In this document: positions 1-64,000 of the stretch, in pieces
How positions within the stretch are numbered: the stretch's first letter is position 1
How the letters are laid out: every line of letters begins with the position of its first letter
Source: an uncultured delta proteobacterium
GTDB taxonomy: Bacteria; Desulfobacterota; Desulfobacteria; Desulfobacterales; JAFDCJ01
Direction: 5' to 3'
Length of the DNA stretch: 64,000 nucleotides
Assembly: GCA_963769935.1 (NCBI GenBank)
Contig: CAVYNY010000011.1
Location: 96,001 to 160,000, forward strand
Program-made: the position numbers and the translations under genes
Notes under the pieces: generated by a model
What the model saw: only the letters and a program-made list of their open reading frames with translations
Databases searched by the model: none
Told to the model about the DNA's origin: nothing

Positions 1-1083
1 AGCGGTGATACCTACAACCAGCTTCTGCTTAAAAAAAGGAAAGGCTGCTATTCGTGTCCCATTCAATGCAAACGCGTCATTGCGCTGGACGACCCCAAAT
101 ACGGTGTGGATTCGCGCTACGGTGGGCCTGAGTACGAGACCATGGCGGCGCTGGGGACTAATTTAAAAATAACAGATCTGAAAGCCATCGCCAAAGGCAA
201 TGAAATCTGCAACCGCTATTGCCTCGACACGATTTCGGCGGGCATGACCATTGCCTTTGCCTGCGAATGTTTTGAGGAAGGTGTCATTGCCAAGGCGGAT
301 ACCGGAGGCCGGGAGCTGCGCTTCGGCGATGCCGACCTGATGCTCGAACTGCTGGAGATGATCGCGCGCCGCGAAGGTTTTGGCGATGCTCTGGCGGAAG
401 GTTCCGCCCGCCTGGCAAAAAACTGGGGTGTTGAAGACCAACCGTGCAGCCTGTCGGTCAAAGGCATGGAAATCCCGATGCACGATCCGCGGGTTAAAGT
501 CGGGGTGGGTTTGGGCTATGCCGTCAGCACTTACGGCGCCGATCACATGACCGCCGCGCACGATCCGTATTTTGCCGATGAAAATTCTTTTATGTTTAAA
601 TCCGTAAAGCCGCTGGGTATCTACAAAGCCATGCATCCCACCGAGATCACTCATGACAAGGTCCGCAGCTACCAGCGGCTGGAATGTCTCTGGCGGATGA
701 TGGACGCTTTGGGGCTGTGTCTATTCGGATATGCTCCGCGGGGCGTGATGACACTTGATCTCATGGTACAATCCATCAATGCCGCGACAGGCTGGAATGC
801 AAGTCTGTTTGAATTGATGAAATCCGCCGAGCGCGGGTCCATGATTGCCCGGGCGTTTAACAGTCGTGAAGGGTTTACCATCAAGGACGACCGGCTGCCG
901 GAGCGGCTTTTTGACCCCAAACCGGATGGTCCCAATGCCGGTCGGCAAATTTTTACAAAAGAAGATTTCAACCAGGCCGTGCGGATATTTTACGAGATGA
1001 GCGGCTGTGATCCGGCCACCGGCCGGCCCCATCACGGCAAGTTGTTGGAGTTAGGCCTGGAATGGGTGGAAGAGTTGATGTGA
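1..1083 (+). CDS. Aldehyde:ferredoxin oxidoreductase family (tungstoenzyme), 5'-truncated by window edge
   Basis: Frame open from base 1: CYSCPIQC cluster motif, GPEYET, D-T-I-S-A-G, GADH and DDRLP motifs typical of AOR domains 2/3. Confidence 0.92.
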   Translation, partial: SGDTYNQLLLKKRKGCYSCPIQCKRVIALDDPKYGVDSRYGGPEYETMAALGTNLKITDLKAIAKGNEICNRYCLDTISAGMTIAFACECFEEGVIAKADTGGRELRFGDADLMLELLEMIARREGFGDALAEGSARLAKNWGVEDQPCSLSVKGMEIPMHDPRVKVGVGLGYAVSTYGADHMTAAHDPYFADENSFMFKSVKPLGIYKAMHPTEITHDKVRSYQRLECLWRMMDALGLCLFGYAPRGVMTLDLMVQSINAATGWNASLFELMKSAERGSMIARAFNSREGFTIKDDRLPERLFDPKPDGPNAGRQIFTKEDFNQAVRIFYEMSGCDPATGRPHHGKLLELGLEWVEELM

Positions 1084-1133
1084 GGTTCAATTTTCCAATA
1101 ACCAATAACTAATAACAAAAAATTGGAGGCTTC

Positions 1134-1734
1134 ATGCTAGGAAAACCCAAAAAACCTGAAAACGATACACCTTTTACCACCGGAAAAACAATAGCAGAAC
1201 AAAAGTCGGCTCTTTCTTCTTCTTCTCCTCCTCCTCCTCCTTCTTCTTCTTTCTTCTTCTTCTTCTTCTCCTCCCCCTCTTTCCCCACCGCGTCCGACGC
1301 CGCAAACCAGTGAAGCAAAAACCACCATCGGACAGCATATAGCCATCGAAGGGCAACTTCGAGGAGAGGAGCACCTGGTCATTGAGGGATCAATGAAGGG
1401 CAATGTTCAGATGGAGAAGCACAATTTTACGGTGGGCGCCAACGGGCAGGTTGATGGTGAAGTCCGTGCCCAGAACGTCAGCGTCAGCGGCCAGTTAAAA
1501 GGAACCATCACCGCCATGGGCAAAGTCGAGGTTACCAAGGAGGCGGATTTTTATGGTGATATCAGGGCTAAAAGCATTTCCGTGGAAGACGGCGCCTACT
1601 TCAAGGGCTCCATCGAACTGAGCCGGGAACCGCACCGCAAATCCGCTTTTGCCGAAGCGGCCAAGGGGCCGTCATCCGCTGAACCGGCCAAGGCGTCGTT
1701 TTCGCAGCCGGCCGCTGCCAAGAAGGAGCCTTGA
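1134..1734 (+). CDS. Bactofilin (polymer-forming cytoskeletal protein), frameshifted by one extra T near 1251
   Basis: GGAGG RBS, ATG at 1134. Removing one T in the TCT/CCT tract gives a Ser/Pro-rich N-tail joined to TTIGQHIAIEGQLRGEEHLVIEGSMKGNV...GDIRAKSISVEDGAYFKGSIE (bactofilin beta-helix). Confidence 0.85.
1212..1278. repeat. (TCT)n/(CCT)n trinucleotide microsatellite inside the bactofilin gene
   Basis: Directly visible low-complexity pyrimidine tract. Confidence 0.9.
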
Positions 1735-1737
1735 TTT

Positions 1738-2358
1738 TTGACCGCCTCGAGTGCTCCATATCCAAGGTATTCAGATACTGAGCCCTTTCCGGGAGGGTAC
1801 AACAGCACAATCCTCAAATTGTTTGTCGAAACGCTCGAGCGCTGGCGGGATGTTGAGATTCTCGATGTGGGTCCGGTCTGCCAGGAAAATATCATGTTTT
1901 TCGCCGGACGGATGCACCGGCACTATGTCTGCGATATGTTCCTGCGGCTGCAGCGCGAACCGGACCGGAAACCCGGCGGCCGTGATGTATTCCGGCATCT
2001 CGACTACCCGCCGCGCAGTTTTGATGGCATTCAGCTGTGGGATCTGACCGACCACCTTGACGATAATCAGGTTAAGCACCTGGTGAAGCGCTGTTTTGAT
2101 ATGCTCAGATCGACCGGTTTGTTGATGTTGACTGCCTTTGAAAAAAAACCGTATCCGGACCTGATTAATACCTTCGTCATCGGTCGGGAGTACCTTTTGG
2201 ATGTTCGTGGGCAGCCGCACCTTAAACTGCCATGGTATTGCCGCCACAATCGGGCGCTGATGTCCGTGCTGGCCGATTTCAATATTGTCAAATCATTTCG
2301 CTACCGCAACGGTCTGCGGGAGTTCTTGTTTGAAAAGCCCGGTCTTATAAGAGACTAG
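1738..2358 (+). CDS. Class I SAM-dependent methyltransferase-like protein
   Basis: EILDVGP motif I, FDGIQLWDLTDHL, LRSTGLL; 3 bp downstream of bactofilin. Confidence 0.65.
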   Translation: MTASSAPYPRYSDTEPFPGGYNSTILKLFVETLERWRDVEILDVGPVCQENIMFFAGRMHRHYVCDMFLRLQREPDRKPGGRDVFRHLDYPPRSFDGIQLWDLTDHLDDNQVKHLVKRCFDMLRSTGLLMLTAFEKKPYPDLINTFVIGREYLLDVRGQPHLKLPWYCRHNRALMSVLADFNIVKSFRYRNGLREFLFEKPGLIRD

Positions 2359-2567
2359 GCGCTTAAAGCCATAGCGACACTCCCGCCTGCAAGGCTCCAG
2401 CGGGCAGATTGTCGTCGATGTCGATTTATTTCATTTTGGTGCTTCGCCTCAGGCGTATCCAAGTCAGGTTAAATCAAATCCTACTCATGCTGAATTCCCT
2501 GTTCCTCAGATCGCGTGTATGTCTTTTGGCTGCAATCGGGACCATGTTGGGGCGGTTTTGAATCATA

Positions 2568-2919
2568 ATGATGAACATCATAAAACGAATTGCGGCAACC
2601 AACTATGTCCGCTCGGCTATAGAAGACAAAGCCGACTTAAGCGCGTTTAAAGAGAAACCCTCGACTCGGGTGGTCTGCGGCATATCGATCATCGGTTTCA
2701 GTTATATTATCGGCTGGCCGGCGATCGGTTTGCTGGCCATGATTTCCATCTTCCTGAAAAAACCCTTAATTCTCAGCTGTTGGCGGTCCGCTCACCTACG
2801 GCCTGTCACACCTGGTATTTGTGCTGGGGATGTATCTGGCCGGAGCTGATTACAGCCGTGTATTCCTGCGGTGGGCGACGCGGGTAACCGTTGAAAAATT
2901 GATGAATAAGGATTCTTGA
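2568..2919 (+). CDS. Small membrane protein, frameshifted by one extra base near 2775
   Basis: Hydrophobic ORF continues in the next frame as AVGGPLTYGLSHLVFVLGMYLAGADYSRVFLRWATRVTVEKL to TGA at 2917-2919. Confidence 0.65.
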
Positions 2920-3078
2920 ATAGCGCCATAATTTAAAATGAAACCGCATTAAAACAATGTTATGCGCTTTGAGATATTTCTGTTATAAGTTTAAATCTAA
3001 ACAACTTATCCAAACAGAATCTTTCTAAATGGCAACGGATAAATTTGTACTAAATGGAAAAACAGGAATTCATTGATT

Positions 3079-4158
3079 ATGAGTGACGGGATTTATCAAC
3101 AACTGGCCAAGGTTCTCGATACCCTTCCCAACGGTTTTCCGGCGACGGAAAACGGTATAGAAATCAAACTGCTTAAAAAAATCTTCGACCCCCAGGACGC
3201 CGAACTTTTCTGCGATTTAAAGTTGAGCTTTGAGACGACCGACCAGATTGCCCAGCGCACCGCCAGGCCACTGGCGGGACTGGAAGACCGGCTGACGTCC
3301 ATGTGGCGGCGCGGGCAAATTTTCGGCGTCAACCTGGGAGGGGTCAAAATATTCAAGATGGTTCCCTGGGCTATCGGTATTTATGAATTTCAACTGCCTC
3401 ACATGGATCGGGAGTTGGCCGAAATGTGCGCAGAATACATGCCGGTTTACGGTCGCCAGTTCTTCAAAAACAAACCCCAGCTGATGCAGGTCATTCCGGT
3501 AGAAAGGGAAATTCAAGCCAGACAGGAGGCGCTGCCATATGAGCGGGTATCCGGCATTATCGAAACCGGCAAATCCTTCCAGGTCAACGAATGCGTTTGT
3601 AAGAAAGAACAGGGTCTTATTGATAATCGGTGCGAAAAGCCGCTGGAGGTCTGTCTGGCCATTGCGCCGATTGAAGGTGTTTTCAAAAATTCAACGGTCG
3701 GGCGCCTGATCAGCAAAGAAGAAGCCTATGAGGTGCTCCGCAAATCCGAAGAGGCCGGCCTGGTCCACCTGACATGGAATGTGGAGAACGGCCACTTTTT
3801 CATCTGTAATTGTTGCGGGTGCTGCTGCAACGTGCTGCGCTCAATTAATGAACTGGGTATATCAGATGCCGTGAATTCCTACTATTATGCTCAAATCGAT
3901 CCGGAGGAATGCATTGCCTGCGGGGTATGCAAAGATGAACGCTGTCAGGTAAATGCCATCGAGGAGGGCCAGGGTGTTTACGCGGTAATCAAGGAACGCT
4001 GCATCGGATGCGGTCTGTGTGTCTCAACCTGCCCTTCAGAAGCAATTCGGTTGGTTCGCAAGAAACCTGCCGAAATAACATCGCCCCCTAAAGATGAAAT
4101 GGAGTGGTATCAGGAGCGCGGACGGCTGAGGGGGGTCGATTTCAGCAATTTCAGGTAA
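3079..4158 (+). CDS. 4Fe-4S dicluster binding protein
   Basis: CVC, FICNCCGCCC, CIACGVC..RC and CIGCGLCVSTCP motifs. Confidence 0.9.
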   Translation: MSDGIYQQLAKVLDTLPNGFPATENGIEIKLLKKIFDPQDAELFCDLKLSFETTDQIAQRTARPLAGLEDRLTSMWRRGQIFGVNLGGVKIFKMVPWAIGIYEFQLPHMDRELAEMCAEYMPVYGRQFFKNKPQLMQVIPVEREIQARQEALPYERVSGIIETGKSFQVNECVCKKEQGLIDNRCEKPLEVCLAIAPIEGVFKNSTVGRLISKEEAYEVLRKSEEAGLVHLTWNVENGHFFICNCCGCCCNVLRSINELGISDAVNSYYYAQIDPEECIACGVCKDERCQVNAIEEGQGVYAVIKERCIGCGLCVSTCPSEAIRLVRKKPAEITSPPKDEMEWYQERGRLRGVDFSNFR

Positions 4159-4211
4159 TATGCAAACCCGTTTGAGATTGCGCAATTCAGGGCTTTATAA
4201 GGGGGTAATTT

Positions 4212-5117
4212 ATGCCAAATGTCAAAGCCAACGGTATCCGGATTGAATACGACACCATCGGAAATTCATCCTCGCCGCCCTTGCTTTTGATTATGGGCCT
4301 GGGCGGACAGTTGATTCACTGGGACGCTGACTTTTGCGGGAAACTTGCCGATAAAGGACTTTTTATCATTCGATTCGACAACCGTGATACCGGTCTTTCC
4401 ACCAAATTCGAAGGGGCCGGTCCACCGGACATATCCGGCTTGTTCAATGCGCTCATGAAGGGCCAAACAATTGAGACACCCTATACGCTAAATGATATGG
4501 CCGATGATGCCGCCGGTTTGCTGGCGGCGCTGAATATCGAAAAAGCTCACATCTGCGGCTCCTCGATGGGCGGTATGATTGCCCAGACCCTTGCCATCCG
4601 GCACCCGCAGCGTCTTTTAAGCCTCATTTCGATCTACGGCACAACCGGAAATCCGAATTTGCCGCCGCCGCAACCCGCAGCAATGGAAGCGCTGATGACG
4701 CCGCCTCCCGCCGAACGCGAGGCCTACATTGAATATAACGTCAAAACGATGAAGGCGATTGCCGGCTCGGGTTTTCCCTTTGACGAGCAGTTTATCCGCA
4801 GCATATCGGCCCAGGCGTATGACCGTGCCTTTTATCCGCAGGGCGTCGGCCGTCAAATGATGGCGGTTATGACCCAGGAAAACCGCGAACCCGCCCTGGC
4901 ATCGGTCAGTGTTCCCGCCCTTGTGATCCACGGCACCGCCGACCCCCTTGTGCCGCCGGCGCACGGCACGCAAACGGCCAATGCCATACCCGGTGCGCAA
5001 CTGCTGCTCATTGAGGGCATGGGACACGATTTGCCCCACATAAAAGGACCCTGGCCGCAGGTCATAGACGCCATCGCGGACCACACGAAAAACGCCGAAG
5101 CCGTAAGGCGGCAATAA
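4212..5117 (+). CDS. Alpha/beta fold hydrolase
   Basis: FDNRDTGLS, GSSMGG nucleophile elbow, HGTADPLVP, GMGH. Confidence 0.92.
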   Translation: MPNVKANGIRIEYDTIGNSSSPPLLLIMGLGGQLIHWDADFCGKLADKGLFIIRFDNRDTGLSTKFEGAGPPDISGLFNALMKGQTIETPYTLNDMADDAAGLLAALNIEKAHICGSSMGGMIAQTLAIRHPQRLLSLISIYGTTGNPNLPPPQPAAMEALMTPPPAEREAYIEYNVKTMKAIAGSGFPFDEQFIRSISAQAYDRAFYPQGVGRQMMAVMTQENREPALASVSVPALVIHGTADPLVPPAHGTQTANAIPGAQLLLIEGMGHDLPHIKGPWPQVIDAIADHTKNAEAVRRQ

Positions 5118-5151
5118 TGTGGTGATTGGAATGTTTGATAATAAAAAAAAA

Positions 5152-5191
5152 GTCATTCTAACGCCCGGATACCCGCCTTCGCGGGTATGAC
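5152..5191. repeat. Partial CGTC-type REP palindrome
   Basis: GGATACCCGCCTTCGCGGGTATGAC, related to the complete element at 15671. Confidence 0.6.
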
Positions 5192-5293
5192 GGCTGTTTT
5201 AACTAATCGATATGAACACCTTAATTGTCATTTTCGCAGCCCATATATTCAATCGCAATAACGAACGAAGCAAGTTATCGGGAGACTGCCGCC

Positions 5294-5599
5294 GTGCCCA
5301 TCGAAGTGATGATAAAAAGGAAAATCAAGCAGGGACCCCAGGCCGGCAAACTGGTACCGCTTATTTTGCAGCTCAGAGTGCTTGCCACCTATCAGCCGGG
5401 CTACATATCCGGCCGGACTTTGTATAATCTGGAAAATCCGGAAGATTGCCTGGTCGTCAGTGAATGGCAATCGTTGGAAGACTGGTATAACTGGATGAAG
5501 AGTCCCCAAAGGAAGGAACTCCAGGATAAAATTGACGTATTGTCCGGCGAGCAGACCGGATACAGCATTTATGCACCCATGGTCGTGAAGGAGCTCTGA
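5294..5599 (+). CDS. Antibiotic biosynthesis monooxygenase (ABM) family protein
   Basis: GGAG RBS before GTG at 5294; QPGYISG and VVSEWQSLEDWYNW motifs. Confidence 0.8.
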   Translation: MPIEVMIKRKIKQGPQAGKLVPLILQLRVLATYQPGYISGRTLYNLENPEDCLVVSEWQSLEDWYNWMKSPQRKELQDKIDVLSGEQTGYSIYAPMVVKEL

Positions 5600-5693
5600 A
5601 CGCCGTGGGAGTATATTTGCCTATGATGGTTCAAACCCGACAGACCCAGGGACCCTGGGTCGTTATGGGTTAATTGTTCAAGGAGGTTTAGCG

Positions 5694-6602
5694 ATGGAAA
5701 ATTCCAATACAAGCAAAGTGGCACTTGTCAGCACCCAGAATCGCAAGACCGGGGTTGCATCATCCATTCAGGCCCTGGGTATCAATCCGGTGAAGAACAA
5801 AAACGTTCTCATCAAACCTAATTTCAACACGGCCGATCAGGTACCGGGGTCCACCCACAACGATACCCTGGCGGCCCTGATCGAAGAGGTCTGGAAGATG
5901 GGGGCCAAAACGGTGCGCCTGGGTGAGCGCAGCTACCCGCTGACCCGTGAGGTCATGGCGCAAAAAGGCGTTCTGCCGCTGCTGGAAAAGCTGGATGTCG
6001 ACGTCGTGGATTTTGACGATCTGCCCGAAAAGGATTGGGTCAAGGTGGACGCCGATGGATCCCACTGGCGGGATGGATTTCGGGTGGCCCGGCCGATCCT
6101 GGAGAACGAATGTCTGATCACCACCTGCTGCCTTAAAACGCACCAGTTCGGCGGGGTGTTTACCATGTCTTTGAAAAATCACGTAGGCGTAGTTCCCACC
6201 ACCCGCCACGGATACGACTATATGAGAGAGCTGCACTCATCGCCCCACCAGCGCAAACTGATTGCCGAAATCAACGCACCCTTCAAACCCGATCTCGTCG
6301 TACTGGATGGTATCGAGGCCTTTGTGGACGGCGGCCCGGCCAATGGCAAAAGAGCCAACGGCAATGTTTTTCTGGCATCCGCCGATCGGGTGGCGATCGA
6401 TGCCGTCGGCGTGGCGATTTTAAAATCACTGGGCAGCAACGCCAAGATCATGAACACGAAGATTTTCGAACAGGAGCAGATTGCCCGGGCCGCGGAATTA
6501 GGGCTGGGGGCATCCTCTCCAGCCGACATCGATCTGATATCGGCGGATGATGCCAGCCGTGAATACCGGGATCGGATTGCCGCAATATTAAATGAGGGCT
6601 GA
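5694..6602 (+). CDS. DUF362 domain protein
   Basis: VLIKPN, LKTH, TMSLKN, ASADRVAIDAVG motifs. Confidence 0.88.
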   Translation: MENSNTSKVALVSTQNRKTGVASSIQALGINPVKNKNVLIKPNFNTADQVPGSTHNDTLAALIEEVWKMGAKTVRLGERSYPLTREVMAQKGVLPLLEKLDVDVVDFDDLPEKDWVKVDADGSHWRDGFRVARPILENECLITTCCLKTHQFGGVFTMSLKNHVGVVPTTRHGYDYMRELHSSPHQRKLIAEINAPFKPDLVVLDGIEAFVDGGPANGKRANGNVFLASADRVAIDAVGVAILKSLGSNAKIMNTKIFEQEQIARAAELGLGASSPADIDLISADDASREYRDRIAAILNEG

Positions 6603-6810
6603 ATCCAACCCGGGATCGACTGCGGTTTATCTAATAAACTAATCACTCTCTGCGGCCTCAGCGCGGCGGTGATATCTATAAATATATCTCTGTTGAGAGG
6701 TCAATTTGCCGTTAGGATCTTTATCGACTAAACGTAACCGTATTTATTAAACTATTTCCAAATCATATCGACCCGGCAAATCATAATTCTAATTCTATAA
6801 AGGAGCACCG

Positions 6811-7476
6811 ATGCAATTGAAAGAGGCCATTCGTAGCCGCCGCAGCATTCGACAGTTTTTATCCAAACCGGTACCTGAAGAAATGATCCGGGAACTTATC
6901 GCCGACTCCCTCTGGGTACCCTCCTGGGGCAACACCCAGCCCTGGGAAATTGTGGTGGTCACCGGGGAAAAATTGGAAGAATTTAAAAAGAAAAATATGG
7001 CGGCTCTTGCAGCCGGTAAAGCCTCCCAAACGGATGTTCCTATGCCCCGGGTGTGGCCGGAAGCCTACTTGAATCGCTACAAAGACCTTGGCAAAGGTGT
7101 TTTATCATCCCTTGGCATCGCGCGGGAAGACAAGCAAGCCCGGCTGCAGCATTTTGTCCGGATGTTCGGCCTGTTTGAGGCGCCGGCCATAATTCTGGTC
7201 AACGTCGACAAAGCGCTTTCGCTGGAATATGCCATGCTGGATGTCGGCATCTTGCTGCAGACTTTCTGTCTCCTGGCTCACGACCGGGGACTGGGCACCT
7301 GCATCATGGCGGCCATCGTCAACTATCCGGAAATTGTGCATGAGTTGTTTTCAATCCCTGAAAATAAGACCATCGTCATGGGGGCCATCCTTGGCTGGCC
7401 GGATCCCGAGGCAGCGGTGAACCAATTTGAGAGACAGCGCGGCTCGTTGGAGGAATTTGTGCGGTGGGTAAGTTAA
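6811..7476 (+). CDS. Nitroreductase family protein
   Basis: RRSIR, PSWGNTQPW, GLGTCI motifs. Confidence 0.93.
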   Translation: MQLKEAIRSRRSIRQFLSKPVPEEMIRELIADSLWVPSWGNTQPWEIVVVTGEKLEEFKKKNMAALAAGKASQTDVPMPRVWPEAYLNRYKDLGKGVLSSLGIAREDKQARLQHFVRMFGLFEAPAIILVNVDKALSLEYAMLDVGILLQTFCLLAHDRGLGTCIMAAIVNYPEIVHELFSIPENKTIVMGAILGWPDPEAAVNQFERQRGSLEEFVRWVS

Positions 7477-7732
7477 AGCCGCAGATCAAAAATCTGAAAA
7501 TATTCCATTTGACCTCGCCAAATTGTGCGGAAGACTTGGTCAGCCAAACAAAAACATTAACCTGAAAACCTATCTCGATTCCTCTGTTCAAGGCAGTCCT
7601 GCCTTTTTATTTTTCCTAAGTAATGAAGCCGCTCACATCTCGTTGCAGTAGTGTAATGATTTCGAAAACTTGATTGCGTTTTAATCATTTTCCGTTTTTC
7701 CTGTTCCATTTTTTTACCTGGCAATTTCCTAT

Positions 7733-7760
7733 TAAAGTAATTCTTGTCTTATTCCGATAA
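7733..7760 (+). promoter_or_regulatory. Candidate sigma28 (FliA) promoter of the MCP gene
   Basis: TAAA-N16-TCCGATAA (consensus TAAA-N15-GCCGATAA) about 50 bp upstream of a chemoreceptor. Confidence 0.55.
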
Positions 7761-7810
7761 CTATTCTGAGTATCAATAATACCGGGCCCCAATTTTGGAG
7801 GTAATTGCAT

Positions 7811-10039
7811 ATGCGTATCAATACCAAGATAATGCTGCTGATTGCGACAGGTTTGGTCGTGACATCAATCGTGATTGGGGTGCTGGCCGTGGAGCAGCTG
7901 AATCGATCCGGCAAAATGGCTATAGGCCAGATCGAAGCATTGCGTCCCGAATATCTGAAAAGAATACAAGCGGATGGAAATAGCCAGCTGGAGCATTTCC
8001 GCGAGCAGCTCCTTTTGCGTAAAAAGGAATATCTCAAATCCCAGGTACAGACAACCATCGGTGTTCTCGAAAAAGCCTATCAGGACGCCCATAATCCTGA
8101 AAAGCTAATGGCGGTTTACAGGGATCAGCTGCTTAATGCCGTCAATACCGCCTACAGTGTTCTTGTCGCTTTTGAAAAGGATACAAATCTGAGCCTGGAG
8201 GAAAAACAGCAAAAAGCAGCTAATATGATAAAAAATTTGCGGTACGGTCCGGAAAACAAGGACTATTTCTGGATCAACGATATGCATCCCAGGATGATTA
8301 TGCATCCCTACAAGCCCGAATTGGACGGTCAGGATCTCTCAGAGAACAAAGATCCCAACGGCAAGAAGCTGTTTGTCGAATTTGCGAATGTCTGCCGGGA
8401 AAAAGGCGAAGGTTTTGTGGATTATTACTGGCCCAAATACGGAGCCGACAAGCCGCAGCCCAAATTGTCCTATGTAAAACTGTTCAAGCCTTGGAACTGG
8501 ATTATCGGGTCCGGTGTTTACATGGAAGTGGCCGAGGCCAAGTTGAAAGCCGATTCGGCCGCCATTATTGAAAATCTACGATATGGTCCGGAAATGAAAG
8601 ATTATTTCTGGATTAACGACATGCATCCCACCATGATCATGCACCCTTACAAGCCCGAGCTCAACGGCAAGGATCTTTCAGAGAACCAAGATCCCAACGG
8701 CAAGAAGCTGTTTGTTGAGTTCGTGAATGTCTGCCGGGAAAACGGCGAAGGGTTTGTGGATTACTACTGGCCCAAATACGGCTCTGACAAACCGCAGCCC
8801 AAGTTATCCTTCGTCAAGCTTTTTAAAAAGTGGAACTGGGTGATCGGTACCGGCCTGTATGTCGACGATATCGACACCCTGGTCGAGGCGCGCAAAGCAA
8901 AAATACAAGAAAGCATCAATGAAGCCAGCGCTGAAACGACCAATCAGATTGCAACCATCGAGCGGGCTATCAAAAACAATATTAAGCGGGTCGTGATGAT
9001 AATCGGTTTGAGCACAATCATTGTATTGGCCTTAATCTTAACGGTATCTTATTTCTTTACCCAGCGCAGCATCGCCAGCCCCGTAAGACGCATTATCGAC
9101 CGGTTGAACGACGGCGCCGAACAGGTGGCTGCGGCATCCGGCCAAATAACCTCATCCAGCCAATCCCTGGCAGAAGGCGCGTCGCAGCAGGCGGCCTCCA
9201 TAGAGGAAAGCTCCGCCTCGTTAGAGGAAATGGCGTCGATGACCAAGCAGAATGCCGACAATGCCGGCCAGGCCGACCAGCTGATGCAGCAGGCTGGAAA
9301 AGTGGTGAATCAGGCCAATGAATCCATGGCGGATCTGACGGCTTCCATGGAGGACATAACCCGGTCCAGTTTGGAGACATCGAAAATAATAAAAACCATC
9401 GATGAGATTGCGTTTCAGACCAATCTTCTGGCCTTGAATGCAGCTGTTGAAGCGGCGCGTGCGGGAGAGGCCGGTGCCGGGTTTGCGGTGGTGGCGGATG
9501 AAGTCAGAAACCTTGCCCTGCGGGCCGCAGATGCAGCCAAAAACACCGCCGGCCTGATCGACGATACCACCCTGAAAGTGAAAACCGGTTCGGATCTGGT
9601 ATCCGCTACCAATAGCGCCTTTGTCCAGGTAACTGAAAGTGCATCCAAGGTCGCTGAACTGGTAGCCGAAATCGCGGCGGCCTCCGATGAGCAGGCCCGG
9701 GGTATAGAACAGATCGGAACGGCCGTGACCGAAATGGATAAGGTAACCCAGCAAAATGCCGCCAATGCCGAGGAGTCGGCTTCCGCCTCGGAACAGATGC
9801 ATTCCCAGGCTGAAGACATAAAAGAAATGGTAACCGAGCTGATGGCTCTGGTTGGCGGATCATCGGGCCGGAATAACAAAGCGCCAGCTTCGTATATGCC
9901 TGCCGCCGTCGCTGAAATGAAGCGGAAGCTTAAGGCGCCCAATTTGAGCACCAGCCATGATAAGGCGGTACGGCGCGCGCAACATAAACCCAGAGGGGAG
10001 CAGGTCCTTCCGCTGGAGGATGATTTCAAAGACTTTTAA
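7811..10039 (+). CDS. Methyl-accepting chemotaxis protein with two tandem Cache domains
   Basis: N-terminal TM, duplicated [26 protein letters not shown] unit, second [36 protein letters not shown] signalling hairpin. Confidence 0.96.
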
Positions 10040-10538
10040 AGTTTCGTAAACAGTCGGAAGTGCAACTTTTTACGAGAGTGTTTAGTATTTGGTGTTTAGT
10101 GTTTATCGATCTAATGACTCGATATGTAGGCAAAATTGCATGCCGAACACCGAACACAAAAAACATGATCAATTCGAATTTTTACGAACGCATCAAATTT
10201 GATTATTCCCGCAATTTATGATTCTTCTGTCAGTTTTAGAAGGCTTTTCATTGGGGGCCGTCTCTTGACACTATCCCCAAAAAATACTATTCCATAGCCG
10301 AACCTTCTGTTAACTCCAAAAACATTTGGAGATTGCAATGAACCTCAAAGTCTGCCTTTTTTAATCCTGATGGAATGGGGTAATCCATCGGTATTTTTTT
10401 GCTATAAAGCACATCCAATCGCTGTTCTCATCCACTATCAATTCAAATCTTCCGGTCAGAAGCTGTGGGTAATCAAATTGGTCTCAAGGTAGTCCGCGCA
10501 GCAAGGTCGGATAAACTGCCATATAGGAGGCGCAAATC

Positions 10539-11507
10539 ATGACAGCCATAAGAGAAACCGGAAAAATAAACGAGACGACATATCTAATAGATATCGGTAT
10601 GATGGGTGTTGCGGGTGTAACGGCGGTTTATTTCATTGCAGACGACAAAAAGTGCCTTATCGACGGCGGCACAAAAAGCGAAGCATTTCGAATAATTAAT
10701 TTCCTGAAAGCGCAAAATGCCTTTCCGCCGGACATCATCATTGTTACCCATTCACATTGGGACCATACCCAGGGAATTCCCCTTATTCGCAAGGAGGCAG
10801 CAAAGCTGGGTAAAACAGTCGAGGTAGTAGCTTCGGAAAAGGCGATTCCGCTATTAGCGGATCAATCTTATAATGCTGCCTTCGAATCCGGACATTATGC
10901 TAATATAACTGATGTGACCCCGGTTAAAGAAGGCGATTGCATAGAAATCGGTAAAACCACTTTGCGGATCTATGAGGTTCCCGGGCATCACAAAGATCAT
11001 ATTGCAATCTACGATGAAAAAAACAGAAATATCTTCACCGGGGATTCTCTCGGCTACAAAGTCGGAGATAAGACCTTCCTGCCACCCTTTATGCCGCCCT
11101 TCTGGAATAGGGAATCGTTCTTATCTACTATTGAGAAATACAAACAGATCAATTTTGACAGTCTGTGCCAGGCCCATTTTGGATTCATTTATGGCGATGA
11201 AGCCAGGGATATTCTCGATGAGGCGGTTTCAATCTATGAGAAGTGGTGGCGGCTGTTTGAAGAAAATGCTGACAATCTGGATGATACGGATCACATGCTG
11301 GAAGTGATTCTCAAAGAAATAAACCCTGCTCCGATTTATCCCGACATAGTTTCGCTCAAGTTAAAAATCCTGGCCGGGGTGATGACAGCCGGAGCTAAAC
11401 TTATCGGCAAGCAGCCAAAGCCGCTCTACCAGCATCTATTGAAGGGAATTGTCGCCTGGTTGGCAAAAGGATATAAAATGTCCGAAGATCAAAATCTTGT
11501 TCGATGA
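10539..11507 (+). CDS. MBL-fold metallo-hydrolase
   Basis: THSHWDH, PGH, FTGD, AHFG motifs. Confidence 0.9.
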   Translation: MTAIRETGKINETTYLIDIGMMGVAGVTAVYFIADDKKCLIDGGTKSEAFRIINFLKAQNAFPPDIIIVTHSHWDHTQGIPLIRKEAAKLGKTVEVVASEKAIPLLADQSYNAAFESGHYANITDVTPVKEGDCIEIGKTTLRIYEVPGHHKDHIAIYDEKNRNIFTGDSLGYKVGDKTFLPPFMPPFWNRESFLSTIEKYKQINFDSLCQAHFGFIYGDEARDILDEAVSIYEKWWRLFEENADNLDDTDHMLEVILKEINPAPIYPDIVSLKLKILAGVMTAGAKLIGKQPKPLYQHLLKGIVAWLAKGYKMSEDQNLVR

Positions 11508-11766
11508 AAAACGTTCCAATTGGATTTTAAATTATCATTTGACCAACCAGCGCATGCTTGATACGGTAATTAAGGCGTGAGTTTTTCAAATTGCACCGGG
11601 GCCATGTGCTTCAGGTTGGGATCACGCCACCTCAGCAAATTTACCCGTCCTGAACCATTCTAAAGGATCGAAGTGGCTGGGGTCCACGCCTCAAACAATG
11701 ACCGCAACCTCTTAAAATTATAAAGTATATAATCAATAACGCAGGGCATATGGCCTGACCATTTAG

Positions 11767-11800
11767 ACCCCGGTTCTTTATTGGAGCTGGGGTTTTTTTT
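11767..11800 (+). terminator. Intrinsic terminator-like hairpin
   Basis: ACCCCGGTTC/GAGCTGGGGT stem followed by a T-tract. Confidence 0.55.
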
Positions 11801-12074
11801 GACCCTCGGAGGCCATGATAGCCCCTATCGTGACAACATTTTATATACCATCAGTATATCGCAATATATTAAGGAGTTACTTAATGGCAGATATGGGCAA
11901 GCTGTAATTTGAAGACAGCACATTTTGCAATCTTCCTGTATATCATTACAGGCTATAGGATAAACAGGTCTCTATAATCATTCATTGTGAGGATATAGTT
12001 AATTTAGGTAGTAATTATGCGGTTATCAGAGAAAACAATTGAATTAAGCTTTTGTTCACAATATGGCCGAGCCT

Positions 12075-12654
12075 GTATTATAGTTCGCGGAATTGAACGC
12101 CGGAAATTCTTCTGGGACGATGAAGATCGTAATTCCTTTGTAAAGCGACTGGGACAGGTTCTGATTGAGACGCAAACCGATTGTTTTGCCTGGGCATTGA
12201 TCCCCCCGCCCACCTGTTGCTGCGTACAAACCTTACGCCAATCAGCGTGGTCATGAGAAGGCTTTTGACAGGATATGCTGTAGAATTTAACCTGCGGCAC
12301 CGCCGTCATGGCCATCTTTTTCTCTCCGAGGCGTGGGCTCTACGAGCCGGAGGCAGAATCGCTACCCCAGTTAAATGGGTCCTGATATCAATAACATCCG
12401 GAATAAAACCTTTTTGAGTTTGGAGCCGGAAATCGTAACGCGCCGGGGTCGATACCCGGATACGGTGGAAGCACGCAGCGTGTTATGATACTGGGCAGCT
12501 CGGGAACTTGGCATCAGCACCTTGGAGCTTTCCAAAAGGCTTGGCATTTCGCAACTTACGGCCAGCCAGTCGGTAAAACGGGGCGAATAGATTGTAAAAG
12601 AAAAGGGACTTAAGCTAATCAGGTAATTTATTCCAATATATCAATATCCGTCCC
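12075..12654 (+). pseudogene. Decayed Y1/HUH (RAYT/IS200-like) transposase, internally deleted
   Basis: IIVRGIERR..F...DR..F, CFAWALIP..HLLL, LLTGYA..FN.RH.RHGHLF(Q)NRY across frames; C-terminal HTH ARSVL*YWAARELG; ends at CGTCCC. Confidence 0.82.
12323..12354 (+). mobile_element. 32-nt palindromic mini-insertion (copy 1)
   Basis: TCTCCGAGGCGTGGGCTCTACGAGCCGGAGGC splits the CAG codon of the transposase GHLFQNRY motif. Confidence 0.75.
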
Positions 12655-12754
12655 TAATTACACATATAATATCTGATTAGCCTAATGGGCAGCAAAGTTA
12701 TGCCCCAAACGGGGTGTCGCCTGTTTGGTTAGCCGTTGGCGAAGGCTGATGGCT

Positions 12755-12831
12755 ACTGAGGAACCGTATGAGGGGGTCCTTCACGTAGGGGTCTGTGGGG
12801 AGGGCGCCGGGTAACCGGTGCCTTTACCCGG
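12755..12831 (+). mobile_element. Group II intron 3' remnant (domains V and VI), no RT ORF
   Basis: GAACCGTATGAGGG-GGTC-CTTCACGTAGGGGTC (DV-like) followed by TGTGGGGAGGGCGCCGG-GTAA-CCGGTGCCTTTACCCG (DVI-like). Confidence 0.75.
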
Positions 12832-12920
12832 AAGCAGACGGCGTGAAAATCGCGGTTTATCGTAAAGAGCGTACAAAATTGGTCTGAATTTGGGCCGCTG
12901 TTCACCGAAGGTCGTTCGGC
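12831..12920 (+). other. Truncated attC site (left part replaced by intron)
   Basis: GAAGCAGACGGC...GCCGCTGTTCACC arms and core GTTCGGC at 12914-12920, complementary to GCCGAAC at 13480. Confidence 0.65.
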
Positions 12921-12933
12921 TTAAACTTGGATC

Positions 12934-12961
12934 TTGACATTTTCATAATTATAAGTACAAT
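12934..12961 (+). promoter_or_regulatory. Sigma70 promoter of the TA cassette (probably leaderless mRNA)
   Basis: TTGACA-N16-TACAAT, 6 nt before the ATG at 12968; GTACAATGTAC inverted repeat overlaps the -10. Confidence 0.7.
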
Positions 12962-12967
12962 GTACAT

Positions 12968-13261
12968 ATGACTGAATTGCGATTTGAATGGGATAAACGG
13001 AAGGAAAAGGCTAATGAAAAAAAACATGGCATTTCTTTCGATGAAGCACGTACGGTTTTTTACGACGAGAATGCAATTCAATTTTTTGACCCAGACCATT
13101 CTGATGATGAAGACCGTTTCATTCTACTTGGAATAAGTTTTAAATTAAGGGTTCTCGTCGTCTGCCACTGTTTTCGGGAAAGTGATACAATTATTAGAAT
13201 TATATCTGCCAGAAAAGCTGATGGCGATGAAGAAAATGAATATTGGGAGTACAGAAAATGA
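12968..13261 (+). CDS. brnT: BrnT family type II toxin
   Basis: FEWD..K...N..KHGISF.EA..VF.D, E.RF..LG, RIISARKA. Confidence 0.95.
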   Translation: MTELRFEWDKRKEKANEKKHGISFDEARTVFYDENAIQFFDPDHSDDEDRFILLGISFKLRVLVVCHCFRESDTIIRIISARKADGDEENEYWEYRK

Positions 13262-13503
13262 GAGACCATTACGATTTTTCCAAAATGAAGGGGCGCAAAA
13301 ATCCTTATATAAAAAATTTAAAACAACCGGTTACTATGCGTCTGGACCGTGATACTGTTTCGTATTTCAAATCCATGTCTGAGGAAACCGGTATTCCTTA
13401 CCAAACCCTTATCAATCTTTATCTTCGTGACTGCGCCGTTACCCAACGGAAACTAAACATGAATTGGCATACTGAAAATGCCGAACAAGGCGCTTCAAAT
13501 TGA
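13258..13503 (+). CDS. brnA: BrnA family antitoxin
   Basis: ATGA overlap with brnT; YDFS, K.PVTMRLD, YFK, GIPYQTLINLYL. Confidence 0.93.
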   Translation: MRDHYDFSKMKGRKNPYIKNLKQPVTMRLDRDTVSYFKSMSEETGIPYQTLINLYLRDCAVTQRKLNMNWHTENAEQGASN

Positions 13504-13615
13504 CCGGAAGGGCCGCACGGCTTTTGCTGTTAAAGCCATTTTTTTCAAGTTCAGCATTTCGGTTGTTTCTGCTATTACCAAGGATCCCTTCCGGTAAGTG
13601 AGCTTTTCGTTCCGC
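13480..13615 (+). other. attC site (136 bp)
   Basis: Inverse core GCCGAAC, L boxes, CCGGAAGGG/CCCTTCCGG stem, core GTTCCGC. Confidence 0.75.
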
Positions 13616-13759
13616 AGGCGCGCAGCGCCGCTTCGCGGCAGACTGCTGCACGCCTGCGGAATGCCCGAGTTGCCGGTGCCCGGCCGCCCGTCTGGCTCCT
13701 TGGCGCTACGCGCCTGCGGAACCAAATGTTCGACCGGCAAATTTTCCCGAATAACCAGG

Positions 13760-14086
13760 CAACTTCGTTACCGTTGTGCAGGCCACAGTACATTAATGGA
13801 CAAATGGCCCAATGAATGGCAAAACACGGAATACATTTTATCTCTGTTTGGTGTCAAGACCTCGGTAGCGCGTCGCTCATACAGCAAATTTGTACGGTGA
13901 AAGCACGCAGCGTGTTATGATACTGGGCAGCTCGGGAACTTGGCATCAGCACCTTGGAGCTTTCCAAAAGGCTTGGCATTTCACAACCTACGTCCAGCCA
14001 GTCGGTAAAACGGGGCGAAATGATTGTATAAGAAAAGAGACTTAAGCTGATCGGGCAACTTATCCCAATATTTCAATACCCGTCCC
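13760..14086 (+). pseudogene. Second decayed Y1 transposase fragment; 13901-14086 is a direct repeat of 12469-12654
   Basis: Y..AGHSTLM.K....WQNTEYILSLFG....ARRSYSKFV, then the same HTH-coding tail with the same premature TGA and the same CGTCCC end. Confidence 0.8.
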
Positions 14087-14247
14087 AAATTACTCCCTGA
14101 AATGAAAATCCCGAAAATAATATAAGATTTGACAGGAAATATAATTGTGTCATTGAATCAAATCCTTGTGAAGTTATTGAGCTTATTGCCTTTCAACATC
14201 AGGTTCTAATTAATCATTTAACGACATCTGCGGGATGGAGGTGCAAA

Positions 14248-15588
14248 ATGCAAGGGGCAAAATTCCAAGAAAAAAGCTACTGGATGACTACACGAAATTA
14301 TTCTCCCGGCGAACCGCTGCAAGAAGACATCGATGTCGATGTGGCGATCGTGGGCGGCGGTTTTACGGGACTGTCTTCCGCCTACCACATTAAAAAGGCC
14401 GAACCGAATCTGAGAATCGCGCTGCTGGAAAACCAGATCATCGGTTTTGGGGCCAGCGGCCGCAACGGCGGATTCAACATGACGCTGTTCGGTCTGACAC
14501 TGAGCATTACGGCTCTTCGATTCGGCAAGCAAAAAGCCAGGGAAGCCCATCATTATATGGAGCGCGCGGTGGACTATCTGAAGGAACTGATATCCGAATT
14601 GAAGATCGACTGCGATTATGAGCATCCTGGTTTTTTGCGGGTGGCTACCTCTGAAAAATATAAAAAACGAATCCTGCATGAAATCAAGCTGGCCCATGAA
14701 CTGGGCCTGGAGGGCATTGAGTGGCTCGAAAAAGATAAGGCCCGGGAGCAGGTGCAAAGCTCCATGTATCTGGGTGCCTGGTGGGAGCCCCGCTGCGGCA
14801 TTCTCAACCCGGCCAAGCTGGCCTGGGGCTGGGTTGACGTTATCCGGCCCCTGGGCGTTGGAATATATGAAAACAGCCCGGTGGTGCAGATTGCCAGAGA
14901 AAACGGTAAAGTGCGACTCGATACACCCAATGGCAGCGTGCGTGCCGATAAGGTTGTGATGGCAACCAACGCCTGGTCTCATTTATTTAAAGAACTCAAG
15001 CGAAAACAGGTTCCGGCATGGACTCACATTGTGATGACCGAACCCTTAAAAGAAGCGCACTTTCAGGAAATCGGGTGGCAGAATCGGCAGGGCATCGAAG
15101 ATGCACGCAACCTGGTTCATTACTATCGGCTGACAATTGACAACCAGCTCGTGATGGGCGGACGCGACGTCTCGGTGAGCTACGGAACCGACATGGATAA
15201 AGATCTGAACCCGGTCACCTTTGAAGGATTGAAAAATGATGTGCGTGAACTTTTCCCCGTATTAAAGGACATAAAATTTACCCATGAATGGGGCGGACCG
15301 GTCTCCGTGCCGTTGGACATGGCGCCGGCCATCGGATACGCCGGGGATAAAAATGTCGTCTACAGCCTGGGGACCGTGGGTCATGGGGTCAGCATGACCC
15401 AGTTGAACGGGCGAACCGTGGCGGATTTGATTCTGGAACGTCAAACAGATTTGACCGATGTGTTTTTCGTTAACCGTCGAACCATTCCCTGGCCGCCGGA
15501 GCCGTTGCGCAACCTGGCCATTAAGGCGATTCTCGGCTACATGCACTGGGAGGATCGAAACTACGACCCTCCCCAAGTAAATCTTTAA
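14248..15588 (+). CDS. FAD-dependent oxidoreductase (DadA/PuuB-like)
   Basis: [29 protein letters not shown] motifs. Confidence 0.92.
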
Positions 15589-15670
15589 TCGGTTTTTCTC
15601 TCTTCGACCAGGCTTGAAAGAAGACTTTTGCGATGGTAACAAATAACTGAGGGGACGGGGTGCTATTTTT

Positions 15671-15744
15671 GTCATGCCCGCGCAGGCGGGCATCCAGTCT
15701 ACTCGGCACTTCATTTTCTGGATTCCTGCCTTCGCAGGAAAGAC
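15671..15744. repeat. CGTC-type REP inverted pair
   Basis: GTCATGCCCGCGCAGGCGGGCATCCAG ... CTGGATTCCTGCCTTCGCAGGAAAGAC. Confidence 0.8.
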
Positions 15745-15853
15745 GGACAAGTTCATGATATACTCCCCGAGTGCTCAAACAACTAATAACCAATAACCTT
15801 TAACAAATTACTCCCATTGCGTCCTGGCACAATGGGGTTTTGGGGGGCGCAAA

Positions 15854-16230
15854 ATGAAAGACGCGATCGTCTTTGGTGACCGGATGATGCCGATAACGCT
15901 GCCCGATGATGTCCGGCTTGCTCCGCCGGGACTATCTACGACCCTCCCGGCGGCGGAGAATATCGAGGAAGCCATCCGCAGCGCGCTGCTGGAACCGTTG
16001 GGTCGGCCGCCGCTGCAGGCGCTGGTTAAATCCGATTACAGGGTGACCATTGCCTTTGATGACCCCAGCGTGCCCTGCTTTGCGCCAACGGCCTGCACCG
16101 CAAATTTACCCGTCGCGAGCCGGCCCAAATTCTTGGGGAAGACCTCGTCAATGAATTCAGATACCGCTTGATCTGCCACGATGCCGAGGATCGGGAAAAT
16201 TTGCGAACTGCTGATCAATGTTCGCATCGA
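15854..16230 (+). pseudogene. Lactate racemase (LarA)-like N-terminal remnant
   Basis: AL.EPLG.PPL..L...RVTIAFDDPS then, in another frame, ANGLHRKFT and LICHDAED; truncated. Confidence 0.7.
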
Positions 16231-16282
16231 TTACGTTATTATCAGCAATAATGAAATCCGTGAAGATCCGTGTCCCAAACTT

Positions 16283-17284
16283 TTAATCGGAATAGTGGGA
16301 AATTTTGGCCGGGTCTAGGATCTGGCTTTGGTAGTTGGCGGCCGAGTCTTTCGATTTCTCAGTGATTACCCGATCGTCCCGGGATATCTGGTAGCGTTCC
16401 AAATAGCCGCGATCCTGAAGCTCCTTCAGTCCGGCGCGCACTTTGTCCTTTAAGCGGCGGTTTTCCAGATCGTTTTCCAGGTTTACCGCCCGGGCCAGGC
16501 GCAGGATGTCGAGGCTGGATTCCCGCTCGTACTGGCCCTGGTAATATCGATAAAAGGCCTTGCTGACATCTGATTTGAGGCTGGATCTGAATTTTAAGTC
16601 AATATTGGTCACAAAGCTGGCGGCGTACATTTCCAGAAAGTAGGGGTTGATCACCACCCGGATGCTGCCGGTTTCCCGGTCGATATCGGCAAAACTCAAA
16701 ATTGATCCGGTCAACTCTTTTAAGTCTTTGCGTTTTTTGCCCTTGCCGGTGAAAAGTTCGAGATCGATGCGGGTTCCGGCCAGGCGCTGGATGCTTTTCC
16801 AGATGGCAGCATACGCGTTGGGGGTCGGCTGGACATCTGCCAGGAAACTTAATTCGTCCTGGTTGGTTTCAAAGGCATCGCTTTGAAATTTTGTCATCAA
16901 GGCCAGCAGCGCGAACAATATCGTCTCGTCAAAAATGATGAGAAGCTCGCCCACCACCCGCATTCTGCCCCAGGAATCTCCATCGCCGGAATCCAGACGG
17001 ACCAGGGGCCATTCTGCGGACTTCATCTTACCTTTGAAGTGAAACGGGGAGACCCGGGTCAACATGGTGGGCATGAAGCTGAAAAACCGCTGCACCGGCG
17101 GCTGCCGGCTGATGTGTTTTTTAACAAATTCGGAGGCATTCCGGATGATCTGTCGGCCGGCCAACCGATGGACGGCAGTTTCGATGGCAGCATCCGAGGA
17201 TGTTTTGGCTTCATAGAGTTTTTGTTCGTCGGTGACTTCTGGTTTGGCCGGGGTCTTCGTCGGGTCCTGCATGCGTTGCCTCAT
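16283..17284 (-). CDS. Putative winged-helix replication initiator (TrfA/RepC-like)
   Basis: G.LL..FDE.ILFALL, AIWKSIQRL, GSILSF, VVINP, ID...R..LKS..SKAFY.YY, R.GL.ELQ..GYL pattern resembles plasmid Rep proteins. Confidence 0.55.
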   Translation of the reverse strand: MRQRMQDPTKTPAKPEVTDEQKLYEAKTSSDAAIETAVHRLAGRQIIRNASEFVKKHISRQPPVQRFFSFMPTMLTRVSPFHFKGKMKSAEWPLVRLDSGDGDSWGRMRVVGELLIIFDETILFALLALMTKFQSDAFETNQDELSFLADVQPTPNAYAAIWKSIQRLAGTRIDLELFTGKGKKRKDLKELTGSILSFADIDRETGSIRVVINPYFLEMYAASFVTNIDLKFRSSLKSDVSKAFYRYYQGQYERESSLDILRLARAVNLENDLENRRLKDKVRAGLKELQDRGYLERYQISRDDRVITEKSKDSAANYQSQILDPAKISHYSD

Positions 17285-17331
17285 GTTTTTTTCTAAGTTG
17301 TGCTTCTGATTTCAACAGTCTCAAGTTAATT

Positions 17332-17529
17332 TTAAACTGAAACCAATCCCGGTACGAATTTGAAATGCTGATCCTTAGAATATAGCTTTAAGCCATGTTG
17401 CAAGGCAATGGCTGCGATCCAGACGTCATTTGTCGGTATGGGTTTCCCCTTTTTTCTCAATCCGGTTAGTATTTCGGCATAAAACTCTGCTGTATCTTCA
17501 TACGCATTTTCAAATTCGATGTCAAACAA
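17332..17529 (-). pseudogene. PIN-domain (VapC) toxin C-terminal remnant
   Basis: L...GKPIPTNDVWIAA.A....L.L.S.D.HF; N-terminal half and antitoxin absent. Confidence 0.8.
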
Positions 17530-17628
17530 TTGAGTTGTAAAAGTATATTCGAATACTTATTTTACATCAAAATACAATCCAGCGGCCAACTTTGAGACAA
17601 ATCATTCCTATAAAAATGGAGATAAATT

Positions 17629-18648
17629 ATGATCCTTTATAACGAAAATCTGAACGAGGGGCTGCTTGAGTTCGGCATCGAGATCCCGGTGCTTGCCAGC
17701 CGGGCTGTCAAAACCTTTGAATATTTAAAATCTCATCCAATCCTGGGTCCGCAGATCGATCGATGGCACGTCCCGAAAATCGCAGAGCAGATTTCCAAAG
17801 AAGATCTGCTCCGGGTACACTCAAATGAGTATGTGGAGAAGCTATACTCAAACGGACTCGAACAGGAGATTATTCGAACCTTCGAATTAATCGACGATCA
17901 GGGCAATTATTATCGGTATAACCCGGATAAAGCCACGCTCCCGTTGTCCCGGCTGTTTGACCGAACCCTGACCACGGTGGCCAGCACGGTACAATGCGGC
18001 CGGGTGGCCCTGGAGAAAAATTTTTGTTTTGCCCTTCGCGGCGGCATGCATCATGGCCAATTCAGTTACGGCAACGGCTTTTGCATGCTCAACGACCTTG
18101 TGATTGCCATCCGCAAACTGCAGGCCGAAAACCGGATCCGTACCGCCTGGGTGATCGATGTCGATGCCCACAAGGGCGACGGAACGGCGGCGCTGACCCA
18201 CGGTGATGACTCCATTACAACTCTCAGCATCCACATGGCCCATGGCTGGCCCCTGGATGGCGCGGAATTTGATGCGGCCGGCAACCTCAACCCGTCTTTT
18301 ATTGCCAGCGATATCGACATTCCCATGGCCCGGGGGGAGGATCATTTATATGTTGCCAGGCTGCAGAAAGGGCTCGATCAACTTGAAAGCTTCCCAAAAC
18401 CGGATCTGGCCGTGGTCGTCGCCGGCTCCGATCCCTACGAAAAAGACGAACTGCCCTCCACCAGCGATCTGAGATTGTCGCTTGAGCAGCTAAAAGAGCG
18501 TGATCGACTTGTATATGGGTTTTTGAAAGCGTGCGGGATACCCGGGGCTTTTGTAATGGCCGGCGGTTACGGGGAGCACTCCTGGAAAGTTTATGCCCAG
18601 TTTCTGGAATGGGCCTTGCTGGACAGCCTTAACCTTAACGCTGCCTAA
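17629..18648 (+). CDS. Histone deacetylase family (Zn-dependent amidohydrolase)
   Basis: GGMHH, GFCMLND, IDVDAHKGDGT, SIH, GSDP, GGY. Confidence 0.93.
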   Translation: MILYNENLNEGLLEFGIEIPVLASRAVKTFEYLKSHPILGPQIDRWHVPKIAEQISKEDLLRVHSNEYVEKLYSNGLEQEIIRTFELIDDQGNYYRYNPDKATLPLSRLFDRTLTTVASTVQCGRVALEKNFCFALRGGMHHGQFSYGNGFCMLNDLVIAIRKLQAENRIRTAWVIDVDAHKGDGTAALTHGDDSITTLSIHMAHGWPLDGAEFDAAGNLNPSFIASDIDIPMARGEDHLYVARLQKGLDQLESFPKPDLAVVVAGSDPYEKDELPSTSDLRLSLEQLKERDRLVYGFLKACGIPGAFVMAGGYGEHSWKVYAQFLEWALLDSLNLNAA

Positions 18649-18799
18649 ATCTGTATCCATAATTCAAAAGGTGTAGACATAAGACCGCCGCTTTTGCGAA
18701 ATAGATGCCGGATGCTCGATACTTGATGCTGGATATGCAGGAATGCACCCGGAAAACTTTGAACATTCTCATCACTTTCAAAAAGGATTGCCGCCGCGC

Positions 18800-18997
18800 C
18801 CCATGAGCAAACCCTGGGATAAGGTCAATCCCAACAGCGGGCATTATGCCATCGTAGATCTGCAGAAATTGGGTAAACTAAAATTCTTAATCTACCAGAA
18901 TGTGGACAACCTGCATTTAAAGTTTCACGAAGCAATCGGAGACGTGCTGCCCAGGGCGGTGAAAAGATTGAAACGGCAGATGGAATTGTTCGAATGA
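18800..18997 (+). pseudogene. Sirtuin (Sir2 NAD-dependent deacylase) remnant with internal deletion
   Basis: PNSGHYAIV.L...GKLKFLI.QNVDNLH fused directly to the C-terminal IGDVLP segment. Confidence 0.75.
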
Positions 18998-19037
18998 TGC
19001 CGGCAATCGTGCCAAGAAAGAGCGCCTTTTATTCTTC

Positions 19038-20828
19038 TTACAAATTGTTGCTGTTCGGCTGGCCCATGCGCAAGGGGCCGCCGCGGGCCGTCGGCCACAG
19101 CAGGCAATTGCCGGCGGAGCCCGGGACTGTGAACACATCCATGCCATGGTCGAAAGTTTGCACAAAAATCTCCAGCTGACCGTCACCATCCAAATCCCCG
19201 ACAGTCGGGGCTGCCGGCGCGCCATTGCCATTGCCGTTGTAGCCGGGATTGGGCAGGGGAACATCGTGCAGCAGAGAGCCGTCGGCACCTAAAATTACCA
19301 GGTAGCCGGAATCGGCGACATCAGGGTCACCGTAGGTGGTAAACAGCAATTCCGGCGATCCATCCTGGTTCAAGTCCGCCGCCGTCACCTCGGAGGCATA
19401 CATGACTGCCTTGCCGTGGGTAAAATTAAAGCGCCAGATCTCAGCGGCACCGGCACTGAAAGCATAAACGAACCCGTCATTTAGCGACACAACAATTTCC
19501 GGTAACGCATCTCCCTGGATATTGACCGTGACGGCCGCCGGCACTCCGTTGGGTGGATACCAGCCGGCAACCGTGATGGGAAAATCGCCGTGGGGAAGCT
19601 CTTCCCAGCCGCTTTTGCGCATGGCTGAACGGTCGCCGCTACCGTGGGCGCCTTCCAGGACCATGACGGCATAGGCCTGGGTCTCATATGGAACATTGAA
19701 TTCAACATTCGGAATGCCGACCACTTCATTGCGGCCGTCGCCGTCCAGATCGACAATATTGGGAGGCGAAGCCGTCCACTGGAGCCATTCCTGGCGACTG
19801 GGATGCGGCCAGTCACCGGTATGCAGATGATAGTGGTTTTCTTCCACCTGCGGATCGGCCCAGCGGATGAACTGCCCCCAGGTCATGGGCAGGCCGTAAT
19901 ACGCGCTTTGACGGTTGGAAAAGTAAGGGGATGCATCGATGGCAACACCGTTCGGGTCAAAGGCCTGAATTTGGTGGTTATCATAGGTGACGATGATCTC
20001 CAGCTCGTCATCATCGTCAATGTTGCCGATGCCCACGTTGAGCCCGTAACAGCCGTAGCCGTCATGGCCCTGGCCGTTGCGGTCGACATCGCCGCCGTCG
20101 CCGCTTAAACTATTATACCGCGGCCAGGCCGGATAGCTCAGGCCGGGGGGCTGGAAAATAGATCCATCGTAGGCAAACACAAAGACCTGGGCGCCGCCGT
20201 CCGCCGCGCTCTGGGTCTGGGTTGTGGTGGCGACTACTTCGATCAGGCCGTCGCCGTCAAGATCGGCCGCCGCCAGTCCTCTGACCTCAGGCGATTCACC
20301 GGCTGTCGTTGTATCCGCCGGCCAGCCGCTTTTTAATTGCAAACGACCGCTTCGCCACTCATAGGCATACACTTCATGACCGTTGCCGTAGACGACTTCG
20401 GCGATGCCGTCACCTTCCAGGTCCACCACCACGTGGGGCGCATACACCCGGCCGCTGCCGCCGTCGACCCGATCCAGCAGGGTTCCATCGCTGCCGAAGA
20501 CATAAACCGAATAGTAAGCAGCAATAAGCTCTTTGGCGCCATCGCCTTCCAAATCCGCCACAACCGGCGAAGCATACCAGCTGGTTTGTCCGGTCAGGTT
20601 CATTAAAAATTCGGGCCTTTGGACCTCGCCCCCGCTCGGCCCGGCCTGGCAAACAACATTGCGCTCACCGCCGGTGGCGCTGCCGCTATCCAATTGCCCG
20701 CCATTGGAAGAATTTTCCTGGGATGGGCCGCCCCCGCCGCCGCCGCAGCCAAGTGTCACGGCAACAAAAACTAGCATCCGGAAGCTATAAATCAGCCACA
20801 ACACGAGCCGGCCTGTTGTCGATGTCAT
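19038..20828 (-). CDS. FG-GAP/VCBS repeat lipoprotein
   Basis: TLG-C lipobox plus poly-Gly linker; repeated DL(D/E)GDG..E Ca-binding motifs. Confidence 0.85.
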   Translation of the reverse strand: MTSTTGRLVLWLIYSFRMLVFVAVTLGCGGGGGGPSQENSSNGGQLDSGSATGGERNVVCQAGPSGGEVQRPEFLMNLTGQTSWYASPVVADLEGDGAKELIAAYYSVYVFGSDGTLLDRVDGGSGRVYAPHVVVDLEGDGIAEVVYGNGHEVYAYEWRSGRLQLKSGWPADTTTAGESPEVRGLAAADLDGDGLIEVVATTTQTQSAADGGAQVFVFAYDGSIFQPPGLSYPAWPRYNSLSGDGGDVDRNGQGHDGYGCYGLNVGIGNIDDDDELEIIVTYDNHQIQAFDPNGVAIDASPYFSNRQSAYYGLPMTWGQFIRWADPQVEENHYHLHTGDWPHPSRQEWLQWTASPPNIVDLDGDGRNEVVGIPNVEFNVPYETQAYAVMVLEGAHGSGDRSAMRKSGWEELPHGDFPITVAGWYPPNGVPAAVTVNIQGDALPEIVVSLNDGFVYAFSAGAAEIWRFNFTHGKAVMYASEVTAADLNQDGSPELLFTTYGDPDVADSGYLVILGADGSLLHDVPLPNPGYNGNGNGAPAAPTVGDLDGDGQLEIFVQTFDHGMDVFTVPGSAGNCLLWPTARGGPLRMGQPNSNNL

Positions 20829-21012
20829 CCTGTGTTACCACCCTTCACTCAAAAGCTGTGAATGACGATCAGCAAATATCGTGCAAGCTTTTTTAAAAAT
20901 ATTATTGTTCTTAATTTCAATTAGTTAGCGCAATGAACCGCCGAGGCGGGTTGGATAATGTGAATGATTTTGGGCAATGGCAGTATACTTTTGAGTAACT
21001 CCATTTTCCTAT

Positions 21013-21134
21013 TGGTAGTATTCTGCGGCTTCGAACCCTATGAAAAACACGAACTGCCATCTGCCGGCGATCTGAGATTGTCTCTTGAGCGACTAAAAGA
21101 GAGCGATCGAATTGTATATAGAGTTTTAAAAACG
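21013..21134 (+). pseudogene. Degenerate duplicate of the 3' part of the HDAC gene (18412-18531)
   Basis: About 83 of 101 bases match by hand alignment of 21034-21134 with 18431-18531. Confidence 0.8.
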
Positions 21135-21204
21135 GCGGCCTAAAGCCCTCAAATTTGAATGGGATCTCCTATTTCCTGCCCCTTTCTAACCAACCGGGCT
21201 GCGG

Positions 21205-22437
21205 CTACTGCAAGTAAATCCAGCCGAAGAGACACGACAGTGAAACCACCGTTACCGGAATTCCCACCCTGGCATGTTCCCTAAAGCCGATTTCAACGCC
21301 AAGACTTTTAGCCTGCTCGATAACGATCAGATTTGCAATGCTGCCGATAACAATCAAATTGCCCGCAAATGTCGATGAAACCGCCAGGGTGTACCATTGA
21401 ACGTGGTCGGCAGGATCCAGAAAGCGGGTCAGCAGCATGGTTGCCGGGACATTGCTGACTAAATTGCTCAAAAGAGCGGACACGCCGGTGAGGATGAACA
21501 GGTTTTGCAGCTCAAATCCCTTCGCGTTTAATATACCCACAATTAAGGCCGGCACATTTGCCGATGCCAGACCCTGAACGACTACGAACAATGCACAGAA
21601 AAGGGTTATCAGGTGCCAATCAATCAGCTCCAGCATCTGACGCGATTTCATGTGGCGGCTGCACAGCAAGAACCCGGCGACTGCAATAGCGGAAAGTTCG
21701 CGGGGAATCGAAGTGAAAAACAAGGCAACCAGAACAGTGGCAGCCGAAAGACCTTTGATGCTCTGCCATTCATTAAGATGCGGCCAGCGGGGATTGCGCT
21801 CAGAGGAAGGCGGTTGGTGATAATGCGTGAATCCTTGGCGATAAAACCAGCAAATTAAACCATAGCCCACCGCCAGCGCCAGCACTGTGGGCGGGGCGCA
21901 CCAGGCCAGAAATTGTCCGAAGTGCAGCCGCCCCACTTGGCCGATCAGCATATTCTGGGGGTTGCCGATAATGGTGGCGGCCGAACCGATATTGCTGGAA
22001 ATGGCCAGAGCCAATAAAAAGGGCAGGGGATTCAGGCGGGCGTTCAACAGGGAAATCGTAAGAACCGGCGTGAACGCCAGGCAGATGATGTCATTGGCCA
22101 ATACGGCCGAAAGTACCGCGCTGGTTGCCATCATCAGCGCTAGAAAAAATCGGGGATGCGCCAGCCAAGCGGTCATGCGAAATCCCACCCAGGTATAAAA
22201 GCCGCCTAGGCGCAGCTGGGCCGAAAGGACCATCAATGCATAAAGCAGGATAATGGTCGGCAGGTCTACGGCGGCAACGGCGTTATCAATCGGTACCGCG
22301 CCGCTGACCACCATGGCGATGGCGCCCAGCAGAGCGATACCGGTGCGGTCGATACCTAAACCGGGGATCCGGCCGAAGGCAACCCCCACGTAAGTAAGTA
22401 TAAATATAGCAACCACAAAGATGGAACCATTTTCCAT
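21205..22437 (-). CDS. Anion transporter (ArsB/NhaD/CitM, IT superfamily)
   Basis: DRTGIALLGA, SA.L.ND, SSNIGSAATIIGNPQN, SNLVSNVPA, STFAGNL..GSIANLIV. Confidence 0.9.
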   Translation of the reverse strand: MENGSIFVVAIFILTYVGVAFGRIPGLGIDRTGIALLGAIAMVVSGAVPIDNAVAAVDLPTIILLYALMVLSAQLRLGGFYTWVGFRMTAWLAHPRFFLALMMATSAVLSAVLANDIICLAFTPVLTISLLNARLNPLPFLLALAISSNIGSAATIIGNPQNMLIGQVGRLHFGQFLAWCAPPTVLALAVGYGLICWFYRQGFTHYHQPPSSERNPRWPHLNEWQSIKGLSAATVLVALFFTSIPRELSAIAVAGFLLCSRHMKSRQMLELIDWHLITLFCALFVVVQGLASANVPALIVGILNAKGFELQNLFILTGVSALLSNLVSNVPATMLLTRFLDPADHVQWYTLAVSSTFAGNLIVIGSIANLIVIEQAKSLGVEIGFREHARVGIPVTVVSLSCLFGWIYLQ

Positions 22438-22698
22438 TTTTTTTTGCCGGTGTAAAAATGAAACTTGGGAAATCAAATACCCGAAACCTGTCAATACCAG
22501 CCCCCATCCGACAGTACCTTGGCTGAAAAATCCCCAGGCAGACGCAACAACATGGATCAGGCCATAGAGGGATAGAATGAGTGGGATGGATGGATATATC
22601 AGGAAATAGTTACAATAGTCAAACATGGCAAAGACGAATAAGAAAACGGCGAGGATGGTGAGCAGCCAGTGAGGAATGAATAAATTGAATATATCGAA

Positions 22699-23082
22699 TT
22701 ATTTTTTCTTATTCAACAGGTCTTTGAGATTGGCGAAAGGATTATCGAGTGCGGCTGGCGGCTGGTCCTCATCCGGTGCGGCCGGGTCGTACCATCCCTG
22801 ATCCAGATAGCGCGAGTGTTCGTTGTCGTGGCAGTAGATACAGAGCAGCTCCCAGTTGCTTCCGTCCGGCGGGTTGTTGTCGTGGTTGTGGTCCTTATGA
22901 TGGACCGTGAGTTCGCGACGTTTCTTGCCTTCAAATTCCCGCCCGCACCGCGCACAGACCCAGGGAAAAATCTTGAGCGCCTGCTCCCGATACCCTTGCT
23001 CCCGCTGCAGGCGGTCGCGCCGCGCCTCGGCTACGATCCGGTCCATTTTGTCCGGGTCTAATTGTTTGTTTTTCGATGACAT
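22699..23082 (-). CDS. yajD: YajD family HNH nuclease
   Basis: YREQALKIFPWVCARCGREF, LTVHHKDHNHDNNPPDGSNWELLC.YCHDNEH. Confidence 0.9.
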   Translation of the reverse strand: MSSKNKQLDPDKMDRIVAEARRDRLQREQGYREQALKIFPWVCARCGREFEGKKRRELTVHHKDHNHDNNPPDGSNWELLCIYCHDNEHSRYLDQGWYDPAAPDEDQPPAALDNPFANLKDLLNKKK

Positions 23083-23092
23083 ATCTTCAAGA

Positions 23093-23599
23093 TCACCCTT
23101 CGACAGTCATAAATTGTTCTTTTGGCGCGCCGCAGATCGGACACTTATCGGGAATTTTTTTGTCCGTTACATAACCGCAAACCTGGCAGATGTGATAGGC
23201 TTTTACTTCATTTTTAATCACATGGTAAATGGCGCGTTCATATAATTTTGCATGAAAGGCTTCGGCATCTCTGGCCTGGCTGAATGCCAGTGCCGCAGCC
23301 GCCTCACCGTCCTCTTCAGCAGCCTTCAGGAACTCCGGGTATTCATTTTCACTGATTGACTTCTCACGCTGAAAAGATTTCTCCAAATTCGTGTCGGTAT
23401 CCTTAACGACTATATCCTTGACCAGGTTTAAATGACGCGTCGCATGAACTTTCTCCGCTTCGGCGATGGCCCGAAACAACAGCGCAATTTGGGGAACCTG
23501 CTCCTCCTCCGCCTTTCGGGCATATGCCAGCAGTCTGAAATAAGCCTTTGCCTCCCCGATGAAAGCGGTATGTATATTTTCTGCGGTCCTTTTTTCCAT
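23093..23599 (-). CDS. Rubrerythrin family protein
   Basis: AF.GE, AEAE.VHA, AE.FH and C-terminal CQVCGY...CPICGA. Confidence 0.92.
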   Translation of the reverse strand: MEKRTAENIHTAFIGEAKAYFRLLAYARKAEEEQVPQIALLFRAIAEAEKVHATRHLNLVKDIVVKDTDTNLEKSFQREKSISENEYPEFLKAAEEDGEAAAALAFSQARDAEAFHAKLYERAIYHVIKNEVKAYHICQVCGYVTDKKIPDKCPICGAPKEQFMTVEG

Positions 23600-23716
23600 T
23601 AAATCCCTCCGGCCCTTGAAAATTTCCCGGATTAACCCGGTCTTCAGACGGAAGCCTCCCCGCTGCCGGGATAACCGGTATCCCTTTCCAGCGGACCGGA
23701 GACGCTGAGGAGAAGA

Positions 23717-24463
23717 TTATTCCTCTTTCTTGCGTTTGTCTTTTAAATATACTGATTTAGAGGGACCATCGCCTACTATGCGTTCTTCGATCTGGAATAG
23801 CTTCGTTGCCGACACCAGTTCCCCCAGCTTTTTATGGCCATAGTTTCGCGGATCGAACTCGGGCAACTGTTTGGCGATATTGCTGCCTACGGATCCAAGA
23901 TTGGCCCACCCGCTGTCATCCGAAGATGCTTCGACGGCGTTTCTTAATAAACTGATAAGTTTCGTATCCTGCTTGAGCTCATTGGTTGTTTTGCGGCGGA
24001 TGGTCTCGCTGTCGTCATCTTTGGACCGCAGCACTTCCGTGAAGATAAACTTGTCGCATGCGGAAACAAATGCGCCCGGAGTTTTTTTCTCGCCGAAGCC
24101 GTAGACAAAAAGGCCGGCTTCTCTAATCCTAGAGGCCAACTTGGTAAAGTCACTGTCGCTGGATACAATGCAAAAGCCGTCGAATTTGTCCGAGTAAAGC
24201 AAATCCATGGCGTCGATAATCATGGCACTGTCGGTGGAATTTTTACCCGTAGTATACTGAAACTGCTGTATGGGTTGAATGGAAAACTGCAATAAAACTT
24301 CTTTCCACCCTTTAAGGCCCGGCTTTGTCCAGTCGCCATAGATTCGTTTGACGCTGGCGGTCCCATACTTGGCAATTTCCGACAGCAGGTCCTCGACAAT
24401 CGAAGGCTGCGCATTGTCGGCGTCAATTAATACCGCCAATTTTTCAATATTTCCGTTTGACAC
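23717..24463 (-). CDS. NYN (LabA/DUF88) domain protein with OST-HTH/LOTUS domain
   Basis: LIDADN, GKNSTD..MIIDAMDLL, SSDSDF, FDPRNYG..KL. Confidence 0.92.
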   Translation of the reverse strand: MSNGNIEKLAVLIDADNAQPSIVEDLLSEIAKYGTASVKRIYGDWTKPGLKGWKEVLLQFSIQPIQQFQYTTGKNSTDSAMIIDAMDLLYSDKFDGFCIVSSDSDFTKLASRIREAGLFVYGFGEKKTPGAFVSACDKFIFTEVLRSKDDDSETIRRKTTNELKQDTKLISLLRNAVEASSDDSGWANLGSVGSNIAKQLPEFDPRNYGHKKLGELVSATKLFQIEERIVGDGPSKSVYLKDKRKKEE

Positions 24464-24632
24464 GTTTTTCCTTTCATGATTCCAAAGCCGCCCGGCAAAA
24501 CCGCCGTTTCAAAAACCCAAAGTACCTATAGATCGATTGTATTTGAAAATCAAGAGATCTATGGTAACCGGCAATCCGCCCGTGTTTTATTTTGTTGACC
24601 CGTAAAATGTCGCTACAGCTTTCTTCCGAGCC

Positions 24633-25256
24633 TCATTCTTCAACAACCCCGGCCCTGTTCAGGCATCCCCGGCATACTTTGCGACCGTCAACGATATTCA
24701 TTTTGGAGGGCATCGTCGGCTCGCCGCACCGGGCGCAAGGTTCGGAAGGTTCGATGCGGGCTCTTGCCGGCAGTTGCAACTCCACGAACGCGATGGTGAA
24801 CAGCCGGTCCACCGGAGCCTCCAGTATATTGCAGGTGCGCTGGAAATGGAGTTCCTCAAAGCGTTTATGTTCTTCCGCGGTCTCAACGCCGCGGGTGATT
24901 TTTTGAATCAAAGCCATGTGTTCTTCATCCGGTTTGAATGCGTCGGGCTTCAGGGCCACGCGCACCCCCCGGCCTGTGTTGCGGCTTAGAAGCGTTAGGG
25001 CCATCTTCCCGTAGTCCCGGTATATAAAATTGCCTTTGCCGAAGGTGCAACCTGTGAGCACCTGTACAGCATCGGCCGAGCAGGCGTCGGTCTCTACGAC
25101 GGCCACGATTTCCTCGTCCGCGGCTCGTTTTTCCTGCAGCCGGTCCATGGCAGTATGGGCCGCTCGGTAGCCGATGGACAGTCCGGGGCAGACATGGCCG
25201 TGAAACGCCGCGCATCGTTGGAAGTCTTCGCTTTCAATTATGTCTTGGGCTTTCAT
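24633..25256 (-). CDS. FmdE/FwdE family protein with C-terminal zinc finger
   Basis: FHGHVCPG, ETDAC.ADAVQ..TGCTFGKGN, CARCGE...CRGC. Confidence 0.92.
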   Translation of the reverse strand: MKAQDIIESEDFQRCAAFHGHVCPGLSIGYRAAHTAMDRLQEKRAADEEIVAVVETDACSADAVQVLTGCTFGKGNFIYRDYGKMALTLLSRNTGRGVRVALKPDAFKPDEEHMALIQKITRGVETAEEHKRFEELHFQRTCNILEAPVDRLFTIAFVELQLPARARIEPSEPCARCGEPTMPSKMNIVDGRKVCRGCLNRAGVVEE

Positions 25257-25826
25257 ATGTCGGTATCCTTTCGATGCGGGACTCAATCCATGTTCCCTTG
25301 TTTTGGCGCTTGCACGGCGCCTTCGGTAAACCCGCATTTTTTAGCGCAACCGGTTTATCCGTATGATTATATGGCATTTTTTGGCCTAAAGTTCAATGAC
25401 TTTAATTGTTTCACTAAGAAAATGCGCTGCTTTCAGCGGTTGTAATTCTGAGTAAAGCGAATCAAAAGCGGATGATAGTCTGATTTTATTCTCTGGCCGG
25501 TGCCATCCATATAAAAACAGATCTCATTCCGCCAACCCAGTATTCCAACATTCCAGGGTTTCATCATTCCATCCCGCTGCAAGCGGGATTTACTGCACAG
25601 CCACTCTTTTTTGATCTGGCCGGGGGAATCAGGTGTTCAATGGTAGCATAACAAAAGATTCAAACCTTAAACCGCGAATTGATCGGAGCGGATTTCGGCG
25701 GCTCGATTGGTTTTGACCGGAAGGCGGCAATGATTATTGGTCTTGCTTGAATTTTTTAAAAAGAGACTTAGCCTAAATGCACAGCGCCAAAATAATTCCT
25801 GAAGTCGTATCCCAAGCGGATAGCCC

Positions 25827-27177
25827 ATGTCAAAGTCATCGACAACTTATTCTGACTTGCAAGACGGTTGGTCCTACCGATTGCGTCAGCGGATAAGACG
25901 GCTGGCGGTGGTTGAGCCCGGAGAGATGCGGGCGCTCTTCTGGTCGTTTACTTACTTTTTTGCACTCCTGTGCAGTTACTACATCATTCGCCCCATGCGC
26001 GATGAGATGGGCATTGCGGGCGGAGTCGATAAACTGCAGTGGATGTTTACCGGAACTTTTCTGGCCATGCTGGCCTCAGTGCCGCTTTTCGGCTGGGTGG
26101 CCAAACGATTTCCCGTGCGACGGTTCCTGCCCTATGTATACTATTTTTTTATCGCCGACCTGATGCTGTTCTTTGCGTTGTTCAAATCGAATGTAGCGGA
26201 TGCCTATGTTGCGCGAGCATTTTTCATCTGGACCAGCGTCTTCAATTTGTTCATCGTCTCAGTCTTCTGGAGTTTCATGACGGATATCTTCAACAACGAT
26301 CAGGCCCGACGGCTGTTCGGCATTATTGCGGCCGGCGGAACCGCCGGCGCCTTAACCGGTCCGGTTCTTACAGCCGCCCTGGTCAGTCGTCTGGGGCCTT
26401 CGAATATGCTGCATGATCTCGGTTGCCTTTCTGGCGGTTGCGGTCGGGTGCATTCACCGGATCATTGCCTGGAAAAATACCATCCGTAAGTATTCCGGTG
26501 ATACGCAAGAGCCTCCTGAAGCCGGCCGGGACCAGGCCATCGGGGGGAGCATCCTGGCCGGTATCCGCCTGGTTTTCAGCTCGTCGTATTTGGCCGGAAT
26601 TTGCCTGCTCATCCTGCTGTATACGACACTGTCGACCTTTTTATACTTTCAGCAGGCCCAGATCGTACGCGACAGTTTTAACGACCCGGCCAACCGGACC
26701 GCCATTTTCGCCGCAATGGATTTTTCCGTGAATTTCCTGACCATTGTCGCCCAGTTGCTTCTGACTTCGCGCATCGTCCGCAAATGGGGCCTAAGCTGGG
26801 CCCTGGCCTTAATCCCGCTTTTGCTGGGGATCGGATTTCTGCTGTTGGGAATGATGCCGACCATCAGCATTTTGATAACCGTGCAGGTCCTGCGCCGGGC
26901 CGGCAACTATGCCGTGATGCGGCCGGCGCGCGAAATGCTTTACGTCGTATTGGGAAAGGAAGAAAAATACAAGGCCAAAAATTTTATTGACACCGTTGTC
27001 TACCGCGGCGGGGATGTTGTCAGCGCCTGGGCCTATACCGGACTGAAAGCCACGGGATTAAACCTGGCTGCGATTGCACTGGTTGCGTTTCCGCTGGCAG
27101 GGGTCTGGGCCTGGATATCGTTTAAGCTGGGAAAGCGGCAGACGGAACTGGCCCGGCAAACAAGCCCCAGGCTATGA
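25827..27177 (+). CDS. MFS transporter of the NTT/AAA (ATP:ADP antiporter-like) family, frameshift near 26412
   Basis: YY..RP.RD, FNLF.VS.FWS, RP.RE.LY, KYKAKNFIDT.VYRGGD; two overlapping ORFs join if one base is removed. Confidence 0.85.
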
Positions 27178-27317
27178 CTTAGTACATAGTTTCATAAATA
27201 CGGCGTGGTGAAAAAATATCACTAATACGTCACCGTAATTAGGGATTAGAGCACTTAATAACAACTCACTCCTGGATGTGCACTGCGATGTCCGGTTGGG
27301 AGTATCTGGAGGTACCA

Positions 27318-28256
27318 ATGATAAACAACAGAACACAGGGGCTGAGCCGCCGCCAGTTCATGCAGGGCTTAGGTCTGTTATCGGCCGGCATTGCAATGAT
27401 GCCGAAAAAAATATTCGGTGAGAGCCGCGAACCCATTACCCACGCTATTCCATCCACCGGCGAACGCCTTCCGGTTATCGGGATGGGAACCTCCCGCACC
27501 TTTGATGTCGGAAATGATCCGGCCGGCATGGCGCAGTTGAGCCAGGTGCTGCAGGTCTTTTTCGACAACGGCGGGACTGTGATTGATACTTCGCCGATGT
27601 ACGGCACGTCCGAGATGGTGATCGGCGAGCTGCTGAAAAAGATCCCAAATAAAACGAAACTCTTTGCGGCGACCAAAGTCTGGATCGACGGAAAACAAAA
27701 CGGCATTGAACAGATGCAGGAATCGATGCGGCTCATGGGGGTTGCGGTCATGGACCTCATCCAGATTCACAATTTGCGGGATTGGAAAACCCACCTGCCG
27801 ACTCTGAGACAATGGAAGCAGGAGGGCAAGATACGCTATATCGGCATCACCACTTCCCACGGGCGATTTCATGCTGAACTGGAGCAGATCATGCGGACTG
27901 AGGATTTGGATTTTGTTCAATTCACTTACAATATCGGCAACCGCGCCGCGGAGGACAGTTTGCTGCCCCTGGCGGCTGAGCGGGGCATGGCAACCCTGAT
28001 CAACCGTCCCTTTCAGCGCGGCAGTCTATTTCGCGAAGTTAAGGGCCACGACTTGCCGGAATGGGCCAAGGAATTTGACTGTAAAAGCTGGGGACAATTT
28101 TTCCTTAAATTTGTTGTCTCGCACCCGGCCGTCACCTGTGTGATTCCGGCCACTGCCAACGTGAACCACATGGCAGATAACATGGCGGCCAATTTCGGCA
28201 GGCTGCCTTCTGCATCCATGCGCAAACGCATGCTGGCGTATTTTTCATCACTATGA
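27318..28256 (+). CDS. Aldo/keto reductase with Tat signal peptide
   Basis: SRRQFM twin-arginine signal; IGMGT, IDTSPMYG, ATKVW, DLIQIHN. Confidence 0.92.
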   Translation: MINNRTQGLSRRQFMQGLGLLSAGIAMMPKKIFGESREPITHAIPSTGERLPVIGMGTSRTFDVGNDPAGMAQLSQVLQVFFDNGGTVIDTSPMYGTSEMVIGELLKKIPNKTKLFAATKVWIDGKQNGIEQMQESMRLMGVAVMDLIQIHNLRDWKTHLPTLRQWKQEGKIRYIGITTSHGRFHAELEQIMRTEDLDFVQFTYNIGNRAAEDSLLPLAAERGMATLINRPFQRGSLFREVKGHDLPEWAKEFDCKSWGQFFLKFVVSHPAVTCVIPATANVNHMADNMAANFGRLPSASMRKRMLAYFSSL

Positions 28257-28355
28257 ACGGCTCGGGTACTTGGCAGGCCCGGCAGCGTTGAGCCCCGCAG
28301 AGGTGAAGTCAAACCCCGCCGTCGGCGGGGCCCCTGAGCAAGGATTCTTTACTCA

Positions 28356-28904
28356 TTATCGTCCGTAGTATGCAATAAGCGATGCTTTTGCGATCACATG
28401 TTGGTTCAGATTGAATCCCACCACGGGCGGCGACGTATTATCGTTTAAATCCAATTTCGACACATCAAGCGCATATACCGTGAATACGTATCTATGAGGT
28501 TTGTCTCCCGGTGGAGGGCAAGCTCCGCCAAACCCGAGGCCTCCGAAGTCGTTTCTGCTTTGGATGCTGCCTTTGGGTGCCAGGCCTTTTTGGGGATTGC
28601 CCGCATCGGCCTTGAGTTCATCGGTGTCGGCGGGGATGTTAAAAACTACCCAGTGCCACCATCCGCTCCCCGTCGGGGCATCAGGATCATATAAAGTGAC
28701 CGCAAAGCTTTTTGTGTCTTTGGGTGCATCAACCCATTTGAGAGATGGGGAAATGTTTTTTCCAGTGCAGCCGAACCCGGAAAACACCTGGTTCTCCGTC
28801 AATTGGCCGCTTAAATCATTGCTTTTCAGAGTGAATTCCTGGGCATATACGCTTTCGATGCCAAAAATTCCGAGCACAACCATCATTAAAGTGAGTTTTT
28901 TCAT
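28356..28904 (-). CDS. YbhB/YbcL family (PEBP/Raf kinase inhibitor-like) secreted protein
   Basis: Signal peptide; YDPDAPTGSGWWHW, GACPPPGD.PHRY.FTVYAL. Confidence 0.95.
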   Translation of the reverse strand: MKKLTLMMVVLGIFGIESVYAQEFTLKSNDLSGQLTENQVFSGFGCTGKNISPSLKWVDAPKDTKSFAVTLYDPDAPTGSGWWHWVVFNIPADTDELKADAGNPQKGLAPKGSIQSRNDFGGLGFGGACPPPGDKPHRYVFTVYALDVSKLDLNDNTSPPVVGFNLNQHVIAKASLIAYYGR

Positions 28905-29299
28905 GATAATTTTCCTTTCTCTTTTCGGTCCCTGACCACTTGAATTCGTCCATGGCAAGCACCAATGAATTTCTTTTTATCTCTTCAATTGACGTTCGCC
29001 AGGACCTGCAAACCTTGCGGCGTTGCGTGCTCGACCGTTTGTTCAGGCGCCGGTTTGTGATCGATTCTGTTCAGTTCGTGCAGCCGGTGTGTCCCGATGC
29101 CAGGCACCGGGTTCTTTGTCAAACAGACTCCAGAGGCAAGACTGGTCCGAGGTCACCAGTGCTTTGGGGGGAATTTTGTTTTCCTCTATTTCTTCCGGGT
29201 TGGAAACATGCAGAAACATGTGCAACCCAAATTTTCTTTTAACTTCTCGTAGCTGAAGTAACGGTTTAGCTGGCAATGGCGTGCGGCTGGTTTAGCCAA

Positions 29300-29328
29300 A
29301 AGATAAGATAGCAGTTCCGAGGTGTCAA
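29300..29328 (-). promoter_or_regulatory. Candidate sigma70 promoter, leftward
   Basis: TTGACA-N17-TATCTT on the minus strand. Confidence 0.5.
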
Positions 29329-29445
29329 GAAGAACTCGGGTGAATTGAAGCAGTTGGTCATGGGGAGCCGGCCAAACGGGGCGGGTGAAATCTGAGAGTT
29401 TTTTTCTTTTCAGTCTTGACTGTTACGCGACAGGTGCGGCTCCAC

Positions 29446-29474
29446 TTGACAGGGACGTGATATTTACCTAATCT
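29446..29474 (+). promoter_or_regulatory. Candidate sigma70 promoter of the kinase-nuclease/HPRT operon
   Basis: TTGACA-N17-TAATCT. Confidence 0.5.
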
Positions 29475-29501
29475 TGGTTCAGATTTCCGGTGGAGAATGC
29501 A

Positions 29502-30524
29502 ATGGCCGTAATTACGATATCCAGAGATCCCGGTGCTTCCGGTGAAGAGATCGCGGCCCGTCTGGCCGGCAGGCTTGGGTTTGTGCTCATTGACAAATCG
29601 CACCTCGTCCGGCTCTGGCAAGAATCGGATTTGGACGAGATGAGCCTGGCCAGGGTGGACGAGAAAATCCCGCCCGGCAGCGATGGGATCGATTCGGAAA
29701 CAGAGGCGATCCTGCGGATGCTGCCGGATCTCATTGTCCAAATGGCGGAGGATCACGATTTGATTGTACTGGGCCGAGGCGGCCAGGGACTGTTTCGCAA
29801 CCGTCCCGGGACGTTGCACGTACGCGTCGTTGCCCCGCGCAGCTTCCGGGTTGGGTACCTTCAGAACCGCGAGAAGATATCAGCCAGAGAGGCCCGGCAC
29901 CGTATCCGAACACTGGAAACCCAGCGCGCCCGCTATCTGCGGTTTTTGTACCGGCTCAACTGCGATGATGCCGAACTTTACGACCTCACCCTACGAATGG
30001 ATCGTCTTTCAACCGACCAGGCCCTGAAACTGATCGGTACGGCCGCCGATGAAATGAAGATTCGGCAGGTGCCCCGGGGCCGGATTGTCGAAAACGTGCT
30101 GCCGGAGGCGGCTGAAGACCGGGGAAAAGGCCGATTTGCCAACGTCTCCGAAGAAGAGTTTGCCTGTTATCTTCAGTTCTACGGCATTCCCTACGAATAT
30201 GAGCCGCGCAGCTTCCCCCTGAAAGTCGATGCGCAAGGCCGGGTCAGCGAGGCCTTTACACCGGATTTTTATCTGCCGCAGCAGGACCTCTATATTGAGC
30301 TTACCACCATGAAGCAAAGCCTTGTCACCCGCAAAAATCGCAAAGTCAGAAAGTTAAGGCAGCTTTATCCGGAGATCAACATTCGAATTTTTTACCAGCG
30401 CGACTTTTACCGCCTGATGGCCAAATACGGTCTGCTGGTCGGGGATGCGGGCCAGCCGAAAGCCGGACCGCCGCCGGCCTGCAATTTCCGGCCCGATTTC
30501 ACAGAAAACGGAGGATCCCGTTGA
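29502..30524 (+). CDS. Cytidylate kinase-like domain fused to a PD-(D/E)xK-like nuclease domain
   Basis: N-term VITISRDPGASGEEIA, IVLGRGG, LHVRVVAP, YDL; C-term FAN.SEEEFA..L.FYGI.YEYEP, FTPDFYLP..DLYIELTT. Confidence 0.8.
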   Translation: MAVITISRDPGASGEEIAARLAGRLGFVLIDKSHLVRLWQESDLDEMSLARVDEKIPPGSDGIDSETEAILRMLPDLIVQMAEDHDLIVLGRGGQGLFRNRPGTLHVRVVAPRSFRVGYLQNREKISAREARHRIRTLETQRARYLRFLYRLNCDDAELYDLTLRMDRLSTDQALKLIGTAADEMKIRQVPRGRIVENVLPEAAEDRGKGRFANVSEEEFACYLQFYGIPYEYEPRSFPLKVDAQGRVSEAFTPDFYLPQQDLYIELTTMKQSLVTRKNRKVRKLRQLYPEINIRIFYQRDFYRLMAKYGLLVGDAGQPKAGPPPACNFRPDFTENGGSR

Positions 30525-31078
30525 ACCGAATCGACCGGGACATCGTCGAAATTCTGATTCCCCCCGACGCCATTGAAAAACGGGTGGCCGAGATAGGTGC
30601 CGAGGTCGCCGCCGCCTACCCGGAAACGATCCCGTTGTTGATTGGGGTCCTCAAGGGAAGCATGATGTTTATGGCGGAATTGATCAAACACATCAAAATC
30701 CCGCTGGAGGTGGATTTCATGTCCCTCTTGAGCTACCGCGGATCCCGGCAATCAAGCGGCGGCGTTCGCATCGTCAAAGACCTTGACGATGCCGTCGAGG
30801 GCCGGGACCTGCTGCTGATCGAAGGTATTGTGGATACGGGCATGACCACCGGCTACATTTTGCGAAACCTGCAGGTCCGTCAGCCGCGAAGCCTGCGCCT
30901 GTGCACCTTATTGGACAAACCGGCTCGACGCATCGTTCCCGTGCCCATCGCAATTCGGGGGTTTGAAATACCGGACCGGTTTGTGGTAGGCTATGGGCTT
31001 GATTTCCAGCAGCGCTACCGCAACCTGCCCTATGTCGGCGTCTTGGAAGATGAGATTACCGGCCTTAACCGCAAATAG
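30521..31078 (+). CDS. hpt: Hypoxanthine phosphoribosyltransferase family protein (variant PRPP loop EGIVDTG)
   Basis: GVLKGS..F, DFM...SY, LLIEGIVDTGMT, LLDKP, GF.IPD.FVVGYGLD...YRNLPY; TTGA overlap with upstream stop. Confidence 0.88.
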   Translation: MNRIDRDIVEILIPPDAIEKRVAEIGAEVAAAYPETIPLLIGVLKGSMMFMAELIKHIKIPLEVDFMSLLSYRGSRQSSGGVRIVKDLDDAVEGRDLLLIEGIVDTGMTTGYILRNLQVRQPRSLRLCTLLDKPARRIVPVPIAIRGFEIPDRFVVGYGLDFQQRYRNLPYVGVLEDEITGLNRK

Positions 31079-31101
31079 GAAAATATGGGTCCGGTGGGGG
31101 G

Positions 31102-31154
31102 AAAATAAAAAAAAATTAAAAAAATATTGACACGTTAAAAATCGTGTCTAATTT
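31102..31154 (+). promoter_or_regulatory. Strong sigma70-type promoter with A-tract UP element
   Basis: A-tracts 31102-31126, TTGACA 31127-31132, N16, TAATTT 31149-31154; no ORF downstream on this strand. Confidence 0.65.
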
Positions 31155-31160
31155 GTAACT

Positions 31161-31320
31161 AAGCCCCAAGAGGTTCAAAGTAAAAGCCTGGTCGATATGC
31201 TTGGCGACACACCTCAATAGAAACAAAGAGCCAAAAGCTTGGCGGGAAAATTGAGGAAAATAGCCGGGATAAATCAGAAATGAAGCAGTCGGGCTCTGAA
31301 AGGGATCACTTGGGGCTATT
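31161..31320 (+). ncRNA. Candidate structured non-coding RNA (~157 nt, rod-shaped; possibly 6S-like)
   Basis: Closing stem AGCCCCAAG/CTTGGGGCT, nested GGTTC/GGATC, AGCCTG/CGGGCT, CCTCAAT/ATTGAGG, GCCAA/TTGGC; G-U pairs favour the + strand; starts at the predicted TSS; U-rich tail. Confidence 0.6.
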
Positions 31321-31384
31321 TATTTTGTATCCGCCGCCAAGCCGATTCGGCCCTCTAAATTAAAGAACCCTGCAAGCAGCCCGA

Positions 31385-31750
31385 TCAGCTGCTGAATTTT
31401 TTCTCTCGCCCTCCGCGTTTACCCGGCATAAGAAAACAAGGATCATCCAAGCAGTTGCAGATATAGGCGTTGATGATCTTTTCGAGTTCACCGGCAATAC
31501 CGCTTATTAAAGCGATGTTCTTGCCGGCCAGAAATTTACACATTACATCGCTTACCCCGGCACAGATGATCTTCCTGATACCCCAGCGGGTGATCACCTC
31601 GAGGCGTTCAGGGATGGACATCTTCTCCAGAGAGATCTCCTGTCGGAGGATTTCATGCCCGCCTTCAATATCGAACACCACAATACGCCTGCATGAATCA
31701 AAAACGGGCGAAACGCGTGATTCAAATACCGGTATGGCAATTCTTTCCAT
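31385..31750 (-). CDS. NifB/NifX-like (dinitrogenase FeMo-cofactor-binding family) protein
   Basis: IAIPVF..RVSPVFD, IICAGVS, F.MPG. Confidence 0.85.
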   Translation of the reverse strand: MERIAIPVFESRVSPVFDSCRRIVVFDIEGGHEILRQEISLEKMSIPERLEVITRWGIRKIICAGVSDVMCKFLAGKNIALISGIAGELEKIINAYICNCLDDPCFLMPGKRGGREKKFSS

Positions 31751-31863
31751 AGATAATTGTTAGCAGAAGACCTGTGCAAATAATGATTTATGTTTGTCAG
31801 ATTGCAGCAACAATTGATTTTTCAAGAAATATTCATTCCGAATGATCAAGGTCATAACGATGC

Positions 31864-32823
31864 TCAGCTGTCAGGCGGATGGTCGCAGCAGCCGCAGGTC
31901 GATGAAAGCTCAGATTTTAATTCGGTGTCGGCGAGCTCCCACCAGAGAGCGTTAATGGGAATCTGCCGGGAGGCCGCAAGATCCAGTTGGTTGTTAAATG
32001 ACGGCGGAAGTTTGCGCTTTAGGATGATCTCGTCTTCCGGTCCTAAAAAACCCCGCCAGATGGAATCGACGAGGCTCGCTGCGCGTGATGTTTTAAGAAA
32101 CAGCAGACATGCCGTCAACTGCCGGGTTGCCGCACAAAACCTGCATTCCATGTTTTGATCCGCATCCACAAAGTATTCAAACCCCGGAGACCGAGTCGCA
32201 CCGATGAAGGCCGGGGGCTGCCGGGAATAAAACGCATACAGGCCGGCCAGGCGATCAAACAAGGGGTAGCTAATCTGCCAACCGGGCACATTCCGGATAA
32301 GGCTTCTCTCATCAGTTCCATCCGGGGAGGTCATCCGCAGGTCGGAGGCCTTCCGGGTTCGTATTCTGAGGGTATCAAGGCTGTCCACGATAAAATGAAC
32401 CAGCGTTTCGGCTTCGTCCAGTATAATAGAGACACTGCCCACCGCGAAAAACGTTTCCGGTATGCATGCCCTTGCTTCCAGCCGCGGTGTATGGGTTTCG
32501 TCGAACAGATCACCGGTAAGGAGTTCCTGCTCCTGCGGTGAAAAGGCTGCAAATATACTGCTGTCGACATAGGGATAGCATTTGACGGCAAAATGGCCCG
32601 CGCACAAAGTCCTGCCTGCCGTTTCAACGGTTTCGGCATCTTCCAGAGCCAGTGCATAAACTCCGGGCGCTTGATCTATCCAAATATACCACTCGGGCTT
32701 TTCACCCCAGACTTGACTCACTGCTTTAAGGTTGAGCATGTGTCGGACATGCTCAACCCATGAAGCAGTGATCAGCATGCTCTCAACTTTGTTTCGGAAA
32801 AAGCTGTCAAAATCGATACTCAC
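31864..32823 (-). CDS. Hypothetical protein with CxxC and terminal CGCCDH
   Basis: 319-aa ORF, GTGA overlap with upstream gene; no family recognised. Confidence 0.75.
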   Translation of the reverse strand: MSIDFDSFFRNKVESMLITASWVEHVRHMLNLKAVSQVWGEKPEWYIWIDQAPGVYALALEDAETVETAGRTLCAGHFAVKCYPYVDSSIFAAFSPQEQELLTGDLFDETHTPRLEARACIPETFFAVGSVSIILDEAETLVHFIVDSLDTLRIRTRKASDLRMTSPDGTDERSLIRNVPGWQISYPLFDRLAGLYAFYSRQPPAFIGATRSPGFEYFVDADQNMECRFCAATRQLTACLLFLKTSRAASLVDSIWRGFLGPEDEIILKRKLPPSFNNQLDLAASRQIPINALWWELADTELKSELSSTCGCCDHPPDS

Positions 32824-33092
32824 AACCGGCCTGCCTTTTGAAAAAGTTCTTTAACGATATCATTTTTTTCGCGTCCTTCGGTTTCAATACCGTGCTGGCG
32901 GGCAGTTTCCAAAAGAATATCATCCGGATAGGCGAGCGTCAGAGCATAGCTGGAATCGTAGGATTCAAAATAACGATCAAATTCGTCGGTCTGATCGGCT
33001 TCCTGCATACCCTCCCGGAAACCATGGATGATTTCGGCAGTTTGTCGCTGAAAATAGCATTTGCAAAAATCACGTTTGCTTTTGTCGACCAT
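32820..33092 (-). CDS. Small hypothetical protein
   Basis: 90-aa ORF tightly packed in the operon, RBS GAGG. Confidence 0.7.
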   Translation of the reverse strand: MVDKSKRDFCKCYFQRQTAEIIHGFREGMQEADQTDEFDRYFESYDSSYALTLAYPDDILLETARQHGIETEGREKNDIVKELFQKAGRL

Positions 33093-33093
33093 C

Positions 33094-34401
33094 TTAATAA
33101 GCCTCTTTTCTCACCAGGGGCCAGCCGCCAAAAAAATCCCGCTGGATCATAATGATACTAAGAAACAGCAGGATCCAAACGAGCGGGGTGTCTCCAGGCT
33201 GGGCGAAACCGGGGACCTTGGCCAGAAAAAATGTTGCCAGCGGTGAATAATAAAACCAATAAAAAAGCAACCCGCCGCCGATGGCGATGGCGGTTCGCAT
33301 AATTGCACGGGCCCAGATGCCGGTTGAATTGGGGAAGTTATTAAAATAGTTCTTCAATATGAAGGCGGCCAGTACAAAAAAGCCGGCCAGTTCACCGGCG
33401 TGGATGAACCTGAAATCGGGTCCGTCGGTATACTGGCCTCCCATGAAGGGCTCATCCCAGATCAGGATGAAGATTTTGAGCAGGATCCACAGGGTAATCG
33501 CACCGAGAATCAAGGTGGCGGCGAAGGTGACAATTCCTTTGAGAAACGTGCCTTCACCGTTTTTATTCATGAGCTTCCAGGGGCTGCCCTCCCAGAGCAG
33601 ATCCGAAACGACAATCCAGAATAACGAACACAGAACCAAGCCCAGGCCCACAAAAGCACTGCCGGTATCGCAAAAACCCTGCCACCATGGCTGGACGCCG
33701 GCTTTTGACTGCGCCGGATAGAACAAATAGCAAACATGGGGATGAAATAAAATACTGTAAATGATGGTAACAAAAAACAATATCGCAAACAGACGCGACC
33801 ATGCCAACGTGCCCCGGCCGACGTTTTGCCATGGCCAACGGCCGAAGCCCAGGTTCCAGAACAGTGCGACCCAAAGAAAGGCGGTAAAGTAATAGACGAT
33901 GGCAGTCGACGAGTTTTCGCGTGCCACGAACGGTTCGGCACCGGTGCCGCCCGCAGCGACGATAGACTGCGGACTAAAATAGGCAATGCCGAATTTGCCG
34001 ATAAAGTACCAGAGCACGACATAGTGGATAAACAGCATTAGAATGAATGCGACAATCGTGAGCAAAATACCCCGCCCGATCCGATTGCCGGCCGCGGATG
34101 GCTCCGCAAAGGGGAAATAGTCGGCAACATTGGTCATTAGAACGATAGACGATAGCAGCACCACCAACAATGCGAATCCATACATTGGGGTGTAAAGCTT
34201 CATGACCGTATTCGGATTCATGAAAATGTACCACAGAAACCACACGATACCGAATGCGGCAATAAAATTAATGAGTCCGAACAGATAGTTAAACCTTTTT
34301 TCGGTGTTTGATGCAGTATTCATTTGTTCACCTGCCATAAGGATTGAGAGTGGCGAAGAGAAAAGAAACCGTATGACAAGGCTTCTATTCTCTTCCTTCA
34401 T
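33094..34401 (-). CDS. Polytopic membrane protein (putative transporter), uncharacterised
   Basis: About 10-11 hydrophobic segments, recurring G.WP(W)/xFP helix-end motifs; start may be 34323. Confidence 0.8.
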   Translation of the reverse strand: MKEENRSLVIRFLFSSPLSILMAGEQMNTASNTEKRFNYLFGLINFIAAFGIVWFLWYIFMNPNTVMKLYTPMYGFALLVVLLSSIVLMTNVADYFPFAEPSAAGNRIGRGILLTIVAFILMLFIHYVVLWYFIGKFGIAYFSPQSIVAAGGTGAEPFVARENSSTAIVYYFTAFLWVALFWNLGFGRWPWQNVGRGTLAWSRLFAILFFVTIIYSILFHPHVCYLFYPAQSKAGVQPWWQGFCDTGSAFVGLGLVLCSLFWIVVSDLLWEGSPWKLMNKNGEGTFLKGIVTFAATLILGAITLWILLKIFILIWDEPFMGGQYTDGPDFRFIHAGELAGFFVLAAFILKNYFNNFPNSTGIWARAIMRTAIAIGGGLLFYWFYYSPLATFFLAKVPGFAQPGDTPLVWILLFLSIIMIQRDFFGGWPLVRKEAY

Positions 34402-34420
34402 TGGTGGTCTGAAACTCGCT

Positions 34421-35527
34421 TTAAAGGATTACGTGGTCACCGTTGGTCAGAAAGACGTTGCTCTCCTTGGCCACGGTCGAGGTCCGCTTGTATTCCTTAT
34501 ACTTGTTCGTGCCTTTTACGATCGGCACCCCGGCCGCCGCCGCCTTTTCAGCCCAGATCCAGCCCGTGCAATGGTTGCAGCCCAGCTTCTGAATCTTGAA
34601 TGCCTGCACGCCCTTGATGATGTCATCGAATTTCGGTTCCCAGGTTTCAAACAGGGTAATGTGCAGGCCTCCATAGCAGCCATACGGCTGGTAGCCCTTG
34701 AAATTTTTGCGGGCATAGGAGAACAAGGAGAGGATCCCCGGATGGCAGCAGCCGGTGACCGTCACGATCCCTTTATCTTTGACGTTGAAGTACAGCACGT
34801 TTTCACCCCGAACCCGCAAAAGAATGGGCACATCAAACATCCTGGCCGCCACACCCGGCATGATCCGGTAAACGCCTTCACCATTCTCGCCGGCCGGATC
34901 GCACAGAAGCAATTTGCCCGTGTGGGGGTAGTCGTTTTTGCAAACGTGCTTCATTTCACCGGTATCTTTGTCTTTGGCCTGGTGGTGGGCCTTTTCCTTC
35001 AATAGGGCGATGTCTTCCGGATAGTAAGTCTTGGGGGCGTACATGGTGATATCCTGTTTGTGCTTCAGCGTCGATTCGATGCCCCAGGTGTGGTCCAAAT
35101 GCCAATGGGAGAGAACAAACAATTCAATTTCGCCTTTTTTCAGCATGTTGGCGATATCATTTTTCTCCTCGAAGATATAGTCCATCCAACCATTATTCCA
35201 GCCCGAATCCATCAGTATTTTCCGTTCATCACCTTCGAGGGTCGTCACCGTAATCAGCGCCGCATAACCGCCGGCATTGTCCCAGTCCCAGGGAATCGTA
35301 TACTGGTTGGTCATGGCGCCGCCGTATTCCATCAAGTTCTTTTTAAAAATATCATTGTTGAACCAGCTGGTCTCTGACAGGACATCGATGCGCACACTTT
35401 TAATTTCACCGATATCCACCTTATTACTGGCATGCGCCTTGCGGGGCAGCATCAAATTGACCGTGCTGCCCATGGAGGCTGCAACGCCGGTTGCGGCAAT
35501 GGATTTCAAAAATGTTCTTCTTTTCAT
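34421..35527 (-). CDS. Tat-exported MBL-fold metallo-hydrolase
   Basis: MKRRTFLK signal; ILMDSG, SHWHLDH, TGCCHPG, GGLH, NHCTG. Confidence 0.9.
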   Translation of the reverse strand: MKRRTFLKSIAATGVAASMGSTVNLMLPRKAHASNKVDIGEIKSVRIDVLSETSWFNNDIFKKNLMEYGGAMTNQYTIPWDWDNAGGYAALITVTTLEGDERKILMDSGWNNGWMDYIFEEKNDIANMLKKGEIELFVLSHWHLDHTWGIESTLKHKQDITMYAPKTYYPEDIALLKEKAHHQAKDKDTGEMKHVCKNDYPHTGKLLLCDPAGENGEGVYRIMPGVAARMFDVPILLRVRGENVLYFNVKDKGIVTVTGCCHPGILSLFSYARKNFKGYQPYGCYGGLHITLFETWEPKFDDIIKGVQAFKIQKLGCNHCTGWIWAEKAAAAGVPIVKGTNKYKEYKRTSTVAKESNVFLTNGDHVIL

Positions 35528-35648
35528 AAAAACCTCCTCCTTTCCTTAAATGGTTAGCGACTTCGCGAACGATTCGGCCCTGAGCTCCGGGGACTGACTG
35601 AGATTGCTCGAAACCTGAATCGCAAGCATTAATCCGGTCCTGATTCAG

Positions 35649-35663
35649 GCAATAAACATGCCA
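35649..35663 (-). promoter_or_regulatory. Sigma54 -24/-12 promoter of the leftward operon
   Basis: TGGCAT-GTTTA-TTGC on the minus strand. Confidence 0.75.
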
Positions 35664-35844
35664 TGACCAAGATTTCACAAAAAAGTCGTTTATCTTATTG
35701 AAAATATTAATTAATTCCTTAAAAATCATTTATTGACATGAAGGAGGATTTGAAATATAAGGAAACAAAACGCACCCGATTTAGGTTTTACAAAGGGAAC
35801 AATTTACGCCCTTTCGCCCATGCCAAAGTTGGAGGATCGCACCC

Positions 35845-37191
<1,347 letters not shown>

Positions 37192-37404
37192 TACACTGCA
37201 AAATTTTGTGTTGCGGGATAAAAGTGGCCTGAAAAAAGGCCGAATTCATTATTGTCTTTCAATATACATTTTAAAGCCCTTCCTTTACACCCTGAAAAAG
37301 ATTCCGACACCAATCCGAGGCAACCTCAACAGCGACAAGGAATTTTACTTCCAGTAATTGGTTTTATTTGAACCGGTTATCTCCGTCTATTTGTTTTGGC
37401 AATT

Positions 37405-37420
37405 TGGCATGAAGCTTGCT
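37405..37420 (+). promoter_or_regulatory. Sigma54 -24/-12 promoter of the flavoprotein gene
   Basis: TGGCAT-GAAGC-TTGCT. Confidence 0.75.
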
Positions 37421-37503
37421 CATGAGTTCCATGGATCCGATCAAAGATTAATGGATATTCGTGTCGTGTCCTGGGTAAAACTTCAAAAAGAAAGGAGATA
37501 ATC

Positions 37504-38889
37504 ATGGGACCAGACGTCATTATCGTCGGTGGAGGGCCTGCCGGTATTATTACGGCCTTGACGGCTAAAAGTGTGTATCCTGAAAAATCGGTATGCGTTA
37601 TAAAGGATATCGGCGACGGTGTCATTCCCTGCGCCATTCCGTATATGATGCGCACCCTGTCCGACCCCAAGCAAAATGCCATGGGCAATTTGCCGCTTGA
37701 GAAGGCCGGCGTGGACATTAAAGTGGGCAGGGTGGTTGCCCTGGATGCTCGAGCCCATACGGTCACCTTGGAATCCGGTGAAGTCATGTCCTATGAACGA
37801 CTCGTACTGGCCACCGGTACGGACATGGTCATTCCGCCGATTCCCGGCGCGGATAAACAAGGTGTCTTTTCCATCCGCAAGAGTATGTCAGCAATGATCG
37901 TTTTGCGGGAAAAAGCCCTCCAGGCAAAAAGGATTGTCATTATAGGCGGGGGATTTATCGGTGCTGAATTTGCCGATGAGTTGTCCAGAGGATCTGATGG
38001 GCCTATTCATCTAGTCGAAATATTGCCGAAGCTTTTATATACAGCCTTCGATGACGAATTTTGCGATGAGATATCCAAGGTACTGGTTGCCGCGGGTGTC
38101 AACGTTCATACCCAACGTCCGGTCATATCGATCAACGGCCAACAGCAGGTGGAGTCGGTCACCCTGGCAGGCGGGGAAAAGATTGCCGCCGACATGGTGT
38201 TGATCAGCGTCGGGGCCAAGCCTTCGAGCAAGTTGGCAGAGGATGCCGGATTGCGGATCGTCGAGAATGGATCCATCTGGGTTGATGACTATATGCGCAC
38301 CAACGTCGAGGATATATTTGCCGTGGGTGACTGCGCCGTAAAACGAGATTTTTTCACCAGAAAGGCCGCTCCGGTTTGGTTGGCTTCAACCGCCACAGCC
38401 GAAGCACGAAATGCGGGCACCAATATTTACGGCATCCGAGTGCTGCATCAAATTCAAGGAACCATCGCCGCTTTTTCGACCCAATTTGGCGGCCGATCGT
38501 TTGCCAGCGCCGGAATGACCGGCCGCACCTGTGAAAAAGAGGGATTTCGCTGTGTTTCGGCAACATCAACTGCGCCCGACCGTCATCCCGGGATGCTTCC
38601 CGGAGCAAGCGAAATGAAAGTAAAGCTGATCTTCGCAGACCGATCCGGCATCATTCTCGGAGGTCAGATTTGCGGCGGACCGTCGGCAGGAGAACTCATC
38701 AATATGGTGGCGCTAGCGATTCAAAAGAAAGTCACCGTGCGGGAGCTGGATATGCTGCAAATCGCCACCCATCCGTTGCTGACATCTGCCCCCACGGTTC
38801 ATCCGCTGATCAATGCCGCTCATCAGGCCTTGGCGCAATTAAGGGCCACCGTTATGCCGGTGACTGAGCCTTTAAAAAAGGTCGCTTGA
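37504..38889 (+). CDS. FAD-dependent pyridine nucleotide-disulfide oxidoreductase (NADH oxidase/CoA-disulfide reductase-like)
   Basis: GGGPAG, single-Cys PCAIPY, GGGFIG.E, FAVGDC. Confidence 0.92.
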   Translation: MGPDVIIVGGGPAGIITALTAKSVYPEKSVCVIKDIGDGVIPCAIPYMMRTLSDPKQNAMGNLPLEKAGVDIKVGRVVALDARAHTVTLESGEVMSYERLVLATGTDMVIPPIPGADKQGVFSIRKSMSAMIVLREKALQAKRIVIIGGGFIGAEFADELSRGSDGPIHLVEILPKLLYTAFDDEFCDEISKVLVAAGVNVHTQRPVISINGQQQVESVTLAGGEKIAADMVLISVGAKPSSKLAEDAGLRIVENGSIWVDDYMRTNVEDIFAVGDCAVKRDFFTRKAAPVWLASTATAEARNAGTNIYGIRVLHQIQGTIAAFSTQFGGRSFASAGMTGRTCEKEGFRCVSATSTAPDRHPGMLPGASEMKVKLIFADRSGIILGGQICGGPSAGELINMVALAIQKKVTVRELDMLQIATHPLLTSAPTVHPLINAAHQALAQLRATVMPVTEPLKKVA

Positions 38890-39012
38890 TGAGCCATAGG
38901 ATAGGATTAATGCATGCATAGTGACTAAACCTGACCGAATTCAGCCTGTAATTGACGACTTTTGGCAGTTTGAGTATTGACAATTTTACCGCGTGACCGA
39001 CCTCTGAATAGC

Positions 39013-39416
39013 TCAGAGCAACTTGAATTGCACATTTATTTGTTGACCGAGATTGCCGACAGAGGCCCCGATTGCCTTGGGGTCTTTTGCCATAATGCCC
39101 GCGGCGAGATCTGCAAGACCCGCGGCGAGGCGGATAACACCGCCAACGGTCTGCAGCTCTATGATTGTTTTTTGATTTGTTCGATCACGTTTTTCAGCTC
39201 GGCGGCCGGCTCCTTTATGGCATCAATAGTAAGACCGACGGCCGTTGTTGTTGCAAAGGTTGATACACGCAGCAGGGTTTTGAAGGATTCATTAAGGAAC
39301 TCATATTCTGCACGGCTGATTTGTTTAAAATTATCGTCGAGGTACTTATCCAGGACCTGGGAAGCATCCAGGAGTGCGTCGGCGATTGTACGTGCTTCCT
39401 CAGCTGTTAAAGCCAT
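39013..39416 (-). pseudogene. Helical hypothetical protein, frameshift in an A-run near 39170
   Basis: Adding one A extends the ORF as TIIELQTVGGVIRLAAGLADLAAGIMAKDPKAIGASVGNL to TGA at 39013. Confidence 0.6.
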
Positions 39417-39436
39417 GTTTATTTCCTCCTATCTTT

Positions 39437-40275
39437 CTATGACTCATAGGATTTGATGAGTATTTTGATCTGCTTGCGAAGTTGCATAGTAAGAGAGTAT
39501 AGATCCTTAGTCAGGGTTTTGGCATCGAGTTTGTTTCTGTTATTGTAGAGTTTTTGATGGCCTTCACATGCTCAGCATTTTGCTCCAGCCGCACTTCTTT
39601 CCATTCTTCCAGTGCAACTTTTGCGGCATCGGAGGCACTGCCGGTCTGCAGCTGGGAATCGTAGTATCGATCAAGCATAGTTCTTTCAATCTTCAGGTCA
39701 CGGCGAAAATCCTGATCGACGATCCGGCGTAGTTCACCGCTTAAGATTACTTGCAGCGGGGCGTTTGCCCGTTCAACAACCGTGGTCACTTGCTTTGCCT
39801 GGTAGAGCTTCGCCGATGCTCCGAGTACTATTTTTACCAGCGAACCCACGGCACCGATTGTGTCCGTGGAGATTCCCGCATTCAGCTTACCGATCCCTGT
39901 AGTCAGAGCAGCGGCGTCCTCTTTGTAGTCAATTGGGCTGTCGCTGGAGAGTGTCTTCAGGGCCGCCATATAATCGGAGACTACCGACAGTATCTGTCTC
40001 AGGGCCTCGGCCTGGTTCTGGCGCAAAGCAATTTGATCTTCCCAAGGTCCCGAGGGGTCATACCGCTTCAGCCTCTGCGGAGTGTTGGCATAGGTAGTGA
40101 CTATCTCGTCATACTGGGTGGCCTCGACCGATGTTTTTGACCATTCGTGTACGGCTGTCAGATTAATACAAGACGCAGCGAATATGACAATACCGGCTAC
40201 CGCTACTGCTAAGAAATATTCTCTTCGTTGTTTCATTAATCTCAATTTTTTTTCTCCCTCTCCTCTTTTGCTCAT
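39437..40275 (-). pseudogene. Helical lipoprotein with disrupted C-terminus
   Basis: AAS-C lipobox; a likely original tail EGHQKLYNNRNKLDAK...YES* lies in another frame from about 39565. Confidence 0.6.
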
Positions 40276-40315
40276 GGAGTAATCTACGGCCCAGACCTCG
40301 CGAACCTGGCATAAA

Positions 40316-40338
40316 TGGTGGGCGGAACAGGATTTGAA
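40316..40338 (-). other. tRNA 3'-end fragment (att-site scar, tRNA-Val-like)
   Basis: Minus strand TTCAAATCCTGTTCCGCCCACCA: T-loop, T-stem 3' strand, acceptor 3' strand and CCA, without the 5' half. Confidence 0.6.
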
Positions 40339-40436
40339 GCAGTTTTCGGATTGGATGCAGAGGACGGGGTCAGCTTGAGAGTGAAAGCGGGATTTGGAAC
40401 AGAACGAGGTTGCGGCTTAAAGGATTTGTTACATTA

Positions 40437-40565
40437 TTCAAAGAATGCTTTATGGGCCTCAACTCCCCCGGCGGGCTCAGGCTTTGGAAAGCACGCTATG
40501 ATTGGAAATCTCGTCATCGAGATCATAATCCAAAACCCACAGCCAATTCAGGCGCGCCGGGTTTG
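40437..40565 (-). pseudogene. IS1182/IS5-like (DUF772) transposase remnant
   Basis: P.RL.WLW.L.YDLDDEI.NHSVLSKA*AR.G/VEA.K.FFE. Confidence 0.7.
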
Positions 40566-40590
40566 TTGAGGCCGGTTCTCTATATTACGC

Positions 40591-41739
40591 TTAAAATTCC
40601 AGTTTTTTACCGTCGTAATCGACCATATCCGCATCTGTAATATAGTCCATCTTGACGGATTTCATGTATGCCAGCTGGGACTTGAAGGCCTTCATCGCCC
40701 GCGGCGACTTCTTGGCCCACTTGACCCACATCGCCGGCGCAAACCGCCGGAACTTGGCAATGTCTTCTTCGGTCAGGCGGATGACCTCCACGCCCTGTTC
40801 TTTCTGAAACTTTTCAAAGGCCACGATATCGGCCGCCTGAATCGCCGTGTATTGGTCCCTGGAATGTTCGACCATGGCCGCTTCCAGCAGCGCCTGCAGA
40901 TGCGGCGGAATTTTCTTCCAGGAATTCATATTGATGGCAATTCCCATCAGGTCGACGGGCTGATGCAGGCACGGCGTCGACGGCGGACCCATGATGATGT
41001 ACTTGGCGATTTCGCCGAATCCCAGGTTGTAGTTGATGGCGGCCCCCACGTAGTCGGCACCGTCGATAACGCCTTTTTCCAGGGCCGGGTAGACCTCGCC
41101 GCCCGGCAGCAGTACCGTGGCCACACCGGCGGCCCGGTAAATATCGGCGATGATACCGCCCGGGTAGCGGATCTTTTTGCCCTTGAAATCCTCAAAGTGC
41201 CGGATCGGCACCTTGGAGTGGATCAGGTTGTCGTCGTGCTGGATGGGGCCGATCCAGTACATGTTTTGTTCGCCATAGGCCTCGCGGGCAAGCTCTTTGC
41301 CGCCCAGCACGGTATACCAGGTATCCCATTGATCCGGCCGGTCCATCCCAAAGGGATAGGACGACAGAAAGGTTGCCACCGGAATCTTGCCCGGCCAGTA
41401 AACCTCGAAGCAGTGCATGGAGTCGAAAACACCGGCCTTGACGGCATCAAACATCTCGAACGTGCCCACGATGGCGCCGGCCGGAAACCCCTCGACTACC
41501 AGTTTGCCCTCGGTCATATTGCCGACATTGGCACAAAACTCCTTGAATTTCGTAAAACCCAGGGTCCCGGCATCCCAGGCCGTCTGCATCTTGATGGTAA
41601 TGGTTTCGGCAGCCGAAAGACGCATCACGGCCGGAAAACCGATCGAGCCTGCGGCAGCGCCGGCCACGGCGGCTGTCTTCAGGAATTTCCGGCGCGATTC
41701 TTGGTAATCTTGCGGGTGCTTTGTTTTGTCTTTTTTCAT
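40591..41739 (-). CDS. dctP: TRAP transporter substrate-binding protein (DctP/TakP-like), Tat signal, no adjacent permease
   Basis: SRRKFLK; FDAVKAG, YW.GK.P, KG.KIR, GGEVYPALEKGVID. Confidence 0.92.
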   Translation of the reverse strand: MKKDKTKHPQDYQESRRKFLKTAAVAGAAAGSIGFPAVMRLSAAETITIKMQTAWDAGTLGFTKFKEFCANVGNMTEGKLVVEGFPAGAIVGTFEMFDAVKAGVFDSMHCFEVYWPGKIPVATFLSSYPFGMDRPDQWDTWYTVLGGKELAREAYGEQNMYWIGPIQHDDNLIHSKVPIRHFEDFKGKKIRYPGGIIADIYRAAGVATVLLPGGEVYPALEKGVIDGADYVGAAINYNLGFGEIAKYIIMGPPSTPCLHQPVDLMGIAINMNSWKKIPPHLQALLEAAMVEHSRDQYTAIQAADIVAFEKFQKEQGVEVIRLTEEDIAKFRRFAPAMWVKWAKKSPRAMKAFKSQLAYMKSVKMDYITDADMVDYDGKKLEF

Positions 41740-41984
41740 TTAACCATCTCCTTTTACAGTTTATTTTTTGCCACAATTCTAACTTGCGGGTCCTCATCAT
41801 AGCCCCTTAAGTTGGCGGCAAGATGACGGCAAGATGACCAAAATATTTATTCCAACATTGAAAAACTGGTCCTTTGAGCCAGGTCACAGGTAATAGACTT
41901 TGGCGTAAATATATGCCGCGGGGTGTTGGAATAATGGCATGCTGGAATACCGGGTTTGGCGGTAAAAGATCTGTTTTATATGAA

Positions 41985-42240
41985 TGGCACTGATCAGAAA
42001 ATAAAATTAGACCATCATCCGCTTTTCATGCCCAATATTCCATTTTTCTCTCCGATCCGTAGGCTCTACGAGCCGGAGGCCACTATTCCAATATTCCATG
42101 GGTTATTTGACTTCAAACACCAGCCCTCTCTCCTAACTGCAGGATCTACGAACCGGAAGCTGGGATGTGATGTCAATGCCTGACCCTCCCTCCGGGCTGT
42201 AGGCCCTACGGGCCGGAAGCTGGGCCCGGATTTTTTACCC
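41985..42240 (+). repeat. MITE-like dispersed repeat carrying three nested 32-nt insertions (42049-42080, 42129-42160, 42189-42220)
   Basis: Shares GGCACTGATCAGAAAATAAAATTAGA..CATCATCC..TTTTCATGCCCAATATTCCA..GGGTTAT..GACTTCAAACACC with 58019-58156 (inverted). Confidence 0.8.
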
Positions 42241-42514
42241 GCTATATTCTATCGAAATTGATCTGCTGGTCAACCTTCAGCCGGTGTATTATATTTATAA
42301 TACCAATCATTAATCCCGGCCTGGATCACACACGGCTGTCCGGTTCGCAGGTTCCGGTTGGAAGATATCATCGATCCTTCACGGCTCGATACGCCTGCGA
42401 TGGGTTTGCGTTCCTCCAGTTTTGCATGTTGCGCCTCTATTGACGAATCCTGCCGTCCAGCTGCCGCCGGTTTGTCGACCGGGCCGGCAACAGACGCCAA
42501 ACAGAGAATGAGCC

Positions 42515-45130
42515 ATGCAAAACGATTCCGATATCAGCAGCTTATCTACGTTCAGCCACCGGTTGTTCGCAGATCAGGTACATAAACAATACGAAAATAC
42601 CGTTTTAGGGTCTGCGGCGACACTCATCAACGGCACAATCTTGGTTTTCATCCTCAGAGCCCATGTTCAACACAAGACCCTGCTTATTTGGCTTGCCGGT
42701 GCGGTTATTGTGAGTGCCTCCCGCCTGGTGGTGCACCGGTCCTACCGCAAGTCCCTCACCCAATATTCAAATCCGGAGAAATGGAACGTCTGGTTCAGCG
42801 GGACCCTTTTTCTAGCCGGGATTCTATGGGGGTCGGCCGCCGTTTTTCTTTTTCCATCCGATTCAATCGGCCATCAGGCTTTTATCGCATTCGTTACAGG
42901 TGGAATGGTGGCCGGAGCCGTTGGCGCATTTACCGCAGTAATTGCGGCATTTTTCATTTTCAGTATTCCGGCCCTGCTCCCGATATGTGTCCGGTTTTTG
43001 CTGCTCGGCAGCGGAATGCATCTCGCCATGGGCGCCATGGTATTTCTTTTTCTGCTGATCATCAGCCTGACGGCCCTCCGGATGCATAAAGATATCATTC
43101 ACCTGCTGTCGTTAAAGTACGAAAAAAGCGCGCTTGTCGTCGGCTTGCAGCTGGAAGTCGACCAGCGGAAGAAGGCCGAGGAAAGCCTGCGCCGGCAAAA
43201 AGAACAAGTCGAAGAGATCGTGGCGCAGCGCACTGTTCAATTGAGAAATGCGAACCTGCGGCTCCAGGCTATCCTCGGCTATGCGCCCCTCTTAATCTGG
43301 GCCATTGATCAGGAAGGCATTTTGACGTTTTCCGAAGGGAAGGGGTTGGAAAGGATAGGTTTTGCGCCCGGAAAGTCGGTGGGAAAATCTGTATTCGAAT
43401 TATTTGCCGAAAACGGGCCGATCATCGATATTACGCGCCGTGTGCTGGCCGGTGAGTTTATTTCCGATACAATCCAATTCAGGGATGTTTTTTTCGAAGT
43501 CCGCTATCAACCCATGACGGGCGCCGGCGATCATTTGGTCGGCGCCATCGGCGTCGCCATTGATGTGACCGAACAAACAGCGGCCAGGGAGGCCTTGCGC
43601 AAAAGCGAGGAAAAATATCGAGAGCTGGTGGAAAACATCAATGATGTTCTTTATGCTATCGACAGGAAGGGATTGATTACGTATATCAGCCCGGTGATTG
43701 AATCGGTGCTGGGATATCGAGCCGATGAGTTGATTGGAAAACGTTTTTTCGATTATATCTACAGCCAGGACCAGCCTCGCCTGAAGAGTGACTTTGCCAG
43801 GGCGATAGATGTATCAGGCAGTCCGAGCGAATACCGATTTTTAGACAAAAGCGGTGAAACAAAGTGGTGTCGTGTAAGCTCCCGCCCCATATCGGAAGGC
43901 CGCGAAAAAATCGGAATTCAAGGCGTGTTGGTCGATATCTCCCGGTCCAAGCGTTTAGAGGAGCAATTGCAGCGCGCCCAGAAAATGGAGGCACTGGGAA
44001 CCCTGGCCGGCGGTGTGGCCCATGACCTGAATAACATTTTAAGCGGACTCGTCAGCTACCCGGAATTGCTTTTGATGGATTTGCCTCCGGACAGCGCCCT
44101 ACGGCGACCGCTGACCACCATCAAAAAATCAGGTGAAAACGCTGCAGCCATCGTTCAGGATCTGTTGACGCTCGCCCGCAGAGGGATTGCCGCCAGTGAA
44201 TTGATAAACCTGAATCAAATTGTTAAGGAATGCCTCGATTCCCCGGAAATCCAGTCTTTAATGCGCCTCTATCCAAATATTAACATTGCGACCGGTCTCC
44301 AACCTGATTTGTTTAACATCTATGGTTCCTCTATTCATATTTTTAAATCCTTATCCAATTTAATCTCCAATGCGGCTGAAGCCATGCCGAAAGGCGGCCG
44401 CATCGAGATTGCCACAACCAATCGCTATGCCGACAGAGTTGTTTCCGGGTTTGATACCGTAAAGGAAGGCGAGTACGCCGTCCTATCCGTTGCCGATTCA
44501 GGGATCGGGATTGCGGAGAGCGACAAGGTCAGAATTTTTGAGCCCTTTTATAGCAAGAAGGTCATCGGCCGGAGCGGATCGGGGCTCGGCATGGCTGTGG
44601 TTTGGGGGACGGTCAAAGATCACAACGGCTATATTGATCTTCGAAGCCGGGAGGGGCAGGGTACGCGGTTTGAATTGTTTTTCCCTGCCACGCGGGATCA
44701 ATTGCAAAAGAGTCAGGATTCCAAAGAACCACCGGATGTCACCGGCAACGGCGAATTCATTCTGGTCGTCGACGATATGCCGGCCCAGCGTGAGATCGCA
44801 ACAAGCATGCTCGAGCGATTGGGCTATCGCTCCCAAGCAGTGGCCAGCGGGGAGGAAGCGGTTGAATTTGTTCGGCAGCACACCGTCGACCTCGTAATTT
44901 TGGATATGATCATGGAGCCGGGAATTGACGGGTATGAAACCTACCGGCAAATCAGGAGCATCCGCCCGGCGCAAAAGGCTGTCATTGCCAGCGGTTATTC
45001 GGAAACCGAACGGGTGCGCAAAACTCAAGATGCAGGCGCCGGCAGATATATCAAGAAGCCATACACGCTTGCGGCGATCGGCAGTGTCATTAAAGAAGAA
45101 CTGCAAAGAAAAGAAAAGGGTGGGCTGTGA
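42515..45130 (+). CDS. Membrane-bound PAS hybrid sensor histidine kinase/receiver
   Basis: N-terminal TMs, two PAS, AHDLNN H-box, NL.SNA.EAM, D.G.GI, GSGLG, receiver DMIM/KP. Confidence 0.95.
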   Translation: MQNDSDISSLSTFSHRLFADQVHKQYENTVLGSAATLINGTILVFILRAHVQHKTLLIWLAGAVIVSASRLVVHRSYRKSLTQYSNPEKWNVWFSGTLFLAGILWGSAAVFLFPSDSIGHQAFIAFVTGGMVAGAVGAFTAVIAAFFIFSIPALLPICVRFLLLGSGMHLAMGAMVFLFLLIISLTALRMHKDIIHLLSLKYEKSALVVGLQLEVDQRKKAEESLRRQKEQVEEIVAQRTVQLRNANLRLQAILGYAPLLIWAIDQEGILTFSEGKGLERIGFAPGKSVGKSVFELFAENGPIIDITRRVLAGEFISDTIQFRDVFFEVRYQPMTGAGDHLVGAIGVAIDVTEQTAAREALRKSEEKYRELVENINDVLYAIDRKGLITYISPVIESVLGYRADELIGKRFFDYIYSQDQPRLKSDFARAIDVSGSPSEYRFLDKSGETKWCRVSSRPISEGREKIGIQGVLVDISRSKRLEEQLQRAQKMEALGTLAGGVAHDLNNILSGLVSYPELLLMDLPPDSALRRPLTTIKKSGENAAAIVQDLLTLARRGIAASELINLNQIVKECLDSPEIQSLMRLYPNINIATGLQPDLFNIYGSSIHIFKSLSNLISNAAEAMPKGGRIEIATTNRYADRVVSGFDTVKEGEYAVLSVADSGIGIAESDKVRIFEPFYSKKVIGRSGSGLGMAVVWGTVKDHNGYIDLRSREGQGTRFELFFPATRDQLQKSQDSKEPPDVTGNGEFILVVDDMPAQREIATSMLERLGYRSQAVASGEEAVEFVRQHTVDLVILDMIMEPGIDGYETYRQIRSIRPAQKAVIASGYSETERVRKTQDAGAGRYIKKPYTLAAIGSVIKEELQRKEKGGL

Positions 45131-45282
45131 TTCGATCGGTGTCTAGCCACGCCTAAAGCTCTTCTTTCTCAAGTCTAAGCTGTAGCAGTTCAGCGAAGTT
45201 TCCGTCAACCGTGCTGAAAAGTGGATCAGTCCATCGCGTATCCTGGTGGCTGTAGCATAAGAATACAGCAGGCTTTTTCATG

Positions 45283-46101
45283 TTAAATCCTTTTGGTTTT
45301 ACCATTTCCCGGACAGTTATTCCGGGACATGCGTTCGGAAGGATCCTGACGGTAGAATTCCTTCAAAACCCGGTAAAGGTCCGGTGCCTGCTGAATCATT
45401 AACCGCGGTCGATCGAAGAATTGCTCTGTGGCGACGGCGAAAAATTCCGCTTCGCTGGTCGCGCCGTAGGCATTGAGGAAAGATTCCTGGCCCTTATTGA
45501 TGTCGTTTTTGAGACGCAGATATTCACGCGAACATGTCAGGACCCAGTCGCGGTACTCAGCCCGGTCGTGCAGGGGAGGTGTGCCGTCGGCCGCGCCGTC
45601 GAGCATGTCCAGTTTATGGGCAAATTCGTGGTAAATTACGTTGTGACCGGACTCAGGATGGCGGCCGCCGCGCAGGGCGGCATCCCAGATAATAATTACC
45701 GGCCCCTGCCGGAAGGCCTGTCCGATGATGGGAGCCTCGACCTTTAAGGGTGACAATGAATTTTCAAAGAAACCGGGATTGCGTTGCGGCGGGACAACCG
45801 TCGAGGGATAGACGATGATGGACTCGACATTCCGGTAGAAGTTGTGCGGCAGGCCCAGAACCAGCAGACAGGCCTGAGCGGAGATTGTGACGCGAATCTC
45901 GTCGGTTAGTTCCAGTCCGCCGGCTCCTTCCCAATTTTTTTCGGCGATAAATACCTGGATCAAGGCCTGCAGGTGGGCCCGCTCGGCATCTTCCAGCATG
46001 CAGTAGTGGGCCACATTGCGGCGGATAATGTCCTCCCATAAGGGAGGGAAAGGCGCCTGGATGAGCTTTTTTCGGCGACGATCGATAAACCAATGGAACA
46101 T
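45283..46101 (-). CDS. MtfA family zinc-dependent peptidase (M90)
   Basis: I.AQACL, IIVYP, NVIYHEFAHKLD, AYGAT..AEFFAV.TE.FF. Confidence 0.93.
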   Translation of the reverse strand: MFHWFIDRRRKKLIQAPFPPLWEDIIRRNVAHYCMLEDAERAHLQALIQVFIAEKNWEGAGGLELTDEIRVTISAQACLLVLGLPHNFYRNVESIIVYPSTVVPPQRNPGFFENSLSPLKVEAPIIGQAFRQGPVIIIWDAALRGGRHPESGHNVIYHEFAHKLDMLDGAADGTPPLHDRAEYRDWVLTCSREYLRLKNDINKGQESFLNAYGATSEAEFFAVATEQFFDRPRLMIQQAPDLYRVLKEFYRQDPSERMSRNNCPGNGKTKRI

Positions 46102-46110
46102 TGGAATTTC

Positions 46111-46270
46111 CTATCGATGATGGATGGCAAAACCGGAGACAACAACGTCGAACGGCAGGTACGATGCGACAACATCCGTCCACTGCGGCGTCGAGAAATC
46201 TGCCTGGAAGACGCGAGTCTGCAGCACATCGCCTAAGTTTTTCCGCGCTGCCTCGAGACTCGGCGAAACC
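46111..46270 (-). pseudogene. Class I methyltransferase remnant
   Basis: SP.LEAARKNL, QADFSTP.W, FDVVVSGFAIHH then stop. Confidence 0.6.
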
Positions 46271-46384
46271 TTGAATGGCAAAGCCGGCAGCGGCAAGGCT
46301 TTCAAGGAACTCGGCTGTTGAGAACATCTCGTTTTAAGGATGGTCAAGCAGTCCCTTCCATATCGATCTTATTGAGTTTCATGT

Positions 46385-47404
46385 TTATCCAATATTCACG
46401 TTTGAGGCTGATGGGCCAGAGGTAAGCTTCGGTGCCAGGTAGCCCGCCTGGCTGAACCCCATAAGCGCCACCAGGGGCCAGGGCACGTCCCAAATCACTC
46501 CGTCGAGGATGCTCTTCGAGACAAAGATCACAAGCAGCAGCAGCGTCCAGAACAGCATCTGCGCTTTCGCCAGGGACAATTCCGGCGGCTGCCCCGGGGT
46601 GAAGGTGCGGATGAGGTCGGCGAAATCCGGAGAAAATTGAGTCGCGGCGCCGCTCGTCGTCGCCGCCTGCTGTTTCTTAGCGTCCTGGAAATAGCTGACT
46701 CCGCCGGTGACGAGCGAGGCACCCATAAGGGCCAGCAGCGAAGTGGGGATATCCGGCACTTCGAATTTCAGCATCCCGTAGCCGAGGACAACGCCGCCGA
46801 TAAACACTGTCCAGCAGGCGACCTGCGTCTGTGAAAGGGAGAGATGTCCGTCCACGCCGGTCAGAAGCTGAAGCGGGTTTCCCTTTTTTCGCCAGGAGAG
46901 CAAGACGATCAGGAGCACTGCAATCCCCACGAAGGCGAAGGTCCACCCGATGACGGCGACGATGTTGCCCAGATTGACATCGCTGGGCGAGATGACGAGG
47001 TGTTCCGAGCCGTCCTCAATCCAGCTGACAACGGGCATTACGCGCAGCATTGCCTTGTAGTCGAAATCCAGGCCGCTGAGGTCAAAAAGCAAAAGCGTCC
47101 CCTTGCGGCGAATGTCTTGACCGCCCACCTGCTCGACCCATTCCTGTCCGGGGGCCACGGTGCTGGGTTTAAGGGGCAGGCTCTCGTCCACCGCCTTCTT
47201 CGTCACGGCGTGACTGCGGAGCAGCCGAAGTGTTGGCTTCTGATCGACGGAAATATCGTGGGTGACGTAGACCCGAATGGTATGAGACTTGAGTTGCCCA
47301 TCGGGCATAAAGAGCTGGGGAGTCTCTCCGCCACTTGCCGCAAAGGTTGCCGGCAGGGGCGAGGCCAGCCATACCAGAAGGAACCATAACGCGCGATTCG
47401 TCAT
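46385..47404 (-). CDS. Membrane protein with signal peptide, periplasmic domain and duplicated SL...Q...WT / P..L.ALMG.S module
   Basis: Two copies of the module at the C-terminus; function not recognised. Confidence 0.8.
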   Translation of the reverse strand: MTNRALWFLLVWLASPLPATFAASGGETPQLFMPDGQLKSHTIRVYVTHDISVDQKPTLRLLRSHAVTKKAVDESLPLKPSTVAPGQEWVEQVGGQDIRRKGTLLLFDLSGLDFDYKAMLRVMPVVSWIEDGSEHLVISPSDVNLGNIVAVIGWTFAFVGIAVLLIVLLSWRKKGNPLQLLTGVDGHLSLSQTQVACWTVFIGGVVLGYGMLKFEVPDIPTSLLALMGASLVTGGVSYFQDAKKQQAATTSGAATQFSPDFADLIRTFTPGQPPELSLAKAQMLFWTLLLLVIFVSKSILDGVIWDVPWPLVALMGFSQAGYLAPKLTSGPSASNVNIG

Positions 47405-47994
47405 AAATGCTCCTTTTATGCTTGGCGGGGAGGCTTTCACAAGCAAAGAATCCTGGCCCGGAGAACCAAGTTTTCAATGTTGGAATAAAGACGCCTGCGC
47501 TTTTCCTTGCCAATTGTTCTTTTAGAATATTCGACGCGATCGTGTCCTGATTTCATATTAAAATAAGTTTAGCGATGATTTTTGGCAAGAACAATATGTG
47601 ATTTTGATCCAAAAAGTCTTCAAAGCTCTGAACTTGGGCAACAGCCCGTCAAGATTTGATCGCGACCGATCCAGGCTGTTTTTTTATTGACAAACAAGCA
47701 GTGCTTTGCCATACACTGATCCCTTGAAAGAAAGTTCTTGCCTTTTTCCCTCGGTAATGCCGCAGTGTCCTGGTGGCCGGTCTTTTAATGCCGAAACTGG
47801 CGGCTGCGTGGCGCATCTATCATGTCAACATTTTTCGCCTGGATTCGCCGTAATGCTGAGAGTCCCGACCTTCGAAGGCGACATCCTGACCATCGAGCCG
47901 CCTGCCGCCGGCAATCTCCAGCCGCCCCGACCGTTGAAACGAGTCAAATGATCCCCGAGATCAACCCACCAAACAGGAAAAGGAGGATTCGGTT

Positions 47995-49659
47995 ATGAAG
48001 CCTATTGTCAAAGGTTTTCCGGCAACAACCCAAGACGAATACCAACTCAATGTGACCACCATCCTCAGGCAGGCCGCCGGCAGCTTCGGCAGCCAGGAGA
48101 TCGTCAGCCGACGGCACGACGGCAGCATGCTGCGCTATACATACAAAGAGGCTTACGGCCGCATTCAAAGATTGGCCAGTGCCCTGGAGGGCCTGGGGAT
48201 CAAGGCGGGAGACCGCATTGGGGTGCTGGCTTGGAACACTTCTGAAAACTACGAAATTTACTTCGGCGTTCCCGGCATGGGCGCCGTCATGCTGCTGCTG
48301 AACTTGCGACTGGCGCCGCAGGATCTGAGTTACGTCATCAATCACAGCGGAGCCTCGCTGATCATTGTGGATGAAACCCTGCTGCGCCTGGTGGAGGCCG
48401 TCGCGCCCGGCTGTCCCGAAGTAAAAGGCTATGTCATCCTGACCCCTAAGAAGATCAGCGAAGTCCAGACGAAACTTTCACCGGTTTACTCTTATGAAGA
48501 GCTTGTCAACCAGGCGACCCCCGTTTACGACTGGCCGAACCTGGACGAGCGTTCAGCTTATGCGGCCTGCTATACCACCGGGACCACGGGCATGCCCAAA
48601 GGGGTCTACTACTCCCATCGCGATGTGTACCTGCACAGCAGTGCCATCGCCTTGGCTACAGAAATGTCCTTGCGGGACTGCTGCCTGCAAATCGTGCCGA
48701 TGTTTCATGCACTGGGCTGGGGTTTGTGTCAGGCCGCAACCATGGCGGGCTGCCGCATCATCATGTCGGGCATGTACACCCTCGAAACCCTGAATGTCCT
48801 GGCGGAGCTGTTCGTCAAGGAAAAGGTTACGGTAAGCGCCGGGGCTCCGGCGATTTTCGGACCTTTCCTGGAATATATCCGCACCCTGGAACAAAAACCG
48901 GACCTCGCCGGTGTACGCCTGCTCTCCGGCGCCACCGAACCGCCCGTTTCGCTCATGCAAGGCTTTTATGACCTCACCGGGGCCGAAATCATTCACGCCT
49001 ATGGTGCGACGGAGACGACACCGCTGGTAACCATCAACCGCATCAAACCCTGGCTGGAAGATACGCTGAGTCCGGAGGAAAAGTGGGACCTCAAGCGCAA
49101 GCAGGGCTACTGTGTCGTGGGGCTGGACGTCAAGGTAGTTGATCTGGAGGGCAACGAAGTGCCTTCCGACGGCCGGACGGTCGGCGAGATTCTCATCCGC
49201 GGCCCCTGGATCACCGGCCGATACCATGACGCGCCGGGCACCGAGGGCCAGTTTACCGAAGACGGCTTCTGGCGCAGCGGCGATGCCGGCACGATCGACG
49301 GCGAGGGCTACCTCAAGCTCACCGACCGCGTCAAGGATGTGATTAAGAGCGGCGGCGAGTGGATTTCGTCCGTGGACCTGGAAAACGCAATCGTCTCCCA
49401 TCCCGCGGTCCTGGAGGCGGCCGTCGTCGGTGTGGCGCACCCCAAATGGCAGGAACGCCCGCTGGCGATGGTGGTCCTGCGAGAGCAATTCAAGGGCCGG
49501 GTATCCGCCGATGACATCCGCGCTCATATTGCCAAGCGCTTCGCCAAGTGGCAGCTGCCGGACGAGGTCCTCTTCCTGGATTCCATACCGAAGACCAGCG
49601 TCGGGAAAATCAACAAAAAAGTCATCCGGCAGGAATACAAGGACATCTACACCGATTGA
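47995..49659 (+). CDS. Fatty-acid--CoA ligase (AMP-binding, DmdB/AlkK-like)
   Basis: [43 protein letters not shown]. Confidence 0.95.
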
Positions 49660-49741
49660 TCGAGTGCCGCCGAAAAAGCGATGATAGGCGGGAGTATTGG
49701 ATCACCCCATGGCGGCACTGCCCCGGTATTCCCGGCACTAA

Positions 49742-49872
49742 GGGCTCACTCAAAAATAACTTCACATTTTATACGTCGCCGCATCGCGCCCGAGCTGCGT
49801 TGCGAAAGCTCGGAATGTCCAGATATTCCTGCGTTTTCGCGCCTTACCGGACGGGCGCCGCAACGCCTATAA
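49742..49872 (-). mobile_element. Truncated inverted copy of the MITE at 60782-60938
   Basis: GGGCTCACTCAAAAATAACTTCACATTTTATACG is the exact reverse complement of the right end of that element. Confidence 0.8.
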
Positions 49873-49913
49873 TAATCCAAACCCAACCCCTAACGCCGCA
49901 AAAATCATTTATC

Positions 49914-49979
49914 GTAGGGTGGGCATTGCCCACCAAATATCGCTGCGTCGACCGTTAACGGCGGGCAATGCCCACCCTC
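49914..49979. repeat. GTAG-type REP inverted pair (REPIN-like)
   Basis: GTAGGGTGGGCATTGCCCACC ... GGCGGGCAATGCCCACCCT. Confidence 0.82.
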
Positions 49980-50222
49980 CCGAGGTAGCGTTGGATTCAA
50001 TAGACAGTGAGCTGCAGATACAAAAGTGCAATTGAGTTTCCTGTCATTACACATGCGGTTTTATGAGCTGGAATCGGAACCTTACAGCCGCATTCATCCC
50101 ATATCCGGCCGAATTGACAAACATGAAAGCACTTTCAATCATTCTTGACGTCCAAGGAAAAAGACCGTACAGTAAGCGGTAGCCGGTTGAATTGGATTAA
50201 TCGGAACAAAAGGTGAGGATAG

Positions 50223-51374
50223 GTGCAAATAACCGTATTGGGTGCCGGTCTGGTGGGGAATGCCATTGTAAGGGATCTGGCCCTGGACAAACGTTTTGAT
50301 ATCATTGCTGTGGACCGGGATCAACACGCCTTAAACCGCCTGCAGCAAAAATGTTCGGCCCAAATTCTGCAGACGGATCTTGCTGAAGCAGGCCGGGTCG
50401 GGGAAATAGTGATCGAAAGCGACCTGGTAATTAATGCGGTGCCTGGATTCATGGGCTTTGAAACTTTGAAGCAGGTCATCGCCGCCGGGAAAAATGTCGT
50501 CGACATTTCATTTTTCGCCCAGGACGCTTTTCAGCTGGATGACCTGGCAAAGTCCAAAGGTGTCACGGTGGTGGTGGATTGCGGAGTGGCGCCGGGATTA
50601 TGCAATGTACTCTGCGGGCATGTCGACAACCGATTGGACCGCTTAGAGCATTACACCTGTTATGTCGGTGGATTGCCGGTCACTCGCAACTGGCCGTTCG
50701 AATATAAATCGGTTTTTTCGCCATCGGATGTAATCGAAGAATACACCCGTCCGTGCCGGTATCTTGAATACGGATGCGAGGTGGTCCGGCCGGCGCTTTC
50801 GGATGCGGAGCTGATCGATTTTCCGGAAATCGGTACGCTGGAAGCGTTCAATACCGACGGTTTGCGAACCCTTCGCCAAACAATGAAGATTCCGAATATG
50901 AAGGAAAAAACGTTGCGCTACCCCGGCCACGCCAGTCTTATGCGGGCCTTCAGAGATAGCGGATTTTTCAGCCCGACCCCCATGCAGGTCGACGGGCGGT
51001 CCGTCCGTCCGCTTTCGGTTATATCGGCCCTTTTGTTTGCACAGTGGGAACTTCAGCCGGGAGATGAAGATTTCACGTTGCTGAAAGTTGTGGTCGACGG
51101 CTGGGAAAAAGAAAGCAAACGCCGCTATACTTATGATCTACTGGACAGATATGACCGCAAAACACAAACTACTTCCATGGCCCGGACAACCGGATATACT
51201 TGCAGCATCGTGGCCCGTCAGGTCCTTTCCGGAAAATTCACCCTGAAGGGGATTTGCCCGCCCGAGCTTATTGGACGTCAAGACGCATGCTTTGATGATT
51301 TGCTCGCAGGATACACCAAAAGGAACATCCGGCTGGTCGAAACCATAGATTCCCCTTCATTCACCGACAGTTAA
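50223..51374 (+). CDS. Saccharopine dehydrogenase family / lysine 6-dehydrogenase-like
   Basis: VLGAGLVG, DCGVAPG, YVGGLP, EAFNTDGLRT, EKTLRYPGH, TSMARTTG. Confidence 0.92.
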   Translation: MQITVLGAGLVGNAIVRDLALDKRFDIIAVDRDQHALNRLQQKCSAQILQTDLAEAGRVGEIVIESDLVINAVPGFMGFETLKQVIAAGKNVVDISFFAQDAFQLDDLAKSKGVTVVVDCGVAPGLCNVLCGHVDNRLDRLEHYTCYVGGLPVTRNWPFEYKSVFSPSDVIEEYTRPCRYLEYGCEVVRPALSDAELIDFPEIGTLEAFNTDGLRTLRQTMKIPNMKEKTLRYPGHASLMRAFRDSGFFSPTPMQVDGRSVRPLSVISALLFAQWELQPGDEDFTLLKVVVDGWEKESKRRYTYDLLDRYDRKTQTTSMARTTGYTCSIVARQVLSGKFTLKGICPPELIGRQDACFDDLLAGYTKRNIRLVETIDSPSFTDS

Positions 51375-51980
51375 TTTTATACCAAAGCCTATAAAAACAA
51401 TGCCTGCAAATCGTTCAATCCAAATCCGTGCGCTTCGATATATGCTCCGGAATTTGTCCAGAGAGAAAATATAGGCGACAAAAGCATACCAGATAGTCGA
51501 TATTAAAGACATCAGGGCCGCACTCATAAAGCCGATATAAAAAGCTGGATCTGAGGGCATCGTGGCCGCAAACAGACTGGCCACAAAAGCAGCAGATTTA
51601 GGGTTTGAGAGGTTCGTCAAAAGCCCTAATTTATAACTTCGCAATGCGTTAGAATTTGAGGTAAGGAACCGCCTTTCCCCGGACCTTTGTCCTGATTTCG
51701 ATTTAATAAGTCTTGCGCCGAGATAAATAAGATAGGCGCCGCCAAGCAGCTTCAGGAAAATATAGATCCACGGTACGGTTCGAAACAACAAATTTATTCC
51801 CCAAAAACCGCACAACCCCCAAATGATCGTACCCGTACTGATTCCAAGCACCACAAATAGGGCAGAACGGCGGGACCCGCCAATCGCGGTCTGTACGGTT
51901 ATAAAAAAGTTCGGACCCGGCGTTATGACGGCAATACCCCAAATGAATGCAACGCTTAATAAAATGATTGATAATTCCAC
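51357..51980 (-). CDS. LysE/RhtB family translocator
   Basis: TPGPNF, GGAYL.YLG, G..TNLSNPK. Confidence 0.93.
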   Translation of the reverse strand: MELSIILLSVAFIWGIAVITPGPNFFITVQTAIGGSRRSALFVVLGISTGTIIWGLCGFWGINLLFRTVPWIYIFLKLLGGAYLIYLGARLIKSKSGQRSGERRFLTSNSNALRSYKLGLLTNLSNPKSAAFVASLFAATMPSDPAFYIGFMSAALMSLISTIWYAFVAYIFSLDKFRSIYRSARIWIERFAGIVFIGFGIKLTVGE

Positions 51981-52279
51981 TGTTCATTCCCATGATTCGT
52001 GGTTATTCGTGTCCATTCGTGGCTAATTCATATTTGGAAAAGACTAAAATCATATGTTAGTTTAAGTTTGATGGATATTGCCGCGCGGTTGCCCCCCAAG
52101 CAACTCATTTCAAACAAATTGCCGATTTACTCATTCTTAATTTATCCGGTTCTCCTAATACCGTCAAACAGCATATCCCGAGCCTATTTTTCGGCTCCAG
52201 ACGCCCTTCTTGCGGCCCATTTGGGCGTCCAAAATGTTGCCTGTTATTCACTATGCAAGCTTTGAACCCCTTTTCTTTG

Positions 52280-52401
52280 ATGATAATGACGCCCTTCTCA
52301 TACACCAGGGGCCGCCGGGGTCTGCTCTGCGAATTCTTATCGACCCTGATCCCGGGCATCGGGGCCTCGTTGACCCCTTCCGCCGTTGCCAGGCGGTCCA
52401 T
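52280..52401 (-). pseudogene. AraC (YqhC-like) regulator N-terminal remnant, divergent from the aldo/keto reductase
   Basis: EG.NE..MPGI......SRPR.PLVYE.GVIII then unrelated sequence. Confidence 0.55.
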
Positions 52402-52489
52402 CTGTGTTTATTGTTGCATATAGCGCATGTGTCAAAGATAAGATGCGTCTGTTGTTTTTCAATCCATGAAACAAAGGAGGACTTCTACG

Positions 52490-53518
52490 ATGCAGTACAA
52501 ACAACTCGGCAGAACGGGATTGTTCGTCTCGGAATTGTGTTTCGGAACCATGACATTCGGCGGAAAAGGCTTCTGGCGGGCGATCGGTCAGCTGCCCCAG
52601 GACGCTGCGGACAATCTGATCGCCCGTGTGCTGGAGGCGGGCATCACCTTTATTGATACGGCCAATATCTACTCCGAAGGGGAGTCTGAAACGATTCTGG
52701 GGAAGGCTCTGGGAAATCGCCGCAAGGATGTGGTGCTGGCAACGAAAGTGTTCGGCCGCATGGGGCCGGGGCCCAATGAACTCGGCCTGTCCCGCGGTCA
52801 TATCATGCGGGCGGTTGAAGACAGCCTGACCCGTCTTGGAACGGACTACATCGACCTGTATCAGATTCACGGGTTCGACCCGCTCACCCCCATGGAGGAA
52901 ACTTTGCGGACCCTGGACGACCTGGTGCACTCCGGCAAGGTGCGCTACATCGGATGTTCCAACCTGGCTGCCTGGCAATTAATGAAATCGCTCTGGGTGT
53001 CGGATAAATACAACCTGCACCGCTTTGAAAGCCTGCAAGCTTACTACACCATTGCCGCCCGGGATCTTGAGCGGGACGTCGTGCCGGTTCTGCAGGACCA
53101 GAACCTGGGCCTGATGGTCTGGAGCCCCCTGGCGGGCGGGCTTTTATCCGGCAAATACGACCGCGACGGCAAAGGGCCGGGAGGCGCCCGCCGCGTTGAA
53201 TTCGACTTTCCGCCGGTTGACAAGGACCATGCCTTCAACATTGTGGACGTGATGCGGGAAATCGCCGCTGACAGGAATGCCTCCGTGGCGCAGATCGCCT
53301 TGAGCTGGCTGCTGCACCAGCCGGTGGTCACCAGCGTGATCATCGGAGTTAAAACCCCGGAGCAACTGGCCGACAACCTCGCGGCACCGGCTGTGAACCT
53401 GTCCGCCGATGATCTGGCGCGTTTGAATGCGGTCAGCGCACTACCCGCCGAGTATCCCGGCTGGATGCTCCACCGGCAATCCACGAACCGCTTGCCGCAG
53501 ACAGCGCAAGACGCCTGA
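52490..53518 (+). CDS. Aldo/keto reductase
   Basis: LG.TGL.VS.LCFGTMTFG, IDTANIYS, ATKV, YIDLYQIH, WSPLAGG.LSGKY. Confidence 0.95.
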   Translation: MQYKQLGRTGLFVSELCFGTMTFGGKGFWRAIGQLPQDAADNLIARVLEAGITFIDTANIYSEGESETILGKALGNRRKDVVLATKVFGRMGPGPNELGLSRGHIMRAVEDSLTRLGTDYIDLYQIHGFDPLTPMEETLRTLDDLVHSGKVRYIGCSNLAAWQLMKSLWVSDKYNLHRFESLQAYYTIAARDLERDVVPVLQDQNLGLMVWSPLAGGLLSGKYDRDGKGPGGARRVEFDFPPVDKDHAFNIVDVMREIAADRNASVAQIALSWLLHQPVVTSVIIGVKTPEQLADNLAAPAVNLSADDLARLNAVSALPAEYPGWMLHRQSTNRLPQTAQDA

Positions 53519-53569
53519 GCACCTGCAACGGTTCTCATTGCCAATTTTCAATTTTAAAATCCGAATGCT

Positions 53570-53850
53570 TTAAATGGAATCCAGCAGCCGCCGGCCCCCG
53601 CAGAAGACATCCGACCCGGGGCCATCCGCCAGGGTCGCCAGGGTGATGTCGAGTTGCGCTGCAAGCTGCACTGCCAGGGCCGTGGGGCGCGATAAGACCA
53701 GAATGACCGGAGTGCGGGCCCGGGCTGCTTTTTGAACAAGCTCATAGCTGATGCGCGCTGACAGGGTCAGCAGGGCGGCCTTAGCGAGTGTTTGGGCAAG
53801 CAATGCTTTGCCGATGGCTTTATCGAGCGCGTTGTGCCGTCCGACATCCT
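53570..53850 (-). pseudogene. fdhD: FdhD (formate dehydrogenase accessory sulfurtransferase) C-terminal remnant
   Basis: DVGRHNALDKAIG, S.RISYELVQKA, S.PTALAV; N-terminal two-thirds missing. Confidence 0.82.
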
Positions 53851-54016
53851 ATTTGACTATCTTAATGTAGGGGACCCGCTTTCTGACCTCTTCAAGTTTG
53901 GATTTTAATTCAGCCTGGTCAATATTTTCTTCTGCGCCCCTGCCGAGCGGACCTAATTTTCTGACTCCCTTTGAAAAATCATTCCGGAACTATTGAGCAG
54001 GCGCGGGGGGTGCAAA

Positions 54017-54652
54017 CTACCCGGTGCGGGGGGCGCCGTCCTCCGGCAGCAGCGTCGAGGGGTATTGCACGGCAGCGCAGTAGCTTCTCGTAAAATCGAT
54101 CAAATCCGGAAAAAATGACAAAAAGTTACTTTCCAGGCGATTGTAATTGTGGCTGATTTCCTCGATTGAACCGTTCAGTGGATTGTCCGGAGAGATGCGT
54201 CTGGCAATTCTTTCCATTGTAATTTCGACCCCGTCTAACGTTCCATACTTTATCAGCCAGTTTTGCCGTCGCATGCGGGGCAATACATCCTGCAGCAACC
54301 TGGGCGGCAGGATGCTGTGGTAGGTTTGCATAACCGTGTAGACATGGCCGGCAAATTCGCCGAGATCCACAGACGCATAAGTATTCCAGAATTTGGAAAG
54401 AAAGTGATCGTAGCAGATATCTATGATGATACCGGCAAACCGCCGCCGGTAAGGGCTGAACAGTTTGCGGCAATCGGCCGTTAAGACATGGGCGTCGGCA
54501 AAAGTATCAACCTTGCGATGAAAGATAATGCCTTGCTCAATTGCCCGGCTGTATCGATTTTCGATCTTGCCCTTGACAAAGTCTCCCAGTAAGCTGCCAA
54601 GGAGAAATTCGTCCGAACCGGCTGCCAAATATGAGTGTGCCAGATAATTCAT
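54017..54652 (-). CDS. acpH: ACP phosphodiesterase (AcpH/DUF479)
   Basis: MNYLAH, G..LGDFVKG, HR.VD.F.D.H, D..YDHFL, F..FFPDL. Confidence 0.92.
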   Translation of the reverse strand: MNYLAHSYLAAGSDEFLLGSLLGDFVKGKIENRYSRAIEQGIIFHRKVDTFADAHVLTADCRKLFSPYRRRFAGIIIDICYDHFLSKFWNTYASVDLGEFAGHVYTVMQTYHSILPPRLLQDVLPRMRRQNWLIKYGTLDGVEITMERIARRISPDNPLNGSIEEISHNYNRLESNFLSFFPDLIDFTRSYCAAVQYPSTLLPEDGAPRTG

Positions 54653-55251
54653 TCGTGAGGTCCCCTAAACTCCTACAGCGTGATGGCGTGATGGCCCGCC
54701 CCGGTGCGACGTACTGAGAAATTAAAGCACGTTTGCCCTGGTTGGAAAAAAAATAGCTAAAATTGGGTTTATGTTAAAAACGGTCTGGGCCAGGATTCTT
54801 TACATAGGCGTTTGACGCTGAAGCCTGATCGAATGCTTAAAAAGGAGGAGCCGCCAGACTTCATCGTTATATCAACCCGTTTTTGAAATTTTGTCAACCG
54901 GCAGATTTTTTTTAACTTCCATCCGTGAATCCATTTTCATCCTCACGGCATATATTGACATAACGTATTGGGCTATATAGCTTAAGAGCTCAGCGAGCTG
55001 ACACCAGGGATGGTATGCGCCGCACCCGCTTGAACCCAATCTGTCGGAAAATAATGAAAACGATCTTTGATTTGGGCTCTCGCAGAATCAGTTTTCGATC
55101 CTGAATATCAATCAATTGGGCCTAAAAAATTCGATAAAAAGCTTGACAAGAAATTAGGAGTTTAATTTTATGGCAGGTTGCCCCTGCGGTAAATTTGGCT
55201 GAAAATTAATCGCGGGCCAAATACTTTAAACCAAGCAAAGGAGAAAATACC

Positions 55252-56229
55252 ATGAAAAAGTTATTTGTTATTTTGGTTCTGGCGGTTTTTCTGTTCGCTG
55301 CCGGCCACGCCCTGGCGGCCACAGACATCAAACTGGCAGTGGTGACCAAACCGGGTTCGGCCCAGAACGTTGCCGCTGAAAAATTTAAAGAATTGGTTGA
55401 ACAACGCTCCAATGGGGATATCAAAGTCCAGATATTTCATTCGGGCTCGCTGGGAAACGAAACTGAAATTCTTCAGCAGGTGCAAATGAACTCCATCCAG
55501 ATGGCCATTGTCACCGGAGGGGTTTTTGACACATTCGACCCCATGGCCCGGGTGGTGAATTATCCGTTTCTGTTCAAAAACTATGACCAGGTCGACAAAA
55601 TTTTGGACGGACCGCTGGGAGGCGAGCTGTTGAAGAGCCTTGAAAGCTCGGGGTTCAAAGGACTTTGCTTTTCCGAAAACGGTTTTCGAAACCTTACCAA
55701 CAACAGACGGCCGGTCAAAACCGCCGCTGATCTGGAGGGGCTTAAAATCAGGGTCATGTCTTCTGCAATCCATAAGGCCATCTGGCAGGATTTGGGCGCC
55801 AACCCGACGCCCATGCCGTGGCCTATTTATACCGAACTGGAACAGGGCGTCATTGACGGTCAGGAAAATCCCCTGTGGGTCATGGAAGTATACAAATTCT
55901 ATGAAATCCAAAAATACATGACCCTGACGCGCCATGTTTATTCCTACCACATTGATGTGGCTTCGCTGAGCTGGTGGAATACCCTGGATGCCAAAACCCA
56001 GGAAACGATTCAAAAAGCTATGTATGATGCGGCTGTTTACCAGAGAAAAGACAATCGGTCCAAAAATGCGGACCGGCTGAAGTTTTTGAAAGACAAAGGT
56101 ATGCAGATCGAAGAAAATCCCGATATCCCAAGCTTTCGCGCGAAAGTGGCGGACATCCAGAAAATGGATTTATACCAGGATCCCAGGGTCCAGGCCCTGC
56201 TGGTCAAGATGATGGCCGCAACCAAGTAA
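55252..56229 (+). CDS. dctP: TRAP transporter substrate-binding protein
   Basis: Signal peptide; ENGFRNLT, DL.GLKIRV, QGVIDGQENP. Confidence 0.95.
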   Translation: MKKLFVILVLAVFLFAAGHALAATDIKLAVVTKPGSAQNVAAEKFKELVEQRSNGDIKVQIFHSGSLGNETEILQQVQMNSIQMAIVTGGVFDTFDPMARVVNYPFLFKNYDQVDKILDGPLGGELLKSLESSGFKGLCFSENGFRNLTNNRRPVKTAADLEGLKIRVMSSAIHKAIWQDLGANPTPMPWPIYTELEQGVIDGQENPLWVMEVYKFYEIQKYMTLTRHVYSYHIDVASLSWWNTLDAKTQETIQKAMYDAAVYQRKDNRSKNADRLKFLKDKGMQIEENPDIPSFRAKVADIQKMDLYQDPRVQALLVKMMAATK

Positions 56230-56264
56230 CCCCCATCATTAGTGCGAACCGCAAGGGAGGTGGC

Positions 56265-56750
56265 GTGTCTGTTCTCGACAAATTGAGCTTTGCCATAAAC
56301 AGCTGGATCGAATACCTGCTTTTCGGGCTGGGCTTGACCATGACCGTGGTTGTCGCCGTGCAGGTATTTTTCCGCTATGTGCTCAATCAATCGCTATTCT
56401 GGTCGGAGGAGCTGGCGCGCTATCTCCTGGTCTGGTTGTCATTTCTGGGGGCCTCGGTGGCCTATCGCCGCAAAGCCCATCCCGGCATTGATATTTTACA
56501 GGCAAAAATGCCGGGTGGGCTGCAGAAAATCTCGACCTCCATCGTCCACCTTGCATCCATGGCCCTGTTTGCCGTCATGATCTTTTTCGGATGCCGCTTC
56601 GCTTATTTCGTCAGACTGCAAATATCACCGGCCCTTTATCTGCCCAAGTGGATCGTATTCAGCATCGTTCCTATCAGCGGCTGTATTTTAATGATCCACG
56701 GTATCAGTTTTTTGCTGCAGGAACTGGCGGGAGAACACCGTGGCGACTGA
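56265..56750 (+). CDS. dctQ: TRAP transporter small permease
   Basis: QV.FRY, WSEELARY..VW..FLGA. Confidence 0.93.
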   Translation: MSVLDKLSFAINSWIEYLLFGLGLTMTVVVAVQVFFRYVLNQSLFWSEELARYLLVWLSFLGASVAYRRKAHPGIDILQAKMPGGLQKISTSIVHLASMALFAVMIFFGCRFAYFVRLQISPALYLPKWIVFSIVPISGCILMIHGISFLLQELAGEHRGD

Positions 56751-58020
56751 AGTTCTCATCTTATCCCTGCTGCTGCTGTTTGCAATCAATGCTCCCATCG
56801 CCATTGCCATCGGGGTGGCCTCCTTGCTGGCAATCCTGATTCAGGGCAACTTTCCGCTGATGATGGTTGTTCAGAAAATGTTCGGGGGAATGGATTCTTT
56901 CCACCTGATGGCGGTCCCCCTGTTCATGTTCACCGGGGTCATCATGGAAGCCGGCGGAATCAGCCGCAGAATTATCGATTTTGCCAACGCCCTTGTCGGA
57001 TGGCTGCCCGGTGGACTGGCAGCGGTAACGGTTGTATCGGCCATGTTTTTTGCGGGAATTTCCGGCTCGGCCGCTGCCGATGCCGCCGCAGTGGGTGCGA
57101 TTCTGATTCCGGCTATGAAGAAATCCGGCTATGAGTCCGATTTCGCAGCTGCCGTTCAGGCTGCGGGTGGTTCCATCGGGGTCATTATTCCCCCGTCTAT
57201 TCCGATGATTATCTTCGGTTTTCTGACCGGGGCCTCTATCGGTCAGCTTTTTGCAGGCGGAATCCTGCCTGGGATTTTGATAGGTCTCTCGCTGATTGCC
57301 GTGGCAACATTTATTTCCCATAAAAAGGGATATTCGGCCACCTCGGCTTTCACATTGAAAGAAATCGGGGTCACATTTAAAAGAGCACTGCTCGCGTTGG
57401 GCGCGCCGGTGATAATCCTGGGAGGCATCCTTTTCGGGATATTCACCGCCACCGAATCGGCCGCCGTCGCGGTGGTGTATGCGCTGATCGTGGGGATGCT
57501 GGTCTATAAAAAAATCAAGATCAGAGACCTTTTTCCGCTCTTCAGGGACGGAGCTATTACCTCTGCCATTGTCATGTTTATCATCGCAACGGCTTCTGTT
57601 TTCAGTTGGATAGCAGCCATTGAGGATATCCCCGCCCACCTGGCCGGATCACTGCTGGGTCTCACCCGGGATCCGATCTATCTGATGCTGCTCATCAATT
57701 TAATTTTGCTGATTGCCGGGACATTTGTCGAAACAACCGCCTCATTGATTCTGCTGGTGCCCATGATTACCGCCATGCTGCCATCGCTGGGCGTGGATAT
57801 GATTCAACTGGGTGTAATCGTTGTGACCAATCTGGCTATCGGAATGCTGACACCGCCGATGGGGATCTGTCTGATAGTTTCCTGTTCCATCTCCGGCGAC
57901 AGTCTGGCTGCCATCAGCCGCAGAATCCTGCCCTTTTTGGCCGTCTTGTTGATTGATCTGCTGATAATCAGCTTTTATTCGCCGCTTACCATGTGGCTGG
58001 CCCGGCTGGTGGCAAAATAG
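56740..58020 (+). CDS. dctM: TRAP transporter large permease
   Basis: SGSAAAD, IIPPSIPMI, G.FTATE, G.LTPP.G. Confidence 0.95.
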   Translation: MATEVLILSLLLLFAINAPIAIAIGVASLLAILIQGNFPLMMVVQKMFGGMDSFHLMAVPLFMFTGVIMEAGGISRRIIDFANALVGWLPGGLAAVTVVSAMFFAGISGSAAADAAAVGAILIPAMKKSGYESDFAAAVQAAGGSIGVIIPPSIPMIIFGFLTGASIGQLFAGGILPGILIGLSLIAVATFISHKKGYSATSAFTLKEIGVTFKRALLALGAPVIILGGILFGIFTATESAAVAVVYALIVGMLVYKKIKIRDLFPLFRDGAITSAIVMFIIATASVFSWIAAIEDIPAHLAGSLLGLTRDPIYLMLLINLILLIAGTFVETTASLILLVPMITAMLPSLGVDMIQLGVIVVTNLAIGMLTPPMGICLIVSCSISGDSLAAISRRILPFLAVLLIDLLIISFYSPLTMWLARLVAK

Positions 58021-58156
58021 TAAAGAATCCTGGCCCAGCTTCTTGCCCGCAGGCCTACAGCCCGGAGGGAGGGGTGGTGTTTGAAGTCACATAACCCATG
58101 GAATATTGGGCATGAAAAGGGGATGATGCTCTAATTTTATTTTCTGATCAGTGCCG
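58019..58156 (-). repeat. Second copy of the MITE-like repeat, with a 31-nt nested palindrome (58038-58068)
   Basis: Inverted match to 41985-42240; terminus CTGGGCCAGGATTCTTTAC also at 54785-54803 and, degenerate, near 28335 and 47443. Confidence 0.8.
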
Positions 58157-58177
58157 TATCCCAGGAAACGGATGATT

Positions 58178-59086
58178 CTATTTCGATAAAATTAGGCCAA
58201 TCGACAGCAGCACACTGAAGACAAGGGTCAGTTTCGCTGTGCCGGCAAGCGTATGATTCAATGCAGGGCCTCCCTGAGTTTTCCATACGATCCGATTTAA
58301 GCGGACCGCCAGCGGCAATGACAGGCCTGGCAACAGAATCCAGACTGAAGTTTTACCGTCGAGCCAGAAGATGGCCGGCAAGGCATATGCGCCGACCTGC
58401 AAGGCCGTGTATTCCAACCTGGCGCCGCGATTCCCGATCAAGACTGCCAGCGTATGTTTACCGGCCCGGCGGTCGGTTTGAATGTCCCGCAAATTGTTTA
58501 TCACCAGGATGGCTGTGATCAGCAATCCCTCCACAATACCCAGAAGAAAAACCAGCGACTTCAATTCGAGGGTTTGAACGTAGTATGTTCCGCCAACGGC
58601 AACTAATCCGAAGAAAATAAAGACAAACAGATCGCCCAGGGCATGCGAGGCCAGCGGATAGGGGCCGCCGCTGTAAGCGAGGGCTGCTAAAATCGAGCCG
58701 CTGCCGATAATTACTGCCGGCCATCCTCCCCGCGCAATCAGATAAACCCCCGGCAACAGCGTCATCACGAAAATGATGATCATAGCAGTTTTTACCCGGG
58801 CCGGCGGTATCAATCCGCTTTGGGTCACCCGAATAGGGCCCAGCCGGTCTTCCGCATCAATACCTTTTTTAAAATCGAAATAATCATTGGCCAGATTTAC
58901 CCCGATCTGCAGCAAAAGAGCGACTGATAAGGCCGCCATTGCCGGCAGCAGTGAAAAGCCCAGATCGGCATAAGCCAGCGCACTGCCCACAATCACCGGT
59001 GCCACTGCAGCGGGCAGGGTCTTTGGCCGCGTGGCCAGCAGCCATGCACTTACCGGGCCTGTCGTATCGGATTGGACTTGACTCAT
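58178..59086 (-). CDS. menA: 1,4-dihydroxy-2-naphthoate polyprenyltransferase
   Basis: RPKTL, QIG.N.ANDY.D...G.D, YSGGP.PL, NNLRDI.TD..AGK.TLAV. Confidence 0.95.
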   Translation of the reverse strand: MSQVQSDTTGPVSAWLLATRPKTLPAAVAPVIVGSALAYADLGFSLLPAMAALSVALLLQIGVNLANDYFDFKKGIDAEDRLGPIRVTQSGLIPPARVKTAMIIIFVMTLLPGVYLIARGGWPAVIIGSGSILAALAYSGGPYPLASHALGDLFVFIFFGLVAVGGTYYVQTLELKSLVFLLGIVEGLLITAILVINNLRDIQTDRRAGKHTLAVLIGNRGARLEYTALQVGAYALPAIFWLDGKTSVWILLPGLSLPLAVRLNRIVWKTQGGPALNHTLAGTAKLTLVFSVLLSIGLILSK

Positions 59087-59392
59087 AATTTTTCACAAAA
59101 TGGGGTGTCAAATCCTGATTAGTGATTAACCGGTGTTCTATAATCACTTTTGGAAGCACTACCCCATTATTCCGAAACAAATTACGATCTTTATTGTCAG
59201 AAACGATATTGCACTGCTGGTTGCCCCCGGACAATCCTTGATATAGAGACCCTTAATATTCGATTCTCCATTTAGAAAAAACTGCGGCAATTTGGCAATT
59301 ATCCGCCATGCAAGCCTTGCCCCGATCTTCTTTCCGTTTGCTGATTCGGAGCACGCAGACAGCCGGCGGGACGGCCGGTCCTGCTGATTGGC

Positions 59393-60316
59393 TTATGCAA
59401 GCTCCCTTTCCCACTGCTGCAACTGTTCGATGGTTGTCGTGCTGCCTCCGCACACGATTACCAGAACTGATTTGCAGGTATCAAGCTCCGCTAAACCGTC
59501 ATAGATAGTTGCGAGCGAAGCACCGCACGCCGGCTCGACAAGCAGGCGATGGTCCGCCAGGAATCTTTCACATGCGGCTACGGCCGCTCGATCCGATACA
59601 ACGACACTTCGTATCGGATGTTTTTTTGACCAATTGAACGCCTGCTCACAAACTTTCCTGGCTCCCAAAGTAGTCGCAATGCTGGAAATAGCGGGCAATT
59701 CAACCCGGTATCCCGCCCGAACGGACTGCGCGAAGGAGTCGGCGCCTTGGGTTTCAACGGCAATCACCGGCACATCGGTCCAGCCGTTGCGATGCAGTCC
59801 CTCCAAGACGCCGCACAGCAGCCCGCCGCCGCCTACCGATAAAACGACAGCACCGGGCTTCACCCCGGAGGTGGCAACTTCGTCAATCAGGCTGGCATGC
59901 CCCCGCCAAATCAGAGGGTCGTCGAACGGATGCAGGAATGCATCGGACTTTTCCACCAGCGACAATGCAAAGGCATTCGCTTCCTGCCAGGAGGTGCCAT
60001 GGACGATAACTTCGGCGCTTTCCTGAAGGATAAGGGCTCTGGCTTTTTCAGACGTTGTCTCGGGCACCACGACCACCACCGGCACCGATAGACGGCGCCC
60101 CGCGTAGGCCACCGCGATACCCGCATTGCCGCCGGAGGATGAAATAAATCGCCGGGCGCCGCGGCGCAGGTATTCCCGGCACGCCAGGCCGATGCCGCGG
60201 ATTTTAAACGAGCCGGGCGGCTGCAGGGCTTCGAGCTTCAGCAGGACGGTCCGGCCGGAGCGCAGGCTAAGTGCGCGGGACTCGACAAGCGGCGTTTCAA
60301 TGTGTAGATGTTCCAT
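59393..60316 (-). CDS. PLP-dependent L-serine/threonine dehydratase
   Basis: QP.GSFKIRG, SSGGNAG, HPFD, SVGGGGL, VEPACGA. Confidence 0.92.
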   Translation of the reverse strand: MEHLHIETPLVESRALSLRSGRTVLLKLEALQPPGSFKIRGIGLACREYLRRGARRFISSSGGNAGIAVAYAGRRLSVPVVVVVPETTSEKARALILQESAEVIVHGTSWQEANAFALSLVEKSDAFLHPFDDPLIWRGHASLIDEVATSGVKPGAVVLSVGGGGLLCGVLEGLHRNGWTDVPVIAVETQGADSFAQSVRAGYRVELPAISSIATTLGARKVCEQAFNWSKKHPIRSVVVSDRAAVAACERFLADHRLLVEPACGASLATIYDGLAELDTCKSVLVIVCGGSTTTIEQLQQWERELA

Positions 60317-60379
60317 TAAATGGGGCCTCGGATGGGGGTTTGCAACCACTTCCAGGTATTTTAAGTAATCCAGCCATAG

Positions 60380-60745
60380 CTAGCTCGACAGCCAGGCCTC
60401 TGCTTCTGCTTTCCGTTCTCTGGCAAAAGCCTTAATTTCCAGACCCGGGAAAAGCGCACCCTCGAATTCACTTACCTTTGCTATCCAGGTTTTGTCTGTT
60501 AATACTGCAGCGCGGTCGAATTTTTTTATTAAACCGAGCATCGAAGGCAGGCGGGAAAATTCAATTGCAATTGCACTAAGCGACGGGAAATGGAAATCTA
60601 TAATTTCATATAGCATTTTCCCATTTTCAATATTCTCCGACTTGCGGACAAGTTCATCCAACGCAATTTTCATTTCCGCAGTGTCTAATTTCCCGCTCAA
60701 CTGGATATCTAAACGATTTTCACCGTTTTTTTCTACTTTAAACAT
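60380..60745 (-). CDS. STAS/SEC14 (SpoIIAA-like) domain protein
   Basis: SGKL, F.R.AVL.D..W, EIK.F......A.AWL. Confidence 0.85.
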   Translation of the reverse strand: MFKVEKNGENRLDIQLSGKLDTAEMKIALDELVRKSENIENGKMLYEIIDFHFPSLSAIAIEFSRLPSMLGLIKKFDRAAVLTDKTWIAKVSEFEGALFPGLEIKAFARERKAEAEAWLSS

Positions 60746-60781
60746 AACCTTTCTCCTCATAAGATTAGAGATCACGGCTTA

Positions 60782-60938
60782 GGGTTCACGAAAAAATTAA
60801 TTCACAATTTTAGTTGAGGCGCCCGGACGGCAAGGCGCGAAAACGCAGGAATCCGCCGCGGCGGATTCGGAGCTTTCGCAACCCAGCCGGGCGGGATGCA
60901 TCGGCGTATAAAATGTGAAGTTATTTTTGAGTGAGCCC
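60782..60938. mobile_element. MITE (157 bp) with imperfect terminal inverted repeats and TTA target duplication
   Basis: TTA|GGGTTCACGAAAAAATTAATTCACAATTTTA ... TAAAATGTGAAGTTATTTTTGAGTGAGCCC|TTA. Confidence 0.8.
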
Positions 60939-61093
60939 TTACTTTACACCCTTTTTATCCTGAATACAAAACCTTGCTGCGGACCCATCCGATTAAGGTC
61001 TTTTTTTCCCGCAACCCGACACCCTGCTGGCATATTTTGTGCTGTTGCCTGCATGGAGAATCTGTCGTTAAACCAACTTTACGGAGGGTTCTT

Positions 61094-61708
61094 ATGGATA
61101 TCAACGCAGTACAGCGATCCTGCGGCATGGTGCCGTCTCAGAGACCGGCAAAAGCTGCCTGCCGCGGCAATAATTTACCGGCGGGGGCAATAAACAGCGG
61201 CACAGCCTGCAAGGTCGACCTGTCAGCCCGGGCGAAGTCCTTGTCCGGACTGCCGCCGCTCATGTTTCCATCGCGGGAAAACGTGCAGAAGCTTTCCGCT
61301 TCTCTTGCCGGAGATCTGAAGGAGCTTTTCAGCCAGGCCGGAATCAGTTCAACTCCCCCCGTTGAGTTCACCGTGGATTCCTACACGGGGCAGGTCGGCG
61401 TCAAGGGCAATCGACCGGATGCCGGTCAAATTGAGGACCTGATCAAAGAAAATCCCGCTATTGAGCTTCAGATCCACAATGTCGCAGCGATGAGCAGCCA
61501 TGTCGTTGGGCTGGAAAAAGCCATGGAGGCCGCCCAGGCGTACCGGGCCGCAGAGAGTGCGGCTGAAATCGACCAGGTTATTGCCAGGTATTCTTCGATT
61601 TACAATCAAAGCGGCCCACCCCAGGTTGTCGATTTTTCGCTGGTCTTCAATGGGGAGGATGTTCAGGTACACGCTGATGGGGAACCGTGGAAATCTTTCT
61701 CGGAATAG
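61094..61708 (+). CDS. Hypothetical protein
   Basis: GGAGG RBS before ATG 61094; 204-aa ORF; no family recognised with confidence. Confidence 0.7.
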   Translation: MDINAVQRSCGMVPSQRPAKAACRGNNLPAGAINSGTACKVDLSARAKSLSGLPPLMFPSRENVQKLSASLAGDLKELFSQAGISSTPPVEFTVDSYTGQVGVKGNRPDAGQIEDLIKENPAIELQIHNVAAMSSHVVGLEKAMEAAQAYRAAESAAEIDQVIARYSSIYNQSGPPQVVDFSLVFNGEDVQVHADGEPWKSFSE

Positions 61709-61731
61709 TTTCGTCGGAAAAGGAATCTGTA

Positions 61732-62481
61732 TTATGCCCCCCGCATGTCAACGCTGAGGCGCTCGAGCAAATCTGCCGTAGCCAAATGGCCGGTTATCAT
61801 AGCGTCGTGCCCGGTTGCGAGTTCAACAATGGGCCATCCGGCCGCCTTGGCCCGCCGGCGGCACACGAAGGTCGGTTCATAAATTGGATCGGTGCAGGAA
61901 ATATAGCATGCCGGCAATCCGTTCCCAACCGGGCCTTCCAGCTTCAATTCAGAAGTAAACGTCGCCAGCGGGTGAGGTGTCAGCCTGCTCGCCAAATACC
62001 CAGCATCTGCGGGATCGAAAACACCGAAAGATTCCACTGGGGGGACTGGCAGACTGAGGCCCCTGCTGCTTTCCCTGGCAGCCTGGATACGTTCTTTCAC
62101 GATTTCTTCCGGCAGCAGGCCGAACCAGGTCTCCCCATCTTCAATGATGGCTGCATCCAGATAGATCAAACCTGCGATCCTTTCGGGCACCGCATCAGCA
62201 GCCCCGGTTATCGCCGCTCCGCCAAAGCTGTGTCCGACGAGAACGACGTCCTTCAAGTCTTGCCACTTCAGATGATTGACGATATCATCGACGAATACAG
62301 ATAATGTGACAGATTCCGATAGCAAGTGCGAGCGCTCACCCAGGCCCGTTTGCGTGGGCGTCGTTACTGCGTGTCCGTGCTGTCGCAGAATGTCGGCCAC
62401 GCGCTTCCAGCACCAGCCGCCATGCCAGGCGCCGTGAACAAGCACAAATGTGGTTGGCTTGCTGGATTCTGCCACTGTCAT
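61732..62481 (-). CDS. Alpha/beta hydrolase (methylesterase-like)
   Basis: FVLVHGAWHGGWCW, VGHSFGG, TGHDAM. Confidence 0.93.
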   Translation of the reverse strand: MTVAESSKPTTFVLVHGAWHGGWCWKRVADILRQHGHAVTTPTQTGLGERSHLLSESVTLSVFVDDIVNHLKWQDLKDVVLVGHSFGGAAITGAADAVPERIAGLIYLDAAIIEDGETWFGLLPEEIVKERIQAARESSRGLSLPVPPVESFGVFDPADAGYLASRLTPHPLATFTSELKLEGPVGNGLPACYISCTDPIYEPTFVCRRRAKAAGWPIVELATGHDAMITGHLATADLLERLSVDMRGA

Positions 62482-62495
62482 CCCAAATTTCCCCT

Positions 62496-63566
62496 CTAAT
62501 TTAATTTCACACCACGCAACACGATGGCATCTTCCGGACAGACCTCATGGCAGCAGAAACAACGTATGCACTTTGAATAGGTTATCTCTGCCATCCGGCC
62601 TTTGACCGCGACCGCTTGCTTGGGGCAGATGTTTTCGCAGGCCCCACAGGCTGTGCATTTATCCGTAATCACGGGGCTTTTTCTTGGAGGCTTTTTGCCG
62701 GTAAGCAGATGATCGGCCGTATTGGGCAATCTGAACCCTTTATAGGCAACATCCTCGGGGGCATGAATCGGATAGTCAATCCTCTCAGGCCACATTCCGC
62801 GAACTTTAGCTCTTTTAAGTGCCGGTATGGCCACGGGCTCGACTCCCAGAATCCTGCATACCGCAATGTCCAGCGCCACATTATCTGTCGATGCCAGAAC
62901 TAGACCCATTTCTACGGGATCGCCGCTTCCGGGTCCTTGGCCTTGCATCCCTATAATACCGTCCAGGATGTATAGCTGCGGCTTCATGATGGTAAGAAGA
63001 TCCAGCATCATGTCCGCAAAGTTTTCTTTGCGTGGAAACATAGCATGGTATTTTGCCTTGGTGAGACCGGGAACGGCGCCATACATAATCTTGGATGCCA
63101 GTGTCAAATACTGATAGGAGTGCGTTTTAAGTTTCGGCAGCGCAATGACCTTATCGGCATCAAGCACATAGTCACAGATGGCAGACCTTTGCAAGCGCTT
63201 GCCTTCCGGGATATCAATCCTCTTGACGCCTGTATCAAAGTTCAGAGGAATCTTTTCTTCGCCTGCCATCGCCTCGAGCCCTGACCGCCGATAGGCCTTT
63301 TGAAGGCTTCTTTGGGAAAAGGTTCCCGCCGGTGAGTCGCCGATATACGGTTCTCCTCCCGCCTTTCTTACAGCCTTGGCCACTGCCCGTACAAATTCAG
63401 GGTGTGTGGTCACGGCCTTTTCCGGCGCTTTGGCGGATAACAGGTTAACCTTGAGGAGGACTTTATCGTTCTTTTTTACAAACTGCTCCATACCCCCAAA
63501 GGGCGCCAGGAGGGCTTCAATCCCCGGATCGGAATAGGTTGTCTTAATGATGCTGACCTTTGCCAT
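62496..63566 (-). CDS. DUF362 domain protein with C-terminal 2x[4Fe-4S]
   Basis: VLLK.NLL, TTHP, PKLKTH, CTACGAC...CP, CIRCFCCHEVCP. Confidence 0.92.
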   Translation of the reverse strand: MAKVSIIKTTYSDPGIEALLAPFGGMEQFVKKNDKVLLKVNLLSAKAPEKAVTTHPEFVRAVAKAVRKAGGEPYIGDSPAGTFSQRSLQKAYRRSGLEAMAGEEKIPLNFDTGVKRIDIPEGKRLQRSAICDYVLDADKVIALPKLKTHSYQYLTLASKIMYGAVPGLTKAKYHAMFPRKENFADMMLDLLTIMKPQLYILDGIIGMQGQGPGSGDPVEMGLVLASTDNVALDIAVCRILGVEPVAIPALKRAKVRGMWPERIDYPIHAPEDVAYKGFRLPNTADHLLTGKKPPRKSPVITDKCTACGACENICPKQAVAVKGRMAEITYSKCIRCFCCHEVCPEDAIVLRGVKLN

Positions 63567-63694
63567 TTCTTTATCCCTCCGGCAAACGAATTTGACTTGT
63601 GAAAAAGTCCGGTGCCAAATCCCGGCAGGCAGCTGCCCGGGCATGGTTTTTAAAATTTATAATTCGGTAATCTGAAAAATGAAGGGTTATTTTC

Positions 63695-64000
63695 TTAACT
63701 TGCTTCGTTTATTGAAAAGCGGTCACCGTGGTCCGACCCCACTTCCGGACGTACTACGTGCGCCACTGCGATCCGGTAGAACTCGTAGCCTCGCATATGA
63801 GCCGCCGCGCGTCCAAAGCAGCGGCTGCGGTACTCAGCAGCGCCAAGATTTTCGTCGAGCACAAGGCCCCGACTTGCAACATAGGCGAACAGGTGCGACG
63901 GCTCCCAGCCGAATGTCCACCGCTCGTTCGCGTTGCGCAGGGTTGCAAACAATTTGCGGGTCCCGTAAAACACCTCCGGCGTGTCCAGTACGTGCCGATC
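63695..64000 (-). CDS. SAM-dependent methyltransferase (LCM/TIGR00027-like), C-terminal part; runs off window edge
   Basis: E.WTFG..P..L..Y...RGL.L, YEFYRIA.A tail. Confidence 0.6.
   Translation of the reverse strand, partial: DRHVLDTPEVFYGTRKLFATLRNANERWTFGWEPSHLFAYVASRGLVLDENLGAAEYRSRCFGRAAAHMRGYEFYRIAVAHVVRPEVGSDHGDRFSINEAS

Follow-up and report, generated by a model that had tools for sequence, protein, structure and literature searches.

The window, a 64-kb stretch of DNA, carries five copies of a mini-element, and the features that concern them are as follows.

12076..12658, plus strand: broken Y1/RAYT-like transposase gene in two pieces, host of copy 1
12323..12354, plus strand: copy 1 (T1/AGGC subfamily), at TTTTTC^AGAATC on the sense strand of the broken TnpA-Y1 (RAYT-like) gene
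41974..42245, plus strand: dispersed, decayed host repeat of about 160 bp with three sites; ends approximate, loose contig ends near 41974 and 42238
42049..42080, plus strand: copy 2 (T1/ATCC subfamily), host-repeat site 1, TTTTTC^CA, in an 8-bp TTCCA run
42129..42160, plus strand: copy 3 (decayed T1/AGCT type), host-repeat site 2, CCCTC^TGGG
42189..42220, plus strand: copy 4 (C1/GGCT subfamily), host-repeat site 3, CCCTC^TGGG
58038..58068, minus strand: copy 5 (31-nt C1/GGCT type), CCCTC^TGGG of another host-repeat copy

All five copies had been placed correctly in the preliminary description, four of them at 32 nt and the minus-strand copy 5 at 31 nt, and the flanks it gave for copies 2 to 5 were likewise found. 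Its consensus pattern, with at most three mismatches allowed, hits the window 4 times and none of 100 dinucleotide shuffles; copy 5 is not among them because 31 nt cannot fit a 32-nt pattern. Removal of copy 1 restores the codons for HGHLFQNRY, as had been proposed, and an intact paralogue on contig C15 supplies the empty allele, which reads CATGGCCATCTTTTTC joined directly to AGAATCGG. The two pieces of the broken gene are 88% and 90% identical to this intact 346-aa open frame, and the gene is the target of copy 1, with no sign of a role as mobiliser. In run X1, which may be the source sample, a 335-nt contig reads through copy 1 in its filled state with a single difference, and a loose contig end at copy 1 reads the empty allele. 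The run contigs at copies 1 to 4, a form of data that drops rare forms, contain no clean 32-nt skip. An orthologous empty site for copy 5 was not found: its upstream gene was matched in four relatives, but there the alignment breaks off on reaching the host repeat, which leaves this copy without a filled/empty pair. An assembly artefact is ruled out by the contig across copy 1 together with diverse copies across many genomes.

A genome-wide count gave 144 merged, mostly intergenic matches at a score of at least 18 bits and none in a shuffle, and iterative excision resolved 148 events, with C as the left base in 140. Joins were counted over 106 flank pairs. Exact excision gives a site that exists empty elsewhere for 63 of them, and a join one base shorter does so for 6, of which 4 belong to a 33-nt subfamily. 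The +1 joins account for 1 pair each and the +2 join for none, so that insertion without target duplication beyond a common C, as first suggested, holds genome-wide; the terminal inverted repeats and target duplication of at least 2 bp that define a MITE were not observed. Copies are nested in one another, and clustered copies share the same strand in 35 of 35 pairs. On the G-rich strand the counts are 74 and 25, and the empty hosts used as a control are biased too (pooled p = 0.11); in these counts a preference for the lagging-strand template, as in IS200/IS605 elements, is inseparable from host orientation. Orphan half-elements were found to be nests, slips or chance matches, with no autonomous partner of the same ends among them in this 96.7% complete genome, and the 16-nt half was met both expanded in tandem and as a lone 16-mer.

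The host repeat of about 160 bp has 166 matches in the genome. Among 66 near-full copies, 35 have no element at any of the three sites, sites 1 to 3 are filled in 14, 19 and 9 copies, and the sites are filled or empty independently of one another; change counts on the host tree (10, 15 and 8, from a 160-nt alignment and with no shuffle control) lend weak support only. Elements at site 1 share 96% identity and their hosts 72%, and a filled nearest neighbour was found for 1 of the 14 filled copies. Other hosts include a coding gene, a REP-like hairpin, runs of 7- and 8-mers, tRNA copies and the element itself, and identical copies stand in different flanks in metagenome-assembled genomes of several phyla. 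At loci outside this genome, the neighbours are mostly housekeeping genes (150 of 436 candidate frames scanned). The independent filling of three sites and the unrelated hosts reject the idea that the element is a fixed part of one larger repeat. The preliminary description had named three findings that would count against a mobile element, and the reverse of each was seen: empty alleles are present, ends are constant, and hosts are numerous and unrelated. Its proposal of a very small non-autonomous unit with fixed ends and a bias for other repeats is supported, and the element is almost certainly a mobile unit.

The target is simpler than first described. The YYYTC motif proves to be local to the host repeats of this genome, and the general rule is C^Y. 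Across 125 distinct flank pairs from other genomes, position -1 is C in 124 and position +1 a pyrimidine in 116, and nothing else is conserved; the information content is 1.93 bits at -1 and 0.2 at -2 and -3. T1-type copies lie mostly at C^C (71/86) and C1-type copies at C^T (26/39), a junction preference that runs opposite to a simple guide rule. Variants with GTAA likewise insert after C. A guide rule in which bases 8-9 pair with the flank was rejected as unsupported by the junction data.

The element consists of two 16-nt half-units arranged as direct repeats. The hairpin proposed earlier stands as far as pairing goes, the long hairpin being the predicted linear fold and 91.9% paired, equally well as the alternative; its energy is weak (z-scores for copies 1 to 5 of -0.28, -1.39, +0.53, -2.82 and +0.18), and as the conserved fold it gives way to a dumbbell with a stem that spans the point where end meets start. 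For the dumbbell, 6 covarying pairs with 68 cells changed on both sides were counted, a level reached in 0 of 500 shuffles, although these counts are not probabilities because the covarying sequences are mutually related; the long hairpin has 1 covarying pair and 3 cells. Compensatory pairs are 1-7, 10-30, 14-26 and 17-23, with 9-31 and 15-25 in one variant, and judged from sequence these changes favour the dumbbell over the long hairpin. The dumbbell pairs could also form in a linear copy, and a second dumbbell axis exists because of the 16-nt symmetry. The reverse strand fits the same skeleton, which leaves the acting strand unfixed; an apparent 'G-type' family is the reverse strand of the same element. 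A GTAG-type tetranucleotide lies 5' of a short hairpin, as G11-T12-A13-R14 before the covarying stem 14-18/22-26.

Evidence on the form that moves comes from copies in permuted order. The end-to-start junction is present in 22 metagenome stretches, of which 8 hold permuted single copies at 6 distinct sites, opened at the twin site and lodged in three kinds of host, namely tRNA-Pro-like copies and two 7-mer repeat runs. At L135 and L137 an intact tRNA-Pro, the empty allele, adjoins the filled permuted copy, and one permuted 32-mer was found in normal order in genome G377. The permuted form is rare: it was seen neither in this genome nor in viral contigs, and there was no clean case among 29 carrier genomes. 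Dimers and 1.5-mers exist, and a permuted form could alternatively arise from a tandem dimer through two 16-nt slips. No free circle was seen in the data, which are assembled contigs. Because the element also occurs in end-to-start order, its likely moving form is a very small single-stranded circle, covalently closed, and we regard a circular intermediate as probable.

In the proposed mechanism, a closed single-stranded DNA circle of 32 nt would fold into the dumbbell. With base 32 joined to base 1, it would form a rod of twofold symmetry whose 5-bp stems end in the triloops TCC and TAC and enclose an internal loop, GTA/GGA, at the centre. Such a rod could be viewed as two head-to-tail mini-REPs, GTAG with GCTC-TAC-GAGC and GGAR with GC|TC-TCC-GAGC. 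A putative HUH/Y1-type enzyme acting in trans would nick both the circle and a single-stranded target after C, and a strand swap as in IS608 TnpA would leave no duplication; the permuted form would arise if the circle were opened at its twin site, C16^T17. Hairpins, short tandem repeats and resident copies would be preferred targets because they may expose single-stranded DNA near the bound enzyme. We infer the link to Y1 enzymes from junction geometry, and the chances that the chemistry is of HUH/Y1 type are about even. The whole reading, of a two-half 32-nt unit inserted after C with no target base lost and carried as a single-stranded circle by such an enzyme in trans, is put just above even odds.

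The enzyme itself was sought in a Y1 survey of the genome and by co-occurrence across relatives, and no mobiliser was found. The suggested association with an intact Y1/RAYT gene did not appear: a copy lies within 1 of 59 Y1-like loci of this genome, where it breaks the gene, and among these loci there is neither an intact Y1 gene flanked by the element nor a cognate RAYT flanked by repeats (REPtron). Classical RAYTs are present as fragments only. At the outside locus L042, copies adjoin an IS200-like gene, which is itself flanked by hairpins of another kind. Three protein families were rejected as the co-occurring enzyme: PF01797 (Y1), present in 39 of 40 relatives whether or not they carry the element, the four-helix-bundle family PF05635 (51 of 55 genomes, element-free ones included) and GxxExxY PF13366 (34 of 55, and not found in several carriers). 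Two Y1 subtypes of this genome each occur in 20 of 54 genomes, a distribution unrelated to that of the element; they were not found in element-rich genomes such as G044, G057, G097 and G133 and are present in the element-free G013.

This lack of tracking would suit a different recombinase acting on a folded strand with a 1-bp C:G core, be it an integron-type tyrosine recombinase, an IS110-family enzyme or a Y2 enzyme of IS91 type. The junction lies inside a paired stem, the common C is formally a 1-bp core, an IS91-type gene is present in the genome, and IntI is an established precedent for recombination of folded single strands. However, the target holds only about 2 nt of information, below what attC/attI recombination and IS110 guides use, and GTAG with its hairpin and the C^Y target resemble RAYT substrates; this alternative is considered unlikely. 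The same low standing is given to an RNA version of the circle, in which cutting and ligation after C would take place on a small RNA, circular or hairpin, and a cellular reverse transcriptase (RT) would copy it back into DNA. Of the 10 commonest variants, 5 (one of them in part) take the dumbbell form in circular folding with RNA parameters and 1 does so with DNA parameters, 10 RT matches were found in the genome, the anticodon loop of a tRNA is the site of one permuted lineage, and a skeleton common to both strands would be expected of plus/minus replicating forms. Yet no sense bias to flanking genes was found (upstream gene on the same strand in 62 cases, opposite in 55), copy 1 is sense to its gene and the tRNA copies antisense, and the window has no Rfam match, on which ground a known RNA family was rejected; the RNA contigs are unable to reveal a small transcript.

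It is also conceivable that no dedicated enzyme is involved, a few old insertions having been spread by gene conversion and mobile hosts, with slippage of the 16-nt halves yielding dimers, 1.5-mers and permuted forms. The confinement of each subfamily to its own host site in this genome, the 16-nt expansions and single 16-mers, and the amplification of the host repeats themselves agree with this. Flanks of filled sites are not homogenised, though, since bases +2 to +5 are 62% alike among 17 filled copies and 60% alike among 25 similar sites. The unrelated hosts, the near-invariant C outside this genome and the identical copies in different flanks of several phyla also speak against it, and the first insertions would be left without explanation; we hold it the least probable of the alternatives.

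The closest known systems are the SDR repeats of Nostoc and REP/RAYT. Like the SDRs, the element is very small, precisely inserted and without a gene of its own; those described by Elhai et al. in 2008 reportedly nest in one another, insert in heptamer repeats and show compensatory changes, and an RNA route is said to have been proposed for them. Precise insertion, both in other repeats and in copies of its own kind, is thus found here as it reportedly is for SDRs. The element differs in being 32 nt long, where SDRs are reportedly 21-27 nt, in occurring in several non-cyanobacterial phyla and in its C^Y target, and we know of no twofold dumbbell through the junction and no permuted copies among SDRs. 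In Nostoc, the insertion point of SDR5 is exact, after base 3 and before base 4 of HIP1 (PMC4390886).

The element resembles REP, BIME and REPIN sequences in its GTAG ahead of a short hairpin, in its many copies between genes and in a presumed cut after C. TnpA-REP of E. coli cuts between C and T near a bound GTAG hairpin and carries out strand transfer, and excised circles re-opened at other sites have been proposed for BIMEs (PMC3333891). A GTGG guide moves cutting to CC (PMC8266576), so that RAYT cuts after C are known before T, A and, with a changed guide, C (PMC8266576, PMC3333891), and some GTAG repeats are located within other palindromes (PMC3733652). Excision of REP singlets was not found in P. 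fluorescens (PMC3116915), and a mobilome study saw no such circles (bioRxiv 10.1101/2024.07.17.603846). In contrast to REPs, the element has sharp fixed ends and exact empty alleles, is a single 32-nt unit with direct halves instead of an inverted doublet with a spacer, has no cognate RAYT flanked by copies, and is near-identical across phyla, whereas REPs are species-specific.

IS200/IS605 elements such as IS608 and ISDra2 resemble it in inserting without target duplication 3' of a short motif, and they pass through an obligatory single-stranded circle (PMC6006769). Unlike them, the element has no separate left and right subterminal hairpins, its target is 1-2 nt and not a fixed 4-5 nt read by a guide at such a hairpin, and it is far smaller, with no autonomous partner found among orphan half-elements. 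Mitochondrial GC clusters (GC42) and double-hairpin elements are tiny GC-rich palindromes that spread, merge and cross species (PMC4478555); they are organellar with putative target duplications described for the GC clusters, and were compared by description. The element's own sequence was found neither in the openly searchable literature nor in the supplements of the GTAG survey, and no conceptual match came from the openly searchable literature, outside which lie subscription papers, the SDR paper included.

We tentatively suggest, at somewhat less than even odds, a minimal class of mobile DNA whose genome is a closed, twofold-symmetric 32-nt dumbbell with two equivalent opening sites, which would spread across phyla near-unchanged and include a 33-nt subfamily living as a parasite in the TAC loop of copies already in place. 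If true, the dumbbell would be the smallest transposition intermediate known to us, and scarless insertion of so small a substrate after C in single-stranded DNA would set the lower limit of what its recombinase requires. How REP-like repeats disseminate is described as unresolved (PMC8266576), and the element, if so read, would be an example from nature of the re-opening of circles by which they have been proposed to spread. Its exact ends, empty alleles and natural permuted form make the circle model testable with one synthetic 32-nt oligonucleotide. The element is also a marker of DNA exchange among sediment microbes of distant phyla.

The 32-nt element is a real, very small mobile element. 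All five copies named in the preliminary description are present in the window:

12323-12354, copy 1
42049-42080, copy 2
42129-42160, copy 3
42189-42220, copy 4
58038-58068, minus strand, copy 5

The proposed consensus matched four times in the window and never in 100 shuffles. With a weight matrix trained on 67 distinct 32-mers and a threshold of at least 18 bits, 144 merged matches were counted in the 8.0-Mb genome, against 0 after triplet shuffling. Excising copies iteratively, so that nested ones are exposed as well, gave 148 events; 124 measure 32 nt, 17 measure 31 nt and 7 measure 33 nt, and a few are 16-nt tandem slips rather than separate insertions. The first 16-nt half is expanded in tandem to 2-4 units near 601150-601214 of contig C22, near 467437-467485 of C13 and in the outside locus L051; with single hybrid 16-mers elsewhere, these expansions are read as slippage between the element halves.

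The ends were defined from 133 strong copies, reduced to 106 distinct 12+12 flank pairs, with an empty site accepted at 2 mismatches or fewer. The exact flank join matched an empty allele for 63 of the 106 pairs. Shortening the join by one base left 6 matches, 4 of them from a truly 33-nt subfamily, while joins lengthened by one base gave 1 match each and by two bases 0. Since the element ends in C and sits after C, its boundary is ambiguous by one base; no target duplication was found beyond this shared C. Copy 1 breaks a RAYT-like gene, as first deduced from the restored reading frame, and an intact paralogue of this gene carries the empty sequence.

Copies 2-5 lie inside a decayed, dispersed host repeat of ~160 bp with 166 matches and three insertion sites. 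Among 66 near-full repeats, 35 have no insert at any of the three sites, and the others show seven combinations of filled sites. Identity at site 1 is 96% between inserts and 72% between hosts, and the nearest neighbour of a filled host copy is also filled in 1 of 14 cases. At site 2 this holds for 13 of 19, and the element is therefore likely to be partly inherited with the host repeat there. Bases beside filled sites are 62% alike and those at similar empty sites 60%; flanks that vary this equally argue against spread via conversion tracts. The element also sits in a REP-like hairpin, in a CTCTGCGG-type repeat, in runs of 7- and 8-mers and in other copies of itself. Clustered copies share a strand in 35/35 pairs, a figure inflated by shared hosts. 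In outside loci L085 and L093, left flank and element are the same and right flanks differ, which suggests that the element's end took part in a rearrangement.

Just upstream of copies 2-4, at window 41846-41890, lies an unfilled fragment of a related host repeat (CTGGTCCT-type site), where the aligned contigs show numerous loose ends. The host repeat also carries a second tiny insert of ~24 nt (core CCAAAGGCGGATC; 7 genome matches) at a fixed position in its TTCCA run, and a third, palindromic one, CCCGCC.TCGGCGGGG (9 matches, both strands counted):

C9 near 227869, second insert
C10 near 547199, second insert
C11 near 278095, second insert
C15 near 40092, second insert
C36 near 81871, second insert
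C38 near 26091, second insert
Window near 28315 (C11:124315), third insert
C13 near 467340, third insert
C16, C22 and C34, third insert

In 125 distinct outside flank pairs, the 33-nt subfamily excluded, C occupies position -1 in 124 and a pyrimidine position +1 in 116, with 0.2 bits held by positions -2 and -3; the general target is C^Y, and the YYYTC described earlier is local to the host repeats of this genome. T1-type copies favour C^C (71/86) and C1-type copies C^T (26/39). The 33-nt subfamily (GCCT, ending in GCG) can be called a parasite of the element: in many genomes it is nested almost only at CTAC^G in the TAC-loop region of resident copies (C4 near 89346-89383; C33 near 84600; outside loci L016, L021, L043, L048).

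Within the genus, 17 of 22 genomes have the element pattern; none of 18 from the order's other families does, and in a phylum sample 18 of 400 do. Scanning species genomes gave at least 116 stretches with the element; among 80 listed titles most are Desulfobacterota-type MAGs, and Acidobacteriota, Planctomycetota, Verrucomicrobia, Nitrospinaceae, Fermentibacteria, Lentisphaerae and a betaproteobacterium are included. Five of these genomes hold 2 to 36 copies each, with bin contamination possible where counts are low.

The insertion products are those of an IS608-type strand swap, an established chemistry (PMC6006769 and PMC8266576). The element recalls the E. coli TnpA-REP system in its GTAG plus a short hairpin, in the cut after C and in its tendency to insert close to resident copies; for TnpA-REP, PMC3333891 proposes excised circles that are reopened at other sites. 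The mode of working resembles that of REP/IS200-type single-strand elements, but the element belongs to neither group: it has neither the REPtron nor the doublet of REP/RAYT families, and neither the 4-5 nt target nor the partner of IS200-type ones. Closest in behaviour are the Nostoc SDR repeats, for which SDR5 (PMC4390886) was the case compared, and the overlap with them may be larger than this comparison shows (see also PMC3733652, PMC3116915, PMC2884548, PMC4478555 and bioRxiv 10.1101/2024.07.17.603846). The element sequence was not found in searchable literature or in the supplements of the GTAG survey PMC3733652.

An association with an intact Y1/RAYT gene was looked for and not seen. 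Because no Y1 gene has flanking element copies, classical RAYT is present in the genome as fragments only and none of 5 families or subtypes tested by co-occurrence tracks the element, movement by an HUH enzyme stands at roughly even probability. RAYT-like loci number 59 genome-wide, of several subtypes and mostly fragments. The strand bias of the element fits lagging-strand insertion and is not significant against empty hosts. At L042:1-485, two copies of different subfamilies occupy a 7-mer run; the IS200-like Y1 gene next to it has a GTAGGCGCGACATG-type hairpin flank of its own. At two loci (C11:461709-463941, C17:221555-223265), reverse-transcriptase genes sit within ~1 kb of RAYT-like genes and may represent group II introns carried by those elements.

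The 32-mer consists of two 16-mers, e.g. TCTCCGAGCTGTAGGC + TCTACGAGCCGGAAGC. In 103 distinct copies, the covarying complementary pairs 1-7, 10-30, 14-26 and 17-23 all obey i+j = 8 modulo 32; pairs 1-23 and 7-17 are a consequence of the 16-nt symmetry. The covarying pairs make one continuous rod only when bases 32 and 1 are linked. Over 54 distinct sequences, the junction-spanning fold scores 6 pairs, and 68 cells in which both sides have changed; these are counts of non-independent events because the sequences are related. The long hairpin originally proposed is as well paired and tolerates G-T changes, and so could be how the inserted copy folds, but its covariation amounts to just 1 pair and 3 cells. 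As the reverse strand matches the same skeleton, the acting strand is not given by sequence alone. A GGTC/GACC-stem variant adds compensatory pairs 9-31 and 15-25 (L173:1499-1530, minus strand; L086, L063, L170).

Being symmetric, a circle could open at either C32^N1 or C16^T17. Metagenomes scanned for the end-to-start junction yielded 22 stretches: 8 with single copies in permuted order, half 2 preceding half 1 (6 distinct sites in all), 4 head-to-tail dimers, 6 1.5-mers, 3 arrays and 1 complex. The permuted sites are:

L123 and L136, in 7-mer repeat runs (two sites)
L126 group, L135 and two in L137, in tRNA-Pro-like sequence (four sites)

In 64-nt-period arrays (L124, whole; L127/L128), tandem copies each carry a different ~32-nt insert between halves; they look CRISPR-like and may be a derived minisatellite.

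An intact tRNA-Pro adjoins the filled copy in L135 and L137 and represents the empty allele. The safe count of independent permuted contexts is three, as the tRNA sites could all go back to a single event. Five of the 6 sites share a rarer CCAGAGGC variant, and another genome, G377, holds the same 32-mer in normal order. The permuted form is rare and could have been made once by two slips within a dimer, yet such a form would still need movement with its new ends. Together, the permuted copies and the junction-spanning fold offer unusual support for a circular intermediate of minimal size.
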